A stretch of 64,000 nucleotides of DNA from a virus (IMGVR_UViG_3300037400_006004:42619-106618); one strand, 5' to 3'. Counted from the stretch's first letter, positions 1 to 64,000 are shown. A program made the numbers and translations. Notes: generated by a model from the sequence alone, not told the origin.

Positions 1-95
1 AATATATTAAATTATACTTTTTTGTTAATTATAGTTTTTATTATAAAATAGAAAAAATAATAAACAATTATTATACGATAAAAAGGAGTGATATT

Positions 96-1460
96 ATGGG
101 CCAATTAACTGAAGTAACTTTACAAAAATATGAAGATAATAAAACAGTTAGTGAAATGGAAAAAAATATTCAAGAAGCTATGGGTTATAAACCTGCTAGT
201 GAAGAGTTACATGATATTAATGAATTATCTAATATTGCCAATGATGATTCTAGTATCCCTAGAAAATATGGATACGTGCCTAAACTAACTGTTACTTTTA
301 GTGACGGTTCTGTATATGATTTACTTGAGTTTACAACTATAGTTCAAGTAGAATTAAATTTAGATTTTTATGTATTTCCATTAATCTCTGTAAGATTAGA
401 TCCTCCAGTTACTTTAATACCTAAAATACAATTTGATGATGATTTAGAAATTAAATTTGAGTTATTATATAATGCTATAACTGATATTGAAAGTGCTCCA
501 ATGTATGATACTTTATGGAATATAACATTACGAAAAATAAAGCAAGAGAGTTCACCTATTATAATTAATGAAATATTTTATCAAGAAACTAATGAAGGAT
601 TAAGAACTGAACCTATTGAATTAAAACTTATTCCAACAGAATGTCTAAAAGCTAATAAAAATTTATTTTCTGGAGTATATGGTGATTGTACTATGATGCA
701 ATTACTTACATTAATTACTGAAAAATTAAATTATAAATCTTATATTGTAAATCCAGATAATGTAAGAAAATATAACCAAGTAATTTTTCCACCATGTAAT
801 ACTTTTTATGCAATTGAATACTTAGACCAATATTATGGATTATATGATAGAGGTTTAAAAATGTTTTATGGTTTTGGACAAAATATTATAATGCCTAAGA
901 ATCATTATATAGAAACAGGACAAAATAAAGTAAAAGTAAGCTTTTCTCAACAAACCAATGGTAATGATATTTTTACTTTTACACAAGGTGGTATAGAACG
1001 TTTAGGAAGTGATAATTATATTTCAATTACTCCTAATAATGTAAAAATTCTTGATAGAAGACACTATATAAAAGAAACACTTGGTACTAAAGTAACTACC
1101 TATTCAAGAGATGATCATGCATATTTTGAACAAGCTAGAGAATATGATTATACAGATGGTAATGAAAATATTGAAAAAGTAAAATCATATATAAATCAAT
1201 ATAATAATACTAATAAAGAAAAAGAATTTTTATTACAATCTGCTTATTCAAGACAATTAGAATTATTATTAAATGATGCAATAATTCCTCCAGATTCTTG
1301 GTTTAAATCATTTAATATTAATTTTGATTCTGAAAATTATAATAGACTAAATGGTTTGTATAGTATGAATGGATATTACTTTAGATTTAGTAAAATTTCT
1401 AATGGTAATGGTACTTCTGAATTTAACGTTCAATCTGCTATAGAATTAATAGAAGTTTAA
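96..1460 (+). CDS. putative virion structural protein (baseplate hub-like)
   Basis: 454 aa ORF; SD AAGGAGTG; late-type AACA motif at 63; general architecture resembles T4 gp27-like hubs (inference only). Confidence 0.4.
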   Translation: MGQLTEVTLQKYEDNKTVSEMEKNIQEAMGYKPASEELHDINELSNIANDDSSIPRKYGYVPKLTVTFSDGSVYDLLEFTTIVQVELNLDFYVFPLISVRLDPPVTLIPKIQFDDDLEIKFELLYNAITDIESAPMYDTLWNITLRKIKQESSPIIINEIFYQETNEGLRTEPIELKLIPTECLKANKNLFSGVYGDCTMMQLLTLITEKLNYKSYIVNPDNVRKYNQVIFPPCNTFYAIEYLDQYYGLYDRGLKMFYGFGQNIIMPKNHYIETGQNKVKVSFSQQTNGNDIFTFTQGGIERLGSDNYISITPNNVKILDRRHYIKETLGTKVTTYSRDDHAYFEQAREYDYTDGNENIEKVKSYINQYNNTNKEKEFLLQSAYSRQLELLLNDAIIPPDSWFKSFNINFDSENYNRLNGLYSMNGYYFRFSKISNGNGTSEFNVQSAIELIEV

Positions 1461-1464
1461 AAAA

Positions 1465-1496
1465 ATATCCCTAATGGAAAATTCCATTAGGGATAT
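1465..1496. terminator. bidirectional hairpin terminator
   Basis: 15-bp perfect inverted repeat ATATCCCTAATGGAA/TTCCATTAGGGATAT between convergent genes. Confidence 0.85.
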
Positions 1497-1500
1497 AATA

Positions 1501-2046
1501 TTAGTCTCTATACCATGTAGCATTTCTATGCTTATCAGTTCCAAGAGAATCTTTACCTTTATTAATAAATTCTTCTTTAACTTCTCCAGTAGTATAATCT
1601 AACATTTCACATTTTTCTTCATAATTATATTCAATGATTGCGTTTGTTTGATCTGCTGCAAAATAAACTGTATCACCTGTAGTTCTATCTACAACACTTA
1701 TAACATTTTCACTAACTGCTTTAGCATTATTTAAATCATATCTTTCACAGTTAAATACTTGTACTGTAGAAGTATAAATGTCTGAAACACTATACCAATT
1801 CATTCTCCATTTTACTTCATCATAAATTTTAAGTAAATTTCTCTTCTTATATTGAGGCTTTGTACGATCATCAATATATTCAATTAATGTATCTCTCTCT
1901 AATAATTCATTACCATCTTCAGTTAATGGCTTATGCAATTTAACTAATAATAGCTCAAATTCTTTATAATTGTCAAAAAAATTAAAAACATTTTTGCCTA
2001 TCTTTGGGCTACTGGTAATTATACTAACAACTTCAGAAGCAGTCAT
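1501..2046 (-). CDS. hypothetical protein (late promoter)
   Basis: 181 aa ORF; SD GAAAGGA; AACA-N6-TATA at 2073-2086. Confidence 0.75.
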   Translation of the reverse strand: MTASEVVSIITSSPKIGKNVFNFFDNYKEFELLLVKLHKPLTEDGNELLERDTLIEYIDDRTKPQYKKRNLLKIYDEVKWRMNWYSVSDIYTSTVQVFNCERYDLNNAKAVSENVISVVDRTTGDTVYFAADQTNAIIEYNYEEKCEMLDYTTGEVKEEFINKGKDSLGTDKHRNATWYRD

Positions 2047-2143
2047 ATTATCATTCCTTTCTAAAATAAGATTATAACCATTTGTTAAAAATAAAAAATT
2101 TTGTAAATAATAAATTATTATTATAATAAAGGAGGGATAATTA

Positions 2144-2611
2144 ATGTATATTCCTATATTAAAATTTAAAATAACAGATTATAAAGAAAAAGAAATTCCA
2201 AAAAAATTATTTAGAAAATCTAAAATTGTTACTGAAGAAGAATCATATGAAATTACTTTATCATATAATATAGATGAGGATAGGTTTTATTATGAAGATG
2301 AAAATAAACTTATACCAACTAAAAAAGATTTATCAAGATCTATTATTATGATATATGATATTTATAAACGATATGAAAAATTTGGTTTTAAAGATAATTT
2401 TAAAGTATCTGAAAATAAGTTAAATCAATTTCTTAAAAATTTTTTTAATTGTAATAATAATGAAAGTGAAATATATTTAAAAAAATTGATATTTGGAAGT
2501 CAACCAGTAAATTTATTAGCTATTAATTCAATATTAAATGAACTTGAAATTGATGGTGTAGATTTTACACAATATTATTATTTTCAATATCCACGAATTA
2601 GTTTTAGATAA
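2144..2611 (+). CDS. hypothetical protein
   Basis: 155 aa ORF with SD AAGGAGGG. Confidence 0.75.
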   Translation: MYIPILKFKITDYKEKEIPKKLFRKSKIVTEEESYEITLSYNIDEDRFYYEDENKLIPTKKDLSRSIIMIYDIYKRYEKFGFKDNFKVSENKLNQFLKNFFNCNNNESEIYLKKLIFGSQPVNLLAINSILNELEIDGVDFTQYYYFQYPRISFR

Positions 2612-2670
2612 AAAAAAGAAGGCACATTGCTATCACCTGAGTGCCTTCCTTTTTTTTTGGTAAGAACGAC

Positions 2671-2877
2671 TTAGTCGTTCTTACACTCCTTGTTGTTGAT
2701 GGCCTTGACAAGGCCATCAACGACTCCAACTGCCAATGCAATGGCAGTTGTTGCAGCTACCTGTCCTACAACATTTCCTGCAGCATTACATGCTGCATCT
2801 GCAAACATCTCCTTTCTTGCAGCCTTTCTTGCAGCGATCTTCTTAGCTTCCATCTGTGCCTTAAAATTATTAAACAT
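2671..2877 (-). CDS. small Ala-rich early protein with hydrophobic helix
   Basis: Start moved to MFNNFK (SD GAAAGGA); early motif at 3001-3013; hairpin at about 2618-2648. Confidence 0.65.
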   Translation of the reverse strand: MFNNFKAQMEAKKIAARKAARKEMFADAACNAAGNVVGQVAATTAIALAVGVVDGLVKAINNKECKND

Positions 2878-3042
2878 GGTATTCCTTTCCCCCACTGCCC
2901 TTAGGCCCATGAATGTGAGTAGCCGTTAGTTATTAATGTAATAAGGGAACATACAAAAAGGTGGCTTAATCCTTTTCAATTATTTACCTTATTCACAATT
3001 ATAATATGTATTCAGAAATATAGTTTAATACGGTTTAATAAA

Positions 3043-3073
3043 AATCCCTATAGGTTTTGTACCTATAGGGATT
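3043..3073. terminator. hairpin terminator
   Basis: AATCCCTATAGGT/ACCTATAGGGATT inverted repeat. Confidence 0.85.
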
Positions 3074-3079
3074 ATAATT

Positions 3080-4231
3080 TTAAATAAATAAATCATCACC
3101 AAGATTATCAATACCATCTCTAGGAGTAACTTCCTGCCTATTATCTGGATTAATCTTAGCTTCAATTCCTTTTGAAACTTTAGAATCTTCTTTCTTTAAT
3201 GTAGCAATACTATTATGCTGAGCTTGCTTATTATCATTATCAAGAGCTTCTCCAAGCTTCTTTAATTTACTAGCAAGACCAGATTGTTTTTGACTAATAG
3301 ATTTATCTCTAGGATTTCCATTTCCAACAGCTAGACTATTAGCTTCAACCATTCCACTAATATACTTTAAGTTTTCAGAAATTTCAATCTTTTTAAAATA
3401 ATAATAACAAATAAGAGTTCTAGAAAGATAAACTAATGCAAGAATACTACTACCAACAGCAAGAACACCTAAAGCAATAGCTGCAGGAGTATTAGCAGCA
3501 GCTAAACCGCCTATAGCTGATCCAATTCCACCAAGGGTAGCTCCGATTCCAACTGCTTCATGATATACCATTTCATATTCTTCACATTTAGCTTCAAAGT
3601 CTTCATTAAGCTTAAGTTTATTATTTCTACAAATATCATTGAATTTTTCAATGTTCTTAAAAAGAATATTTTTTGTAAGAGAATTCTTTGGAGGATCTCT
3701 ATATATTAATGTATTTGCTTCAGTAAATGAAGTACTATTAATTAAAATTATAGAAGCAAATTCAATAGTAGCAGCAGCAATAGTTTGATAAGCTAAAATA
3801 TTAGCTGAATCATTAGTTTGATATGCTCTTTCAAAATATTTAACATTCTTTTCAAGATTACCCATAGCAGCTTCTACATTTTGAAAAGCAGTAACAGCTT
3901 CTACAGTGTTTTTACCTTTAGCTTTTTCAACAATTGGTTTAAGCATAGAAATACACTGTTTTGTAGTTTTATAAGATTTAGATTTCTTAATATCTCCCTT
4001 AGTTTTAGGAAGATCTAAGAAAGTTCCTTTTTTAGTAAGATGTGCTAATTTCTTTTCAGAATTTTTCATAGCACTTCCACCCATCATGTCTGCTAAAGAC
4101 ATTTTTTGCTCTTCAGTAAGACTATTTAAAAAAGTGGAAGAAATTAATGTAGTATCCTTATCTTGATGGTTTTCCTGTATAATGTAATCCAAACTGAATC
4201 TGTCTGGAGTCATATTCATAATGTATGGCAT
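3080..4231 (-). CDS. putative virion (head) protein with Gly/Ala-rich hydrophobic segment
   Basis: Start MPYIM; several L/I-x-E sites; long hydrophobic stretch AVGIGATLGGIGSAIGGLAAA...LALVYL; downstream of 4251 ORF in a late unit. Confidence 0.5.
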   Translation of the reverse strand: MPYIMNMTPDRFSLDYIIQENHQDKDTTLISSTFLNSLTEEQKMSLADMMGGSAMKNSEKKLAHLTKKGTFLDLPKTKGDIKKSKSYKTTKQCISMLKPIVEKAKGKNTVEAVTAFQNVEAAMGNLEKNVKYFERAYQTNDSANILAYQTIAAATIEFASIILINSTSFTEANTLIYRDPPKNSLTKNILFKNIEKFNDICRNNKLKLNEDFEAKCEEYEMVYHEAVGIGATLGGIGSAIGGLAAANTPAAIALGVLAVGSSILALVYLSRTLICYYYFKKIEISENLKYISGMVEANSLAVGNGNPRDKSISQKQSGLASKLKKLGEALDNDNKQAQHNSIATLKKEDSKVSKGIEAKINPDNRQEVTPRDGIDNLGDDLFI

Positions 4232-4250
4232 AATTGTTTCCTCCTCTCTA

Positions 4251-5624
4251 TTATCTACCAAATAATGATTTAATATCATCGATACTTATTGGCTTTGGTT
4301 TCTTCTGAGTTTTAAAATCATTAAGTTTTTTAACAGTATAACTTGCAGATGGTTCATCATAAAGATAAACTGTTTCAGTAGATTCATCTATATAAGCAAA
4401 ATTTAATAAATAAAGAGAATCCATTAATCTTTGAGCAAATTTAGGCATAGAAAGATCAATTCTATAAGTGCTTGCAATATAATCAACTTCATCTTTAGTA
4501 ATTACTAAAGTAGCTGTTTTAATTGGAGCATTCTTTTTTCCTGCAGAAGAAGAATGGAAAATTTGTTTATTTTCATTCTTAAGCTTTCTAAGCTTATACC
4601 ACCAATAGTTAGAAGTCTTAGCTGCTTGAATACCAGTATTCTTCATGTTAGTGAAGTCAAAAATTAATTCACCAAGACCTTTAAAGAATCCATATTCGCC
4701 AGTTGTCCATTTAATAAATTTAAATAAAGTAGAATTTTTAAATTCATTACCAATATTAAATATAATATCTTCGGATTTAATTGGATGAGCAATACATTTT
4801 ACACCAAAAATAACTTCTTTTTCATCAAGAGAAGTTCTTGATATAGTAGAATTATGACCAACGCCTATTCCACCTACATTTCCAGCAGCTTTAGCAGCAG
4901 AACCACCAAAATGTCCACCAATTAATGCACCAGCAATTTTAGTAGCACCGTTCATATCAGTAGTAGAATTTCTTTCAGAAACAGTAGAGTTAGCAATAGA
5001 AATTTTAACTTTAATAAATGTTGGTTGTAAATCATTAACCTTTTTAAACATATCAGGATTAAAAGGTGCTTTATCATCAAATTCAGCAGTAATAGTTTTA
5101 TCATTTACACTATGAGAACTTCTGCTTACAGAACCTAAACCAAAGTTTACAGTAGTTCCACGATTTGCATCTGTAACAGTATTATTTTTATATTCTGCTT
5201 CATTTAGATATTTTGGAAGAGTTGCTTCATTTAAAGACCATTTACAAAACTTATCTTCTACTGGAATAGCTAATGATTTACTAGCTAAATCAATATTTTC
5301 AAGTAAAGTTGGTTTTCCTTCAATATTAGTATGAAGTAGTCTTAAAGAAGTAATTAGGTCTCCAGAACCATTTGTTAATGTACCAAAATCATTTTGAAGT
5401 AATAATCTAAGCATTATTGCATTTTCAACTTCAAATCCACCGGCTAATGTAGCAGCAGCATCTTGAGAAATATTTTGAGATAATAAAATTGGAAACTGTA
5501 GGATTAAATCTTTAGTCATCTTTTTAATAGAATTACCAGTATAGGCATCAGTATCAAATCTAGAGCTTCTTCTATAATTTGCACGTCCTGCAGCTTTTTG
5601 GATGAAAGTATCAAAACTTGCCAT
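4251..5624 (-). CDS. putative virion structural protein
   Basis: About 457 aa; AACA-N6-TATA at 5650-5663; clustered LLE/LNE sites. Confidence 0.5.
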   Translation of the reverse strand: MASFDTFIQKAAGRANYRRSSRFDTDAYTGNSIKKMTKDLILQFPILLSQNISQDAAATLAGGFEVENAIMLRLLLQNDFGTLTNGSGDLITSLRLLHTNIEGKPTLLENIDLASKSLAIPVEDKFCKWSLNEATLPKYLNEAEYKNNTVTDANRGTTVNFGLGSVSRSSHSVNDKTITAEFDDKAPFNPDMFKKVNDLQPTFIKVKISIANSTVSERNSTTDMNGATKIAGALIGGHFGGSAAKAAGNVGGIGVGHNSTISRTSLDEKEVIFGVKCIAHPIKSEDIIFNIGNEFKNSTLFKFIKWTTGEYGFFKGLGELIFDFTNMKNTGIQAAKTSNYWWYKLRKLKNENKQIFHSSSAGKKNAPIKTATLVITKDEVDYIASTYRIDLSMPKFAQRLMDSLYLLNFAYIDESTETVYLYDEPSASYTVKKLNDFKTQKKPKPISIDDIKSLFGR

Positions 5625-5742
5625 ATATATCATTCCTTTCTATAAAAATTATAAAAAGTTGTTAAAAAAAATGGGTAATATTCAAAAGTAAATATTACCC
5701 ATCTTATATCACTCTATTGATAGAGAATTACTTATGACATTG

Positions 5743-5931
5743 TTAAAATAAATATAAGATACTATTAATTAAACATATAAAACCTTCTCCCACTGTTTCA
5801 CATTTGTAATTACTATTTTTAGCTCCTGGAAATAGGTTAGTCCATGTTGGACCATAAATTTCTTTTTTATCTTTTTTTCTTTCTTTTTTACTGTTATCTT
5901 TAAGATTTTTAGATATTGTATCAAAAATCAT
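5743..5931 (-). CDS. small early protein with structured leader
   Basis: 62 aa; SD AGGAGGAG; early motif at 6053-6065; terminator at about 5671-5702. Confidence 0.6.
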   Translation of the reverse strand: MIFDTISKNLKDNSKKERKKDKKEIYGPTWTNLFPGAKNSNYKCETVGEGFICLINSILYLF

Positions 5932-6123
5932 AAGAATCTCCTCCTAATTAAAATTAGGAAGAGGAGCATGCAGACAGGACTGTATACAAGGCCTACAATA
6001 TTTTAGGGTTTAAAGAGTGATATAAGCGACAGTCTAACTCCTTTCCATCTTTATAATATATATTTAATAATTTTCTATATAAACAACAAACCAATATTAT
6101 GTTTATATAAAGAAGGTGAGATT

Positions 6124-7734
6124 ATGCAAAAAGCAATAGATATTATTAAAGAAAGATATCAGGATCAAATTAATATATATGAATATTTCAATCCTTATAG
6201 ACTTAAAGAAAACGTAGAACCTTTTATGGGAGGATTTCCAATTATTTTTATGACAACTCCTTCTATGACTGTTTATGAAAATGGTGAAGTTCCAGAAACA
6301 CTATTAAATGCAAATCCATTATTTGCATTACTTGCAGAAAATGACCCTTACATTTTAAAACAGTTACAATATTCTTTTGGAGGTTCAACTTCTGCATTTA
6401 TTAAATTAGTAACAAATAGATTTAAAGGTATTACATTAAAAGATTTTAATATGAGAACTGTTGATGAACATGAAAACTATTATGGTTGGAAACAAATATT
6501 ACCAGCTTCTACTGTTGATAACTTTACAGCAGAATCTTCATTAACTATAAATTTTTCAGAGTCTAAAAATTTAGATATGACTAAACTATTTTATGCTTGG
6601 ATGAATTATATTGAAGTTGTAAGATATGGTTTACATGAACCTAGAAAAGTAACTAGAGATAGCAGAATATTAGATTTTACTTCATCAATATATTTCTTTT
6701 TATTAGATTTTGATATGCGTACTATTTTATATTTTTGTAAATATACTGGTGTATATCCTACTAATGTACCATTAAGTAGTTTAATTATGAGTGATATTAC
6801 TTCTAGAGGACCAGTAGAAACTTCAATGACTTTTACATATCAATATAAAGAAGAAATGAATCCACAAATAATTTATGATTTTAATGCAGTAGCAGGTTAT
6901 CCTGCTTCTATTTATGCTGATACAGCAAAAGGTGATACATCACCTTCATCTTATTATGGAGATTTCAAAAATTTTAATCCAGAAAAAGATAAGATTGAAG
7001 TATCAAGTAGTGATAATGATCCAACTAATAGAATTCTAGATGATGGTAGAGATTTTCTATATAATAAAAAATTTAGTACTATACAAATAAGAACTATGAC
7101 TGAAGGTAAATATGATACTCAAAGTCAAACTGCTTTTAATTCAGCAGAAAATAATACTAAAAGAACACTTGTTATGGAATTCTTAGATAATAATGAAATG
7201 CCTAGTGCTTCTGATAGTGATTTAAGTTCTTTAGTTGAAAATATGAAGAGCCAAAAATATTTAGATCTTAAACGAAGAATAAAAGCAGATGCAGTTAATA
7301 TTATGGGTGAACTATCTACTGGTCTTGTCGGAACTGCCACTAAAAAACAGTATAATGATTACATTGAAGACACTAAGAAAAAATTAGGAATAGATAATGA
7401 ATCATTAGACAAAATTAAAGGTGAATATAAAGCTAAAGTTGAAGCAGGTGAAATAACTCAAGAGGAATATGATGCTAAGTTAGAAGAACTACAAACTTGG
7501 GCTGATAAAAAAGTTAAAGATAATGTATTAGACTATTTAACTTATAAAGGTAGTGCTGAATTTAAAAATACAGTTAGACAAGCTAACTATATGAAGATGA
7601 TTGAAAATTATACTAAAATGGGTATGGCTATTCCTAGTATGGCTGAGTTTTATGCAAATAAACGTTCAGAAAATTCAGAAAAAGCTGATAAAGCATCTGA
7701 TGATTTTTTGAAATATTTTTATGGAATGATTTAA
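6124..7734 (+). CDS. tail tube-fold baseplate/tube initiator protein
   Basis: KLFYAWMNYI...IYFFLLD...YFCKYTGVYPTNVP parallels KNMYQFWITGI...LLYIVT...FAAYYTAVMPTTLP in the tube gene at 34379; lies next to the baseplate gene. Confidence 0.6.
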   Translation: MQKAIDIIKERYQDQINIYEYFNPYRLKENVEPFMGGFPIIFMTTPSMTVYENGEVPETLLNANPLFALLAENDPYILKQLQYSFGGSTSAFIKLVTNRFKGITLKDFNMRTVDEHENYYGWKQILPASTVDNFTAESSLTINFSESKNLDMTKLFYAWMNYIEVVRYGLHEPRKVTRDSRILDFTSSIYFFLLDFDMRTILYFCKYTGVYPTNVPLSSLIMSDITSRGPVETSMTFTYQYKEEMNPQIIYDFNAVAGYPASIYADTAKGDTSPSSYYGDFKNFNPEKDKIEVSSSDNDPTNRILDDGRDFLYNKKFSTIQIRTMTEGKYDTQSQTAFNSAENNTKRTLVMEFLDNNEMPSASDSDLSSLVENMKSQKYLDLKRRIKADAVNIMGELSTGLVGTATKKQYNDYIEDTKKKLGIDNESLDKIKGEYKAKVEAGEITQEEYDAKLEELQTWADKKVKDNVLDYLTYKGSAEFKNTVRQANYMKMIENYTKMGMAIPSMAEFYANKRSENSEKADKASDDFLKYFYGMI

Positions 7735-7750
7735 AAGGAGGGATTAAATT

Positions 7751-10700
7751 ATGGCTGTTGATGTTACTAATAAAATACCAACTGTTGAATACAGTGATCC
7801 TTCTGTAGATACTAATGCTAAATCAATTATTAAAATTAATTCAACTAACTATAACGTGTATGATAATTGGTTTGATTTTATTAAAAAATATTTTGGTGTA
7901 GATCAAGTAGGAAATCCTTATATTAATACATTAAAGTCTTCATTCTTTGGTTACTTTAATGAACTTGCTTCAAGTGAAATTAAAAATGCAGTATATCATA
8001 GAAATTTCTTATATGATGAACATTTTTTAAATACTGCTATACTTCCTGAAAGCATTTATAATTTTGCTAAGCAGTTTAACGTTCCTATTGATACTGCAAC
8101 ACCAGCTACTATGTTTTTAAAAATCGGTGTTACAGAAGAAAGTTTAACTTCAAGTTCTCTTTTAAGAGAAATATCAATAGATAATGAAAATACAAATAAA
8201 AATGCAAATACTTTAAAACTTTATACACTTACATTTACCAGAGATAATACTTTATTTACTGTAGGTAATTATAATTTTTCATTAGCTTATCCTATTATAT
8301 TAACTATACAACAAATAAGCGATGAAGATGATAACTATTCTTATAGCTATGCAGTTAATTATGATACTACAGCAGAGCATTATCCTTTTGTTGAAGCAAC
8401 AGGTTCTTTACCATTCTTAAAAGTTTGGAAAGAAAATGTAAATGGTGTTGATTTTGTATATATTGGATTCCAAGTATATCAATTTGAAAAGAGAACTCAT
8501 GAAGTTCTTATTACTACTTCAGAAGGAAACCCAGATACATTATATCATACTTTTAATTTTGATGATCAGTTAGCATTCTTTGATGCTAAATATGAATTTA
8601 ATGGAAAAATTGCTGATTTACATCTATATTTTAATAATATCTATGTACCAACAGAACAAGAATATTTTGCATATTATACTTATTTAAACGATAATTGTAT
8701 TCAGATGTCTTTTTCATCAGATCAAATAACTGGTTTTAAACCTTCACCTGGTTCTACTATTTATTTTAGAACTTATACTACATTAGGTGAAGAAGGAAAC
8801 TTTGACTATACTGGTGGAGTATCTATGAAATTTACTAATAATACGTCATATAGTTATCTTGATTTCTCTTGTGAAACATTAGTTAATGGTTCATCTGGCG
8901 GTAAAAATAGATTAGATACTTTTGGACAGAAAACTAAAATTCTTGAAAGAATTACTACCAGAAATAATATTATTACCGATAATGATTTACTTAAATTCTT
9001 TGATTCAGTTAATGAATCTTTAAATATTAATGGAAGTACCATTCAATTTTTAAAGAAACAAGATGATGTTATTAAAAGAATTTATTGTAATTTCTTACTT
9101 TTAAGAGATGAAAATAAACGTGTAATTCCTACTAATACAGCACCACATCTTAAAATTAAAGCATCAGATTTATTGCCTGTTGGAGATAGTGTTGCTAGTA
9201 ATAAAGGTTCTAAAACAAAAAATAAATTTGTTCTTAAAGAGCATTCAATTATTAAATGTAATTACGTAAGAGATATTCCAAATTATAATCCTTTAACTAC
9301 TGATCCAGATTTAGTTGTAGATAATTTTGAAGATTATTTCGATAAAGATGATAATATAAGATATTCTCAAGATTATATTAAATATATACTTGATAATAAT
9401 TATTTCCAATCTATTATAGATACTAAAAAAGATTCTTATGAAATTGCTTTAGATAATCTTGAAAGTATATATGATATTATGAAATTTTTTGAAGTAGAAA
9501 ATGATGAATTAGTATATACTTTACCATTTATGATTTCTATTGAAAAAGAACCTTTCCTTAAAGCTACTTATTATAATATGGATATCAATACTAATGTACA
9601 ACTTAACTATAAATATTTAAATAGTAAAGTAGGTGCATCATTTAATATTAGCACTCTTTCTATAGAAAAAGATATAAATCCAACAGCTACTAATAAATAT
9701 TCTTTAGATTCTAATGTATATAAATTATCATTTAATTTAAATACTAATTTAAGTTATAGTGATTTAAAGAATAGAGTTGTTGTTAAATGTATTTTAACAG
9801 ATGCTAAAGAAACTAAAACATTTGGACATTTCTTCTTCAAATTAAAAGATGTTGAAACTAATAAAGATGGTGTAGTAAGTTATTCTTATAAGTATGAAGC
9901 TGAACTTGCCACAGACTATACATTTGATAGTGGTATGCTTAATATGTATAATTGTCTTTACAAGAATTCTTCAACTTCAGATAATTTTAGAAGTCAGCTT
10001 TATAGAACAGTTCCTATTGAAGAAGACATCTGTTTCCAGATTGGTATTCTTTATTATGATAAAAATCAAGCACAAACACAGACTAAAGAAGAAAAGGATG
10101 ACTGGTATTATCCTTTCCCAATAGGATTTATTCAAACTATTGAAGATCCAGTTGATATAATTAATGCTGGTACTGGCGGAATACCTTTTGAAACTTGTGA
10201 AAATTTAACAGATCAATCTAACTATTATGATGAAGGAACTGATAAAACTAAATGGGTTGGTTATAAAAATGTAGATTCTGTTTTATTCCTTCCAGTAGAT
10301 GAAGATGCTTCAAATGGTAGCGGTACTTTAAATAATAATTATGAATTTTATGAAGATGGTCCATTTGATTGGAATGTTATTATAGATGATAAACAACCTT
10401 ATAAAAATTCTATTGGTAAAGTAGAATATTTCTTAAACGAACATAATTTACTTGATGGAAAGATTATCATTAAAATTAAAGATACCTATCCAGTAGATAA
10501 TCCAGACGCTGATACTAATCATTTAAAGTTAGAAGGTTATGCTAAAATAGCAATTCCTAATTTTGTTTTAGATGTTCATAATTATACTATTGAAATTGGA
10601 CATAAATTATTTTATGATGAAGCATTAACTAATTTTGGAAATACTAATGATAATATTAATATTAATAAAACATTTGATAGAGATGGTAATAAATATATAA

Positions 10701-11923
10701 CATTTACTATTAAAAGTATAATTCGTTTAGAAGATGATCAAGATGTAAGTTATGTAAAACTTATTGCTGAAGAACAACCAGATGAAAATGCAACGTCTAA
10801 TGACACATCAACATATAGAAGAGTTATAGATATTGTAAATATGAAAGGACAATTAGGTTATAGTATTTTACAGCATGTTAAATATATGGATAGATTAGCA
10901 GTAATGTTTTATAATGCACGTAGATCTGAAACTCTTCCTAATGATAATAGCACAGAAAATCCAGTAGATATATCTCAATTATCAATTCAATCAGCTATTT
11001 TAACTAGAACTGATAGTGATATTGATAATAATGCTGATTCTAGAGATAATATTGATAACTATGTATTAGCTACTGTTCTTAATAACTCTAATACAGTAAA
11101 AATGTATCAAAATATGTCTAGTATTATGAGCTCAATAGTTCTTTATGATGAAGAAAATGATGAATTTGATATTGAGTTAGTTCCTATGATTTCATTAAGA
11201 TACTATATGGCTAGACCTAAAATGATTTATGATTTACTTACTAAGTTTATAGATATTGTTGATAGTTTACTACCTAGACTTGAAAATAATACTAATTGTG
11301 ATATGAAATTCTATAATACTTACGGTCCTTCAAGATATTTCTATTTTAGTAAAGAAGCTATTACTGAAACAAAATATGTTGATGCTGAAACAGATGAAGA
11401 AGTTGATGTTAATGGTGATGATTTCAATCCTTATAGAAGTACAGTAGTATCTACTAATAATTATACTAAATATAATTATCTAGGTAGAACCGATATTATT
11501 CTTGATTTTACAATTTTTGTAAATGAAAGTGTTACTAATCAAAAGGACGAAGAAATTAAAAAATATATTTCTGACTTTGTAGAAGCTTCTAATGATGAAC
11601 TAATACTTCCAATTTCTAATTTAATTACTTCACTTCAAAATAATTTCCCAATTATCAAGTATATTAAATATAATGGTGTATTTAGTGATATTGTAGATAG
11701 TAATAATTCATCAAAAAATAATGATTATCAATTAATCGATAATGATTTTGATTTTAATGCAATGACTAAAGATGAAATTAGAGTATATGTTCCAGAATAT
11801 CTTAATGTAAAGAAATCTGTTGTTAAGGAAAATGAAGATACTATTAAATATACTAATGATATATTTGATCTTCTTAGATATTCTACTTATGATTATGTAA
11901 TTAATATCACATATAAATTATAA
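7751..11923 (+). CDS. baseplate wedge protein (T4 gp6-like)
   Basis: 1390 aa; FLNTAILPESIYNFAK, TTLGEEGNF and SSGGKN...TRNNIITDND resemble gp6/baseplate-J wedge motifs. Confidence 0.7.
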   Translation: MAVDVTNKIPTVEYSDPSVDTNAKSIIKINSTNYNVYDNWFDFIKKYFGVDQVGNPYINTLKSSFFGYFNELASSEIKNAVYHRNFLYDEHFLNTAILPESIYNFAKQFNVPIDTATPATMFLKIGVTEESLTSSSLLREISIDNENTNKNANTLKLYTLTFTRDNTLFTVGNYNFSLAYPIILTIQQISDEDDNYSYSYAVNYDTTAEHYPFVEATGSLPFLKVWKENVNGVDFVYIGFQVYQFEKRTHEVLITTSEGNPDTLYHTFNFDDQLAFFDAKYEFNGKIADLHLYFNNIYVPTEQEYFAYYTYLNDNCIQMSFSSDQITGFKPSPGSTIYFRTYTTLGEEGNFDYTGGVSMKFTNNTSYSYLDFSCETLVNGSSGGKNRLDTFGQKTKILERITTRNNIITDNDLLKFFDSVNESLNINGSTIQFLKKQDDVIKRIYCNFLLLRDENKRVIPTNTAPHLKIKASDLLPVGDSVASNKGSKTKNKFVLKEHSIIKCNYVRDIPNYNPLTTDPDLVVDNFEDYFDKDDNIRYSQDYIKYILDNNYFQSIIDTKKDSYEIALDNLESIYDIMKFFEVENDELVYTLPFMISIEKEPFLKATYYNMDINTNVQLNYKYLNSKVGASFNISTLSIEKDINPTATNKYSLDSNVYKLSFNLNTNLSYSDLKNRVVVKCILTDAKETKTFGHFFFKLKDVETNKDGVVSYSYKYEAELATDYTFDSGMLNMYNCLYKNSSTSDNFRSQLYRTVPIEEDICFQIGILYYDKNQAQTQTKEEKDDWYYPFPIGFIQTIEDPVDIINAGTGGIPFETCENLTDQSNYYDEGTDKTKWVGYKNVDSVLFLPVDEDASNGSGTLNNNYEFYEDGPFDWNVIIDDKQPYKNSIGKVEYFLNEHNLLDGKIIIKIKDTYPVDNPDADTNHLKLEGYAKIAIPNFVLDVHNYTIEIGHKLFYDEALTNFGNTNDNININKTFDRDGNKYITFTIKSIIRLEDDQDVSYVKLIAEEQPDENATSNDTSTYRRVIDIVNMKGQLGYSILQHVKYMDRLAVMFYNARRSETLPNDNSTENPVDISQLSIQSAILTRTDSDIDNNADSRDNIDNYVLATVLNNSNTVKMYQNMSSIMSSIVLYDEENDEFDIELVPMISLRYYMARPKMIYDLLTKFIDIVDSLLPRLENNTNCDMKFYNTYGPSRYFYFSKEAITETKYVDAETDEEVDVNGDDFNPYRSTVVSTNNYTKYNYLGRTDIILDFTIFVNESVTNQKDEEIKKYISDFVEASNDELILPISNLITSLQNNFPIIKYIKYNGVFSDIVDSNNSSKNNDYQLIDNDFDFNAMTKDEIRVYVPEYLNVKKSVVKENEDTIKYTNDIFDLLRYSTYDYVINITYKL

Positions 11924-11971
11924 AAAAAAAGAGATAGGATGTACAGTCCTATCTCTTTTTTTTAAACCCTA

Positions 11972-12286
11972 TTATCCCATATATTCTTCGGGATAGAAAG
12001 CCTTCAGGATATTCTCCTGAAACCAGCTTTCAGGGTAAACACCTAAAGTTTTTAAAAGCTTTGGTGTTTCTTCATCTTTGATTTCGTCGGGCCATTCCTG
12101 GAACTGATAGCCATAGAAGCCGAAACCTCTACGAATATCTTCTGAGGAAGGATACACCCCTCCAAAATGGTCTCTAGACTGCATTGGCATTCCAGAGACA
12201 ACTAACCGTGCAATATATACACGGTTAGATTCATCTACCTGCAGATGAAGACTGCAGGTTTCTGACATCGTTATAGTTTTATCCAT
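11972..12286 (-). CDS. hypothetical early protein
   Basis: 104 aa; SD AAGGAGG; early motif at 12366-12378; higher GC than flanking genes; terminator at about 11930-11956. Confidence 0.75.
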   Translation of the reverse strand: MDKTITMSETCSLHLQVDESNRVYIARLVVSGMPMQSRDHFGGVYPSSEDIRRGFGFYGYQFQEWPDEIKDEETPKLLKTLGVYPESWFQENILKAFYPEEYMG

Positions 12287-12436
12287 AATATACCTCCTTA
12301 TGGATTCTCACTGGGTTAAGTTTACTATGATGTGAGAAATCAATAGTAACTTTTTTTACATAATAATAATACATATTTAGAAATATACTTTAAAACAAAA
12401 AGTTATAATTTTTATAGAAAAGTGAGGTGTATTGAA

Positions 12437-13285
12437 ATGCAACATTTTCATGAGGAAAAAATTTTAAGTACTTATAATACTAAAGCTGCTCAAAAAAGAA
12501 GAGAGCGTGCTGCTAAAACACAGGAATTGTTAGAGTCATTTGATGCTTTAAGAGAGACAGATGATATAATTGAAGCTAGAAAAGAAAAAGCTTTAAAGGA
12601 AAGTATGTATCAAACATTTGCTACTAGAAGACAAATGGAAAGAAATAATACATATGAATTAAATCAAAAGAATAATTATATTAATGAACAGATTGATAAT
12701 CTCGCTAGAGATTTATTCTTCTATACTGTTTATGAATCTCTCTTAGTTGATGAACCAATTAAAAATGCTAATTATCAATATATTCGTGAACACACTAATG
12801 AATTCTATGATCTTTGTAATAAAAATCAAATGATTTCAGTTAAAGAAGATAGTGGATTTGATGATATTCTTCAAACTGGTATTTATATGCTTAAGGAAGA
12901 ATTAATTGATAATAACAGTTGTGATTTAGGTAGAGTACTTCAAGAAACAGTTGAGAAAGAGAATTTCTTAACTTTCTATGCAATAGAATCTATTAAATTT
13001 AAGACTGCTGAGAGTCTTAAGAATGAGAAGCAAGCTTCTATTTTAAAGGAACAGTTAATTAGCGAAGACAAGTATGTTGATCCTTCTAAGTCTTTATTTA
13101 GATATCTTTTTGAAAATAATATTAGAGATACTATTGATAAAACAAATGTAACTGAACCTGAAAGCCTACAAGATATGGCTATGCTAGAAACTATTCTAGA
13201 TTACACTATTATGGAAGCTGCAAATACTCTACAGCTAGTTGAATTTACTAATCTTAAGTCTATTTGCAATAGTAAATCTAATTAA
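12437..13285 (+). CDS. putative head/inner-body or scaffold-like protein
   Basis: Start MQHF; AACA-N6-TATA at 12394; helical and Glu-rich with many L/I-x-E sites and a YLFEN motif. Confidence 0.4.
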   Translation: MQHFHEEKILSTYNTKAAQKRRERAAKTQELLESFDALRETDDIIEARKEKALKESMYQTFATRRQMERNNTYELNQKNNYINEQIDNLARDLFFYTVYESLLVDEPIKNANYQYIREHTNEFYDLCNKNQMISVKEDSGFDDILQTGIYMLKEELIDNNSCDLGRVLQETVEKENFLTFYAIESIKFKTAESLKNEKQASILKEQLISEDKYVDPSKSLFRYLFENNIRDTIDKTNVTEPESLQDMAMLETILDYTIMEAANTLQLVEFTNLKSICNSKSN

Positions 13286-13326
13286 TTATAAATCCCTAAT
13301 ACCTTTTAGGTATTAGGGATATTTTA

Positions 13327-14157
13327 TTAAATATAAATATGGTATCTAATATTAAAGGATGATAATAACTTCTTAGAAAGAGAAATTTCGTCAAATGTTA
13401 ATCTACTTGCAAGAGTAATACTATTAGTGTCAATATCAGTAATTAAACCAGATTGACCGATTTCACAATATGCTAACACTAAACCAATTTCACTAAAAGA
13501 TTTACCAATTAAATCATAAGAACCAATGCTAAATTTAATAATATACTCAACTTCAAAATTTTCAGTATTAATCTTTAATTCAGAATTAGTTGTATTAATA
13601 GCTTTACAATAATAATTATCTTGATCCTGAAAGCTTGCTGGAGAGAAATACTTAATAGTACTATTAGCATCTCTAATAATATAATCTTGATTAAAAGATT
13701 CTGAATTAATATTAATAAATTCATCAATATTTTGATAACTTCCTGCTGTATTTAATAAAGTTCCTCCTGCATCTGCAACAGAAATCATAGGAACTGGAAT
13801 AAAGCTAGTAGTATTATTATCTAAATCAGGTGTTTCAATAAAATTATCAGTAGGTGAAGGAACTCTTAAAATACTGGGATTACTAATATTAGCTCCATTG
13901 TTACCAAACATAAAACCGCATATAGTTGGTACATAATTTTCTTTACCTTCTGTTTTTTCAGGAAGATAAGTACCTGCAACTGTTTGAAGAATTTTTTCAT
14001 CTTTGAAAAGATTATATAAAATAGCAAGTCTTGTTGATAAAAGAATTAAATTATTTATTTTTTTAATTAAATTTCCTTTATCATCAAAAATTTCTACCAT
14101 ACCTCTTATTGGTTTATGTTCTAAATCATATTCTCTAAAATTAAGTGGTGATGACAT
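13327..14157 (-). CDS. putative baseplate/tail structural protein
   Basis: Start MSSPL; AACT-N6-TATA at 14186-14199; NNLILL...FSEIGL...SRLTF pattern typical of myophage baseplate/fibre-attachment proteins (inference). Confidence 0.45.
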   Translation of the reverse strand: MSSPLNFREYDLEHKPIRGMVEIFDDKGNLIKKINNLILLSTRLAILYNLFKDEKILQTVAGTYLPEKTEGKENYVPTICGFMFGNNGANISNPSILRVPSPTDNFIETPDLDNNTTSFIPVPMISVADAGGTLLNTAGSYQNIDEFININSESFNQDYIIRDANSTIKYFSPASFQDQDNYYCKAINTTNSELKINTENFEVEYIIKFSIGSYDLIGKSFSEIGLVLAYCEIGQSGLITDIDTNSITLASRLTFDEISLSKKLLSSFNIRYHIYI

Positions 14158-14262
14158 AATAAAACCTTCTTTCAATATAGTTTTTTATAATATTAAGTTA
14201 GTTTTATATTTAAATGTAAAACTAACATATTTGTATAATAAACTATTTAAGGAGAAAAATTA

Positions 14263-14889
14263 ATGGGTATTGCTGAAAAAACGGTAAGAAAGAAAAATGA
14301 AAAAATAAAAAAAGCGAATGTAACTATTATTGATTATAATGATGATGCACTTTATTATGATCGAGAATCAAAAGAGCATTTAAAAGCTGTATCTATTGGT
14401 ATTGGTATAGATCAATGTATTGAACCTCAAATGAGACCTAGAAAAGGTGGATTTGGTAATTTGTATGATCCATTGGAGAAATACAAGAATATATTAAGAG
14501 AAAAAGTAAAAGAACAATTGGAAATAAATAATATAAAAATTGATATAAGTGAAGATAAATATATTAAAAGTACAATTGTAGTAATTAAAGAACCTCCATC
14601 AACTCTTACTAAAAAAGAAAAGTTATACGCTTTACTAGGAAAATTTAAATTTAATAAAAAACCAGATATTGATAACTGTGTAAAAACTATTTATGATAGC
14701 TTCGAAAAAATATTCTTTTTTAATGATAGCCAAGTAACTACAGAAACTTTTACAAAAAGATATGGTACACATGATTTTACTAAAATATATTTAGATATAT
14801 TTGATCAACCAAAAATTACTGGAAGACTTACTAAAAAAGAATTAGAGAAATATCCAGAAGAAATCATAAATTATATAAATAATACTTAA
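14263..14889 (+). CDS. rusA: RusA-family Holliday junction resolvase
   Basis: RPR motif and KKPDIDNCVKTIYDS...NDSQV catalytic signature. Confidence 0.85.
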   Translation: MGIAEKTVRKKNEKIKKANVTIIDYNDDALYYDRESKEHLKAVSIGIGIDQCIEPQMRPRKGGFGNLYDPLEKYKNILREKVKEQLEINNIKIDISEDKYIKSTIVVIKEPPSTLTKKEKLYALLGKFKFNKKPDIDNCVKTIYDSFEKIFFFNDSQVTTETFTKRYGTHDFTKIYLDIFDQPKITGRLTKKELEKYPEEIINYINNT

Positions 14890-14913
14890 AAATATGGAAG
14901 GAATGACTTAATT

Positions 14914-15390
14914 ATGGCAAATAATTTAGATGAACTTTTTACTGATGAAGATAGAAATGAGTTAGAACAAATTCAAAAAATGAGAAAAAATATTCTTAAG
15001 AATATTGGAATTGCTAATTTTATTGATCTTATTAGAAATCTTATTGATGATTCAGAGCATTATGAATTTACTTCAGCTGCTAAACGAAAATTTATTAGTA
15101 TTAATACACCAATTTTTACTATTAGAAAAAAAGATTTTGTCTATAATGAAAAAGATTATAGAACTCAAGGAAATAAAGATGATAAGATTAATGAAATTAC
15201 TAAAGAAATCACTAAAGAAATTTTAGATAAAACTACTACAGCTATTCTTAATATCATTAATAGTGATGAAGAACTTAAAAAAATTTATGGAGATATTAAT
15301 GAAACTTTAAGAGGACTTATGTGGACTACTGTATTTGAAATTAGAGTTTCATTACAAGATAATATCATTTATATGAGATATTGTATTTAA
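14914..15390 (+). CDS. hypothetical protein
   Basis: 158 aa ORF; SD GGAAGG. Confidence 0.75.
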   Translation: MANNLDELFTDEDRNELEQIQKMRKNILKNIGIANFIDLIRNLIDDSEHYEFTSAAKRKFISINTPIFTIRKKDFVYNEKDYRTQGNKDDKINEITKEITKEILDKTTTAILNIINSDEELKKIYGDINETLRGLMWTTVFEIRVSLQDNIIYMRYCI

Positions 15391-15644
15391 AATTCTTAGA
15401 AAAGATAATCTAAATGCAATTAATAGATTTATAGATTCTTATAATCTAGATATTTCTTGTAATAAGTAAGGCTATTAAGTGGTATTGCACTTGAAAATTA
15501 CCAGAATGTGATTATATATATTTTATTAAAGGACGGTCTAAATCAAGAAGTTATATTGTTGAAATGTAGTAGCTAAAACTACATATACCAAGTCTTTAAA
15601 AAATAAAAATTATTCCCTATAGGTTTAAAACCTATAGGGAATAA

Positions 15645-15805
15645 TTTAGAAATATTAACCCAACCAGTAACATACTTATCAAAAGGAATTTTACCCACAT
15701 ACTCAATAGTATTAGTTATTCTATTTCTCTTTGTACTTCATTATAATCATATCCAGCTTCAGTAAGAAGTCTTCTTCTTTTTTCGCCATTACTCCATTTA
15801 CCTTC
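15645..15805 (-). pseudogene. remnant CW_7 (Cpl-7) repeat and SH3-like fragment of the endolysin
   Basis: In frame after the TAG: EGKWSNGEKRRRLLTEAGYDYNEVQREIE*; then, in a shifted frame, RITNTIEYVGKIPFDKYVTGWVNISK. Confidence 0.7.
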
Positions 15806-16525
15806 CTATATTTCGTTAGCAATTTCTTCAACAAGTTTTTCAGATTTAATTGATTGATGATTTGGATCAGCAAAAGAAACACCAATAATTTTTGGATAAT
15901 CTTTAAAAGAGTAATCCGTATATACTGCTCCACATTTGTCACATCCTGGAATTTTTCCAGATCTAGTGCATTCGGAAGTATTACCAATAATAGCATACTG
16001 CCAACAACTCCATTCATTAGGAGAACAATTACCCATAGAAGTTGACCATTTTGCTAACCATTTTTCATATGGAATTTCAGCCATATTAAATCTATTAATA
16101 GCTGAATAGGAAGTATATATACCTGCTTTATAGCCAGCAGCTTCTACTGTTTTACACCAATTATTAACCATATTAGTTAATGTAGCTTTACTAACACCAT
16201 TTACTAAAGATGTCTTAGGATCTTCAACATCATAATAGCATGGGAATGAGAATTTCTTTTCTTTAATTACAGAAAGAAATGCATTAGCTTCTACAATACC
16301 ATCTTCAGGAGTATTTGCATAACTAAACCAATAACAACCTACTTCTAATCCTGCTTCAGTTGCTTTCTTATAATATTCTTCAAATCTATTATCTTTTTGG
16401 CTAGCAACTCTACCATAACCTGTTCTAAGAATGACAAAATTGTATCCTCCTGCTTTTAATTTTTTAAAATTTACAGTTCCATTCCACTGTGAGAGGTCTA
16501 CACCATTATATAAGATATCTGACAT
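15806..16525 (-). CDS. GH25 muramidase (endolysin); C-terminal binding domain cut by TAG
   Basis: GVDLSQWNG, FVILRTGYG, GCYWFSYA, YYDVED and WQY GH25 motifs; late motif at 16553-16564. Confidence 0.9.
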   Translation of the reverse strand: MSDILYNGVDLSQWNGTVNFKKLKAGGYNFVILRTGYGRVASQKDNRFEEYYKKATEAGLEVGCYWFSYANTPEDGIVEANAFLSVIKEKKFSFPCYYDVEDPKTSLVNGVSKATLTNMVNNWCKTVEAAGYKAGIYTSYSAINRFNMAEIPYEKWLAKWSTSMGNCSPNEWSCWQYAIIGNTSECTRSGKIPGCDKCGAVYTDYSFKDYPKIIGVSFADPNHQSIKSEKLVEEIANEI

Positions 16526-16650
16526 AAAAAATCACTCCTAAACAAAATAAAATAAATTATTGTTGGATGTAAGAAAATTATATAAAACTTAAGTAAAATA
16601 TGAAAAAAAAATATGAGAGAACCCTATAAAGAGTTCTCTCATACTCGCTC

Positions 16651-16956
16651 TTACATGGTAAACACTTTTGTAAGAACGATATAAAAGTTTTCGATGAGGC
16701 TACGAAAAGTGATAGTAGCCTCAACTATGTATAAGAATGGAAGAATCATAAACAACATTGATCCGTCCAAGAAGAAAACTGCTATCTTCCTTAACAGTTT
16801 TCCGAAGCCAATCTTATTGGCTTTGTCGCCATAGATACCTATGGCGACAATTGCTATTGCAAGACCCATAAGGCCGACTGCAATAGCAGCGTAAAATGAT
16901 GCTGATGAGGCAAATGCAATTGCCTCATCAGCATCATTGAAAAATGAAATTTTCAT
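16651..16956 (-). CDS. early membrane protein (2 predicted TM helices)
   Basis: Start MKISFF (SD GAAAGGAG); two hydrophobic segments; early motif at 17006-17018. Confidence 0.7.
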   Translation of the reverse strand: MKISFFNDADEAIAFASSASFYAAIAVGLMGLAIAIVAIGIYGDKANKIGFGKLLRKIAVFFLDGSMLFMILPFLYIVEATITFRSLIENFYIVLTKVFTM

Positions 16957-17070
16957 GCTATCGTCTCCTTTCTTGTCCTTGTCCGTATTAGTTGATAGCA
17001 CAATTATAATACATTTTTAAGCTATTAATTTGTTACGGTTTTCTCTTTTTCTAAAATAATCTGAAGAATC

Positions 17071-17286
17071 TCAAGGATTGCATCTTTCATGTCGTTCATT
17101 GTCATCCACCTCCACTACATTAATATCAAGATCTTCGTTAATATGTGTCTCTAGTTTGTCTGGAATAAATTGATCGTGTACTACTTGTTCCCAATCAACC
17201 TCTTCATTTTCATCTTCTACTTCTGTCTCAAGGTCAACATAATACGTAAGAGTTTCGATTACCATTACCTGCTTTTTTACTTTCAT
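17071..17286 (-). CDS. hypothetical acidic protein
   Basis: Start MKVKK with SD AAGGAGG. Confidence 0.7.
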   Translation of the reverse strand: MKVKKQVMVIETLTYYVDLETEVEDENEEVDWEQVVHDQFIPDKLETHINEDLDINVVEVDDNERHERCNP

Positions 17287-17329
17287 TAATATTCCTCCTT
17301 TGAATAAAAATTGGGTTAAGGATTTCTCC

Positions 17330-17689
17330 TTAACCCAATAAATTATCGAGATCATTAAAGTTTCTTAATTGAGGATTTGGATCTTCCTGAACTGGAAGTT
17401 CCGCATCTAGCTTCTTTTCAGCTAAGCGAGTTCTCTCTTCTTGCTTTGTCTCGAAATAAGCTTTACATAAATAACCTAAAATAGCTGCAATAAGACATCT
17501 AATTATTTCCGTACTGACATCTGTTACTGTATTTGAATCACCATACTTAATTAATGCAATTGTAGCTAATACATAAGACCAAGTGACCCAAATGACCGAT
17601 AGCCATAAAACGAGAATTATTAGTCTTTTTGTAAAGGTTAAATATGTATCTTTTTTCTTACTTGAAGTTGATTTCTTAACTTGTTTCAT
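17330..17689 (-). CDS. holin-like two-TM membrane protein
   Basis: Basic N-terminus, two TM segments, charged tail; AACA-N6-TATA at 17713-17726; near the endolysin. Confidence 0.45.
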   Translation of the reverse strand: MKQVKKSTSSKKKDTYLTFTKRLIILVLWLSVIWVTWSYVLATIALIKYGDSNTVTDVSTEIIRCLIAAILGYLCKAYFETKQEERTRLAEKKLDAELPVQEDPNPQLRNFNDLDNLLG

Positions 17690-17782
17690 ATTATCACATC
17701 CTTTACAATATTTATAAAAGGATGTTCAAATAATGAAAAAATATAGGTGATAACAAAAGTTATCACCTATATTATAATTTAT

Positions 17783-18154
17783 TTAATCTTCAAATCTATC
17801 TCCGTTTATGTTGATAGTATCAGAGATTTCTCCTGTTACTTCTCTAACGTATTTTGTAAACTTTTCAGCCCACTTAGCATATTTCTTATATGCCTTTTCT
17901 CTTGCTACTCGTCTTCCTATGGAGCGATTGAATGTATCGCCTTCTGCACATTTAGAATATGCAGTAAAACTTTCTGGAACATATAAAATTTTTGGAAGTG
18001 GCTTAGACATATACTTAGGATTTGATTCTCTAAGAATACTTCTTACACTTTCACAGATTGCTTCAGCTTTCCAGCAGTCTAGCATCTGAAGCTCGCACTT
18101 AGTTGTACCAGTCTTTTCAGACACACCGTAAACCTCTCTGAACTTGAACTTCAT
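17783..18154 (-). CDS. hypothetical early phage protein
   Basis: Start MKFKF; SKCAEGDTFNRSIGRRVAREKA resembles a widespread phage motif; early motif at 18208-18220. Confidence 0.7.
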   Translation of the reverse strand: MKFKFREVYGVSEKTGTTKCELQMLDCWKAEAICESVRSILRESNPKYMSKPLPKILYVPESFTAYSKCAEGDTFNRSIGRRVAREKAYKKYAKWAEKFTKYVREVTGEISDTININGDRFED

Positions 18155-18279
18155 AAATATTTCTCCTTTAATTAAAATTTTTAGTGTATGAAAATTCATA
18201 CACTAAAATAATATATATTTATTTTATTCATTGGAAAACAAAGCCTTATTAATATAATAAAATAAAAGGAGTGAGAATA

Positions 18280-18987
18280 ATGCTTACTGCAACAAGAATA
18301 ATTCAAAGATTAGAAAAAAAGCTTGGATACAAATTCATGGATTTAGAAATATCACATGAAGAAATTATTGAAAATATCAAAGATGAAACATTAAGAACTT
18401 TTTCTAAATATTTTCCTTATCAAGAAACATGTGTTATAGATCCAGAAAACAGGGTAGAACCTTATGAAAATAGATTCTATATTAAAACTCAAAATGAATG
18501 TGTTGGAATAAATAGGCTTATTGGTGGAAGCTTATTAGGTGCTAATTATATTACTGGTTTACTTCATCCTGTAGCGGCAGATATGTTGTTAGGTGATCCA
18601 ATTTCAAGACAATTAAATATTGATTTGATGTCTTTTACTTCAAATCCTATTACCTTTAAATATGTAGAACCAGGTATGATTGAAATCTATCCAGTTTATA
18701 ATAATGTAAGAAGTTATCTTATTGTGGCAAATACTGTTCATCCAGATCATTTTGGAACTATTCCAGTTAATCTTGAAGATGAATTTATGAAATATGCTTT
18801 AGCAGATACACAATCTACATTATATATGATGAGAAATAGATTTCAAAATATTCAAACACCTTATGGTAACATTGAAATGTTCATAGACCAATTACAAGGT
18901 GCTGAAGATAAAAAGGAACAGATTGAAGAAAGATGGAGAAATAATTCTCATAAGAATTCTACTAGAAAAAAAATTTTTGTAGGATAA
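18280..18987 (+). CDS. neck / head-tail connector protein (T4 gp13-like)
   Basis: RLEKKLG...LEIS N-terminus and FMKYALADTQ...RNRFQNIQTPYGNIEM C-terminus parallel gp13; late motif at 18237. Confidence 0.6.
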   Translation: MLTATRIIQRLEKKLGYKFMDLEISHEEIIENIKDETLRTFSKYFPYQETCVIDPENRVEPYENRFYIKTQNECVGINRLIGGSLLGANYITGLLHPVAADMLLGDPISRQLNIDLMSFTSNPITFKYVEPGMIEIYPVYNNVRSYLIVANTVHPDHFGTIPVNLEDEFMKYALADTQSTLYMMRNRFQNIQTPYGNIEMFIDQLQGAEDKKEQIEERWRNNSHKNSTRKKIFVG

Positions 18988-18998
18988 GGAGGGTTATT

Positions 18999-19214
18999 AT
19001 GATTAGTAAGGAAGAATATTTAAGAAAAATTAAAAATTCCAAATATTATAAATATGCTGATGATAAAGAAGAAATACTAGCTGATGCTGAAAGAATATGG
19101 GAAAGACGTTATGAAAAAAATAAACAACATAATAAATTTGAAAGAAAATTAAAATCACCGATAACATATGTAAAATTACATAAAGCTAAAAATTTAGATG
19201 ATTTAGATATTTAA
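18999..19214 (+). CDS. small basic protein, paralog of the N-terminus of the 19913 ORF
   Basis: MISKEEYLRKIK...ILADA versus MISREEYLKRVK...ILADA. Confidence 0.75.
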   Translation: MISKEEYLRKIKNSKYYKYADDKEEILADAERIWERRYEKNKQHNKFERKLKSPITYVKLHKAKNLDDLDI

Positions 19215-19238
19215 TAATTTTAGAAAGGAATGATTTTT

Positions 19239-19898
19239 ATGAATTATAGAGATTTTTTAGTAGATAATTTAGAAAATGAAGGATTTTTAAATGAAGGAAA
19301 AGGTGACAGTAGAAGAAATAGACGAAAAGGACATAAGAACAAAAATAATAAACCTAATCCCACTCCTAAACCTACTCCTAAACCTACTCCTACTCCAAAA
19401 CCTACTCCTAAACCAAATCCTAAACCTACTCCTACTCCTACTCCAAAACCTACTCCTAAACCAAATCCTAATCCTAATCCTAAACCTAATCCCACTCCAA
19501 AACCTAATCCAAAACCAAATCCTAATCCAAATAAAACCAAAATAGAAAATGTAACTAAATCTAGTAAAGATGAAGATAAAAAGGGATTTAAAAAATGGAG
19601 TGAATTTTCAGATGAAGATAAACAAAAATTAAAGAAAGATGCAAAAGTAGCAGGAGCTATTCTTGGAGGAACTGCTTTAGCTAGTGTTGGAATTAATCAT
19701 ATTATAAAGAGACAGAATAAAGAATATGATGATGATGAAGCATTAACTAAAGAAGAAAAGAAAGAATTAAAAGAAGCATATGAATATTTATTTGAAAATT
19801 TCTCTGAAGTAGATGTTTCTATTTTAGAAATGTTAGATGAATATGATTTTATGGTATTAGATGAAATTTCAGAAGGTTATAACAGATTTGAAGATTAA
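19239..19898 (+). CDS. modular Lys/Pro-rich protein (putative internal head protein)
   Basis: Acidic leader ending [12 protein letters not shown] repeat, Gly/Ala helix, acidic tail with YLFENFSE and SEGY. Confidence 0.6.
19348..19530 (+). repeat. coding tandem repeat (KPTP/KPNP)n
   Basis: Degenerate 6/12-bp units (CCTACT, CCTAAA, CCTAAT, CCAAAA) encoding about 60 aa with Pro at every second residue. Confidence 0.95.
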
Positions 19899-19912
19899 GA
19901 AAGGAGATTATT

Positions 19913-20593
19913 ATGATTAGTAGAGAAGAATATTTAAAACGAGTTAAAGAATCTCCTAGATATCAAAGAACACTTAATAAACTTGAAAGAAAAAAAATAT
20001 TAGCAGATGCTAATAAAAAATATGATAGACGAATTGCTAGGATACAAAGAGAAGCTGAATTTGAAAAAGAATTAGAAAAAATGAATGAAGCTTTTATGGA
20101 AGGTTATTTAGATGGTTTAAGTAAATCCCAAGAACTCGATGAAGATCTTTTAGCTAGTATTGGTAGAAGATATGGAAAAGCTGGAGCTGTTGCAGATAAA
20201 GCTGTAGACTCGGTAAAATCTAAATTACCAAAAATCAAAAAATTGGAGATACTCAAACAACGCCAAAAGAAAAAGCCAAAAATTATAGATAGAGTTGTTG
20301 ATAAAGCGGCTAAACCATTAACTAATTATCATACTAAAAAAGCAGTTAATTCATATACTAAACGTCATGGTCATGCTCCAGATGATAAAGTTGTTGAAAG
20401 ATTCAAAAAAGGACAAGTTGCTCCTGCTACTAGAGCTGGTTTAAAAGGATTTGCAAAAGTAGATGCTGCTGCTTCATTAATTCCTGGTCCAACTTCCGCT
20501 TTAGGTCATGCTCCCATAATTGGTTTAGGAGTTGCTGATGAAATTAAAAAGAATAGACAAATGAAAAAAGCTAGACAAAATTTAAAAAAATAA
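19913..20593 (+). CDS. modular basic protein with FMEGY motif (putative internal head protein)
   Basis: AFMEGYLDGLSKSQELDE followed by a Lys-rich region and a hydrophobic Gly/Ala segment. Confidence 0.6.
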   Translation: MISREEYLKRVKESPRYQRTLNKLERKKILADANKKYDRRIARIQREAEFEKELEKMNEAFMEGYLDGLSKSQELDEDLLASIGRRYGKAGAVADKAVDSVKSKLPKIKKLEILKQRQKKKPKIIDRVVDKAAKPLTNYHTKKAVNSYTKRHGHAPDDKVVERFKKGQVAPATRAGLKGFAKVDAAASLIPGPTSALGHAPIIGLGVADEIKKNRQMKKARQNLKK

Positions 20594-20634
20594 ATAAAAT
20601 CCCTATAGAGTTGAACTCTATAGGGATTTTATTT
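20592..20634. terminator. bidirectional hairpin terminator
   Basis: About 21-bp perfect inverted repeat around CCCTATAGAGTT-G-AACTCTATAGGG between convergent genes. Confidence 0.85.
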
Positions 20635-20643
20635 TATTAATTA

Positions 20644-21297
20644 TCAATAATCATCAATCATTTGAGCACTATGTCTAAAATCATCAGAACGTTGTCCAGC
20701 TGTAGCAGAAATAGCACCTGCAATACTAGATAAACCACCTGTAATGGGAGCAGCTAAAATACCAACTGTAGCTTTAGTTCCCATATTCCTCTTACGTAGT
20801 CTATAGAATTTTGTAGCTTCTTTAACAAATGTATCTTTTTTAACTGGTTTTAAAGCACTTGATTTACAATATTTTACATATTTATTATATAGCTTTTCAA
20901 TTTTTGATTTATCTTTTAATTTGGAAGAAGCAACACCATAAGAAATTAATCCGGCAGATAACCAGTCTCCAGCAGTTGTATGATGCGCTAAATAATCTTG
21001 AGTTGAAGATCCTTCATTTAATTCTTGAATGGCATCATCATAACCTTCTAAAAAAGCTTCTTCTTTCATACCTAAAACTTTTTTACCAAATTCATAAGGA
21101 TTTTCTTTTCCTCGTTCAATCTTCTTTTGATTTGCTTTAGACATTTTATCAATTTTTCTTTTATCTCTAATTTCACGAAATTTTTCTTTTTCAAGCATCA
21201 TATCTGTGTCAAAATCAAACGTAGGTTTGTATTTCATTTTTTTTATTTCTAATAATGCATTCATATAACCTTCCATAAAAATTTCTTCATAAGTCAT
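20644..21297 (-). CDS. modular protein with two F(M/L)EGY motifs (putative internal head polyprotein)
   Basis: IFMEGYMNALLE and AFLEGYDDAIQELNE; YNKY...PV...F module; Gly/Ala-rich C-terminus; late motif at 21325-21338. Confidence 0.6.
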   Translation of the reverse strand: MTYEEIFMEGYMNALLEIKKMKYKPTFDFDTDMMLEKEKFREIRDKRKIDKMSKANQKKIERGKENPYEFGKKVLGMKEEAFLEGYDDAIQELNEGSSTQDYLAHHTTAGDWLSAGLISYGVASSKLKDKSKIEKLYNKYVKYCKSSALKPVKKDTFVKEATKFYRLRKRNMGTKATVGILAAPITGGLSSIAGAISATAGQRSDDFRHSAQMIDDY

Positions 21298-21344
21298 TTT
21301 ACTAACCTTCTTTCTATATAAATTTATAATAATAAGTTATTTAA

Positions 21345-22511
21345 TTATCTTTCATTATAAGCTTTATTAATTAATAATACAAAATAAATATAGCATGCTT
21401 TTCTATAAATAACTTTAGTAGCATCTCTTTCAGTATTAGCATATCTATTACAGTATTTAGTTAAAAATTTATCTAAAGTATTTTTGATATTAAGACTAAT
21501 ATCATTTTTACTATTAGATTTACTATAAGCACTTATCATATAAGTAACGAATTTTTGAGAGCCAAACTCATTTGAATTATTATTATCATTATAAATATAT
21601 AATTGAACCATTGATAATAATAAAATTCTAATAGATTCTAATTCATTATCTTTAATATTTTCAAGAGCTAATTTCATTACACTTTGTTCAGCTTTACAAA
21701 TACCACAAGCAGTTCTAAGAATAACTGGATCAATTCTAGTAGTATTAAATTTATTATAAGCTTTATTAACGATATTAACTAAATCAGCTGACATATTAGA
21801 AGTTTCGTAATAATTTTCTTCATCATTAGAATCTTGCTGAAGTTTAAGATATTTTTTATTATTAAAATCAGTCATATATTCATTAACAAATGATTTCATT
21901 TGGTTATTAAGTCTTGTACGAATAGCAAGAAGATAACTTAAAATATCCATATCATTTTTAGAATCTAAAGATTTCTTTTGTGTTTCATGAGCATTAATAA
22001 CAGTTGCAAATAACGCTTTAAAAACAGATTGATACTTTCTAAAGTAATATTTGTCTGAAACTCTATTAAAAGTAAATTGCATACAATCTTCATTTGGTAA
22101 AAATTTTTGGAAATATTTAGCATGAAGTGCAGCATACTGATATAGAGTAAGATACATTAAAGCTGCTTGTAAACCTACTTTATTATTAGTTAAATGATAA
22201 TAACGAACAAGATTAACCATTAAGAAGTTTAAAGGAAAGTTAACTTGATTGATAACACCATAACATTCTTTAGTCTTTTTAATTTTACCTACAACAGTAT
22301 CAATTTCATCTACAGAAATTTTAAATAAATCAAATGGATATTTTATATCATTTGGTGTAAAAAATAATCTTTTACTTGGTATATTATGAAAAAGTACTTC
22401 AGAATTTTTATCCATATACTTTTGTACATAACTTTCAAATTGCTTTGTAATAGCAGGACTTTCATTTGTCTTTAACATTGGAAAAATTTCATCATGAAAA
22501 AATGTAGACAT
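21345..22511 (-). CDS. hypothetical protein
   Basis: 388 aa helical ORF; SD GAGGTG; late motif at 22535-22548. Confidence 0.75.
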   Translation of the reverse strand: MSTFFHDEIFPMLKTNESPAITKQFESYVQKYMDKNSEVLFHNIPSKRLFFTPNDIKYPFDLFKISVDEIDTVVGKIKKTKECYGVINQVNFPLNFLMVNLVRYYHLTNNKVGLQAALMYLTLYQYAALHAKYFQKFLPNEDCMQFTFNRVSDKYYFRKYQSVFKALFATVINAHETQKKSLDSKNDMDILSYLLAIRTRLNNQMKSFVNEYMTDFNNKKYLKLQQDSNDEENYYETSNMSADLVNIVNKAYNKFNTTRIDPVILRTACGICKAEQSVMKLALENIKDNELESIRILLLSMVQLYIYNDNNNSNEFGSQKFVTYMISAYSKSNSKNDISLNIKNTLDKFLTKYCNRYANTERDATKVIYRKACYIYFVLLINKAYNER

Positions 22512-22590
22512 AATCTCACCTCTTTAATAAATAATATAAAGAATAGTTCTACTAAAAAAAAATGGGAAGGAATTACCCTTCCCATTTAGT

Positions 22591-22917
22591 TTACTCAAAA
22601 CCCCAGAACTTTCTCATCTGAGACTGAGTTTCGCATATTTCCAGTTCTACATCATTTTGACATAAGAACCTTACAATACTTCCCAAGAAGAATAAATCAT
22701 AATCTTCATAGGAAAACTCAGTATAACGAAATTCTTCGTTATACTGAGTTTTATATGTATTACTTGGACCGCCCCATCCACAAGCACTTTTCAAGAATGC
22801 TTTTACAATAGCATTATCACCATTGTAAAAGACTGAATATCCATGACTTGAGCAGTCAAAGCATTTTCCTTCAGGCTGCCGTCCAGCGGTCAGATCTACT
22901 ATGAGTCTTTCTTTCAT
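22591..22917 (-). CDS. hypothetical early protein
   Basis: 108 aa; SD AAGGAGG; ATGA overlap with upstream gene. Confidence 0.75.
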   Translation of the reverse strand: MKERLIVDLTAGRQPEGKCFDCSSHGYSVFYNGDNAIVKAFLKSACGWGGPSNTYKTQYNEEFRYTEFSYEDYDLFFLGSIVRFLCQNDVELEICETQSQMRKFWGFE

Positions 22918-23348
22918 ATAATTTCCTCCTTAATAATTTTATCATGAACTTCAATCTGCTCAATCATTAGACAGAAATAATGATGTATATAACTATAGGT
23001 ATTTCCATTTATAGATGTTCTAGGGCATATATCGACAATAGCTTTTTTATATTTATCATTTTCTCTTAAAGGATAAAATTTAGCTTTTGATAAATCTGTA
23101 ACATCTCTAGTAGTTCCATCTTTATGACATTTAGTTTTAATTTTAGTTAATTTTTTAATTTGTTTTAATAATATATCTTCAGATGAAAAATATAATTCAA
23201 AATGATTTTTTGTTTCATCAAAAATATCAATTGGTGAACAAGGTAAGCTCATCAATGTTTCAAGATTATCACATGAAGGCTTTATTTTATTATTATAAAG
23301 TTCTTCATAATAATACTCCGTTACTTTAAGTTTAAATATAGTAGACAT
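22914..23348 (-). CDS. hypothetical early protein
   Basis: 144 aa; SD GGAGG. Confidence 0.75.
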   Translation of the reverse strand: MSTIFKLKVTEYYYEELYNNKIKPSCDNLETLMSLPCSPIDIFDETKNHFELYFSSEDILLKQIKKLTKIKTKCHKDGTTRDVTDLSKAKFYPLRENDKYKKAIVDICPRTSINGNTYSYIHHYFCLMIEQIEVHDKIIKEEII

Positions 23349-23361
23349 TATTAACCCTCCA

Positions 23362-23832
23362 TTAATCTCTACTTTCTATTACAAAGTATTTAGCTTTATA
23401 ACTTTTTGCAAGCTTTCTTACTTCTGAAGTTTCTTCTTTAGTTTTACAAAAGATACTATAAAGATACACATTATCTTTAGAGGTAGGAACTTTAAGATAA
23501 GGAAGCTCTTTATCATTCATAATCTTATCAAATTCTTTATCATCAAAATTAGATGTAAGTTCAATCTTCCAAAGTTTATCTTTCCTTGACTTAACTTCAA
23601 TAACTTTAACTACATATACACCGATAAGATTACAAATAGCAACGATAGCTGCTTTCTTCCAAATAGGAAGATCACATGTCATATAAATAAGGACTACTGT
23701 ATACAACCCATAAGCCACTGCATTGACTAATGCAGCAGTAATAGGACTACCTTTTAATGTAATAATAGACTTACCAGTCTGAATAATTACATTAAATACA
23801 TTAAGTACTATAAAGATTGTTAATACACTCAT
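23362..23832 (-). CDS. membrane protein, UPF0316/DUF5698-like
   Basis: Three N-terminal TM helices (NVIIQTGKSIITLKG...AALVNAVAYGLY...NLIGVYV) plus a small soluble C-terminal domain; early motif at 23923-23935. Confidence 0.55.
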   Translation of the reverse strand: MSVLTIFIVLNVFNVIIQTGKSIITLKGSPITAALVNAVAYGLYTVVLIYMTCDLPIWKKAAIVAICNLIGVYVVKVIEVKSRKDKLWKIELTSNFDDKEFDKIMNDKELPYLKVPTSKDNVYLYSIFCKTKEETSEVRKLAKSYKAKYFVIESRD

Positions 23833-23979
23833 TTATCTTACCTCCTCAATATTTTTATTATTTTTTTCTACATCACTCATAAATATACCTCCATAATAAA
23901 AATATAGATTTTTACCATTAAAATAATATATACTTAAAAACCTATTATTATATATAATAAAAAGAAAGGAGTAACTTTT

Positions 23980-25968
23980 ATGATTTATGATTATAATACA
24001 AAGAATATAAGTTTCATAAAAATGGCTAAGCAATTAAAAGATAAAGGTGTTAAGAATTGGAATTTTATGTTAACTTTATATGATCCAAAGTTACAAGGAG
24101 TAGATCCTTATGACCCAGATCTTTCTATAGAAATGCAAGCAAGAATACAAAAAGAAGTAATGATTAATTATTGGTACTATATTCGAGAAGTTATTCGTAT
24201 TAATTCTACTGGTGGAGCTGTTTCATATGAACTTCATCTTGGAAATATGGCAATGCATTATATGCAATTAAAAAATATAGATGTTATTTTATGTTTACCC
24301 CGTCAGCACTTTAAAACTTGGAGTTCTGTTGTATGGTATTCATGGATTTATTTATATCAAGCAAAGAATTATACTATTATATTTAGTAATAAACAGTTAC
24401 AAGACTCACAAGAAAACTTAAAGCGTATTATGGATGTTATTGAAGTTTTACCATCATATTTAAAGAGTCATATGAATCCTAAATATGATACCGATAATAT
24501 TAACATGCTTAGAATAGCTGAGAATAATAATACAATTAAAGCATTATCTTCTCCTAAAGATGAAAAGTCTGCCGATAAATTAGGACGTGGTCTTAACATT
24601 CCTATCTTATGGTGTGATGAGTTTGCATTCTTAAACATGAATCAAGTTATGTATATGTCTGCAAGACCTGCATTAACTAAAGCATCTGAAGCAGCTAAAA
24701 ATGCTCATCAGCCTTACGGTATCACTATAACTACTACTCCAAATAACCTTGATGTTCCAGAAGGAAAATTCTGTTATGATATGATTCAAAAAGCAGCTAA
24801 ATTTACTTTTGCTTTTTATGATTGGACTGATGATCAATTATGTGATTATCTAGATAAAAATTCTGGTAATAACTATGTATTCATTGAATATCATCATACT
24901 GATCTTGGTAAAGATGATAAATGGTTAAAAGCTCAAATTAGAGCACTTGAAGGAGATATGGCTAAAGTTAAAAGAGAAATTCTTATTGAATGGACTTATG
25001 CTTCTAATATGTCTATCTTTACAGAAGAGCAGTTAGATGACATGTCTAAATATGTAAAACATGAAAATCTTCAAACTATTTATATAGACAATTATAAAAT
25101 TGATGTATTAGAACCATTTAACAATCTTATGTATAAAAACTGGTGTCTTTCTATAGATATCGGTGGAGGACTTGGTAGAGACTATTCAGCTTTTTCTCTT
25201 ATAGACCCAGTGTCTCTTAAACAAGTTATGAAATTTAAGAATAATAATATCTCAGTATTAGACTTTGCTAATTTAGTAATTAAATTTGTAAAGACTTATG
25301 TACCTAATGCAGTTATTATTCCAGAGCGTAACTTTAACTCTGCTTTTATAGAATACATTCAAAAATCAGATTTTGCTAAAAATCTTTACTATACTTCAAC
25401 TGAAGATAAAGATTATACACAAAAGAAAATTAAAAAGACTTCTATATTTAAAGCAGGAAAAACAACTAGTGTTGAAACTCGTAGATATGGTTTCCAAACA
25501 GATAAAGATACAAGAAAGTATATGACTGAAGAAATATTATTTATGATTGCTAATCAAAGACCAGAATTAATAAATAATGATGAACTTTTTGATGAAATAA
25601 GAAAGCTTATTAGAGAAAAATCGGGTAAGATTAATCATATGAATGGAGAACATGATGACTTAACTATGAGTTACTTAATTGGTTTATATGTATTAACAAA
25701 TACTACTAATAGAAATAAATTCTTTAAGAATATTTCAGATACTCCAATTACTGCAGATAAGCCAAAAGAAATTAATAAGCAAGAACAACAATTTAAGAGA
25801 ATTGCTAAATATAACGATCAAGAGGTTATGAATAATATTATAAATAGTAATTTAGATAGAGAACTACTTGAAATGCAAAGACTTATAGATGAAAAAAATA
25901 GTAAAATTGAAACTGATAGTAAAAAGAGGCATATGAAAAATATATTTAGTATGAATGGAAGTTTATAA
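23980..25968 (+). CDS. terL: terminase large subunit
   Basis: Walker A-like LPRQHFKT, GRG, Walker B LWCDEFAF, coupling motif TTTP, RNase H-like nuclease SIDIGGGLGRDYSAF and HDDL. Confidence 0.9.
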   Translation: MIYDYNTKNISFIKMAKQLKDKGVKNWNFMLTLYDPKLQGVDPYDPDLSIEMQARIQKEVMINYWYYIREVIRINSTGGAVSYELHLGNMAMHYMQLKNIDVILCLPRQHFKTWSSVVWYSWIYLYQAKNYTIIFSNKQLQDSQENLKRIMDVIEVLPSYLKSHMNPKYDTDNINMLRIAENNNTIKALSSPKDEKSADKLGRGLNIPILWCDEFAFLNMNQVMYMSARPALTKASEAAKNAHQPYGITITTTPNNLDVPEGKFCYDMIQKAAKFTFAFYDWTDDQLCDYLDKNSGNNYVFIEYHHTDLGKDDKWLKAQIRALEGDMAKVKREILIEWTYASNMSIFTEEQLDDMSKYVKHENLQTIYIDNYKIDVLEPFNNLMYKNWCLSIDIGGGLGRDYSAFSLIDPVSLKQVMKFKNNNISVLDFANLVIKFVKTYVPNAVIIPERNFNSAFIEYIQKSDFAKNLYYTSTEDKDYTQKKIKKTSIFKAGKTTSVETRRYGFQTDKDTRKYMTEEILFMIANQRPELINNDELFDEIRKLIREKSGKINHMNGEHDDLTMSYLIGLYVLTNTTNRNKFFKNISDTPITADKPKEINKQEQQFKRIAKYNDQEVMNNIINSNLDRELLEMQRLIDEKNSKIETDSKKRHMKNIFSMNGSL

Positions 25969-26007
25969 AATAACAATTATTAAATTATATGGAAAGGTGG
26001 TTTTATA

Positions 26008-26901
26008 ATGTCATATTTAAAAAATTTTTTAGAAGGTTATATGGATGGTATTAGTGAATTAGATGAATCAGTTCATACAAAAGTTGCAAAAAAGACTAAA
26101 AAATATATAATTCAACAAGTTGAAGATGATGATAGCCATTTATCAAAAGGCGGAGATATACAAACATATGATATTGGAGATAAAATAAAAGATAGTGACC
26201 ATACTTGGAGAGGAACTACTCATCCGATTAGTGTTGAACATGATGCTAAAGATAAAAAAAGATATACTACTACGTATCAAGTTCCAGATAAATTAAAAGA
26301 ATCACACATAAATATAGGAAAACGAGATTTAAAAAGTAAAGGTATAGCTCAAGCAACAGTAGGACACGAAGTAGGACATGGTAGATTTGCTTCTAAGTTT
26401 GCAAAATCAGTATCTTCTGGAAGTGCAGATCCCATATTAGCAAGTGTAGCAGCCAAAAGAGAATATGAACGACAAAAAAATGGAAAAGTTCATAATCATG
26501 CAAATACTATTGAAGTACAGAGATCTTCTAACTTCAGTGAATATTATGCAGATCAAAATGCAAGAGAAGCTTTAAGACGAGCTGATCCAAAACATTCAGA
26601 TATTAAAATGAGAAGATATTTTAAACATGTTAGCAAATTAGATAAATCTGAAAGAAAATTACCAAATGCAAAAGCAATAAAAGCAAGTAGAGCTTTAGAT
26701 TCAGTAGATAGAAAACAAGCTATGAGAGAAGTTGCTAAATTACGTGCAGAAGCAGTAATGAAAAAGAAAGATCCTAGACAAATGATCAAATACAAACAAG
26801 GAATGGCTGGCGGTAAAAAAGCTTATGAAAAAGAAGTTAAAAAACGTAAATTACAAAAGAAATTAAGAGAAGAGTTATTAAATTATTATTTAGAAAATTA
26901 A
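26008..26901 (+). CDS. zincin-motif protein with FLEGY leader (putative packaged metalloprotease)
   Basis: VGHEVGH (HExxH) plus downstream SEYYADQNA, as in M48/M56-like gluzincins; N-terminal NFLEGYMDGISELDE. Confidence 0.6.
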   Translation: MSYLKNFLEGYMDGISELDESVHTKVAKKTKKYIIQQVEDDDSHLSKGGDIQTYDIGDKIKDSDHTWRGTTHPISVEHDAKDKKRYTTTYQVPDKLKESHINIGKRDLKSKGIAQATVGHEVGHGRFASKFAKSVSSGSADPILASVAAKREYERQKNGKVHNHANTIEVQRSSNFSEYYADQNAREALRRADPKHSDIKMRRYFKHVSKLDKSERKLPNAKAIKASRALDSVDRKQAMREVAKLRAEAVMKKKDPRQMIKYKQGMAGGKKAYEKEVKKRKLQKKLREELLNYYLEN

Positions 26902-26911
26902 TTTTATTAAA

Positions 26912-26945
26912 AAAAGACTATAGGGAATATTCCCTATAGTCTTTT
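26912..26945. terminator. bidirectional hairpin terminator
   Basis: Perfect palindrome AAAAGACTATAGGGAATATTCCCTATAGTCTTTT between convergent genes. Confidence 0.85.
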
Positions 26946-27160
26946 TAAAAATCAGCAAAATATTTTAAATAAGGGTAATAAAAACTTTCCTTATTTATTG
27001 TTTTTAATATTTCTTTTTGTTTATTTATTCTTATTTCAGTTACTCCACATCTTTCATTAATAGTATAAAATAATTTTCCATTAATTATTTCATCAGCTTC
27101 TTTTAAAAGTTTTTCATCTTTTTTATTATTTTTATAGCATTTTAATAATTCATAAAACAT
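26945..27160 (-). CDS. hypothetical early protein
   Basis: 71 aa; SD AAGGAGGTG; early motif at 27197-27209. Confidence 0.7.
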   Translation of the reverse strand: MFYELLKCYKNNKKDEKLLKEADEIINGKLFYTINERCGVTEIRINKQKEILKTINKESFYYPYLKYFADF

Positions 27161-27244
27161 AAACTTACACCTCCTTATTATTTATATTTCATATAAATAA
27201 TATATATTTAACCCTTAAGGATTAAATCCTTAAGGGTTTTTTTA

Positions 27245-27754
27245 TTAATATTTAGAAGTTCTTTTTACATTTATACTATTTCCAACTTTAACTTCATGAC
27301 TTATTTCTTTTGGTCCATTTTCTAAGTTATTTTTCTTTCTAACTTTTTTATCAGCTGCATCTATTACAGTAGTACCAGCTTTAACTGCTGTAATACCAGC
27401 GAGTGTAATACCAGCTTTACCTAAAGTCTTTTTTAAATCATGTGCAGTTTCTTGTCTTTCACACCATCTTTTAAAAGGTAAAAAATCTTTTCCTTGTTTT
27501 TTACGTTTTTTTACATATTCATCATATTTGAGTTTAAGTGCATCACTATCTAATCTTTTATCCTTTTTAAAAAGACCTTCGCATAATTCAGTATAATATT
27601 GATCTAAATTATCAAAATCTTCATTTAATTCATTATAAACAGCTATTTCATCTAATTCATAAGCTTTTTCCATTAATGTATCAAACCATTCATTAAATAC
27701 AGCTGTTCCACCGTTCATTCTATAATCGACAAAACCTTTTTTAATTTTATTCAT
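27245..27754 (-). CDS. modular protein (acidic LxE leader, YDEY...W module, Gly/Ala helix)
   Basis: ELDE, ELNE and ELCE sites, then KYDEYVKKRKKQGKDFLPFKRW and LGKAGITLAGITAVKAG. Confidence 0.6.
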   Translation of the reverse strand: MNKIKKGFVDYRMNGGTAVFNEWFDTLMEKAYELDEIAVYNELNEDFDNLDQYYTELCEGLFKKDKRLDSDALKLKYDEYVKKRKKQGKDFLPFKRWCERQETAHDLKKTLGKAGITLAGITAVKAGTTVIDAADKKVRKKNNLENGPKEISHEVKVGNSINVKRTSKY

Positions 27755-27768
27755 ATTAATTCACCTCT

Positions 27769-28683
27769 TTATTTTAAATAGTAATATAATTGATTAATAT
27801 ATTTATCAATAGTATTCCATTCTACTAAAAAACTAGTATTACATAATACATTATATTTAGCATTAATTGGAACATCACTAAATATAAATAATCTATCTTC
27901 AATATATAAAAGAGCATCAAAATATTGAAGTATCTTTTTATAATTGTCTTTAATATTTGGCATAGGTTTAATATAAATATCAAAACCTTCTTTACTTCTA
28001 TAATCAAAATTTTCAACAATACTAAATTTCTTTAAAGCATAATTAGCTGAAGCAGGACTATCACTTTGAATTATAATTTTACCAACATAACCTTTTCTAG
28101 GATAACCTTTTTCTTGTGATGTATAATTTAGATTAATAATATTTATAAGATTTCTGTTAAATTTATCAAGATGATATTTTTGTAAATATTCTATGATATC
28201 ATCTCCATCAAATTTAGACTCATTAGCTTTTAAAGAAAATACTACCATTGTATCATGAGGAATGAGATTAGTATTAAGCATATATATTAATATACTATTT
28301 AATATAGCTGGATTCATAAATCCTTTAATACAAAGAGATTCATTTTCTCCACCAGTATTTCCTGTTGTTAAATAAGTTTTTCTTTCTTTAGTAGGAAATT
28401 CATAAGTAATACTTTCACATTCTTCTTTTTGTATAGAGTATTTATTATCAATAGGACAAATAATAATACTTCTTAAAGATTGCATTGAAATATTTTTTGC
28501 TCTTACTGTAATTAACCTATTTTGAATATATTCAAGTGTATATTTATTCAAATCAATATAATCTAAAATATTCTTAAATTTTGGCACATCCATAAAGTAT
28601 TTATCTCGTACACTTGTATACATACAATTTTTATTAAAATCGTTCAAAATAGTGAAGAACTTATCTTTATTAATAGTAAACAT
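27769..28683 (-). CDS. hypothetical protein, possible degenerate M20/M28 peptidase fold
   Basis: Start moved to MFTINK (SD GAGGTG; late motif at 28710-28723); weak pattern similarity only. Confidence 0.45.
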   Translation of the reverse strand: MFTINKDKFFTILNDFNKNCMYTSVRDKYFMDVPKFKNILDYIDLNKYTLEYIQNRLITVRAKNISMQSLRSIIICPIDNKYSIQKEECESITYEFPTKERKTYLTTGNTGGENESLCIKGFMNPAILNSILIYMLNTNLIPHDTMVVFSLKANESKFDGDDIIEYLQKYHLDKFNRNLINIINLNYTSQEKGYPRKGYVGKIIIQSDSPASANYALKKFSIVENFDYRSKEGFDIYIKPMPNIKDNYKKILQYFDALLYIEDRLFIFSDVPINAKYNVLCNTSFLVEWNTIDKYINQLYYYLK

Positions 28684-28747
28684 ATTCTCACCTCTTATCA
28701 AAAAAAAATTATAAATGATTGTTGAGGGATAAAAAAAAATGACGGCC

Positions 28748-29041
28748 TTATTCAAGGCCGTCATAAGTATCAGCCAATTCAATGGCCTTTTCAAATTCTC
28801 CTTCTGCCATATATCTCTGAAAAATAGATCTAACGGCAGGAGTTGCTTGAGGTCTAGTCTGCATTGAAGACAACTGTTCATTAAACATTTCAGCAGCTGT
28901 CTTATGCTGTTCAGCGATTGCCTCAGCAATGTCTTTTTGCTGAGCCTCTAACAGTTCAGCAAAAATTTTTCCAGAACTTTCAGCATAAATTCTTTCCTTG
29001 CTAATATTTACATTAGCAAGATTTTTTGAAATATTAGACAT
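28748..29041 (-). CDS. hypothetical early protein
   Basis: 97 aa; SD AAGGAGG; early motif at 29081-29093. Confidence 0.75.
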   Translation of the reverse strand: MSNISKNLANVNISKERIYAESSGKIFAELLEAQQKDIAEAIAEQHKTAAEMFNEQLSSMQTRPQATPAVRSIFQRYMAEGEFEKAIELADTYDGLE

Positions 29042-29300
29042 ATTTATACCTCCTTTTATTTAATGTCTTATTTCAAAATTATAATATATATTTAATCATA
29101 ATATTTAATACTCTTTTTGTACAAACATTTTTTTATAAAATTATAAAGATATTTATTAAAAATGATTACTAGATGAATTTAAGCTAAATTTTGAAGAAAG
29201 GAAAGATTGTCTAGTTTAGTAATCAAAGATGTCTTGGCTTAGGCATTATATAGTTTATAATCTATATATTTTTATTCAAATGACAATCAAAGTGATTAAT

Positions 29301-32300
29301 ATGGCTAGTGAAATTACTTTAAAATATCTTCACCCTTCTATAAAGACATATATCACTACTGAGAACTATAAATATGACACTTCTGTTAGGAGAGAAGTTC
29401 TCTTTGTGGCAGACGTCTTTGATCATGGTAAAGATAATGTATTACAGGAAGTAAATACTCTTAGTGAATATTTATTTAAGTATGGTACTCCTAATCTTAA
29501 AAAGTTCGGTCAAGCTGGTTATAACGTTGAAAGATGGTTAACTAATGGTGGTTCTGCTGTTATTATGAGACTTCTTCCTGAAGATGCTTCTTATGCACAT
29601 GCAGTACTTAATATTCAATATAAGAATGCAACTAATGGTAAAACTGTTATAGATGCAAATGGTAATGATACTAAAATTAATGATGTTTATCTCAGACCTT
29701 TAGTAGCATATATTGGTGTTAATAATACTTCCGAAAAACTCTTAGAAAGTGAATTAGCTGAAGATCGTACAGGCTATCCTACTACAGATGGTTATATTGA
29801 TAACTTTATTTTTGCAGTATATCCAGAAGGAAGAGGTGAATATTACAACGATCTTGGTTTTAGAATTCGTTTAAATCCTTCTTATGATGGAGTTCTTACT
29901 TCCAGAGTTTATACCTTTGAAGTTATTAGATATACTTCTGACTCAACTTTCGATATCATTGATGGACCATATTTTGTAACATTTGATCCTGATGCAATTG
30001 ATCCTAATAGTCAAAAGTCTATGTTTATTGAAAATGTTGTTAATAGTTATTCTGATTATATTAAAGTTAAGTTTAACACAGATAATTATATTAAGCTTGC
30101 TTCTGTTATCAATGATGAAGTTGATCCTTATATTATTGATGTTATTAGTGGTCAGTCTAGAATTCTTCCTAGCGGTGAAAGAGAAACTTATTTTAGTACT
30201 GTTACTAATAAAGATGAAGATGTCCATGTTTCCTTAAGAAAATATTCTTCTAATGGAATTGCTCTTCAGGAAAATGGAGATTATATTTTAAATATTTCAA
30301 ATAATGATGAAACTACTTCTGATATTGTTGATATTGCTGATAATTCTCGTAGAGTTATTTATAATAATCAAAAATATGTAACTGATTATATGAGAGGTTA
30401 CTATAACTGGTTAATTCAAGACAGAATTCCACAAAATCTTAATAAAATTATCGCTGGTAATATTGAAAGCGGCTATTTAAATATGGGTGGTCTTCTTTTA
30501 GATAAAGTTGAAAACCTTATTTATGCTAATGAAAAGAACTCTGATCTTTATACTTATTCTTATGATAATGCGGAATTTTCTTCTAAATATGTAGGTAGAA
30601 AAACTTCTGAAACCGTAGCTCAAAATGCAAATAATGCTTGGTATCTTAGAACACAAGAGATTATTAACCCAGGCTTAAAAAATAAAGAAGGTAAATATGT
30701 TGGTAGTAAAATAGGTGGAGTTGTAACTACTGGTTATGAAAATGGAGACCAAGTATTTACATCTACTTCAGAAATGGCTGCAACAATTACACCTGATGGA
30801 TATATTGAAAAGACTAATCAGCATTTAATTAGTTATTATCATAATTTCATGAAGTATATTGAATTTGTAACTAATTATGACGTTTACAATAATTGTGGTT
30901 TTGTAATTTCAGAAGATTATCTTAATGCAGATAAATATTTTGAATCAGTTGACGATGAAGCTCCATTATATGCAATTTATTCTAGTAATGGTAGTACTGA
31001 TCTTTATAAGAATATTTATCATTTAGATAATGGTAATTTAGAAACTATTAAGAAAGAAAATTTCTTAAATGAAGGATATACTTCTATTTTTGACATGGTT
31101 CTTAAAAATCTCTACGGTGATAAAATTGTTGAAAATGGAGGAACTAGAACTGCTGAAGCATTTTGGAGTCCAGTTGGTACTGCTGGTATTGGTGAAGCAC
31201 CAGAAAATGCATTTAGTTATGCTAAAGAAGATGAGAATAAAATAGTTCTTTATCCAATGTTTATAGATGATACCTATACAGATAATGATTTATATATTCC
31301 AATTATTAATCTTAATACTTATAATGAAGATGGAATTATCAATGTATTAGGAGATTATATTAAAGTCGTTGATATAGTTGGTAATACTAGAATTCAACCA
31401 ATCAAAGGAACTACTTTAAGTGCTGGTAGTGTTGCATCTTCAAAATATTTAAGACCATATATTTTAGATTATCTTTATAATATTTCAACAGAACGTTACA
31501 ATGATAACGGAGTTCCTGCTGGATATACTGATAATTATTGCGTTATTAATACAGCTAAACCAGATACCTCTAAGATAAATATTGAAATTAATACAGATAT
31601 AACTCAAAATATGACAGATTTAGGTAATTTCTATTCTGTTGATGGTTATTATAAATTCTTATATAATATTGTAAACCATTTTGATGGTGATATTAATTAT
31701 AATGACTATTTAATTTTAGTTGATGGTAATAATGGAGTAATAGCTGATGTAGAAAATTATAATGATTATAAAGCTAAAAAAGATAACTTAAATTATATTG
31801 AAATTAAATTAACTGACGTTATTAAGTTTGTAAATGCAATAATTGCAGACACAATTAACGTTGAAGCAAGCACTGGTAGGGTTTATTATCCAAATTCTAC
31901 AAATAAATTTAATATGGTAAATATTTCTCTTACCGCATTTGATATGTGTTATGATAAAATAATTGGACCACCTGAAAAGATTCTTAAAACTAATGTTGGA
32001 AGAATTATTACTGATTTTTATTTTAAGAAAGATAATATTGGTAGTGGTATAAATGTATTTAACTCTGTTTTTGATGAAAGACTTAAAAATGGAAAATTAA
32101 CTAATTCATTTAATAAAGTAAACTCTTATGCTTCTTTAATTAGTAAAGAATTAGACGGAAAGGGTAAAGATACTATTATAGACGATATTACTACTAAGAA
32201 AATTGAAAATCTTGATTATAGTGATTATTCATTAACTACTATGCTTAATGTTTTCGTTGGTGGTTTTGAATCTATTGTTAATAATATGGGTTCTGTTACA

Positions 32301-34304
32301 GATTACTCTAATTATTCTTCACTTAAATATTTAATGAAGACTGTTAATAATAATCTTGATCTTAGATCAACTTATTTAACTCTTCTAAATGTACACAAGA
32401 ATAATATTCTTGATTTAAGTACTGATTTAGCTAAGGCTAATGCATCTGTTATTCTTGGCGAAGAAACTCTTGAAACACTTTACTCTGCAATGGATACTGT
32501 TGTAGCTGAAACTAACTATTTAATAACAAATATCATCTTTACAATTCTTAATAAGACATATACTATTTATGATCTTGAAACAATGTATAAAGCTACAGAT
32601 GGTACAACTCCATATACTTATTATTTTTCTGATAATATTCGTCCTGATGGAGAACTTAAATATAATGAAATTGAACAAATAGTCGATCCATTAGGTATTA
32701 ATAACAATCTTAATAATTATGGCAAGAAAGATGACAATACTCGTTATGTTGGTATTCTTCCACTTCTTGAAAAGATTCTTATTAATATTACAGGTCAAAA
32801 TCATTATGGAGAGAATAGAGACCCAATTTATGGTGGTCAAGCTCTTATCTCTATATATGATGATATTAAGAATGGTTATGTTCTTGGTGGTCTAACACAA
32901 GAAAGATATGAAACTATTTATAAAATTCTTTCTGAAAGTTTAGCTCAACTTATTGATATTCATAGTATTATTAACGTTTTAGTTAATGAAAAATATATAA
33001 CTGATATTATTAATACTTTAATTGGTACTATTGATATTAAAAATACTATTATTAAATATAATGGCTCAACTTATTCCGTTAATACTCTTTGGGATTTCTA
33101 TAATTCTGATGCGAATAATGGACAGCTTACTCAAACAGATGTAGTTAATCTTATTAACAATTCTCTTAAGATAAGCTTAAATACTCAGCCATTACCACTT
33201 AATAATGAAGAAGCAGATAGCGATCCAGTAATCAACTATCCTTATTCATGTAAAACTGATATCGAAGATACTATCAACATAGCTAAAGATAATAAAGATA
33301 TCGTACAAAATAATATTAATAAACAAGATAGAGTACTCGCTTCTCTTAATACTCTCTGTTATGATAACCTTGTTACTAATGTTACTGCTCCATTAAGTTT
33401 AATGGAAGGTTCTGATGGATCATTCGCTTATGATGATTCTACAACTGCAGCTCTTAAGGCTCGTCAGCATCGTATTAATGATATTCGTATCAAGGCTTAT
33501 AAGGGTACTTGGAATGAAGATGTTCTTAATAAGGATCTCTTCGAGTTTGATCATATCCTTGATGCTAACTATGAAGATCCAGTTAAGAATGCTATCGTTA
33601 CTCTTGCAAGAGATGAAAGACAAGACTTCTTCTACTGGGCTGACACTAAGATTCAAAATACAGTTCAAGATGCAATTGATTGGAAAACTGGCTTTACTAA
33701 TCAGACTTACTTTATGTCTATAATTTCTCAGTCTCAGGTTTGGTACGATGAATATACTTCTAGAAATATTAATCTTACTTCTACATATCTAATTGCAGAC
33801 ATGCTTTGCAGACATATCGACAGTTATGGTATTCATTATCCTATGGCTGGTTCTAGACGTGGTGTAGTTGGCGGATTTATTTCTAATGACTGGTATCCAA
33901 ACGAAGAGCAGAAAGAAAAGCTCTATAAGAATAAGATTAACTATCTTGAAAAGGATATTACAACTATTCGTATAGGTTCTCAAAATACTAATTATCCTAC
34001 TGGTCCTCTTGGACAGATTAACAATATGCTCGTTCTTCTTAGAATTAAGAGAACTGTTGAAAAGATTGCTAAGACATATCAGTTCGAATTCAATACTGCT
34101 GATACTAGAAGTGCAATGGCTGCTGAAATCAATGTTTACCTCGGTAACTGGATTAATAACGGTGCATGTACTGTTGCTACTGCTACAGTTTATGCTTCTG
34201 ATTATGATATCATCCAGAAGATTGTTCGTGTAGACGTAACACTTCAGTTCACTGGAGTTATTGAAAGAATCGTAATTAATATAGACTGTCCTGCATCTAT
34301 CTAA
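29301..34304 (+). CDS. tail sheath protein with very large insertion
   Basis: N-terminal YLHPSIKTYI and KYGTPN; C-terminal PMAGSRRGVV, LYKNKINYL and RVDVTLQFTGVIERIVINI sheath motifs; 1667 aa from MASEIT. Confidence 0.9.
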   Translation: MASEITLKYLHPSIKTYITTENYKYDTSVRREVLFVADVFDHGKDNVLQEVNTLSEYLFKYGTPNLKKFGQAGYNVERWLTNGGSAVIMRLLPEDASYAHAVLNIQYKNATNGKTVIDANGNDTKINDVYLRPLVAYIGVNNTSEKLLESELAEDRTGYPTTDGYIDNFIFAVYPEGRGEYYNDLGFRIRLNPSYDGVLTSRVYTFEVIRYTSDSTFDIIDGPYFVTFDPDAIDPNSQKSMFIENVVNSYSDYIKVKFNTDNYIKLASVINDEVDPYIIDVISGQSRILPSGERETYFSTVTNKDEDVHVSLRKYSSNGIALQENGDYILNISNNDETTSDIVDIADNSRRVIYNNQKYVTDYMRGYYNWLIQDRIPQNLNKIIAGNIESGYLNMGGLLLDKVENLIYANEKNSDLYTYSYDNAEFSSKYVGRKTSETVAQNANNAWYLRTQEIINPGLKNKEGKYVGSKIGGVVTTGYENGDQVFTSTSEMAATITPDGYIEKTNQHLISYYHNFMKYIEFVTNYDVYNNCGFVISEDYLNADKYFESVDDEAPLYAIYSSNGSTDLYKNIYHLDNGNLETIKKENFLNEGYTSIFDMVLKNLYGDKIVENGGTRTAEAFWSPVGTAGIGEAPENAFSYAKEDENKIVLYPMFIDDTYTDNDLYIPIINLNTYNEDGIINVLGDYIKVVDIVGNTRIQPIKGTTLSAGSVASSKYLRPYILDYLYNISTERYNDNGVPAGYTDNYCVINTAKPDTSKINIEINTDITQNMTDLGNFYSVDGYYKFLYNIVNHFDGDINYNDYLILVDGNNGVIADVENYNDYKAKKDNLNYIEIKLTDVIKFVNAIIADTINVEASTGRVYYPNSTNKFNMVNISLTAFDMCYDKIIGPPEKILKTNVGRIITDFYFKKDNIGSGINVFNSVFDERLKNGKLTNSFNKVNSYASLISKELDGKGKDTIIDDITTKKIENLDYSDYSLTTMLNVFVGGFESIVNNMGSVTDYSNYSSLKYLMKTVNNNLDLRSTYLTLLNVHKNNILDLSTDLAKANASVILGEETLETLYSAMDTVVAETNYLITNIIFTILNKTYTIYDLETMYKATDGTTPYTYYFSDNIRPDGELKYNEIEQIVDPLGINNNLNNYGKKDDNTRYVGILPLLEKILINITGQNHYGENRDPIYGGQALISIYDDIKNGYVLGGLTQERYETIYKILSESLAQLIDIHSIINVLVNEKYITDIINTLIGTIDIKNTIIKYNGSTYSVNTLWDFYNSDANNGQLTQTDVVNLINNSLKISLNTQPLPLNNEEADSDPVINYPYSCKTDIEDTINIAKDNKDIVQNNINKQDRVLASLNTLCYDNLVTNVTAPLSLMEGSDGSFAYDDSTTAALKARQHRINDIRIKAYKGTWNEDVLNKDLFEFDHILDANYEDPVKNAIVTLARDERQDFFYWADTKIQNTVQDAIDWKTGFTNQTYFMSIISQSQVWYDEYTSRNINLTSTYLIADMLCRHIDSYGIHYPMAGSRRGVVGGFISNDWYPNEEQKEKLYKNKINYLEKDITTIRIGSQNTNYPTGPLGQINNMLVLLRIKRTVEKIAKTYQFEFNTADTRSAMAAEINVYLGNWINNGACTVATATVYASDYDIIQKIVRVDVTLQFTGVIERIVINIDCPASI

Positions 34305-34378
34305 CATATAAATAATTAAGGAGTCAAGATTGACTCTTGACTCCTTATTTTACTTTACTATGAAAGGAGATAACTATT

Positions 34379-35296
34379 ATGTTAATACCTGGTAAACAAA
34401 TTAACATTTTCGATATGGATGAGAGCAGAGTTCAGGGCAGCTGGTTTACTGGTAAAATGAATACTCAGAAGCTTGACTTCGATCCACTTGTTACTGGTTA
34501 TGCATTTATCATTTGGACAAAGTTACCTTTCTGGGTTCAGAAGACTTATACCAACTTTGCGGATATGACACAGAAGAATTTTAAGTCTTTTGACGGTCTT
34601 GCAAATATGGAATTACAGACTGCTCAGTACACTCATACATTTAATGCTAATAGCTATGAATACGCTACTTCTATTCAGAAACAAAATACTAACTTTACTA
34701 TCAAGCATCAGGAATTCTCTGGTAACCCAATTAAGAATATGTATCAGTTCTGGATTACTGGTATTCGTGACCCTGAAACTGATATTGCAGTTTATCCAAG
34801 AGCATTTGGTTGTACTTATGGTGCTAAGAATCACACTGGTGAACTTTTATATATCGTTACACGTCCTGACGCAAATAACGTTGAAAGAAATAATATTGAG
34901 TTTGCTGCTTATTATACTGCAGTAATGCCTACAACCTTACCAATTCAGCATTTTGCTTATAACCAAGGTGACCATAATTCACCTGAAATTGATATTAACT
35001 TCGTTGGTGACCTTCACTTAGGTCCAGAGGTTGATAACTATGCTGCTGAAGTTCTTCAAGATCAGCATGTTACTATTGCTAGACCTTATCCTATTCTTAC
35101 TACTGCCGATTTTGATCCTAGCAACAGAGATTATAAAGATAGCATGGCTACACCTGATACTACTCTTAATAGTCTTCCTACTGGTGGCTGGAACAAGCTT
35201 AACGATGGTCTTCAGATTGAAATTGGTGATGAAAAGATGCGTGCTCCTGCATGGGATGCTACATCAGGAACTAATTCAAATAATAACGGTTTATAA
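34379..35296 (+). CDS. tail tube protein
   Basis: Immediately downstream of the sheath; highly expressed codon bias; YQFWITGIRDPET and YYTAVMPT tube-like motifs. Confidence 0.8.
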   Translation: MLIPGKQINIFDMDESRVQGSWFTGKMNTQKLDFDPLVTGYAFIIWTKLPFWVQKTYTNFADMTQKNFKSFDGLANMELQTAQYTHTFNANSYEYATSIQKQNTNFTIKHQEFSGNPIKNMYQFWITGIRDPETDIAVYPRAFGCTYGAKNHTGELLYIVTRPDANNVERNNIEFAAYYTAVMPTTLPIQHFAYNQGDHNSPEIDINFVGDLHLGPEVDNYAAEVLQDQHVTIARPYPILTTADFDPSNRDYKDSMATPDTTLNSLPTGGWNKLNDGLQIEIGDEKMRAPAWDATSGTNSNNNGL

Positions 35297-35338
35297 AAAT
35301 ATATCCCTAAGACTTTTATAGTCTTAGGGGTTTTTATT

Positions 35339-36199
35339 TTAATAATCATCTTCTTCTAACATATCTAGTTCATTTTTTTGTTTTGCTTCAGGATTAAAGT
35401 TAATATTCTTTTCAATTCCATCACTCATTGCTTCTTGATCTACTTCTTTAAAGATTTCATCATAAGAATCCCATTCAAGTGAAGGTAAGAAATGTTTCTT
35501 ATAGATTTTCTTCTTAAAGCTAGCTTTTTTAAGTTCATAATCATATCCTAAACCAGCTTGTCCTGTTGGATCTTCTGGATAATAAGTAGTAGTAATAAAT
35601 TCTGCCATTTGCTGTGCATTTTGAACTTGTTCATTCATGTTACCTAATACTAAGTAAATAGGTGTTGGGAATCTAAGTTCAAGTTCTTCTATATTAATAC
35701 TAAGATAAGAATTCTTTTTAGTTTTAGTAGCTTTAGTTCTCTTCTTTTTCTTTTCAGCCTTATCTTGAATAAATTCATTCTTATAAAGCTCTCTAATAAT
35801 TTTACTATAAAACTGACCGAATTCTTCTTGGTCGTTAATAATAGCTCTTACAAATGGGTTATTAGTCATTGTAAGTGATCTAGCAAAATCAATTTCTGCT
35901 GTAGAATCAATATAATTATAAGGTACGTTCATACCTGTAATAATTGATTTTAAAAGCATTTGAGTAAACTCATTTTCCATTTCTACATCCATACCTGGAA
36001 CTGTATCAATTTCAACACTTCTTTGTCCATCTACAGTAGGAATATAGTAATCTTCAAATGCTCCAACACTATTTAAAATAGTCGTGATATTTTTAAGATA
36101 ACCAGAAGTCAATTCCTTAGATTTAATATCACGAATAAATCCTTGGATTGCTCCTTCCATATCATCATCAAGACCTGTTTCGACATAAAATGCACGTTT
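35339..36199 (-). CDS. portal protein, exon 2
   Basis: KRAFYVETG, EDYYIP...RSVEIDTVPG and MNVPYNY parallel T4 gp20 motifs RRVFYID, EDYWL, TEVxTLPG and LRVPxSR. Confidence 0.85.
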   Translation of the reverse strand, partial: KRAFYVETGLDDDMEGAIQGFIRDIKSKELTSGYLKNITTILNSVGAFEDYYIPTVDGQRSVEIDTVPGMDVEMENEFTQMLLKSIITGMNVPYNYIDSTAEIDFARSLTMTNNPFVRAIINDQEEFGQFYSKIIRELYKNEFIQDKAEKKKKRTKATKTKKNSYLSINIEELELRFPTPIYLVLGNMNEQVQNAQQMAEFITTTYYPEDPTGQAGLGYDYELKKASFKKKIYKKHFLPSLEWDSYDEIFKEVDQEAMSDGIEKNINFNPEAKQKNELDMLEEDDY

Positions 36200-37580
36200 C
36201 AAATATCTTCATATAGATTCGCTACATCTATATCGTTCACTTAAGAACTGCTCTATGTCACCATAGACGACTGTTGAATTTCACAACAGAAGGAATCATT
36301 TCAGATTCGTTGAGACTATATCTTCACCAATATCTAAAAGACTTAGGTGTTTCGCATAGGACTACGCTTGTAGCCACTTAGTCGTTGAACTTAATTAAAA
36401 TCTCTTCAGTTAAAATTTTGTCTATATTTTTAAAAGAAGTATAAGGTATTCTTAAAAGATAAATGTTATTATTTTTACAAAAATCATTTTTTATTTTATC
36501 TCTTTTATGCTGCTCTAATAATTCTTTTTCATTGTTGTAAAATTTAGTTTCAAAATGTTGTGAACCATCAAATTCAATACAAGTATTAATAGATGGAATA
36601 TAAAAATCAAAACGTAAAGGTTTTTTATATTTACAATTTTCAAAAATATATTCATCTTTATAATCTATTTTATTTTTCTTTAAAAACTTTTCAATTTTTA
36701 ATTCTCCTTCAGATTTATTTTTAGTTTTATTACAAATAGGACATCTAGAACCTTGTAAAAAATGATCAATTGTCATACTAAAATTATTATTACATTTATT
36801 ATGTTTAAAATTTACTTTATTTTTACAATTTATATAGTCATTTTCTAATAAAGTATATTCATTTCCAACTATTTCAAAAATTTCATTTTTAATTATTGTT
36901 ATATCTTTTTTAGGATGTCTACAACAATAAGGACAACGGTTACCTTGTAAAAAATGAGTTGGAGTAACAGAATATTCTTTCTTGCATTTATTATGTTTTA
37001 TAATAACTTTAGTTTTATTGTTTTTATATTCACTTTTTAATTCATATTCATTATTTGTAATAGATTTTATTTTTAAATTAAAAGAGTCAGTATTATATTT
37101 AACTTTATTAGAACAGAATGGACATTTTCCTTTTTTTGCTAAAAGATTTGAAGGAGAAATATCCCAAATATAGTTACATATATTATGCTTAATTGAAATT
37201 TTTGTAGAATTATTTTTATATTTACCTAATACAGTATATTCATTATTTAATTTATCATATACGTCTTTTTCAAATTGTTCTTGTGTTTTCTTTGGAATCA
37301 TTATTATACAACCTTTCATGAGTATTTTATATAATAATGTTCCTTAACTTAATAAAATTTTAATTAAGATGCTGGTTGTCTATTATAAATAGCACTTAGG
37401 ACTCTGTTTTACAGAGCTTTTATTTCACCTTATGCTATCTTGAAGATTTTTTATGTCTTTCGACTGCCATTCACGCTTAGAATCACTTCTTACGTTGTAG
37501 CTCTTCAAGCTTTAAGAGTTTCCAGCAATTAACGAAATATTTTTTCGCTCAGAATTTCTTCTAAACGGAGACTAACGTTA
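36200..37580 (-). mobile_element. group I self-splicing intron in the portal gene
   Basis: P1 GAGAU|UAACGUUA-GUCUC with U.G pair at the 5' splice site; core R element UCAACGACUA and S element AAGAUAUAGUCU; terminal G before AAA; splicing restores the reading frame. Confidence 0.92.
36378..37301 (-). CDS. intron-encoded homing endonuclease (Zn-ribbon repeats plus Vsr-like PD-(D/E)xK/EDxHD domain)
   Basis: Three HNxC...CPxC repeats; SEGE...LRFDFYIP...IEFDGSQH; its stop codon overlaps the P7 core element; own late promoter at 37328-37341. Confidence 0.85.
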   Translation of the reverse strand: MIPKKTQEQFEKDVYDKLNNEYTVLGKYKNNSTKISIKHNICNYIWDISPSNLLAKKGKCPFCSNKVKYNTDSFNLKIKSITNNEYELKSEYKNNKTKVIIKHNKCKKEYSVTPTHFLQGNRCPYCCRHPKKDITIIKNEIFEIVGNEYTLLENDYINCKNKVNFKHNKCNNNFSMTIDHFLQGSRCPICNKTKNKSEGELKIEKFLKKNKIDYKDEYIFENCKYKKPLRFDFYIPSINTCIEFDGSQHFETKFYNNEKELLEQHKRDKIKNDFCKNNNIYLLRIPYTSFKNIDKILTEEILIKFND

Positions 37581-39200
37581 ATCTCTACCTCTAATAACCT
37601 TCTGCATTAAATTAGTTAATAGATGACTTAAATAAATCTTACAGAAGAATACACTCTTACTAATTTTACTAACACCATATAAATCAGTGCTGCTAAGTTT
37701 AAGATGATGAATATACTGAGGTTCAATAAATGTCATCTTAACCTCTTTTTTAGTAATATATTCTTCATGTACTAATGTATAGATAAGATCTTTAAACTCT
37801 TGATTTCTCATTAAGAAATCTTTATTAACTTTCTTTGAAATACCCTTAACAAAGATTTGAGAAATTAAAGCATACTTAGATTTAATTTGTGTCTGATCTC
37901 TATTTAAATAGTCATATCTTGAGTTAAATACATCATTAGATCCATAACCAAGACTATCAGATGTATTAATAGATGAACCAGTATTACCACTTCTTAATGA
38001 GTTAGGATTAGAATTTCTCTGACCCTGTCTATCATGTTGAAGGTTAATATTATTCTTTTCAATATAAATATATCCAAGAATTTGTCCATCTAATTCAAGA
38101 ACTACAATATTTTCAGGTGGTAATTTTTTAAAGATACTACCATTAAGTTGTAAATTTTTTAAATCTTTAGATTTTTCAGATTCTTTCTTTTTCTCAGAAA
38201 GAATATCAGTAGGATCTTTATAGAATTTAATATTATTATTAATAGAATCAATAATATCTTTCTTAGCTTGTTCTATAGTTTGTTTCTTTTCTTTAGCTCT
38301 ATTTGATTCTTCATTTAAATAAAAATCTCCTTCAAATAGTGCTTTAAACTCAGCATCATCATCAAAATCCATAGATTCTTCAGTAATAGCTGTTCCATAT
38401 TTATCTTCTTCAAAATCAAAAGATTCAGTAACACCGTCTTCTTTAAATATTTTAGTAAAACCAACATTATATGGCATTAATAAATAAAATAAATCACCTA
38501 ACTGACAGCCTTCACGAATATCAGTTCTTATAATCTTTTTAAGATCATAAAGTTTTTCTAACTCTTGTAAATTATTAAAAATATATTTAGTCTCAGAATC
38601 TTCTTCTGAAGATATATTAGTATCATCATAAAAATAATTTAAAGATCTCTTAGTTAAATCATCAGGAGAAAGAATACAGTCTCTAAATAAATCAAGACAT
38701 TTAGAAACTTCAGGAATATATGCGTCAATAAGTCTAAAGTCTTCATATTTAAAGAATCTATCTTTTTCTTCTAAAAAAAATTCACCATTAGAATTTTTTA
38801 ATAATGACTCTAACTTTTTAATTCTTCCATTCTTACCATTAAACTTAGCTTTTTCAGCTGGATCATTAGATTTATTATCCATTTCAACTCTATTTAAGAA
38901 TTCCATTGGATTTGCACCGATTGTCGGCTTATATTTATTATTTATAGCTTCTAATCTTTTTTCTAATGCTAAAGTTGGATCATTTTCAGTATTATTAATT
39001 TGATTTATAGTATTTTCATATCCACCAAATAAAGCAGAATTAATATTTTGATCTTGTGTAATTAAATTATCTTTTATTTTCTGCTGTTGTTTAGGTACTT
39101 TTGTAAATTTATTATTTCCTCCTAGTCTATTAAGAAAACCTCTTCTAGTTTTAATATCTTTTTCTAGCTGTTCAGATTGCTTTTTATCTTCATTAGCCAT
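37581..39200 (-). CDS. portal protein, exon 1
   Basis: PEVSKCLD...DCILSPD; ends KVIRGRD and joins KRAFYVE of exon 2; spliced product 826 aa. Confidence 0.85.
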
Positions 39201-39257
39201 TATAATTCACCGTCCTTTATAAAAAAAAAAGAAGGCCAGATATTGGCCTTCTTAATT

Positions 39258-40025
39258 TTAAAAATCACATATCATAAAATGATGTTCTATAGTATCATTG
39301 TTTTTAAGAAAAACTACAAGGTCTATATCAAAATAATTACCGCCCATAGCTTCATTAAGATAGATTTTAATAGGTGTATATTCTTTTACTGGACCTTTCT
39401 TTAATTCTTTAATTTTATAAGAGATACCATTAATAAACTTTTTGGTAATAAAGAACTCTAAATATGATTCAATTTCATCAAGGTTAACTTTATCTTTAAT
39501 ATAAATATTTTCATTATCAACATCTAAAATAAGATGTACTAGCTTTTTAGTATCAACATTTGCAATATTATTTATAATTTCTTCTGGGAAATTAAACTCA
39601 CACATATAGTCATCACCGTCATAATGTCTTACATTTCCCATATACTCTTGCTCTTTATCAAGAATCTTAGAAAATAATTTTTCATTCTTTTTTAGCGAGA
39701 AAATACTACAATTGTTAGCATAAAAAACAATTGAGTTTTCATTAATATCAATCTTAGTAATACTATTTTTAACAGAAGACTCTTTAAAAACTTTAAAGAA
39801 ATCACCAGAATCAACAGTTACATAAAATTCTCCTTTAAAAGGTTCTTTAAAATTATACTGAATAATTTCTGGAATACAATCTTCATCTGCATATAAAGCC
39901 ATACCATGATTTAAGATATATACTGGAAAGAAGTTTGGTTCATCTTTATATATAGATTTCATTAATTGATTCACATCATATAATTTTTTAATGAAATCTT
40001 TAACATCTTTTCCTGTTATCGTCAT
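39258..40025 (-). CDS. hypothetical protein, possible replication accessory factor
   Basis: Start MTITG (SD GGAGG); alpha/beta protein next to the DNA polymerase. Confidence 0.55.
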   Translation of the reverse strand: MTITGKDVKDFIKKLYDVNQLMKSIYKDEPNFFPVYILNHGMALYADEDCIPEIIQYNFKEPFKGEFYVTVDSGDFFKVFKESSVKNSITKIDINENSIVFYANNCSIFSLKKNEKLFSKILDKEQEYMGNVRHYDGDDYMCEFNFPEEIINNIANVDTKKLVHLILDVDNENIYIKDKVNLDEIESYLEFFITKKFINGISYKIKELKKGPVKEYTPIKIYLNEAMGGNYFDIDLVVFLKNNDTIEHHFMICDF

Positions 40026-40139
40026 AAACATACCTCCAAAACAATTCATTAGGTTAATTATTTTAGCCTAGTTTACTCCTTTATTTATTATATCATTTGT
40101 TTTAACCCCTAAGACAGAAGTCTTAGGGGTCTTTTTATT

Positions 40140-41948
40140 TTAAGCTTCTGCAAATAATTTATACATTTCTTCATAATCTGGAAGATTATGGAATTCATGA
40201 CAGAAGCTAACAACATCTTCAGAAAGATACTTTTCCATAAAATCCTTAGTTATATCATCAATAATTTCTTCCTGAACTTGTTTACCATTTTTCATTACTG
40301 TAGTATATTCTCCAGTATGATTTTTAACGATAATTCTAAATTCAGCAGTAGAAGAAGAAATATTAAATGTAATAAGAATATTAGGATACATTGAACTTAA
40401 GTCTTCATCAATAACTAAATCGAAACACTTATTAGATGGTAAACCATTAATTGAACCTACTAAGTCAATTAACTCAGGAGGAGCAACATAAGCACCACTA
40501 ATACCATTCTTATCAAAGAAGTGCATACTAGATCTATTATTTGAAATTGTATAACCCATTTCTCTATAGAATACATTTACATAATTTCTAAGACAAACAG
40601 TTTTAGTTAAAGCTTTATTAGCTCTAGTATGAGTAAGTGTTACAATAGTATGAAGAAGATCTACGAAACCAGTATTTTTAATAATTAATGCAAGAAGCAT
40701 TGTATCAATACATCCATACTTAAAGAATAATGAATAATCATCTAAATGAGCAGTCTTAATACTTGTATCTTCTGCACTTAAATCTTCTTTAGACATACCA
40801 GTCTCTTCTAGACCAATAGCATTAAGACTATAAGAGTCCTTCTTACCAAGAGGTCTAGTTATATTACCATATAAAGGTAACATATCAAGCCAAACTGTAT
40901 AACCATAAATATTGAAAATATCAGTTCTAGCAGTAAAATCGTTTTTAGCTCCTATTGAATCATCTTTAGCAATATATACTTGCTTAACTGGAAATTCTTT
41001 AGGACACATAATTTCAGAAACTTCATCATTAACATTTAAAGAATATACTTTTCCATTTTTAGGATTTCTGTCACTTATTGGATTACCAGTTAAAATACAA
41101 ATTCTATGATGTAATGTAATAATATCGAATTGAGCATTCCATGCTAAATTATAATCTGGTTTATCCTTATTAACTAAATCAAAGAAACCTGCAATAAGAT
41201 TTAATTCATCATTATAAATTTTAGCTTTAATTTTAAAATCTTTAAAATATTGATTATATTTTTCTTTTACTTCTGCAACTTTCTGTTTAGCATATCTTTT
41301 AGTAAATTCTTCAAAAGTTTCAGTATCATATTTAAGCATAAATACTGTTAACGTATTAGTTTTATTATTATAATAAGTAATAAGGTTTACTGGGCATGGA
41401 GCTATATCTTCATCAGGAAATCCTGGATAATCTGCACCATCAACCTCAATATCAAATGAACCTATTGAAATACCATAGTTATATTTTTCCTGATTATTTT
41501 CTTGACAAAATAAATCTATATAATAATCGGTAATATTTGCATCAGTTCCATGAAATTCATTAAATAAATGCATTTCTCTTAATTTTGATTTATTTTTCTT
41601 ATTTTCTTCATAGAACTTTTTAGTATTGATTCTGTCAGTATGCTTATTCATTGAACTATATAAATCATTATACTTACAAGTTACTTTTGTTACATCATCT
41701 AAAGAGATATAACGATATTCATAACCGGCTGGGTTATTTTTAGTTTTTGCATACTGAGCTTCAATATCCTTTGTTACATAGTATGAAAAACTTGGGTCTT
41801 TAATATAAGTGAAATCTTTCTTTTGATTTTTATCTTTCCACACTAAAATAACTGAATCATTGTCTGCTACTTTTACTCCATTATAATAATGATATGTGTA
41901 TAAACAATTTACAAACATACATTCTTCTGGAAAAAGTCTTTTAGCCAT
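40140..41948 (-). CDS. polB: family B DNA polymerase, N-terminal part (3'-5' exonuclease plus motif A) of a split enzyme
   Basis: ExoI FDIEV, ExoII AWNAQFD, SYSLN, ExoIII YGCID, SGAYV and motif A DLSSMYP; no motif B or C before the stop. Confidence 0.88.
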   Translation of the reverse strand: MAKRLFPEECMFVNCLYTYHYYNGVKVADNDSVILVWKDKNQKKDFTYIKDPSFSYYVTKDIEAQYAKTKNNPAGYEYRYISLDDVTKVTCKYNDLYSSMNKHTDRINTKKFYEENKKNKSKLREMHLFNEFHGTDANITDYYIDLFCQENNQEKYNYGISIGSFDIEVDGADYPGFPDEDIAPCPVNLITYYNNKTNTLTVFMLKYDTETFEEFTKRYAKQKVAEVKEKYNQYFKDFKIKAKIYNDELNLIAGFFDLVNKDKPDYNLAWNAQFDIITLHHRICILTGNPISDRNPKNGKVYSLNVNDEVSEIMCPKEFPVKQVYIAKDDSIGAKNDFTARTDIFNIYGYTVWLDMLPLYGNITRPLGKKDSYSLNAIGLEETGMSKEDLSAEDTSIKTAHLDDYSLFFKYGCIDTMLLALIIKNTGFVDLLHTIVTLTHTRANKALTKTVCLRNYVNVFYREMGYTISNNRSSMHFFDKNGISGAYVAPPELIDLVGSINGLPSNKCFDLVIDEDLSSMYPNILITFNISSSTAEFRIIVKNHTGEYTTVMKNGKQVQEEIIDDITKDFMEKYLSEDVVSFCHEFHNLPDYEEMYKLFAEA

Positions 41949-42041
41949 AATTATTCCTCCTAAAATCGATTATACAAAAATGTTAGCTGGACTTTTAAAA
42001 AATGAATGGAGAACAGATTCAATCTGTTCTCCATATTTTTA

Positions 42042-44123
42042 TCATTCTTCAAAACCTTCTTCATCTTCCTCTGTATCAAGCTGCATACAATTAAGGAATG
42101 CTTTCAGGATCTTAGAATTCTCAGACCTTGTTTCAGAAGGTTCAATATTAAATCGATAAGGATTATCAAAGAGCTGAGTTTCAAGAAGTTTCATTCTCAT
42201 CTCTTCATTATTGGCAAAAGCATCAAGATACTGTTTGTTTGTAAACATTGCTTTCTTATTTGCTGGATTTGCTAAAGCTAGACCGATATTCTCCATTTCA
42301 CCAATTTTAATAGCATTTGTAGAATAATCGGCTTTATACTGTTTATACTGGATAGACTTTACAGGGATATTCTTAATTGATAACTGATCAACACTTCTTG
42401 CACTAAATTTAGATGCAGGAATATGCTTTAAAGTCATCATAAACTTTTCACCGAATATAACTGTATTTTGAATATCAGCAAGTTTAGTACGATCTACACC
42501 AGTATACTTATAAACTCTAGCAAGATCTTTAATATTTTTAGCTCCATTAAGAGGAGGCTGATGAATAGGAATACCATTTCTGATAAATCCTTCTAGAAGA
42601 GCTTCTGTCTCTTCTTCATTAAGCGTTTTAAAGAATTTTCTGATATTATCAGATTCTTCTTTATCAATCTGATCAAGATAATCAGTTAAATACTTGATTT
42701 GCTTTTTATTACTCCATTCTCCCCAATGGGATTCCATAATATAACGTATATATTTGGAATTATAATTTAATTCCATTTCAATACACTGTGCAGGATTAAG
42801 TCTATTTCCAACACCAAGAGGATTAAGAATCATATCAATTTGGAAGTTAACTACTGAATCTTCATCAACTTCACCTAAACCTGCAAAGTCAATTACCTTT
42901 GGCATTTCATCGTCTGGAAGAATCTTAGATACAACACCTTTATCTCCATAACGACCTGCAAGCTTACTTCCAATTACAAGAGGATGCTCTTCAAGAATAT
43001 AGAACTTAAGCTTTAAGTGATCAAATAAGTTATCAGATACTAAGAATTTATTATTTGGATCTGTTAACTTACAATAATAGTTGTAAAGATCTACAAGATC
43101 AATACTTACTTTATTTTTCTTATCTGTAATAATCGGTTCTACATATTTAATAAACTTCTTATAGTATTTCTGCTGTTCAGTATAATACTTTTTAATTTGT
43201 TTATTATATGTAGATTCAAGAACTTCGTCGGGATCATTTATATTTGAGATTACCTGAATGTCAACTACTTTACCATTTCCTCTATACTTAGCATCTTCAG
43301 AAATTAGATTGATGGTATCAGCAAGAGTAATAGGTGCAGTTTTATAATCTATACGTCTTGTGGCACAAAGTAATCCATCTTTACACGTTTCCCCAATCTC
43401 TGGAAATCCTTTATAAAAATATTTAGTACCATACATATTGGTAAATATATCGTTTGTATTTAAGCTTACTTCAACAATCTTTACTTCATAGTGACCCATT
43501 TTCTTGGCGGTACTTTCACTAATTACGATTGCATCTTCATTAGTTAAACCACCATAGGTTAAATAAACCACATTAAGATTTCTTCCATGAGTGAGATTCA
43601 TTTCTTCATCTCTATTATTGTCTTTGAATAGTACAGTATCTTCTTCAAGGATGTCGCCTTTTTCAAGGCTATCGATAACAGCATTATCATGCTTATAACC
43701 ATACTTTTCAGTGAGATGAGTACATTCTACTCTCTGTACTACATGATATTCTCCTGGAAGAAACTTTGGCTTAATACCTTTCTTGAAGTCAGCATTCTCT
43801 TCAGGACTATTTTTAATCTTTCTAAGAATAAGATCATAATTATATTTATTCTTAACAATTTTAGAAAGAACTTTCCAAGTTCCTTTAAGTTCACAATAAC
43901 CTGAAGAATACTTACCCCACTCATTCTCATAACCAGTAAATACTAAAGGTGCTTGTGGTTCAAGCACCTGTAGTCTCTGTTCAAGATGAGCAGTATCCAT
44001 TTGGGCTCTATTTGCATCTGTTGAAGCAAGACCAGGAATCATACAAGTTGGTCCTAAGAAAGAATGACCGGTGGTATAATTCTTAGCTATATTTTCTACT
44101 AATTCGATTGGGTGCTTATTCAT
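42042..44123 (-). CDS. rpoB: multisubunit RNA polymerase beta subunit, C-terminal part (likely non-virion RNAP)
   Basis: DANRAQM, NEDAIVIS, GSKLAGRYGDKGVV, DMILNPLGVGNRLN, KFSARS and KIGEME; early motif at 44156-44168. Confidence 0.92.
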   Translation of the reverse strand: MNKHPIELVENIAKNYTTGHSFLGPTCMIPGLASTDANRAQMDTAHLEQRLQVLEPQAPLVFTGYENEWGKYSSGYCELKGTWKVLSKIVKNKYNYDLILRKIKNSPEENADFKKGIKPKFLPGEYHVVQRVECTHLTEKYGYKHDNAVIDSLEKGDILEEDTVLFKDNNRDEEMNLTHGRNLNVVYLTYGGLTNEDAIVISESTAKKMGHYEVKIVEVSLNTNDIFTNMYGTKYFYKGFPEIGETCKDGLLCATRRIDYKTAPITLADTINLISEDAKYRGNGKVVDIQVISNINDPDEVLESTYNKQIKKYYTEQQKYYKKFIKYVEPIITDKKNKVSIDLVDLYNYYCKLTDPNNKFLVSDNLFDHLKLKFYILEEHPLVIGSKLAGRYGDKGVVSKILPDDEMPKVIDFAGLGEVDEDSVVNFQIDMILNPLGVGNRLNPAQCIEMELNYNSKYIRYIMESHWGEWSNKKQIKYLTDYLDQIDKEESDNIRKFFKTLNEEETEALLEGFIRNGIPIHQPPLNGAKNIKDLARVYKYTGVDRTKLADIQNTVIFGEKFMMTLKHIPASKFSARSVDQLSIKNIPVKSIQYKQYKADYSTNAIKIGEMENIGLALANPANKKAMFTNKQYLDAFANNEEMRMKLLETQLFDNPYRFNIEPSETRSENSKILKAFLNCMQLDTEEDEEGFEE

Positions 44124-44169
44124 AAATAAAATTCCTCCTATTGATATTCAAATAAATAATATTTATTTA

Positions 44170-45762
44170 TTAGAAAATGTCAGTGTATTCTTCTTCATCT
44201 TCTTCAAATTCCATTTCATCATAATCGACATTAGCCGTAACATCTTCATTGAGATCAAGGTCATAACCTTCACCATCAAAACCAGATGAAATAATATTAG
44301 GCTCGTCAGTGAAATGCCAAGTATCGTTTACTGTTGCTCCAATTGTAAGAGCTCTTGTAGTACCTGGATCATTATTTGAAGTATAAATGAGATCTACCTG
44401 ACCAATCATAGAAGGATCAAGAGTCTTTCCTTTAATCTCTCCCCTAGCATTAGAAATGCTCTGATTTCCTGCAATTGTAATTTTCATTTTATTAAGAATG
44501 TCAAGACTATCTACATTATTCATATAACGTAAATTATCTGCATTCTTACCTTTTGTACTTTTCATTTTCTTAATAAGAAAATCTGGCTGAATATTACTAA
44601 ATAAACTTTCTAGGGTTTTAAGAGTAATATTTTTACCATTTAGAACTCTTAATACTCCTTCTGTCCACGTCTCAAGAAGTGGGAAAATAAAACACTCATT
44701 AAGACGCAGTCTCTTATTTGCTAAATCATCATTATTCTGAAGTAGCAGATTATTATAATTAATTAGAAACCATCTTAATAATGTATAAATATTTTCTTTA
44801 TCTGTGTCTGGAATACGAATGACTCTCTTAGTTGTATTATCTAAGAGTCTCTCGAATGATGCTTTTACTGAACGACCCTTATTATCATAATTGGTCTGAT
44901 TCTTAGTAAAATAACTACCAAGTTTTCTTACCCAATAATTAAGGTCGTCAACCTTATCCATAGATACTTTATCCTTCTTCTGAAATGCATTTACAAAAGT
45001 AAATGTCATCATTCTAGTTTGTGGACTGTCATCTACATATTCCTTTGGAACTTGTAGATAAATCATAGTACCTAATTTAAATAGATAATCTTCTCCATGA
45101 TAGTTCTCTGCTCTTTTCTTATCAATAATTTTAAAAATATCCTGAAGAGCAAAGAATTTTAATGTTTCTGTAATACCAAAATTTGCAAAGAAATAAATAA
45201 AGATTGGAATTTTAGTATTAAAGATTTTACTATAAGTATAATAACCATCAATATTTTCTACTAAATTATCAGGCTTCATAGTAATATTCTTATGATTAAC
45301 AACAATTGGCTGAAGGCTTGTTCTCATAGTTATACTCTGATTTGTCTTATAAGTCTCAGCATCAATAATCTGAAAGATTGGATAGAATCTTACATTATCA
45401 ATAAGATAATAACAACCATCAATAAGCTTTGGGAAATAAAGCTTCTTTTTAATAATCTTTTTATCACCATTCTTAGGATCTGTTAATTCAAATTCAATAT
45501 CAATTTCAATTAATCTAGATCTTTCAAATGAGATATCAGTAATATCTGTTGATGGTTTATATAGAGATCTTTCATCTTTCTTAACAGCCTTAATGAATTT
45601 GATTCCTGGAATAGTCTCTAAGGATTGACATGCATCAATAATATGCTGAAGAATATCATCGTTATCTTTTAAATAAAAGATATCTTTGTTAAACTTCTCT
45701 GGATTTGAATCATGTAACCCCTTAAGCATCTTGTTCCACATCTTATTATATAATTCTGGCAT
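44170..45762 (-). CDS. rpoB: multisubunit RNA polymerase beta subunit, N-terminal part
   Basis: FPKLIDGCYYLIDNVRF, DDLANKRLR and PSMIGQVDLIYTSNNDPG parallel beta N-terminal regions; adjacent to the C-terminal half; early motif at 45825-45837. Confidence 0.8.
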   Translation of the reverse strand: MPELYNKMWNKMLKGLHDSNPEKFNKDIFYLKDNDDILQHIIDACQSLETIPGIKFIKAVKKDERSLYKPSTDITDISFERSRLIEIDIEFELTDPKNGDKKIIKKKLYFPKLIDGCYYLIDNVRFYPIFQIIDAETYKTNQSITMRTSLQPIVVNHKNITMKPDNLVENIDGYYTYSKIFNTKIPIFIYFFANFGITETLKFFALQDIFKIIDKKRAENYHGEDYLFKLGTMIYLQVPKEYVDDSPQTRMMTFTFVNAFQKKDKVSMDKVDDLNYWVRKLGSYFTKNQTNYDNKGRSVKASFERLLDNTTKRVIRIPDTDKENIYTLLRWFLINYNNLLLQNNDDLANKRLRLNECFIFPLLETWTEGVLRVLNGKNITLKTLESLFSNIQPDFLIKKMKSTKGKNADNLRYMNNVDSLDILNKMKITIAGNQSISNARGEIKGKTLDPSMIGQVDLIYTSNNDPGTTRALTIGATVNDTWHFTDEPNIISSGFDGEGYDLDLNEDVTANVDYDEMEFEEDEEEYTDIF

Positions 45763-46035
45763 TATTACATTACTCCCTTTATCCTAGATTTGTAAAACCA
45801 AAAATTTCATGGTTATACCTATTAATAATATATATTTTATTTTAAAAATTTAAATTTTAATAAATAAATAATAATATATTATACCGTGTGAATGAAATTC
45901 TTTGGATGAACCTGTCAAATTTAAATTTAAATTCAAATTTTAAGTTCTAACATAAAGGTATAAAAAAATTTTTGACTGAAAAGTCTGAAATTTAATTTTA
46001 TTATTTAAAATTTATTTATAAAGGAGTAAACTATC

Positions 46036-46437
46036 ATGGCTACTAAGAAGATTATTAAGAAGGCTGCAACTGCAGCACCAAAGGCAGCAACTAAGACTAC
46101 TGTTAAGGCAGTTGACAAGGCAAATATCACTAACGTTGAGGATTTCTATGGTCTTGTTAGAGATCAGTACAATGCAACTAACGAGAAGAAGATTACTAAG
46201 GATGAAGTTAATAAGGTTATGACTGCATTCTCAGAGGCTTTCGGTAAGTTTGCAACTAATTCTGATGCTGATAAGGCTACTTGCATCCTTCCTGGAATTG
46301 GACGTTTCTCTGTTTTCGTTCAGAAGGAGAGAGATGGTGTAAATCCTAAGACTGGTGATAAGATTAAGATTGCTGCTAAGAAGAGAGTTTCTTTCAAGAC
46401 TTTCCCAAGATTTTCTGATATTATCAATGGTAAGTAA
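46036..46437 (+). CDS. hup: HU-family DNA-binding protein
   Basis: LPGIGRFSV...ERDGVNPKTGDKIKIAAKKRVSFK signature; Lys/Ala-rich histone-H1-like N-terminal tail. Confidence 0.92.
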   Translation: MATKKIIKKAATAAPKAATKTTVKAVDKANITNVEDFYGLVRDQYNATNEKKITKDEVNKVMTAFSEAFGKFATNSDADKATCILPGIGRFSVFVQKERDGVNPKTGDKIKIAAKKRVSFKTFPRFSDIINGK

Positions 46438-46524
46438 TTGATAATTAAAACCCTTAAGGAAAAATCCTTAAGGGTTTTTTTTTTCATTAGCTAACAATCA
46501 TTTATAAATATATAGAAAGGACTG

Positions 46525-46932
46525 ATGAAGATGACAAATGATTCTAAAAAAGATATATCCTTAAATAGATCTATAAAAATGTGGAATAATATTCCAATTG
46601 ACAGTAGATTAGTTACTCCTTCATTAAATAAATTAGATGAAAATATAAATTTTCCTTATATTGGAATGATTTTTTATTCAGAATTTGAAGACAGCTATTA
46701 TAAAGTATTAACTCTTGAAGATGGTTATCGTGTTGGTAGAACTGGTGAAGTAGTTAGAATATCACAAGTTATAGATCCAGATCCAAAATTAAAGATTACA
46801 GGATATTTTATTGGAAGTTACGAACATTGTTCTTTAAAAGAAAATACAAATTTAAATAATTATTATACTAAATCTGAAGTAGATTCTAAAATTAATGAAA
46901 TTAAAGAATTAATAAATTCATTATTACCATAA
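46525..46932 (+). CDS. small tail-fibre-associated-like protein
   Basis: PIDSRLV...YIGM and NYYTKSEVDSKI motifs common in fibre proteins; late motif at 46493. Confidence 0.45.
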   Translation: MKMTNDSKKDISLNRSIKMWNNIPIDSRLVTPSLNKLDENINFPYIGMIFYSEFEDSYYKVLTLEDGYRVGRTGEVVRISQVIDPDPKLKITGYFIGSYEHCSLKENTNLNNYYTKSEVDSKINEIKELINSLLP

Positions 46933-47074
46933 TTATAAGACTAATGAGCTTATCTCATTAGTCTTATAATTTATTAAATTAAGAAAGCAAGTAAAATAAT
47001 AAATTATAAATTCATCTTAAAAAAGTAAAAAAAAAATAAGGCTAAGAGATTAATCTCTTAGCCTTATCATACTA

Positions 47075-48172
47075 TTACTTTTTAGTAATAGTATGATTAT
47101 AGAACTGTCCATGTTTCTTGATTGCAGAAACAATCATTCTACCTAACTTAATTCTGTCTTTTGGAACTTTTCTAAAGTTCTTCAGAACATAATCGATAAG
47201 AGCATCATCACCTGAAATTTCTACTGTATCTTTAGTAATATTATTGGTAACAACATATAAATCATTATTGTCTTTTCTGAGTTCGATGTTTGTCATATCT
47301 TCAAAAGAAATAGTTTTTGTTTTTTTAGCTCTATTTTCAAGAGCAATTTTAATTATATTTGGTAGAGTATATTTTCTTTTACCAGCCATTCTAAGATTTC
47401 CTGTATGACCTCTGTTAATTACATTTTCATTTTTAAAAGCTAAAATATTGCCGTTGTTTATTATATGAGTTCTACTATCATTTAAAATATCTTCTAAACT
47501 ATTAAACGTTAGATCAGTTTCATAACCATTAATAACTAATGCAAAATGTGTATCTCTATCGATTATACCATAAGAATTAACTTCTCTTCTACCAACTTTA
47601 TAGGTAGTTAATAATTCAGAAGTTGTCAGCTTCTTTATGGTTTTTAAATTTATAAATTGTGTTAGTACTTTATGTTTAGATGTTTGCCTATTTGCTCGTT
47701 TAATATTTTTATGCTTATTTTTTGGGTCAGCTGGTTTATAACTATCGAGTTCCGTTTCAACAGTCACTTTATTTTCTTCTTTTTTATTATCATTAGTAGC
47801 TAATATTGGAACAGATACTTTTGAAAACCACCAATCAACGAACTGTCCATTAGTGCCTTCATCTGAAATGAAATGAGCATTAAAGATATATACACAAGAA
47901 TCGTCTGACTCGTCGATAGAATCAATTACATCCTTATAAATATTGAGGTATGTAATTATTGGATTGTACGAATCTCTACATACTCTCAGGATGTATTCCT
48001 CATTAAAATACTGAGGAAGCTCAGAAGCCTTAAATGCTTCTGAGCTATAGTATCTATCGAAAGCTTTTGGATCATCTTCTTTTCTTGGATACCTCTGTTT
48101 GAGAACCATTATCTTTCCAAGCTGAACGTCTCTGTCTGTCTTATTAATGAAGTTGTCCTTATTAAATTTCAT
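47075..48172 (-). CDS. hypothetical early protein
   Basis: Start MKFNKD; SD AAGGAGG. Confidence 0.75.
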   Translation of the reverse strand: MKFNKDNFINKTDRDVQLGKIMVLKQRYPRKEDDPKAFDRYYSSEAFKASELPQYFNEEYILRVCRDSYNPIITYLNIYKDVIDSIDESDDSCVYIFNAHFISDEGTNGQFVDWWFSKVSVPILATNDNKKEENKVTVETELDSYKPADPKNKHKNIKRANRQTSKHKVLTQFINLKTIKKLTTSELLTTYKVGRREVNSYGIIDRDTHFALVINGYETDLTFNSLEDILNDSRTHIINNGNILAFKNENVINRGHTGNLRMAGKRKYTLPNIIKIALENRAKKTKTISFEDMTNIELRKDNNDLYVVTNNITKDTVEISGDDALIDYVLKNFRKVPKDRIKLGRMIVSAIKKHGQFYNHTITKK

Positions 48173-48189
48173 TTTATATACCTCCTTAT

Positions 48190-48282
48190 TTAATTCCACG
48201 TTGCAGTTAGAAGTGCATATAACAACACCGATAACGATAAAAATACGTAAAGAAATGCTTTAATTGTTTTAAGCTTTCTCAT
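48190..48282 (-). CDS. 30-aa membrane microprotein (not in ORF track)
   Basis: MRKLKTIKAFLYVFLSLSVLLYALLTATWN; SD AGGAGGTG. Confidence 0.7.
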   Translation of the reverse strand: MRKLKTIKAFLYVFLSLSVLLYALLTATWN

Positions 48283-48300
48283 ATAATCACCTCCTAATGT

Positions 48301-48462
48301 TTAAAGCTCATGACTGATGTCAATAATCTTATTATAAACAGAGCTAGTCATCGCATCAGAATTTTTGAGATGTCTTGCTCTACGCTTATAATACTTTTTA
48401 TAGATCTTCTTGCAGTTGAAGTGGCGGTCATCCTTTTTTGAAGTTCTATAAGATTTACTCAT
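48301..48462 (-). CDS. 53-aa basic early protein (not in ORF track)
   Basis: MSKSYRTSKKDDRHFNCKKIYKKYYKRRAR...; SD AAGGAGG; early motif at 48496-48508. Confidence 0.7.
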   Translation of the reverse strand: MSKSYRTSKKDDRHFNCKKIYKKYYKRRARHLKNSDAMTSSVYNKIIDISHEL

Positions 48463-48548
48463 AAAAATATTACCTCCTTATTTTCAATCACCATAATAAT
48501 ATATATTTAAAACAACCAATTAATATTTTATAGAAAGGAGCAATCAAT

Positions 48549-49448
48549 ATGTCTGTTAAAAGTTATCCTTATAATGATAAGACACAACTAACAAAAAATT
48601 TTAACATTTCTGAATTCAAATGTAAATGTGGAAGAAACCATAACATTTTGAATTCTACCGAGGAAGTTAATATGCTACAGAAAATAACTGACTTGGTTGG
48701 AGCGGATTACGTAACAATTTCTTCAGGTTATCGTTGTGCTGCACACGATAGATCTGTAGGTGGTTCTGGTTCTGGACCTCACACTGGTGGTTTCGCAGCA
48801 GACTGTAGGTTTGTAAAGAATGGTAAAGCAATTAGCACAAAACTTCTTTCTTGTGTTGCACAAGATTTAGGTTTTATGGGTATTGCTAATATCACTTCTA
48901 ATTACGAATGGATCCATTTAGACATGAAAGGCAGAGTCTATAAAGGAAATGAAATTGTAAGTTATAATACAGTTACTAATGACTTCTATAGATATTACGG
49001 AATTACTAAAGAGCAAGTGTTAGAATTAACTAAAGGTAAAGAAACTGGTAATAATAATACTTCTTCAACTTCTAATACAACTAAAATTAATAACAAAGAT
49101 AAGTCTACTAAGAAAGTTGTATGGTCTAATAAGTTTGATGCTAAGATTAGAGAAGTTCAAAGAATCTTTAATCAAAAAGGTTATCAATTAGTTGAAGATG
49201 GATATGCTGGTCCAAACACTTATGCTGTAGCAAAGAAATTTACAATTAATAAATATGATAATGGACCTTTAGTAAGATGGGTTCAAGAAAGACTTAACTC
49301 AATGGGTTATAACTGTGGTATTGCAGATGGTAGCTGTGGTGCAAACACTATGGCTGGAATTAATGCTTTCCAAAAAGCTTATGGTTTAGGTCAAGGCTAT
49401 TTAGGTGGAACTGATTGGGTTTACCTTTTTGGCGGAACTATTAACTAA
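48549..49448 (+). CDS. peptidase M15A-family cell wall hydrolase with peptidoglycan-binding domains
   Basis: NFNISEFKCKCG, ISSGYRC, H-x6-D (HTGGFAAD), WIHLD; two PG_binding_1-like repeats (DGYAGPNT and DGSCGANT...FQ). Confidence 0.88.
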   Translation: MSVKSYPYNDKTQLTKNFNISEFKCKCGRNHNILNSTEEVNMLQKITDLVGADYVTISSGYRCAAHDRSVGGSGSGPHTGGFAADCRFVKNGKAISTKLLSCVAQDLGFMGIANITSNYEWIHLDMKGRVYKGNEIVSYNTVTNDFYRYYGITKEQVLELTKGKETGNNNTSSTSNTTKINNKDKSTKKVVWSNKFDAKIREVQRIFNQKGYQLVEDGYAGPNTYAVAKKFTINKYDNGPLVRWVQERLNSMGYNCGIADGSCGANTMAGINAFQKAYGLGQGYLGGTDWVYLFGGTIN

Positions 49449-49559
49449 AAAAAAAATCCCTTAAGACGTTATGTCTTAAGGGATTTATATTTAACAGTTA
49501 ATCTGATATCTTGACTATCCAGATTTATTAGAGACAGTTTTATAAGAATTATTAACTCT

Positions 49560-49886
49560 TTAATATGTAAGCCATTCAGTACGGCTTATCTGTGAAATAT
49601 CAATATCTTTAAGATATGATGCATTAAGTCTTCTTCTCCTTCCAGACTTATAATAAGGATCGGAAGACTTAAAACGATAAACTCTTTTAAGTCTATCATT
49701 AACACGATTAATAATATAACCATTTCTATAAGGAAACTCTTCATTAATCTGACGGTAATTTACCATAGCCTTCTTATTTGTTTTAAACTTCTGCTGCTTC
49801 TTTCTATGAATAAGATGCTTATTTGCATCACTTTTAAAACGGATTACATAAGAAAATCCCTTTGCATTGAAAACTACCTTACTCAT
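49560..49886 (-). CDS. hypothetical basic early protein
   Basis: 108 aa; SD AGGAGG; early motif at 49919-49931. Confidence 0.7.
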   Translation of the reverse strand: MSKVVFNAKGFSYVIRFKSDANKHLIHRKKQQKFKTNKKAMVNYRQINEEFPYRNGYIINRVNDRLKRVYRFKSSDPYYKSGRRRRLNASYLKDIDISQISRTEWLTY

Positions 49887-49929
49887 AATAATTACCTCCT
49901 GATAAATAAAATCACTTTATAGTATATAT

Positions 49930-51276
49930 TCAAATCTGCATTACTATTTTGGCAATACTATTTGCAGTAAGTTTATACTTTTTATGAGCATCAATACCTT
50001 TTGCCATTTTTCTTCTATAGAAATATTCACAAACAGCTTGTGTAAGTAATACTAAAGCATGTTTCTTTTCAATATTTTCTTTATAATAAATTCTAATAAA
50101 TTTATTAGCAATAGAATTATAATTTGATTTAAGCATTGCTTTATAAAAATCAAAAAGTATTGGCTTTATCATCTGTTCAGTATAAAAATTCTTTTCAAAG
50201 AAAATTTGTCTTATATTGGGATCGCTCATCATAATACTTGCTTCTAGATCATCTTTTTTAAACTGATTCAAAGTTTCATTATTATTATAGATCATAATAA
50301 TTTTAATGAATTTATTAATATAATAATCATCTATTCCAACGGAAGTGGGTCGTACATATTTTAGAAAATCTTTTAAAGTATTTAAATATTCATTAGCAAT
50401 ATGAATATTTTCTTTAATAGAATTATCTAGTTTAAACTGATGTTGATCTAAATAATTATATAAATGCTTACCTTTGTTAAGATAATCTATCTGTTTTATA
50501 GTAGTTTCTATATTTAATGGAATAACTATAAATTGTTCTGATGATATATTTCTACTATAAATAGAAGTCATTGGTCTATCAAAATTAATTGAAGGGTATC
50601 CCATAACTGCTTTAATTAATTTCCATGAATAAGCATTATGATTATTAAAAATAATAAATATATTAGCCATATCTTTCATTTTATTTTTTAATTGACTATT
50701 TTCAATCATAGAAATAACATGACCAGTTAAATTAATCTTTTTGTTTCCTTTAGTTGAATTATATTTCAATACATAATCACTATGAACTTCATCTTCAAAA
50801 TATTCTTTTATATCAAAGCTAAAAAGTTTATCTTTATATTCTGTTAGTTTTTGATCAAAAGATCTATATGTATCATTATTAAATTTTTCAAAATTTTCTT
50901 TATCGAATGTAAATGGAATTAGTTCCATATTATTATTAACTAAATAGTGATTATGTTCATTGTCCATTATAAATAATATATATGACATATAATATGTAGT
51001 AAATAAAACTTTTTGTTCATTATATTCTAAATTAATCATAGATAACTTACGATCATAATAGTTTGGAAGAGAATCTTTAAATTCATCAAGAATTGACATG
51101 ACTGCTGGTGGATTATTTCTTTCCCATACAAGATCATCAAGATCTTCATCTTTTTCAGATGGAAGTAAATCATTTCTATAATAATAAGAAAAATCTACAT
51201 CCGATAATTCGGCTAAGAAATTACCACTTTTAGGAATAGCATATTTACCATCTAAAATATATAAAAACTTAGACAT
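49930..51276 (-). CDS. hypothetical protein
   Basis: 448 aa; SD AAGGAGG; part of an early operon. Confidence 0.75.
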   Translation of the reverse strand: MSKFLYILDGKYAIPKSGNFLAELSDVDFSYYYRNDLLPSEKDEDLDDLVWERNNPPAVMSILDEFKDSLPNYYDRKLSMINLEYNEQKVLFTTYYMSYILFIMDNEHNHYLVNNNMELIPFTFDKENFEKFNNDTYRSFDQKLTEYKDKLFSFDIKEYFEDEVHSDYVLKYNSTKGNKKINLTGHVISMIENSQLKNKMKDMANIFIIFNNHNAYSWKLIKAVMGYPSINFDRPMTSIYSRNISSEQFIVIPLNIETTIKQIDYLNKGKHLYNYLDQHQFKLDNSIKENIHIANEYLNTLKDFLKYVRPTSVGIDDYYINKFIKIIMIYNNNETLNQFKKDDLEASIMMSDPNIRQIFFEKNFYTEQMIKPILFDFYKAMLKSNYNSIANKFIRIYYKENIEKKHALVLLTQAVCEYFYRRKMAKGIDAHKKYKLTANSIAKIVMQI

Positions 51277-51285
51277 AATACCTCC

Positions 51286-52194
51286 TTAAAAATTAAATAC
51301 CATTTTAGTTAACTGTTTTTCAGTAATACTGAAAGTATTAATAACATTCTCTACAGTTATTTTATCTTCATTAATTAATTCAAAAACATGAGAAGTACAT
51401 TCTCTCATAACCATATTTTTAAGCTTTCTACGGTTGATATCATATCTCTTACAAACATCAGGAATTGATTTACCTTCAAGTAGAATTTCATCAATCATGA
51501 GATTTCCTACAAATTGTAAAGGATATAAAAATACTGGATTTCTAAAGTCTCCTCTTATAGGATTTGCATTACTCAAATGCATATAATGAATTAATTCATT
51601 ATAAGTATTTTTAGCATATGTATTCATATAATTAAGAAGCTTAAAATAAACCGATTTTGCAAATTCTTTATATACAATATTTACATTTTTATTAAAGACA
51701 TACTCAGTTAAAATATTAAAACATTTTTTAAGATAACCATTTTCAGAATATCTATTCCAATTATTAAAATCATAATGTCCATTATTATAATAATAAATCT
51801 TAATACCAAATTCTTTAATTTGTTCTTTTGGTTCTCCTTTAAATAAAGTATCATAAGAAATATGATGTTGAAAGATTGGTCTTACAGCTATAAATAAATC
51901 TAAAAGATAACTAATATCTTGAATTGTAGATTTAATATTTTCTTCTTTTAAGAAAGTTCTATTATTAGTATTAAGAATTTTAAGAATATTTTTACCGTGT
52001 CTTTTATAGTATTGATAGTCTACAAAATTCATATAAGCTCTTCCAGAAGCAAAACCATAAATATCACCTTCTAAAAGTAATTTATAACTAACTACTCTAT
52101 GATTGTATCTATTATCTGGATCAAAAGTGTAACCAAAACTACTGTTAGAACTTTTAATATTAGTTCTCTTTTTAAATAATGAACTATAATCCAT
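51286..52194 (-). CDS. hypothetical protein, possible C-terminal helix-turn-helix
   Basis: 302 aa; KSIPDVCKRYDINRRKLKNM resembles an HTH. Confidence 0.6.
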   Translation of the reverse strand: MDYSSLFKKRTNIKSSNSSFGYTFDPDNRYNHRVVSYKLLLEGDIYGFASGRAYMNFVDYQYYKRHGKNILKILNTNNRTFLKEENIKSTIQDISYLLDLFIAVRPIFQHHISYDTLFKGEPKEQIKEFGIKIYYYNNGHYDFNNWNRYSENGYLKKCFNILTEYVFNKNVNIVYKEFAKSVYFKLLNYMNTYAKNTYNELIHYMHLSNANPIRGDFRNPVFLYPLQFVGNLMIDEILLEGKSIPDVCKRYDINRRKLKNMVMRECTSHVFELINEDKITVENVINTFSITEKQLTKMVFNF

Positions 52195-52260
52195 GTGTTA
52201 TCCTCCTTATTTTAAAAAAATATGGGAATGGATTAAAATCCATTCCCATAAATATAATTT

Positions 52261-53310
52261 TTATTTTTTATTTTTAGCGTCTTTCATACAAGTTATTAAT
52301 GCAGGTTGTGTAATTTGTGCAAACATACCACTATCTTTGCTAAGTAATTTATTTTCAATATCTTCCTTGATTTTAGGATCTCTTAGATGTTCTGGAATTA
52401 AAATACTTAATACCATTGTTTTATTATTCTTTTTAAATGTAGATGGAAATGCTTTAGCTAATTTATTAATAGATCTAAATGTAATATCTGTTTTGAATAT
52501 TTCATTTGTATAAGGTGTATATACATATACATCATAATAATTATAAAGCCAACCATTATCATCTATTTTTTTATATAATTTAAGTCCTACTCCATAATTA
52601 CCTGATCTACGTCTCCAAGCAATACTAGAAATTAAATCAATATCATTTGAATTAATTTTTTCAATTAAATGGTTGCTTTTATCTCTAGGTGTTCTTGGAA
52701 TTATATTCTTTCTTTTTTTAGTTATTTTTCTCTTAGTTTTACCGTTATATCCACCTTTAGGAGTATTAGAAAAAGTAGTTTGCTCATCATCTTCTCCCAT
52801 ACTCTCAAAATCAATAGTTGAATTTGATGATTCAATATTTTCTTCATCAAATAAAGTTCTCTGAATTGAACCATCATCATATACTTCAGGAATTTCTTTT
52901 ACTTTCTCATTCTTCTTTATCTTATTTGGAAATTGAGAAGGTAATTCTACTTTTTCTTTTGATTTTGTTATAGGACTAAGACATTTAACTACTGGGATCT
53001 TATAAATATTTACCTCTTTAAGATCATTGAAATTAATATTAATTTCTGCAATTAAAATAAAGATATCTTCATTATTAAATTCTTTAACAGAAATACCGTT
53101 TAATATAAAAGAGTATTCAAATACATTCGTTGAACCTTCAAATTGCATGTTCCAAACAGGAAAATCAAGATCTTTTCTTTCTTTCTTAATTAAATTAAGA
53201 TCTTGTCCAGAAATAGGATTAGAAATTTGTATATAACTTGAATTTCCTAATTTGTTAAATTCGATTACATTATAAGTTGAAAATCCTTTTCCAAGTCTGA
53301 CATTTAGCAT
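52261..53310 (-). CDS. hypothetical protein
   Basis: 349 aa; SD GGAGG. Confidence 0.75.
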   Translation of the reverse strand: MLNVRLGKGFSTYNVIEFNKLGNSSYIQISNPISGQDLNLIKKERKDLDFPVWNMQFEGSTNVFEYSFILNGISVKEFNNEDIFILIAEININFNDLKEVNIYKIPVVKCLSPITKSKEKVELPSQFPNKIKKNEKVKEIPEVYDDGSIQRTLFDEENIESSNSTIDFESMGEDDEQTTFSNTPKGGYNGKTKRKITKKRKNIIPRTPRDKSNHLIEKINSNDIDLISSIAWRRRSGNYGVGLKLYKKIDDNGWLYNYYDVYVYTPYTNEIFKTDITFRSINKLAKAFPSTFKKNNKTMVLSILIPEHLRDPKIKEDIENKLLSKDSGMFAQITQPALITCMKDAKNKK

Positions 53311-53313
53311 TTC

Positions 53314-53448
53314 TTATTCCTCCATTTTTCTTTTATACGCATTTGTGATATATCTATCAGAATCTGAAGATACTTTTAAGAAAGGATAGACACAGGTAAA
53401 ACTAATTACTTGTACTATCATAATAATAGATAAAGCTTTAATAAACAT
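53314..53448 (-). CDS. 44-aa single-TM early protein (not in ORF track)
   Basis: MFIKALSIIMIVQVISFTCVYPFLKVSSDSDRY...; SD AGGAGGTG; early motif at 53493-53505. Confidence 0.65.
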   Translation of the reverse strand: MFIKALSIIMIVQVISFTCVYPFLKVSSDSDRYITNAYKRKMEE

Positions 53449-53804
53449 AAATACACCTCCTATATTTAGAAAGCTTTATATTTTGCATTATAATAATATA
53501 TATTTTAAAAAAAGAAATAATAAAAAATAACCTTATCTTTTATTAATTTTTATAATTTCAAAATTATCAACTAGTTGTTTTGATTATTCATAAAGCTTAA
53601 TTTTAAATATAATATTAGTCATAAATTTTTCTTCTTTAAGAATTCTTTAAATAATGCGTTTTAAATTTTTATTAAATATTTTTATTTAAATTTATTAAAT
53701 AATAATAAATTATTAAAAGGGGTATTTTTAAGAAATATTTAAGTAATAATATTAAAAAAAAATAATTAACTTAATTTTATAATTACAATAAAGGAGTAAA
53801 TATT

Positions 53805-54815
53805 ATGAAACCAAAAAATAGTAATTGTAAAGATTTAGTTTCAATAGTTATACCATTATACAATACTAATAAAGATGTATTCAAAAGATGTTTATTAAGT
53901 ATTGAAAAACAAGATTATACCAATTATGAAGTAATTATTATTGATGATTGTTCAGATGAGAATTATTCAAATCTTATTAAATTTCATGCACAAGATATAG
54001 ATATTAAATATGAAAAGTTAGATCATAATTATGGTCCAGGAGTAGCTAGAAAAATTGGATTACAAAGAGCTGAAGGAAAATATTTAATGTTTATAGATTC
54101 AGATGATGAATTATATGATAATACATCTCTAATGAAATTAACAAAAGAAATGAATAATAATCCAAAACTAGATATGGTATCTGGTTTAGCTCTTGAAGAA
54201 TTATCAAATGGAGCTCTTGAAAAAAGAGATAAAAACTTTATATGGGTTTTTGGTAAATTATTTAGAACTCAATTCTTTGTAGAAAATAAAATGAATTTTA
54301 ATGATACAAGAGCAAATGAAGATAATGGATTTACTACATTATTTAGAATGCTTACTGATAATTATAAATTTATAAATGAAATTATTTATATATGGCATTA
54401 TGAACCAAATTCTATTACAAGAAAAAATGGACATGAATATTATTTTTATTCAATTGAAGGATATGTAAATAATATGATATGGGTTTATAATGAATGTAAA
54501 AAAAGAGGAATTGATAAAGGAATTAAACAACAAAAGCATTTTATTAGTGTATGGATAAGATTATATTTTTATGCTATTGAAGTACTATACGATAGAGATA
54601 TTGATAGTGCTAATTTATTAAGTGTCTGGTGTCATAATTATTACGATTCTGTATATAAATATATTGAAAATAATATTGACGATTTTATATTTATGGATTG
54701 TTGGAATGTTATGGTTAGTAGTTCTCCAGCAACATTCATTGAAAGAATTATTAATATTTCATATCCAGAATTTTATGATATTATTTCATCAGGCGAACCA
54801 TTTATAACAGATTAA
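53805..54815 (+). CDS. family 2 glycosyltransferase
   Basis: VSIVIPLYN, IIIDDCS, GPGVARKIG, FIDSDD (DxD), VFGKLFR and NEDNGF. Confidence 0.92.
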   Translation: MKPKNSNCKDLVSIVIPLYNTNKDVFKRCLLSIEKQDYTNYEVIIIDDCSDENYSNLIKFHAQDIDIKYEKLDHNYGPGVARKIGLQRAEGKYLMFIDSDDELYDNTSLMKLTKEMNNNPKLDMVSGLALEELSNGALEKRDKNFIWVFGKLFRTQFFVENKMNFNDTRANEDNGFTTLFRMLTDNYKFINEIIYIWHYEPNSITRKNGHEYYFYSIEGYVNNMIWVYNECKKRGIDKGIKQQKHFISVWIRLYFYAIEVLYDRDIDSANLLSVWCHNYYDSVYKYIENNIDDFIFMDCWNVMVSSSPATFIERIINISYPEFYDIISSGEPFITD

Positions 54816-54834
54816 AGAAAGTAGGTAATTTATT

Positions 54835-55377
54835 ATGAAAGAATTTTTTGAAGAAGTGATTAAATTGGTTGCAGCTTTAGCTATATCGGTATTTTCTTTT
54901 GCAATTCGTAAAGTAGCAAAGTCTTTTGCTAAAAAGTATGATGTTTCTACAGAATTTGAAGAAATGAATAATCTAGAGGATTATATTAAGAGAGTTGTAT
55001 TATCTTGCGTTCAGTCTACAAATCAAACTTTTGTAGATACTCTTAAAAAGCAGGGTAAGTTTGATTCTGAAAAGAAGAAAGAAGCTTTTGAAATTACTTA
55101 TAATACAGTATATACAATTGTAGGAGAATTATTAAAAATTCTTCTTAAGACAGAAGATTTAAAACCAATTCAGACTTATCTTGAAACATTAATTGAAGAA
55201 ACAGTTAAGATGTGTAAGGAAACAATAGAAAATGAACCTACTCCTAAGATTAATGTTGATTCTTTAATGGATAATCCAACATTTACTACATTTGAATATA
55301 AGCCAGATGCTCTTGGTGAAACAGTAACTTATGAGTTTTCTATTGAAGATATGGATAATGAAAATATCAGTGACTAA
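54835..55377 (+). CDS. holin-like protein (LL-H family-like)
   Basis: Single N-terminal TM, then VQSTNQTFVD...KKKEAF...LIEETV. Confidence 0.5.
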   Translation: MKEFFEEVIKLVAALAISVFSFAIRKVAKSFAKKYDVSTEFEEMNNLEDYIKRVVLSCVQSTNQTFVDTLKKQGKFDSEKKKEAFEITYNTVYTIVGELLKILLKTEDLKPIQTYLETLIEETVKMCKETIENEPTPKINVDSLMDNPTFTTFEYKPDALGETVTYEFSIEDMDNENISD

Positions 55378-55419
55378 AAAAAAGAGGATAGAGATAATCT
55401 CTATCCTCTTTTTATTAAA

Positions 55420-55845
55420 TTATTTTCTTCTCTTAAGTTTTTCCTTAAGCTTTTTATTTTGCTTCATAGTATTTCTATATTTAGCTTCTTTAATAGAATT
55501 TGAAATATTACTAATTCCATCCATAATACTATCTACTGAAATATTAAATGAAATACCATTACTATTAATATTTAGATTAGAACCATTTTTACTAGACATA
55601 TTGAAATTTACACCCTCTCCAAAATGATTATTAGATCTTTTTAGTGATTTATTGTTTGTTGTTGTTACGATATCATATACTTCTGTTTCATCATCATCAT
55701 CATCGTCATCGATATCAACAAAATCATCATCGTCATCGTCATCGAGATCTTCGATATCTTCTAGATAGTCTAGAAAATCATCGTAATCATCTTCAGTGAA
55801 GTTTTCGGTATCAACTACACCATTGAATTCTTTTTCCTTACTCAT
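55420..55845 (-). CDS. Asp-rich acidic protein with basic tail
   Basis: Start MSKEK (SD GAAGGAG); poly-Asp runs. Confidence 0.7.
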   Translation of the reverse strand: MSKEKEFNGVVDTENFTEDDYDDFLDYLEDIEDLDDDDDDDFVDIDDDDDDDETEVYDIVTTTNNKSLKRSNNHFGEGVNFNMSSKNGSNLNINSNGISFNISVDSIMDGISNISNSIKEAKYRNTMKQNKKLKEKLKRRK

Positions 55846-56005
55846 CATCATCTTCTCCTTCATATTCATCAGTATCATGATCTTCATTATTCATTTCTTC
55901 AAGTCTCTCTTCAGCTTGTCCGATTAGACCTTCCATTTCAGAAATAACATTTCTGATCTGCCAAGAATCTCCTTCTGCAATTATGTCTCTCACAAAGTCA
56001 AACAT
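55838..56005 (-). CDS. 55-aa acidic early protein (not in ORF track)
   Basis: MFDFVRDIIAEGDSWQIRNVISEMEGLIGQAEERLEEM...; SD AAGGAGG; early motif at 56060-56072. Confidence 0.7.
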   Translation of the reverse strand: MFDFVRDIIAEGDSWQIRNVISEMEGLIGQAEERLEEMNNEDHDTDEYEGEDDDE

Positions 56006-56070
56006 ATCAATTCCTCCTTTAAATAAAATAGGTGTAAGAGAATATTCTCTTACACCTTTATAATATATAC

Positions 56071-58083
56071 TTAAAGATTATATTTCTTTATAAAGTCATC
56101 TTTGCTCATACAAGGAATACCAAGTTCTTTTGCTTTATTAAGCTTAGTAGCTCCTGGACTATCTGAATGAACAAGAATATTAACTTTCTTTGATACAGAT
56201 GATTTTACTTTAATTCCTTTACTTTCCATTAGAATTGCTAATCTTGGATCAGGTCTCCATCCAGTTACAACAATATTTAAATTAAGATCAGCGTTCTTGA
56301 AGTTGTCCTTATAATTTTTAAATCCTCTACTATAAAGAAACTCAATAGTAGATTCATTATTCTTAAGTCCTTCAATAAGATTATTTGCAGTAATCTCTCC
56401 AAATCCATCAATTTGAAGTACCTTTGATTTAAGCTTATTGTCATTATATAAATCAATAATCTCATCAAAAGTATAATTCTTACAAAGAAGCTTAGCACTT
56501 TCAAGGCTAAAGTTTGTGATTGATAAAGAACCTAATACTTCATAATCATAATATTCTTTAGCTTCGATAGCTTCTTTAATATTCTGAGCTACTTTCTTAC
56601 CAAGAAGTTTAGCTACTGCTTTATAATCCATTGAAAAGATACTTGGAATATTAGTAATAATTTTATTATCATATAGTTCATCAATAGTATTCATTTTAAT
56701 ACCTTTGATATCCATATTGATAAAGAATGTTTCAATTTTACCCTTTAGTCTTCCAATACAATTTGGATTTACACAATTAGCTAATGTCATTTCGCCTTTA
56801 TCATTAATAGTAATTTCGATTTTACCACCACACTTAGGACATTTTGAAATAAACTTAAAAGGTTTAATACCTTTTGGCTGGTTTTTAACTTTAGTAATGT
56901 AAGAAAGACAATCACTATGATAAGAAACTAAGATTTTACTTCCAACACCAAGATTAAGATCTTTAAATCTTTTATAATTGGAGATCTGCTGTTTCTTATG
57001 AGTTGTACCATTAAACTTAACTTCTTTAAACCAGATTCTAGGAGTAATACGACCAGTATTACCAACACAATAATCTATATCAGTTACTTCAGTAATTTTT
57101 TCAAGATAAGGAAGCTTTGCAGCAAATGAATGCTGTGGAATTAACCCTTTTGGGTCATAGAAATATTCTTTAATAATTTCCTGATTAAGAAATTCAATTA
57201 CAATTCCATCAATCATAAATGGAAGCGTTGGTCTAATTTTTTCCACATAATGATAATATTCTTCAATAGCTTTTTCGCATTCATCCATTGTCTTGCATGT
57301 TACTATCTTTGAATACTGTTTATACCAGTTATCAGGAAAAGCTTCTTCAATTTCTTCTTCATAAAGCTTTTTATAACCTTTGTCATATGCAAAACCTTCA
57401 TCTTTGACTCTCATTTCAAGAGGTACAAGAGTAATATATTTTCTGTATTTTGCGGCATCATTTCCATTAAGAAGTCCTGATACTAATGAACGAGGATTTG
57501 CATAATCTTCTCCACTTTCTTCACAAAGTTTATCATATAATGCATATGGAAGAATAGCTTCAAATTTTACAGCAAATTCACTTCCAATACATGAAAGATT
57601 AAAAGAAGATGTCATATCAATTTTATCATTAATAAATGCTTGAATGATATCTTTTCCTTTACCATTTTTTCCTCTGGTTAAAGCTTTCTTAGGATTACCA
57701 TATTCATCATATTCAATAGTAATAGAATTACCATCAAATTTAAGAGATAATCTAACTTTATAGGGTTTATTAACCTTAACTTTAGAATACTTTTCTAAGT
57801 AAGGTTTGATTTCATCATAAGTTTGAGCTTTATCGAGTGTTCCAACTAAATTTTGATAATCATGCTTTACTGAAACTGTTTTAGTTCCTTTAGGAGCATC
57901 TGCACCAATAATTTCATCACCAGTGATTTCTTTATATTTTCTATAAAGTTCATCATACTGTTTATCTGAAATAATTATAGAATCTTGATTATAATAAGCT
58001 TCGGAACATTCTTCAAGAAAAACTTTTACATACTTAAGATCTTTTTTAGCAGCTAAAAGTTTACTAGCTAATTCATAATTCAT
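56071..58083 (-). CDS. ligA: NAD+-dependent DNA ligase
   Basis: AYY...SDKQYD, KFDG adenylation motif, ALTRG, ANPRS, IDGIV, GNTGRITP, Zn finger, HhH and BRCT domains. Confidence 0.95.
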   Translation of the reverse strand: MNYELASKLLAAKKDLKYVKVFLEECSEAYYNQDSIIISDKQYDELYRKYKEITGDEIIGADAPKGTKTVSVKHDYQNLVGTLDKAQTYDEIKPYLEKYSKVKVNKPYKVRLSLKFDGNSITIEYDEYGNPKKALTRGKNGKGKDIIQAFINDKIDMTSSFNLSCIGSEFAVKFEAILPYALYDKLCEESGEDYANPRSLVSGLLNGNDAAKYRKYITLVPLEMRVKDEGFAYDKGYKKLYEEEIEEAFPDNWYKQYSKIVTCKTMDECEKAIEEYYHYVEKIRPTLPFMIDGIVIEFLNQEIIKEYFYDPKGLIPQHSFAAKLPYLEKITEVTDIDYCVGNTGRITPRIWFKEVKFNGTTHKKQQISNYKRFKDLNLGVGSKILVSYHSDCLSYITKVKNQPKGIKPFKFISKCPKCGGKIEITINDKGEMTLANCVNPNCIGRLKGKIETFFINMDIKGIKMNTIDELYDNKIITNIPSIFSMDYKAVAKLLGKKVAQNIKEAIEAKEYYDYEVLGSLSITNFSLESAKLLCKNYTFDEIIDLYNDNKLKSKVLQIDGFGEITANNLIEGLKNNESTIEFLYSRGFKNYKDNFKNADLNLNIVVTGWRPDPRLAILMESKGIKVKSSVSKKVNILVHSDSPGATKLNKAKELGIPCMSKDDFIKKYNL

Positions 58084-58295
58084 ATTTTATTTTTCTCCTT
58101 TTCATAATCATAATTAAAGTTAAGTTTTAAATAATTAATCATTTGATCTCTATAATGAGAATATTTATTATTTTCTAATCTTTCAATAACTTGCTCTTTA
58201 GAAGCAGGAGTATAATCATCATCGCCAATTCCAGCAAGACATCCTCCACCGCAACCACAAATAGCACAATCAAAACAATCTGACATAATTTTCAT
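58080..58295 (-). CDS. small Cys-rich protein
   Basis: CFDCAICGCGGGC cluster; coupled to the ligase start. Confidence 0.7.
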   Translation of the reverse strand: MKIMSDCFDCAICGCGGGCLAGIGDDDYTPASKEQVIERLENNKYSHYRDQMINYLKLNFNYDYEKEKNKI

Positions 58296-58511
58296 TTAAT
58301 TTTTCTCCTCATAACTTTCTTTTTTATTCTGTTCAATAAGATCTAGTAATTCTTTTTGTTTTTTATGAATTAATTTTGAAATTCTTATTCCTTCTTGAAC
58401 GTCACAATCTGGATCAAGATTAATTTGGTTCATTTTTTCATGTAGTTCATGTATTTCATCTGAAAGTTTTTTAAAATTTTCATTAAATTCATTATTAATC
58501 TTAATAGTCAT
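58296..58511 (-). CDS. hypothetical coiled-coil protein
   Basis: Start MTIKI; SD AGGAGG. Confidence 0.65.
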   Translation of the reverse strand: MTIKINNEFNENFKKLSDEIHELHEKMNQINLDPDCDVQEGIRISKLIHKKQKELLDLIEQNKKESYEEKN

Positions 58512-58527
58512 AGTTTTTTTCCTCCTA

Positions 58528-58761
58528 CTATTCATTATTTTTATTATTTTTCATATCAAAGAAACTTTTTACTAATATAAAAATTATACCTCCAAGAACA
58601 CTTAGAACACATAGAATTGGTTTTCCTGCAGTAATACCAACTATAAATAAAAGTGGAATAGCAAATACTAAAACAGCTAAAGTAATAATTGTTAAAGCAC
58701 ATAAAAGACCAAGGCCTAGTTCTTTTAAATTTTCTAAAACATATTTGAAGTATTCATTCAT
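58528..58761 (-). CDS. small two-TM membrane protein
   Basis: 77 aa with two hydrophobic segments. Confidence 0.7.
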   Translation of the reverse strand: MNEYFKYVLENLKELGLGLLCALTIITLAVLVFAIPLLFIVGITAGKPILCVLSVLGGIIFILVKSFFDMKNNKNNE

Positions 58762-59355
58762 TTAAATCACTCCTTCGTTAATCTTAACTTTTACAAGCTT
58801 CAAATCATCTTTTTTGACTTCAGCAATTCCTTTATATTTTTCTGAAATAGTTCTGATATCAAAACCGTGATTTATAATAATATGATAACCATTAGGAGTT
58901 TGATTTATTTCAACTTCAAGAGTATTATCGATATTTTTAATATCATTGATAAACTCAACAAGCTTATCAGGATCTGTACTATCAAAATCAAACATCCATT
59001 TCTTTTCTAATGCACATTCTTTAGTAGCTGCAATTCCAGCTAACTTTGCGTCAATAGTTACTGGATTCATTTCTGGATTATCAATTAAAAAATGTGTAAG
59101 TTGTCTTACGATTTCTCTTGGATCTCGTCTATTAACGGAGTAATAGAATCTAGAAGCTTCTCTTGGAACACCCTTCTTTACAAATGTTTCAAATTCTGGC
59201 ATTAATTCTTCAGGTGTTCTTGTTGTAATAAACGAATTTCTTCTTTGCTTGAAATCTTTTACATCAGGATTGTCTTTATTTCTTGAAACAAATAAGACAA
59301 CATAAATAGGTTTTTCTGTTGTAAGCTCAATTCCCCATTTTTTATTTTTATTCAT
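58762..59355 (-). CDS. AEP/primase-polymerase-like fold protein
   Basis: WMFDFD (DxD) and TPNGYHII (T/SxxGxH) resemble AEP motifs I and II. Confidence 0.5.
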   Translation of the reverse strand: MNKNKKWGIELTTEKPIYVVLFVSRNKDNPDVKDFKQRRNSFITTRTPEELMPEFETFVKKGVPREASRFYYSVNRRDPREIVRQLTHFLIDNPEMNPVTIDAKLAGIAATKECALEKKWMFDFDSTDPDKLVEFINDIKNIDNTLEVEINQTPNGYHIIINHGFDIRTISEKYKGIAEVKKDDLKLVKVKINEGVI

Positions 59356-59368
59356 AAATAATTCCTCC

Positions 59369-59854
59369 TTAATAATTTTCAGATATCGGATATTTCAATT
59401 CCCCTATATTATAACCATGTTCTTTTAAGACTTTTAAAATAATTTCTCTTTCAGAGCAATGATTATCAGGTGTTTCATAAACTATAAACACAAATAAAGG
59501 TTCTTCTTTGAATTTAAGTAGATCTTTTACAACTATCCCAAGATTATTTAAACCTTTTTCAAATAAATTAAAATCTATTTGATTTAATTGTGTTTCATAA
59601 TTTTTTAAGAAACCACATTCGGTTGGGTTTTTTATCTGGCATTTTTCTCTACCATAACATTCTCCATCACTTGCCATTTTTGGTCTTAAAGAGTCTATCC
59701 TTATTCCATTGATAACACCATTTTTATCTACAAATGTAAAATCATTTCCTTTATTTTGATGAAACCATTTTGGATCAAACATGGCAGTTGAAATAGGAAT
59801 CATATATGGTTTAAAGAATCTAATTTGATAAAAATAAGATACAGCTAAGTTCAT
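59369..59854 (-). CDS. DUF488-like protein
   Basis: SYF start, ISTA..PKW and C-terminal YETPDNHCSER; early motif at 59877-59889. Confidence 0.55.
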   Translation of the reverse strand: MNLAVSYFYQIRFFKPYMIPISTAMFDPKWFHQNKGNDFTFVDKNGVINGIRIDSLRPKMASDGECYGREKCQIKNPTECGFLKNYETQLNQIDFNLFEKGLNNLGIVVKDLLKFKEEPLFVFIVYETPDNHCSEREIILKVLKEHGYNIGELKYPISENY

Positions 59855-60015
59855 TTATTTCACCTCTTTCAAAAATATAATATATAAATAAAAAAAAATA
59901 GATATGAAATTAATCATATCTATTTTTAATAATAAAGTTTACTCTTCTATTTCAAAGAATAAATAAACTGCTCTTTTGAAATCCTCTTTAATAATTTTTC
60001 TTTATTTGTCATAAA

Positions 60016-60639
60016 TTATTCCTCCTCATCATAATAATCATCTTCATCATCATCTTCATATGAAGGTAATTTAATAAAGCCATTAGCTTCTATTATACGA
60101 TCAATATCAAAAATTGTATTAAGTTTAATTGGTGCAATCATAAAGTCTTCATAACCGTAGTCTTCATCACCGAAGAAATAACCTCCGATACTTAATCGAA
60201 ATCCTTTTCCTTCATTAATATCAATAGATTCATTTATCTTTTTAATAATATTATCAATATTTACTTCGTCAAATCCACCTACTAATTCATTTATTTCATT
60301 AATGAAATTTTTATCGATTTTTGATGAATAAGTACGATAATTTTTTAAGACTTCGTCATATTCATCAAAGAAAACATAAATATAATTCTGTCCTTCAGGA
60401 ATGTCTATTTTCTCTTCAAATAATTCAATTTCAATATCAACTATATTTGTAAATAGTTTATTATCATCTTTTACATTATAAATTATTTTATTAGATCTTT
60501 TTGAATGAAACCTTTCTTCAATAACAAACTTTTCGTTTATGAAGTTTTCTGCTTCTTCTTTAGTCCTAAATAAAATGAACCTACAAAAAAGAATATCTTC
60601 ATCTTCAATTTCGCTTCCAGTTATTTTCATTTCAAACAT
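60016..60639 (-). CDS. hypothetical acidic early protein
   Basis: 207 aa; SD GGAGG; early motif at 60691-60703. Confidence 0.75.
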   Translation of the reverse strand: MFEMKITGSEIEDEDILFCRFILFRTKEEAENFINEKFVIEERFHSKRSNKIIYNVKDDNKLFTNIVDIEIELFEEKIDIPEGQNYIYVFFDEYDEVLKNYRTYSSKIDKNFINEINELVGGFDEVNIDNIIKKINESIDINEGKGFRLSIGGYFFGDEDYGYEDFMIAPIKLNTIFDIDRIIEANGFIKLPSYEDDDEDDYYDEEE

Positions 60640-60769
60640 ATAATTTCCTCCGTATATTAAAATATTTTATTTGGTATTTCTACCAAATATATAATATATA
60701 TCTAAAAAAAAATAAGACATACATACTAGGTTTCCCTAACGCATGTTTATAGTCTTATTTTTTCTCTGC

Positions 60770-60997
60770 TTAGAAGCTGAATAATCTTGTGAGAAGATCT
60801 GCAGTATAACCTTCACCACAAATCTTATCGAAAGCCATCATTGCTTCAGTTTGGCGGACTGGATTAGCCCACCAGACAGATCCATCTTTCCTCTTGACGG
60901 TAACGTGACCCTGGAGACGATGCTTCAAGTGTTCTTCAGACTTCTTATCTGAAGAAATTACCTTAGTAATGAAAACAAAAGTCATCTTATTATTCAT
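60770..60997 (-). CDS. hypothetical early protein
   Basis: Start moved to MNNKM (SD GAAGGAG); early motif at 61073-61085. Confidence 0.7.
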   Translation of the reverse strand: MNNKMTFVFITKVISSDKKSEEHLKHRLQGHVTVKRKDGSVWWANPVRQTEAMMAFDKICGEGYTADLLTRLFSF

Positions 60998-61201
60998 AAG
61001 ACTCCTTCCCCAACACAATAAGCGTTGTACCATATTTACAGCCTGGGTGGGCATAATATATTTATCACAATTATAATATATATTTGGATATGTATTTAGA
61101 TTCGGTTCATACAAATTCAAATTAAAATAAAAATACTAGGTTCAACAAAGAAATATCATAGATTAATTATAATCTAAATTTTAACTATGGAGGAAATTTT
61201 T

Positions 61202-62491
61202 ATGTTATTTGATCTTATTAATGAAACCATTCAGAAGGAAAAGCTTGGCGAAGAGATTTCATTTACTCCTACATATTCTAGTGGTATTGATGTAATGGAC
61301 TATCGTAATGGTAGAATTGAAAAAGGAGAGGTTAATGTAGGATTTGACGGTGGTAGAATTATCACTGTTATTGGTAAATCTGGTTCAGGTAAGACTTCTT
61401 TAGCTATTAAGATGGCTTGCTCTATTGTTGAGCCATATGAAAATGGTAATATCTTCCATTATGATTTTGAAAGAGCAACTAATATTTCTAGAGTAAAGAC
61501 TATTTCTGGTTGGTCTGATGAAACACTTGAGAAGAAGTATAAGAATCTTCAGAGAAATATTTATTCTGAAAGTATTTATAAAATTGTAAAGGCTATTGAT
61601 AAGCTTAAGAATAAGCCTGAAAACTATGATGAAATTAAAATTGATTCTGGAAAGAAGGATGAAGAGGGTAATCCTATTTATGTATTACCTCCTACAGTAA
61701 TTTTATTAGATAGTTGGGCGCTTTGTATCCCTGAAGATATTTCTGAAGAGGAAAAGTTAAGTGGACAGATGTCTGCTACTTCTATTGCAAGAATTAATAA
61801 TAGTATTATTAAGAGACTTGCTGGACCTCTTGAAAGAGGAAATATTATTCTTATTGCAATTAATCATATTACTCAGAAGATTGAGATTAATGCTTTTGCT
61901 AAGACACAGGCAGCTATTAATTATCTTAAGCAGGATGAGTCTATTCCTGGTGGTTCTTCAATTCTTTATCTTGCTAATAATATTATTAGAGTAACAACTT
62001 CTACAAAGCTTGATGAATCTGATAGTTATGGCGTTAAGGGATTTATGGTTAAGGGTGAATTCGTTAAGTCAAGAAGTAATGAAGCAGGAAGACAGTTTGA
62101 AATGGTATTTGAACAGTCAACAGGATTTGACAATATTCTTACTAATCTTGCTAATTTTAAAGAATTAAAACTTCTTAATGGTTCTCCTAGAGCATATTAC
62201 CTTGAAGGTTGTCCTGATATTAAGTTTACACTTAAGACTTTTAAAGAAAAGTATCTTGAAAGTAAAAAGTTAAGAGCTGAAGTTGATAGACTTGTTAAGG
62301 AAAATTATATAAAGTTTATTCCAAATTCTGAAGCTTATATTGACGAAGATGTAATTAGTAGTGAATCTGAAGATACTGAAGATATCGAACTCGTAGAATG
62401 TGTTGATGAAGAAAATGATGTTTGGGTTGGTTCTGATGGTAATTACTACACTAGTGATGGTGAAGAAGTAGAATACGAAGAAGAAGAATAA
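61202..62491 (+). CDS. recA: RecA/UvsX-family recombinase
   Basis: Walker A GKSGSGKT, YDFE, Walker B ILLDSW, INHI, PGG and KSR; acidic C-terminal tail. Confidence 0.9.
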   Translation: MLFDLINETIQKEKLGEEISFTPTYSSGIDVMDYRNGRIEKGEVNVGFDGGRIITVIGKSGSGKTSLAIKMACSIVEPYENGNIFHYDFERATNISRVKTISGWSDETLEKKYKNLQRNIYSESIYKIVKAIDKLKNKPENYDEIKIDSGKKDEEGNPIYVLPPTVILLDSWALCIPEDISEEEKLSGQMSATSIARINNSIIKRLAGPLERGNIILIAINHITQKIEINAFAKTQAAINYLKQDESIPGGSSILYLANNIIRVTTSTKLDESDSYGVKGFMVKGEFVKSRSNEAGRQFEMVFEQSTGFDNILTNLANFKELKLLNGSPRAYYLEGCPDIKFTLKTFKEKYLESKKLRAEVDRLVKENYIKFIPNSEAYIDEDVISSESEDTEDIELVECVDEENDVWVGSDGNYYTSDGEEVEYEEEE

Positions 62492-62497
62492 TTTTGT

Positions 62498-62529
62498 AAA
62501 AGGCATATGGATTTTTCCATATGCCTTTT
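62498..62529. terminator. hairpin terminator
   Basis: AAAAGGCATATGGA/TCCATATGCCTTTT followed by a T-run. Confidence 0.85.
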
Positions 62530-62604
62530 TTAAACTTTTTATTATAAATAATTAGCATTCAAACTATATTATTATAAATATATTAATAAAAGTAGGTGAT
62601 ATAA

Positions 62605-64000
62605 ATGAATTATTATGACGAAGACATTCTTCTAGAAAAGAAAGAAGAAGATGATGAGGACGATGGTTTACTAAGTCATGGTATAAAAAAAGAAAAGAAA
62701 AAATCTAAAAAAGATCAATTATATGATGATTGGAATAATAAAAGAATTATGAGCGGTAAAGCTAAAGGTTCTAGAGCTTTATATGATAAAGAAGAAGAAG
62801 TTAAAAATACTATTAAACGAGTAGCAAAAGGTGCAGCTTTAATAGGTGGAGCTGTAGCAGCTCATAATATTCATCAAAAATCTAAAGATCCAGTAGCATA
62901 TGAACAAAAGAAAGCACAACATCAACAAGAAAAGAATCAAGCTGCTTTAATTAGAGGACAATCTCGTGCAGATGCAGCAGAAGTTAGAGCTAGAAATACA
63001 ACTGCTGTTAGACTTTCTAAAAAAGAAGGTATTAGAGGAGCTAAATTTGATGCTAAAACAGATTCTATTTATAGAAAACAAAATAGACATAATGATAGGC
63101 AAGCTGCATATAATGATGCTGGAAGAAAACCAGGATTTTTTGCTAGACATGTTCAGGGATATAATGAAAATTATATCCAATACTTATTTGAGAATTTTAC
63201 AGAAGAAGAGATTTCTAGATATCTTATTTTATCTGAATCTAAAGAAGATAAAAATGCTTATAAAGAATATTGTAGTAGAATGAAACAAATTGATTCTAAA
63301 CCTTTATCTTATAAGGAATGGAAAGAAAAGAAATATGAAAAGAAAAAGAAGCTTAGAAGAATTATTGCAGCTGGAGCTCTTGCTGGAGTTGGAGCAAATG
63401 AATATAGACATTATAAAAAAGGAAATCCTAATTTAAAAAATAGAATAAGAAATTATAAGACAAATGATTTTGCTAGAAGAAGTACTTTTAAAAATGATCA
63501 AAATAGTAGGATATTTCAAAATAATTCAGATTATCGAAGAGCAAATCTTAGAGAAGAATTTGATAGTATTTCTAAAGATCAATTAGCTGCTTATTTAGAA
63601 ATGATTAATAATGAAGATTTTATGAAAAATTCTTATAATCGTTATTGTGTTATGGCAGAAGCTAAAGGATTAATTCCATTAGATGAAAATGCTTTTGAAG
63701 AAGCTAAAAAGAGAATTTCTGCTTATTCTAAGGCTGCTATAGATGGTATTAAAGCTGAGAAAAAAAAGAAAGAAGCTGAATTAAAGAAAAAAGAAGAAGA
63801 AAATAAAAAGAAAGAAGCTGAAAAAGCTAAAGCTGAAAAAGAAAAGATTTCTAAAATGTCTATAGAAGAAAAAAAAGAATACCTTAGAAAAAAGAAAAAG
63901 AAAGAAGAAGAGGAAGAAGAAAAGAAACAAGATGCTCGTGACCTCAAGCAAACCTTTAAGCAATCTTTTATAAGAGGTTCAGGTGAACAATTAGGTAAAT
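62605..64000 (+). CDS. modular Lys-rich polyprotein (partial; runs off window; absent from ORF track)
   Basis: SD TAGGTGA; open frame MNYYDEDILLE...GEQLGK (at least 465 aa) with YLFENFTE, two YxxY...PL modules and Gly/Ala helices. Confidence 0.85.
   Translation, partial: MNYYDEDILLEKKEEDDEDDGLLSHGIKKEKKKSKKDQLYDDWNNKRIMSGKAKGSRALYDKEEEVKNTIKRVAKGAALIGGAVAAHNIHQKSKDPVAYEQKKAQHQQEKNQAALIRGQSRADAAEVRARNTTAVRLSKKEGIRGAKFDAKTDSIYRKQNRHNDRQAAYNDAGRKPGFFARHVQGYNENYIQYLFENFTEEEISRYLILSESKEDKNAYKEYCSRMKQIDSKPLSYKEWKEKKYEKKKKLRRIIAAGALAGVGANEYRHYKKGNPNLKNRIRNYKTNDFARRSTFKNDQNSRIFQNNSDYRRANLREEFDSISKDQLAAYLEMINNEDFMKNSYNRYCVMAEAKGLIPLDENAFEEAKKRISAYSKAAIDGIKAEKKKKEAELKKKEEENKKKEAEKAKAEKEKISKMSIEEKKEYLRKKKKKEEEEEEKKQDARDLKQTFKQSFIRGSGEQLGK

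Follow-up and report, generated by a model that had tools for sequence, protein, structure and literature searches.

The window, a 64,000-nucleotide stretch of DNA, comes from an uncultured AR9/PBS1-like jumbo phage represented by a 106-kb fragment that makes up 41% of its genome. Two complete genomes of relatives, G1 (265 kb) and G2 (306 kb), were used for comparison, together with Bacillus phage AR9 and BpSp, the relatives with virion mass spectrometry. Core genes of the three phages (fragment, G1 and G2) share 60–90% identity, and the homologue of AR9 gp111 in the window shows 45% identity. No match was found by megablast for positions 18999-28000, or by tblastn for the 20644 and 26008 proteins (named here by gene coordinate) against 50,697 phage records.

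Table 1. Genes and sequence features discussed in the text, with positions counted from the first nucleotide of the window.
Feature	Position	Strand	Remarks
Late-type promoter-like motif AAC[AT]-N4-6-TTAT	18237..18249	+	43 nt 5' of the virion-protein gene start; predicted activity; resembles AR9 late consensus
Operon	18280 > 18999 > 19239 > 19913		Headed by the virion-protein gene
Virion structural protein, AR9 gp111 homologue	18271..18987	+	phrog_18911, E 1.6e-72; anchors the operon with the three listed genes
Stand-alone 'MIS-K/R-EEYL' N-terminal module, 71 aa	18999..19214	+	Matches residues 1-39 of G2_70229
19239 modular protein	19239..19898	+	Acidic second-type N-terminal leader (MNY-R-D-F-L ... 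L-x-E), basic K/P/T/N repeat
19239, Gly/Ala segment	19647-19694
19239, FENF element	19791-19802
19239, acidic tail, weak EGY	19872-19880
19913 protein	19913..20593	+	MISREEYL module, tag (20081-20134), strongly basic payload
20644 protein	20644..21297	-	Tags 21238-21291 and 21013-21066; winged-helix-like module about residues 125-175; Gly/Ala-rich tail 20695-20745
20644, own late-type motif	21326-21338
26008 protein	26008..26901	+	N-terminal tag 26014-26067; 297-aa payload; HEVGH 26365-26379
27245 protein, worn family member	27245..27754	-	Acidic N-terminal part with L-C-E-G (27575-27586); Y..Y...G...P...W module
27245, Gly/Ala/Thr-rich short hydrophobic segment	about residues 110-125
Late-type promoter-like motif	62562..62575	+	43 nt 5' of the 62605 start codon; predicted activity
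62605 protein	62605..63999	+	465 aa, runs off the contig end; worn acidic N-terminal leader
62605, FENF element	63187-63198
62605, Gly/Ala segments	one at 63361-63396
62605, K/E-rich C-terminal region			Long

The initial annotation had grouped six dispersed genes of the window as a family of modular proteins loaded into the phage head, and all six open reading frames and the quoted motifs are present as claimed (Table 1). The acidic F[ML]EGY[MLD][DN] segment is found once in the 19913 protein (residue 61), twice in the 20644 protein (residues 7 and 82) and once in the 26008 protein (residue 7), with a fifth copy beyond the window (contig 32046-32438, minus strand). The 19913 protein has 56 K/R against 29 D/E residues over its whole length. 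Its 'MIS-K/R-EEYL' module is followed by the acidic segment, an order also seen in G2_70229. BLAST found no orthologue of the 19239 protein in G1 or G2. Close relatives of the 20644 protein have one acidic segment and are without the 75-residue insert. This protein gave weak Pox_D5, RFX and primase C-terminal matches, and its all-helical AF2 model (mean pLDDT 51) was too poor for a fold search. The 27245 protein was retained in the family with a qualification: its copy in the window is worn, but the G1 orthologue (G1 138698-139093) has a canonical tag.

The 26008 gene sits after the terminase gene, at a site occupied in G1 by an unrelated 164-aa protein tagged at both ends. Its HEVGH motif and a downstream S-E-Y-[YF]-A-D are kept in the only relative, P0076, which was not found in IMG/VR. 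The payload had no Pfam or PDB sequence match; its structural neighbours in the Atlas were M78-, M48- and SprT-like at weak scores (TM below 0.5). The proposed enzyme among the payloads has no more than an HExxH motif and weak structural leads to a zincin-like fold.

Orthologues of the 62605 gene in G1 and G2 lie directly upstream of the major capsid gene in the same orientation, and the protein is a candidate scaffold or core-type protein. The capsid gene of the phage itself lies just past the contig end; positions 44170-45762, considered as the capsid gene, were rejected as encoding a polymerase-like protein. Equating the 62605 family with BpSp gp196 / AR9 gp114 was likewise rejected, as the profile-profile probability of 0.1 leaves a positional analogy only. 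The YLFENF[ST]E sequence, present in the 19230/19239 and 62605 proteins, had been assigned to the same system as the acidic segments. It proved to be a separate motif that is conserved inside the proteins of the 62605 family.

The F[ML]EGY segments in the window are worn copies of an acidic tag of about 18 residues, [YL]-[ED]-[ED]-[AI]-[YF]-[LM]-E-G-Y-Y-D-A-L-x-E, with the core EGYYDAL-x-E. A profile of the tag, searched over the fragment and its relatives, matched 4 proteins in the fragment, 16 in G1 and 10 in G2 (domain E below 0.01). In both G1 and G2 the commonest shared terminal 7-mer was the tag, while a reduced-alphabet 7-mer count revealed no analogous terminal tag in AR9. At the DNA level, the F-x-E-G-Y pattern gave 9 matches in G2 versus 1 control match. 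The recurrence of the tag is not due to chance. Neither the profile nor the DNA pattern was found in AR9 or BpSp, and a phmmer comparison of every family protein with the six-frame ORFs of AR9 had no match below E 0.002; for the payloads, too, no counterpart was detectable in AR9 or BpSp. A scan of prokaryote genomes returned two chance matches in high-GC proteins and one chromosomal, singleton Lachnospiraceae DUF4190 membrane protein with the tag motif at its end.

In total, the profile identified 149 tag copies on 91 distinct proteins, with payloads of many unrelated types. Sixty-two copies are N-terminal (start at residues 2-12), 29 are placed at the very C-terminus, and the other 58 lie internally or form the second copy of a tandem. 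The segment is not a leader alone. Copies are frequently in tandem with D/E/Y-rich spacers, also occur between modules, and many proteins are tagged at each end. The E-G-Y core was invariant in 29 tags from the three genomes while its codons varied (GAA/GAG, GGT/GGA/GGC), indicating conservation at the protein level. In an AF2 model, the payload was folded with confidence (pLDDT about 80-89), and the two tags were low-confidence helices lying apart from it. One group of AR9-related uncultured giant phages tags 15-20 otherwise unrelated small basic late proteins per genome.

As had been proposed for the acidic segments, the tag typically ends in a fixed-register [LI]-x-E (97 of 124 tags). Such a site was found within 14 residues in 110 of the 124, compared with a mean of 28.6 and a maximum of 43 in shuffled sequences; 13 of the 27 tags without the fixed-register site have one a few residues downstream. 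However, a cut after L-x-E would not remove the 29 tags at the extreme C-terminus, and only 4 of these have [LI]-x-E just upstream. L-x-E also matches the acidic i, i+4, i+8 stripe of the helix, so its conservation need not mean cleavage. Proteases of the gp21 family cut after Glu in x-X-E motifs (PMC5694885). In G1 and G2, a Peptidase_S77 gene, encoding a T4 gp21-family protease, was detected with a score exceeding the curated cut-off; it is absent from the 41% fragment, which does not span that region. Tagged paralogues adjoin the protease (G1 61286, 61984 and 62535; G2 238422), as does G2 236351 with a tag-like motif. The capsid-protein N-termini of G1, G2, AR9 and BpSp have three conserved L-x-E in common.

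The switch from acidic to basic sequence was confirmed across the family. Net charge is about -5 per tag, and other non-payload segments sum to -398 over 2211 residues; the payloads have a median pI of 9.9, with 89% exceeding 9, against proteome medians of 5.5-5.7. Payloads include winged-helix-like modules, Gly/Ala-rich segments and an HExxH domain, and many are purely hydrophilic and basic. Pfam and PHROG searches assigned the family proteins to no family apart from weak winged-helix matches. The 'NPFP-IIGGGD' payload was modelled by AF2 as a domain with pLDDT of about 80-89, for which the fold search gave no PDB match at E <= 0.001. The Gly/Ala-rich hydrophobic helices noted initially are real and enriched (41/91 family proteins vs 20/229 and 17/278 genes), but weakly hydrophobic. 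A Kyte-Doolittle mean of 1.6 over 19 residues is attained by only 12 of the 91 proteins, and the suggestion that the payloads are membrane-active is unsupported.

The family was also marked by its promoters. The AR9 late promoter consensus is AACA-N6-TA/G (PMC5312081); the strict form AACA-N6-T[AG] failed to mark the family, whereas the variant AAC[AT]-N4-6-TTAT did. By this motif-based classification, which predicts activity, 21 of 22 classifiable family genes fall in the late class, as had been expected, compared with 170 late and 203 early in the genome background. The claim of shared modules with differing payloads was borne out as one portable acidic module on unrelated basic payloads. 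At syntenic sites of the three phages, tagged genes have been replaced or recombined. Separate tagged genes of one genome correspond to modules of a fused gene in another, where tags or L-N-E mark the joints, and in G1 and G2 the promoter and leader are duplicated as identical inverted copies.

Based on these sequence features, we give an even chance to the leading explanation, that the tag is a capsid-targeting propeptide removed by the phage head protease. Late in infection, it would attach small basic proteins to the core of the prohead under assembly, and the charge of the tag and of the D/E/Y-rich spacers would offset the basic payload. The T4 gp21-type (Peptidase_S77) head protease would then cut after the Glu of the tag-ending L-x-E; the acidic pieces would leave, and the basic payloads would remain with the packaged DNA and probably be ejected into the host. 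T4 internal proteins are highly basic and shed a leader of roughly 10 residues (PMC8442874), and at T-even internal-protein loci the targeting sequence alone is conserved (PMC3012670). Swapping of tagged genes between phages whose core genes remain 60–90% identical matches that pattern. The head-loading interpretation of the initial annotation is supported by the portable module, L-x-E, late-type promoters, a protease in relatives and payload swapping; YLFENF and the leader-only placement need revision, and membrane-active payloads are unsupported.

If the tag is a head-loading signal, phages of the AR9-like group would carry about 20 different small basic proteins alongside their packaged DNA, among them DNA-binding-like modules and a putative metalloprotease. 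The T4 internal-protein principle would then extend to a distant jumbo-phage lineage, such tags could act from either terminus, and a simple sequence rule would predict virion cargo in uncultured giant phages. Fast turnover of tagged cargo between close relatives is what one would expect if these proteins were injected anti-defence or takeover factors. Foreign proteins could also be packaged by means of the tag.

Tags at either terminus and in tandem, with many proteins tagged at both ends, fit multivalent docking better than a leader peptide. They would suit an uncleaved docking or oligomerisation helix, a short linear motif whose partner is a single hub protein or other tags, in a late complex outside the capsid interior, such as a membrane-associated assembly, egress or lysis complex of small Gly/Ala-helix proteins. 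Hydrophobic segments rich in Gly/Ala occur in about 45% of members, and the bacterial DUF4190 membrane protein has the same terminal motif. We nevertheless regard such a complex as unlikely: most members are without a true transmembrane-grade segment, many payloads are purely hydrophilic and basic, and the reading explains neither the fixed L-x-E nor why family genes cluster next to the head protease and the capsid gene. A possible, more tentative extension of the head-loading reading accommodates the same placement. Here the EGYYDAL helix would be a bidirectional docking tag, acting from either terminus and in multiple copies, that ties about 20 cargo proteins to the protease-adjacent, scaffold-like tandem-tagged proteins in a self-assembling, protease-resolved internal protein body built from interchangeable parts. 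Such cargo-loading logic would be more general than the N-terminal leader of T4 and reusable for engineering.

Charge has a bearing on another explanation, that the acidic tag is an intramolecular pro-region masking toxic basic or hydrophobic peptides until lysis or the killing of host or competitor, removed by any protease and with no capsid packaging. The near balance of tag and spacers with the basic payload, the late expression class and the Gly-zipper-like segments of some payloads would agree with it. However, an invariant E-G-Y core on about 20 unrelated payloads and a strictly terminal placement would not be needed for a mask. In the AF2 model the tags are not packed against the payload, and folded, non-peptide payloads would be unexplained, making this reading improbable. 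A functionless segment, either left over from common ancestry or kept as a recombination handle because it mediates gene shuffling, could also account for the identical inverted copies of promoter and leader in G1 and G2 and for the splitting or fusion of genes at tags. We consider this very improbable, as E-G-Y is invariant in 29 tags despite core-protein differences of 10-40%, conservation is at the protein level, and charge pattern and terminal placement are maintained.

Among known systems, the T4 capsid-targeting sequence (CTS; MKTYQEFIAE on IPI-III and Alt, removed by gp21) resembles the tag as a short conserved terminal peptide on unrelated small basic or enzymatic proteins, with a Glu-ending site for a gp21-family protease, here encoded by relatives, and hypervariable payloads behind it. 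The T4 leader and the N-terminal tags (M-T-Y-E-E-I-F-M-E...) show a loose by-eye resemblance over 9-10 residues, too short for statistics. In contrast to the CTS, the tag is longer and of other sequence, also occurs C-terminally and between modules, in many cases as a tandem with acidic spacers, and marks 15-20 genes per genome versus about 4 in T4. Its lineage is AR9/PBS1-like rather than T4-like, and its packaging and cleavage are putative.

The propeptide-bearing head, inner-body and ejection proteins of phiKZ, 201phi2-1 and SPN3US (protease gp175/gp245) belong to a related lineage with split multisubunit RNA polymerases. Similarities include families of paralogous head proteins encoded close to the protease gene, acidic propeptides removed after Glu, and some mature proteins starting with a hydrophobic segment, e.g., SPN3US gp47. 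However, most of those propeptides exceed 100 residues, and they are protein-specific, unlike the portable 18-residue tag. The phiKZ/SPN3US cleavage motifs are S/A/G-X-E or A-X-E (PMC5694885), with a small residue at P3, whereas P3 of the conserved tag site is Leu or Ile. Homology to the phiKZ-type inner-body and ejection families was not detected with Pfam or PHROG, AR9 being also without a match. Encapsulin cargo-loading peptides and the coat-binding C-terminal helices of phage scaffolding proteins offer an analogy, in which a short terminal helix docks diverse cargo inside an HK97-fold shell; here there is no encapsulin and no sequence relation, and shell binding is putative. By the same analogy, the protease-adjacent proteins with C-terminal tandem tags could have a scaffold-like role.

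All six ORFs listed in the initial annotation (19239, 19913, 20644, 26008, 27245 and 62605, named by their start in the window) and the motifs quoted for them were present in the sequence, and an additional, fifth EGY-bearing protein was encoded upstream of the window. For the six proteins, no family of Pfam or PHROG scored above threshold, and tblastn against isolated phages returned no match. The motif was much clearer in two complete AR9-like relatives, G1 (265,109 bp) and G2 (305,865 bp), where it formed an 18-residue unit with the consensus Y-E-x-x-F-L-E-G-Y-Y-D-A-L-x-E, hereafter the tag. The motif profile proposed as a check was run over the source fragment and the two relatives; it matched four proteins of the fragment, 16 of G1 and 10 of G2 at domain E < 0.01, several weaker tag-like copies falling outside this threshold. 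Among shared terminal 7-mers, the tag ranked first in both G1 and G2; the terminal 7-mer count in AR9 showed nothing similar. When 5.8 billion proteins were searched by word index with a tandem-tag profile, 68 further proteins matched, all unnamed or generically named and encoded on metagenomic contigs, the longest of 306 kb. Exact DNA-pattern scans placed the tag on 36 viral-contig and 35 metagenome stretches, and the 185,579 prokaryote genomes scanned were essentially free of it. The motif was not found in the literature.

The window has a GC-content of ~27% and corresponds to bases 42619-106618 of an IMG/VR viral contig that is 106.6 kb long and has a completeness rating of 41%. Its large terminase shares 42-46% identity with those of Bacillus phages BpSp, AR9 and PBS1 and of Staphylococcus jumbo phages, and RNA polymerase beta, DNA polymerase and ligase are also encoded. 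Core proteins of G1 and G2 are syntenic with those of the window and 60-90% identical to them. The terminase gene is uninterrupted in the window; the G1 and G2 orthologues are separate ORFs that align only from residue 220-268 onwards, and in AR9 five pieces are joined to make up the gene. This layout suggests insertions that the window phage lacks.

The collected family comprised 149 tags on 91 distinct proteins. Sixty-two tags began a few residues from the initiator Met, 29 lay within 20 residues of the C-terminus, and 58 were internal, mostly as the second of a tandem pair or after an N-terminal module. Tandem tags were separated by D/E/Y-rich spacers, and many proteins carried a tag at both ends. 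It follows from the sequence that the tag, as a helix, would present an aromatic/Leu face and a face of E, D and E. In an AF2 model of the database protein P0010 (13-sequence alignment), the two tags were low-confidence helices that did not pack against the payload, which was confidently folded over ~90 residues (pLDDT 78-89).

The payloads, i.e., the tag-free parts, were diverse and modular. The 20644-type payload contained a small winged-helix-like module with weak matches to Pox_D5, RFX, Cdc6_C and primase C-terminal families, and a short Y..Y...G..PLS...W element was repeated across many family members. A second type was a ~90-residue alpha/beta domain, for which a fold search yielded no PDB match. 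The 26008 payload contained an HEVGH motif, and its structural leads were confined to weak zincin-like neighbours; its sole relative was the database protein P0076.

Tagged genes are the plastic portion of an otherwise conserved map. The post-terminase site holds a 297-aa HExxH protein in the window; in G1 it is taken by a protein of 164 aa that is unrelated to it and tagged at each end. Close relatives of 20644 have one tag and lack a 75-residue insert, one G1 protein has a C-terminal tag missing from its window and G2 orthologues, and G2_70229 fuses modules that separate genes encode in the window. In P0076 (491 aa), an HExxH domain is fused to a tag and to two payloads, each of which has a tagged gene of its own in G2, the final joint being exactly L-N-E; P0076 is known from one 1.7-kb contig and is an apparent natural fusion or possibly an assembly artefact. 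Two convergent gene pairs were also observed, in which the promoter and the first ~50 codons, encoding tandem tags, are repeated identically in inverted orientation. Such pairs might undergo inversion or exchange their payloads.

For AR9, the consensus of both early and late promoters has been published (PMC5312081). In the window phage, early-like TATATATTAT and late-like AAC[AT]-N4-6-TTAT motifs recurred 30-45 nt upstream of start codons. With operon inheritance included in the classing, 21 tagged-family genes were late, one early and eight unclassed, against 170 late and 203 early in the background of three genomes. By predicted promoter motif, the assignment of the family to late-type expression units was upheld.

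Coordinates of features in the window and in related sequences
Feature	Sequence	Position	Remark
Protein sharing its last four residues with 19239	window	17783-18199 (-)	R-F-E-D; may be chance
Homologue of AR9 virion protein gp111	window	18271-18987	heads a late unit, followed by 18999, 19239 and 19913
19239	window	19239-19898 (+)	ends in R-F-E-D
Repeat within 19239	window	19290-19540	~80 residues of K/P/T/N repeats (KPTP/KPNP); produces long spurious ORFs in other frames
20644	window	20644	own late-type motif
Four small genes	window	22591-23832 and 26945-27160	conserved flanks; no G1/G2 counterpart
One of the four	window	23362-23832	product resembles a multi-pass membrane protein
One of the four	window	26945	preceded by an early-type promoter motif
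Large terminase	window	23980-25968	
Tail sheath	window	29229	1691 aa
Two ORFs in region 35339-39200	window	35339-36160 + 37578-39200	G2 orthologue is one 823-aa protein
62605	window	62605	own late-type motif
Convergent pair L032	G1	146306-147260	
Convergent pair L016	G2	141985-143062	
DUF4190 gene	L092	609-1142 (-)	

A Peptidase_S77 protease (T4 gp21 family) scored above the curated cut-off in both G1 and G2; the corresponding region falls outside the coverage of the 41% source fragment. In G1 the protease gene is closely preceded by three co-oriented paralogues with C-terminal tags. In G2 the gene is followed by a run of related basic proteins with Gly/Ala segments; the tag of one is canonical, and a second has a tag-like motif. 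Proteases of the Peptidase_S77 family cleave after Glu, at x-X-E motifs (PMC5694885). Three L-x-E motifs are conserved in the first ~88 residues of the capsid proteins and are common to G1, G2, AR9 and BpSp; these N-termini are consistent with, and do not prove, an L-x-E protease specificity in the AR9-like lineage. Directly upstream of the capsid gene, G1 and G2 encode the 62605 orthologues. In the equivalent slot BpSp has the abundant virion protein gp196 (PMC4870245) and AR9 the virion protein gp114; similarity of the 62605 family to either was not detectable.

Capsid targeting with proteolytic removal, to which we give an even chance, would have its nearest known analogue in the T4 capsid targeting sequence. 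There, a ~10-residue leader on unrelated, mostly basic proteins is removed by gp21 (PMC8442874), and at T-even internal-protein loci the leader is the sole conserved part (PMC3012670). The two systems share their logic, from the tag and the Glu site through the protease family to the basic cargo and exchangeable payloads. They differ in sequence, copy number and lineage, and in that the AR9-like tag is used at both protein ends and in tandem. Among the 124 tags with sufficient downstream sequence, [LI]-x-E occurred at a fixed register in 97 and no more than 14 residues away in 110 (shuffled windows: mean 28.6, maximum 43); 13 of the 27 tags without the fixed motif had one a few residues downstream. 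The register is compatible with a protease site and is suggestive only, because [LI]-x-E also suits the acidic stripe of the helix. [LI]-x-E stood immediately upstream of just 4 of the 29 C-terminal tags. The tag may instead be an uncleaved docking motif of a different late complex, a reading we hold unlikely.

Within the family, tags were acidic and payloads basic. Each tag carries a net charge of about -5, and the other non-payload segments, 2211 residues in all, total -398. Median pI of the longest tag-free stretch per protein was 9.9, with 89% above 9, compared with medians of 5.7 and 5.5 for similar-sized G1 and G2 proteins. An acidic pro-region masking toxic peptides would be another, rather improbable, role for the tag. 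Gly/Ala-rich uncharged segments were found in 41 of the 91 proteins, as expected from the initial annotation, versus 20 genes out of 229 and 17 out of 278 in the genome-wide counts, most of these other genes being themselves family members or neighbours of such members. Their supposed hydrophobicity proved weak: a 19-residue Kyte-Doolittle mean of 1.6 was attained by just 12 of the 91 proteins (0.8-1.7 in the six window proteins), so the description of the payloads as membrane-active is unsupported. The tag could also be a functionless remnant of recombination, which appears very improbable; E-G-Y is invariant across 29 aligned copies.

One tag-like sequence was chromosomal. A Lachnospiraceae MAG contig encodes a DUF4190 membrane protein with a C-terminal F-M-E-G-F-M-E-G-Y-Y-D-A-L and an acidic, aromatic tail, of which only near-identical copies were found. 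This end could reflect chance, phage capture or a hint of the host group. The gene neighbours encode oligopeptidase F, a metallo-beta-lactamase-fold protein and an ABC-2 permease.
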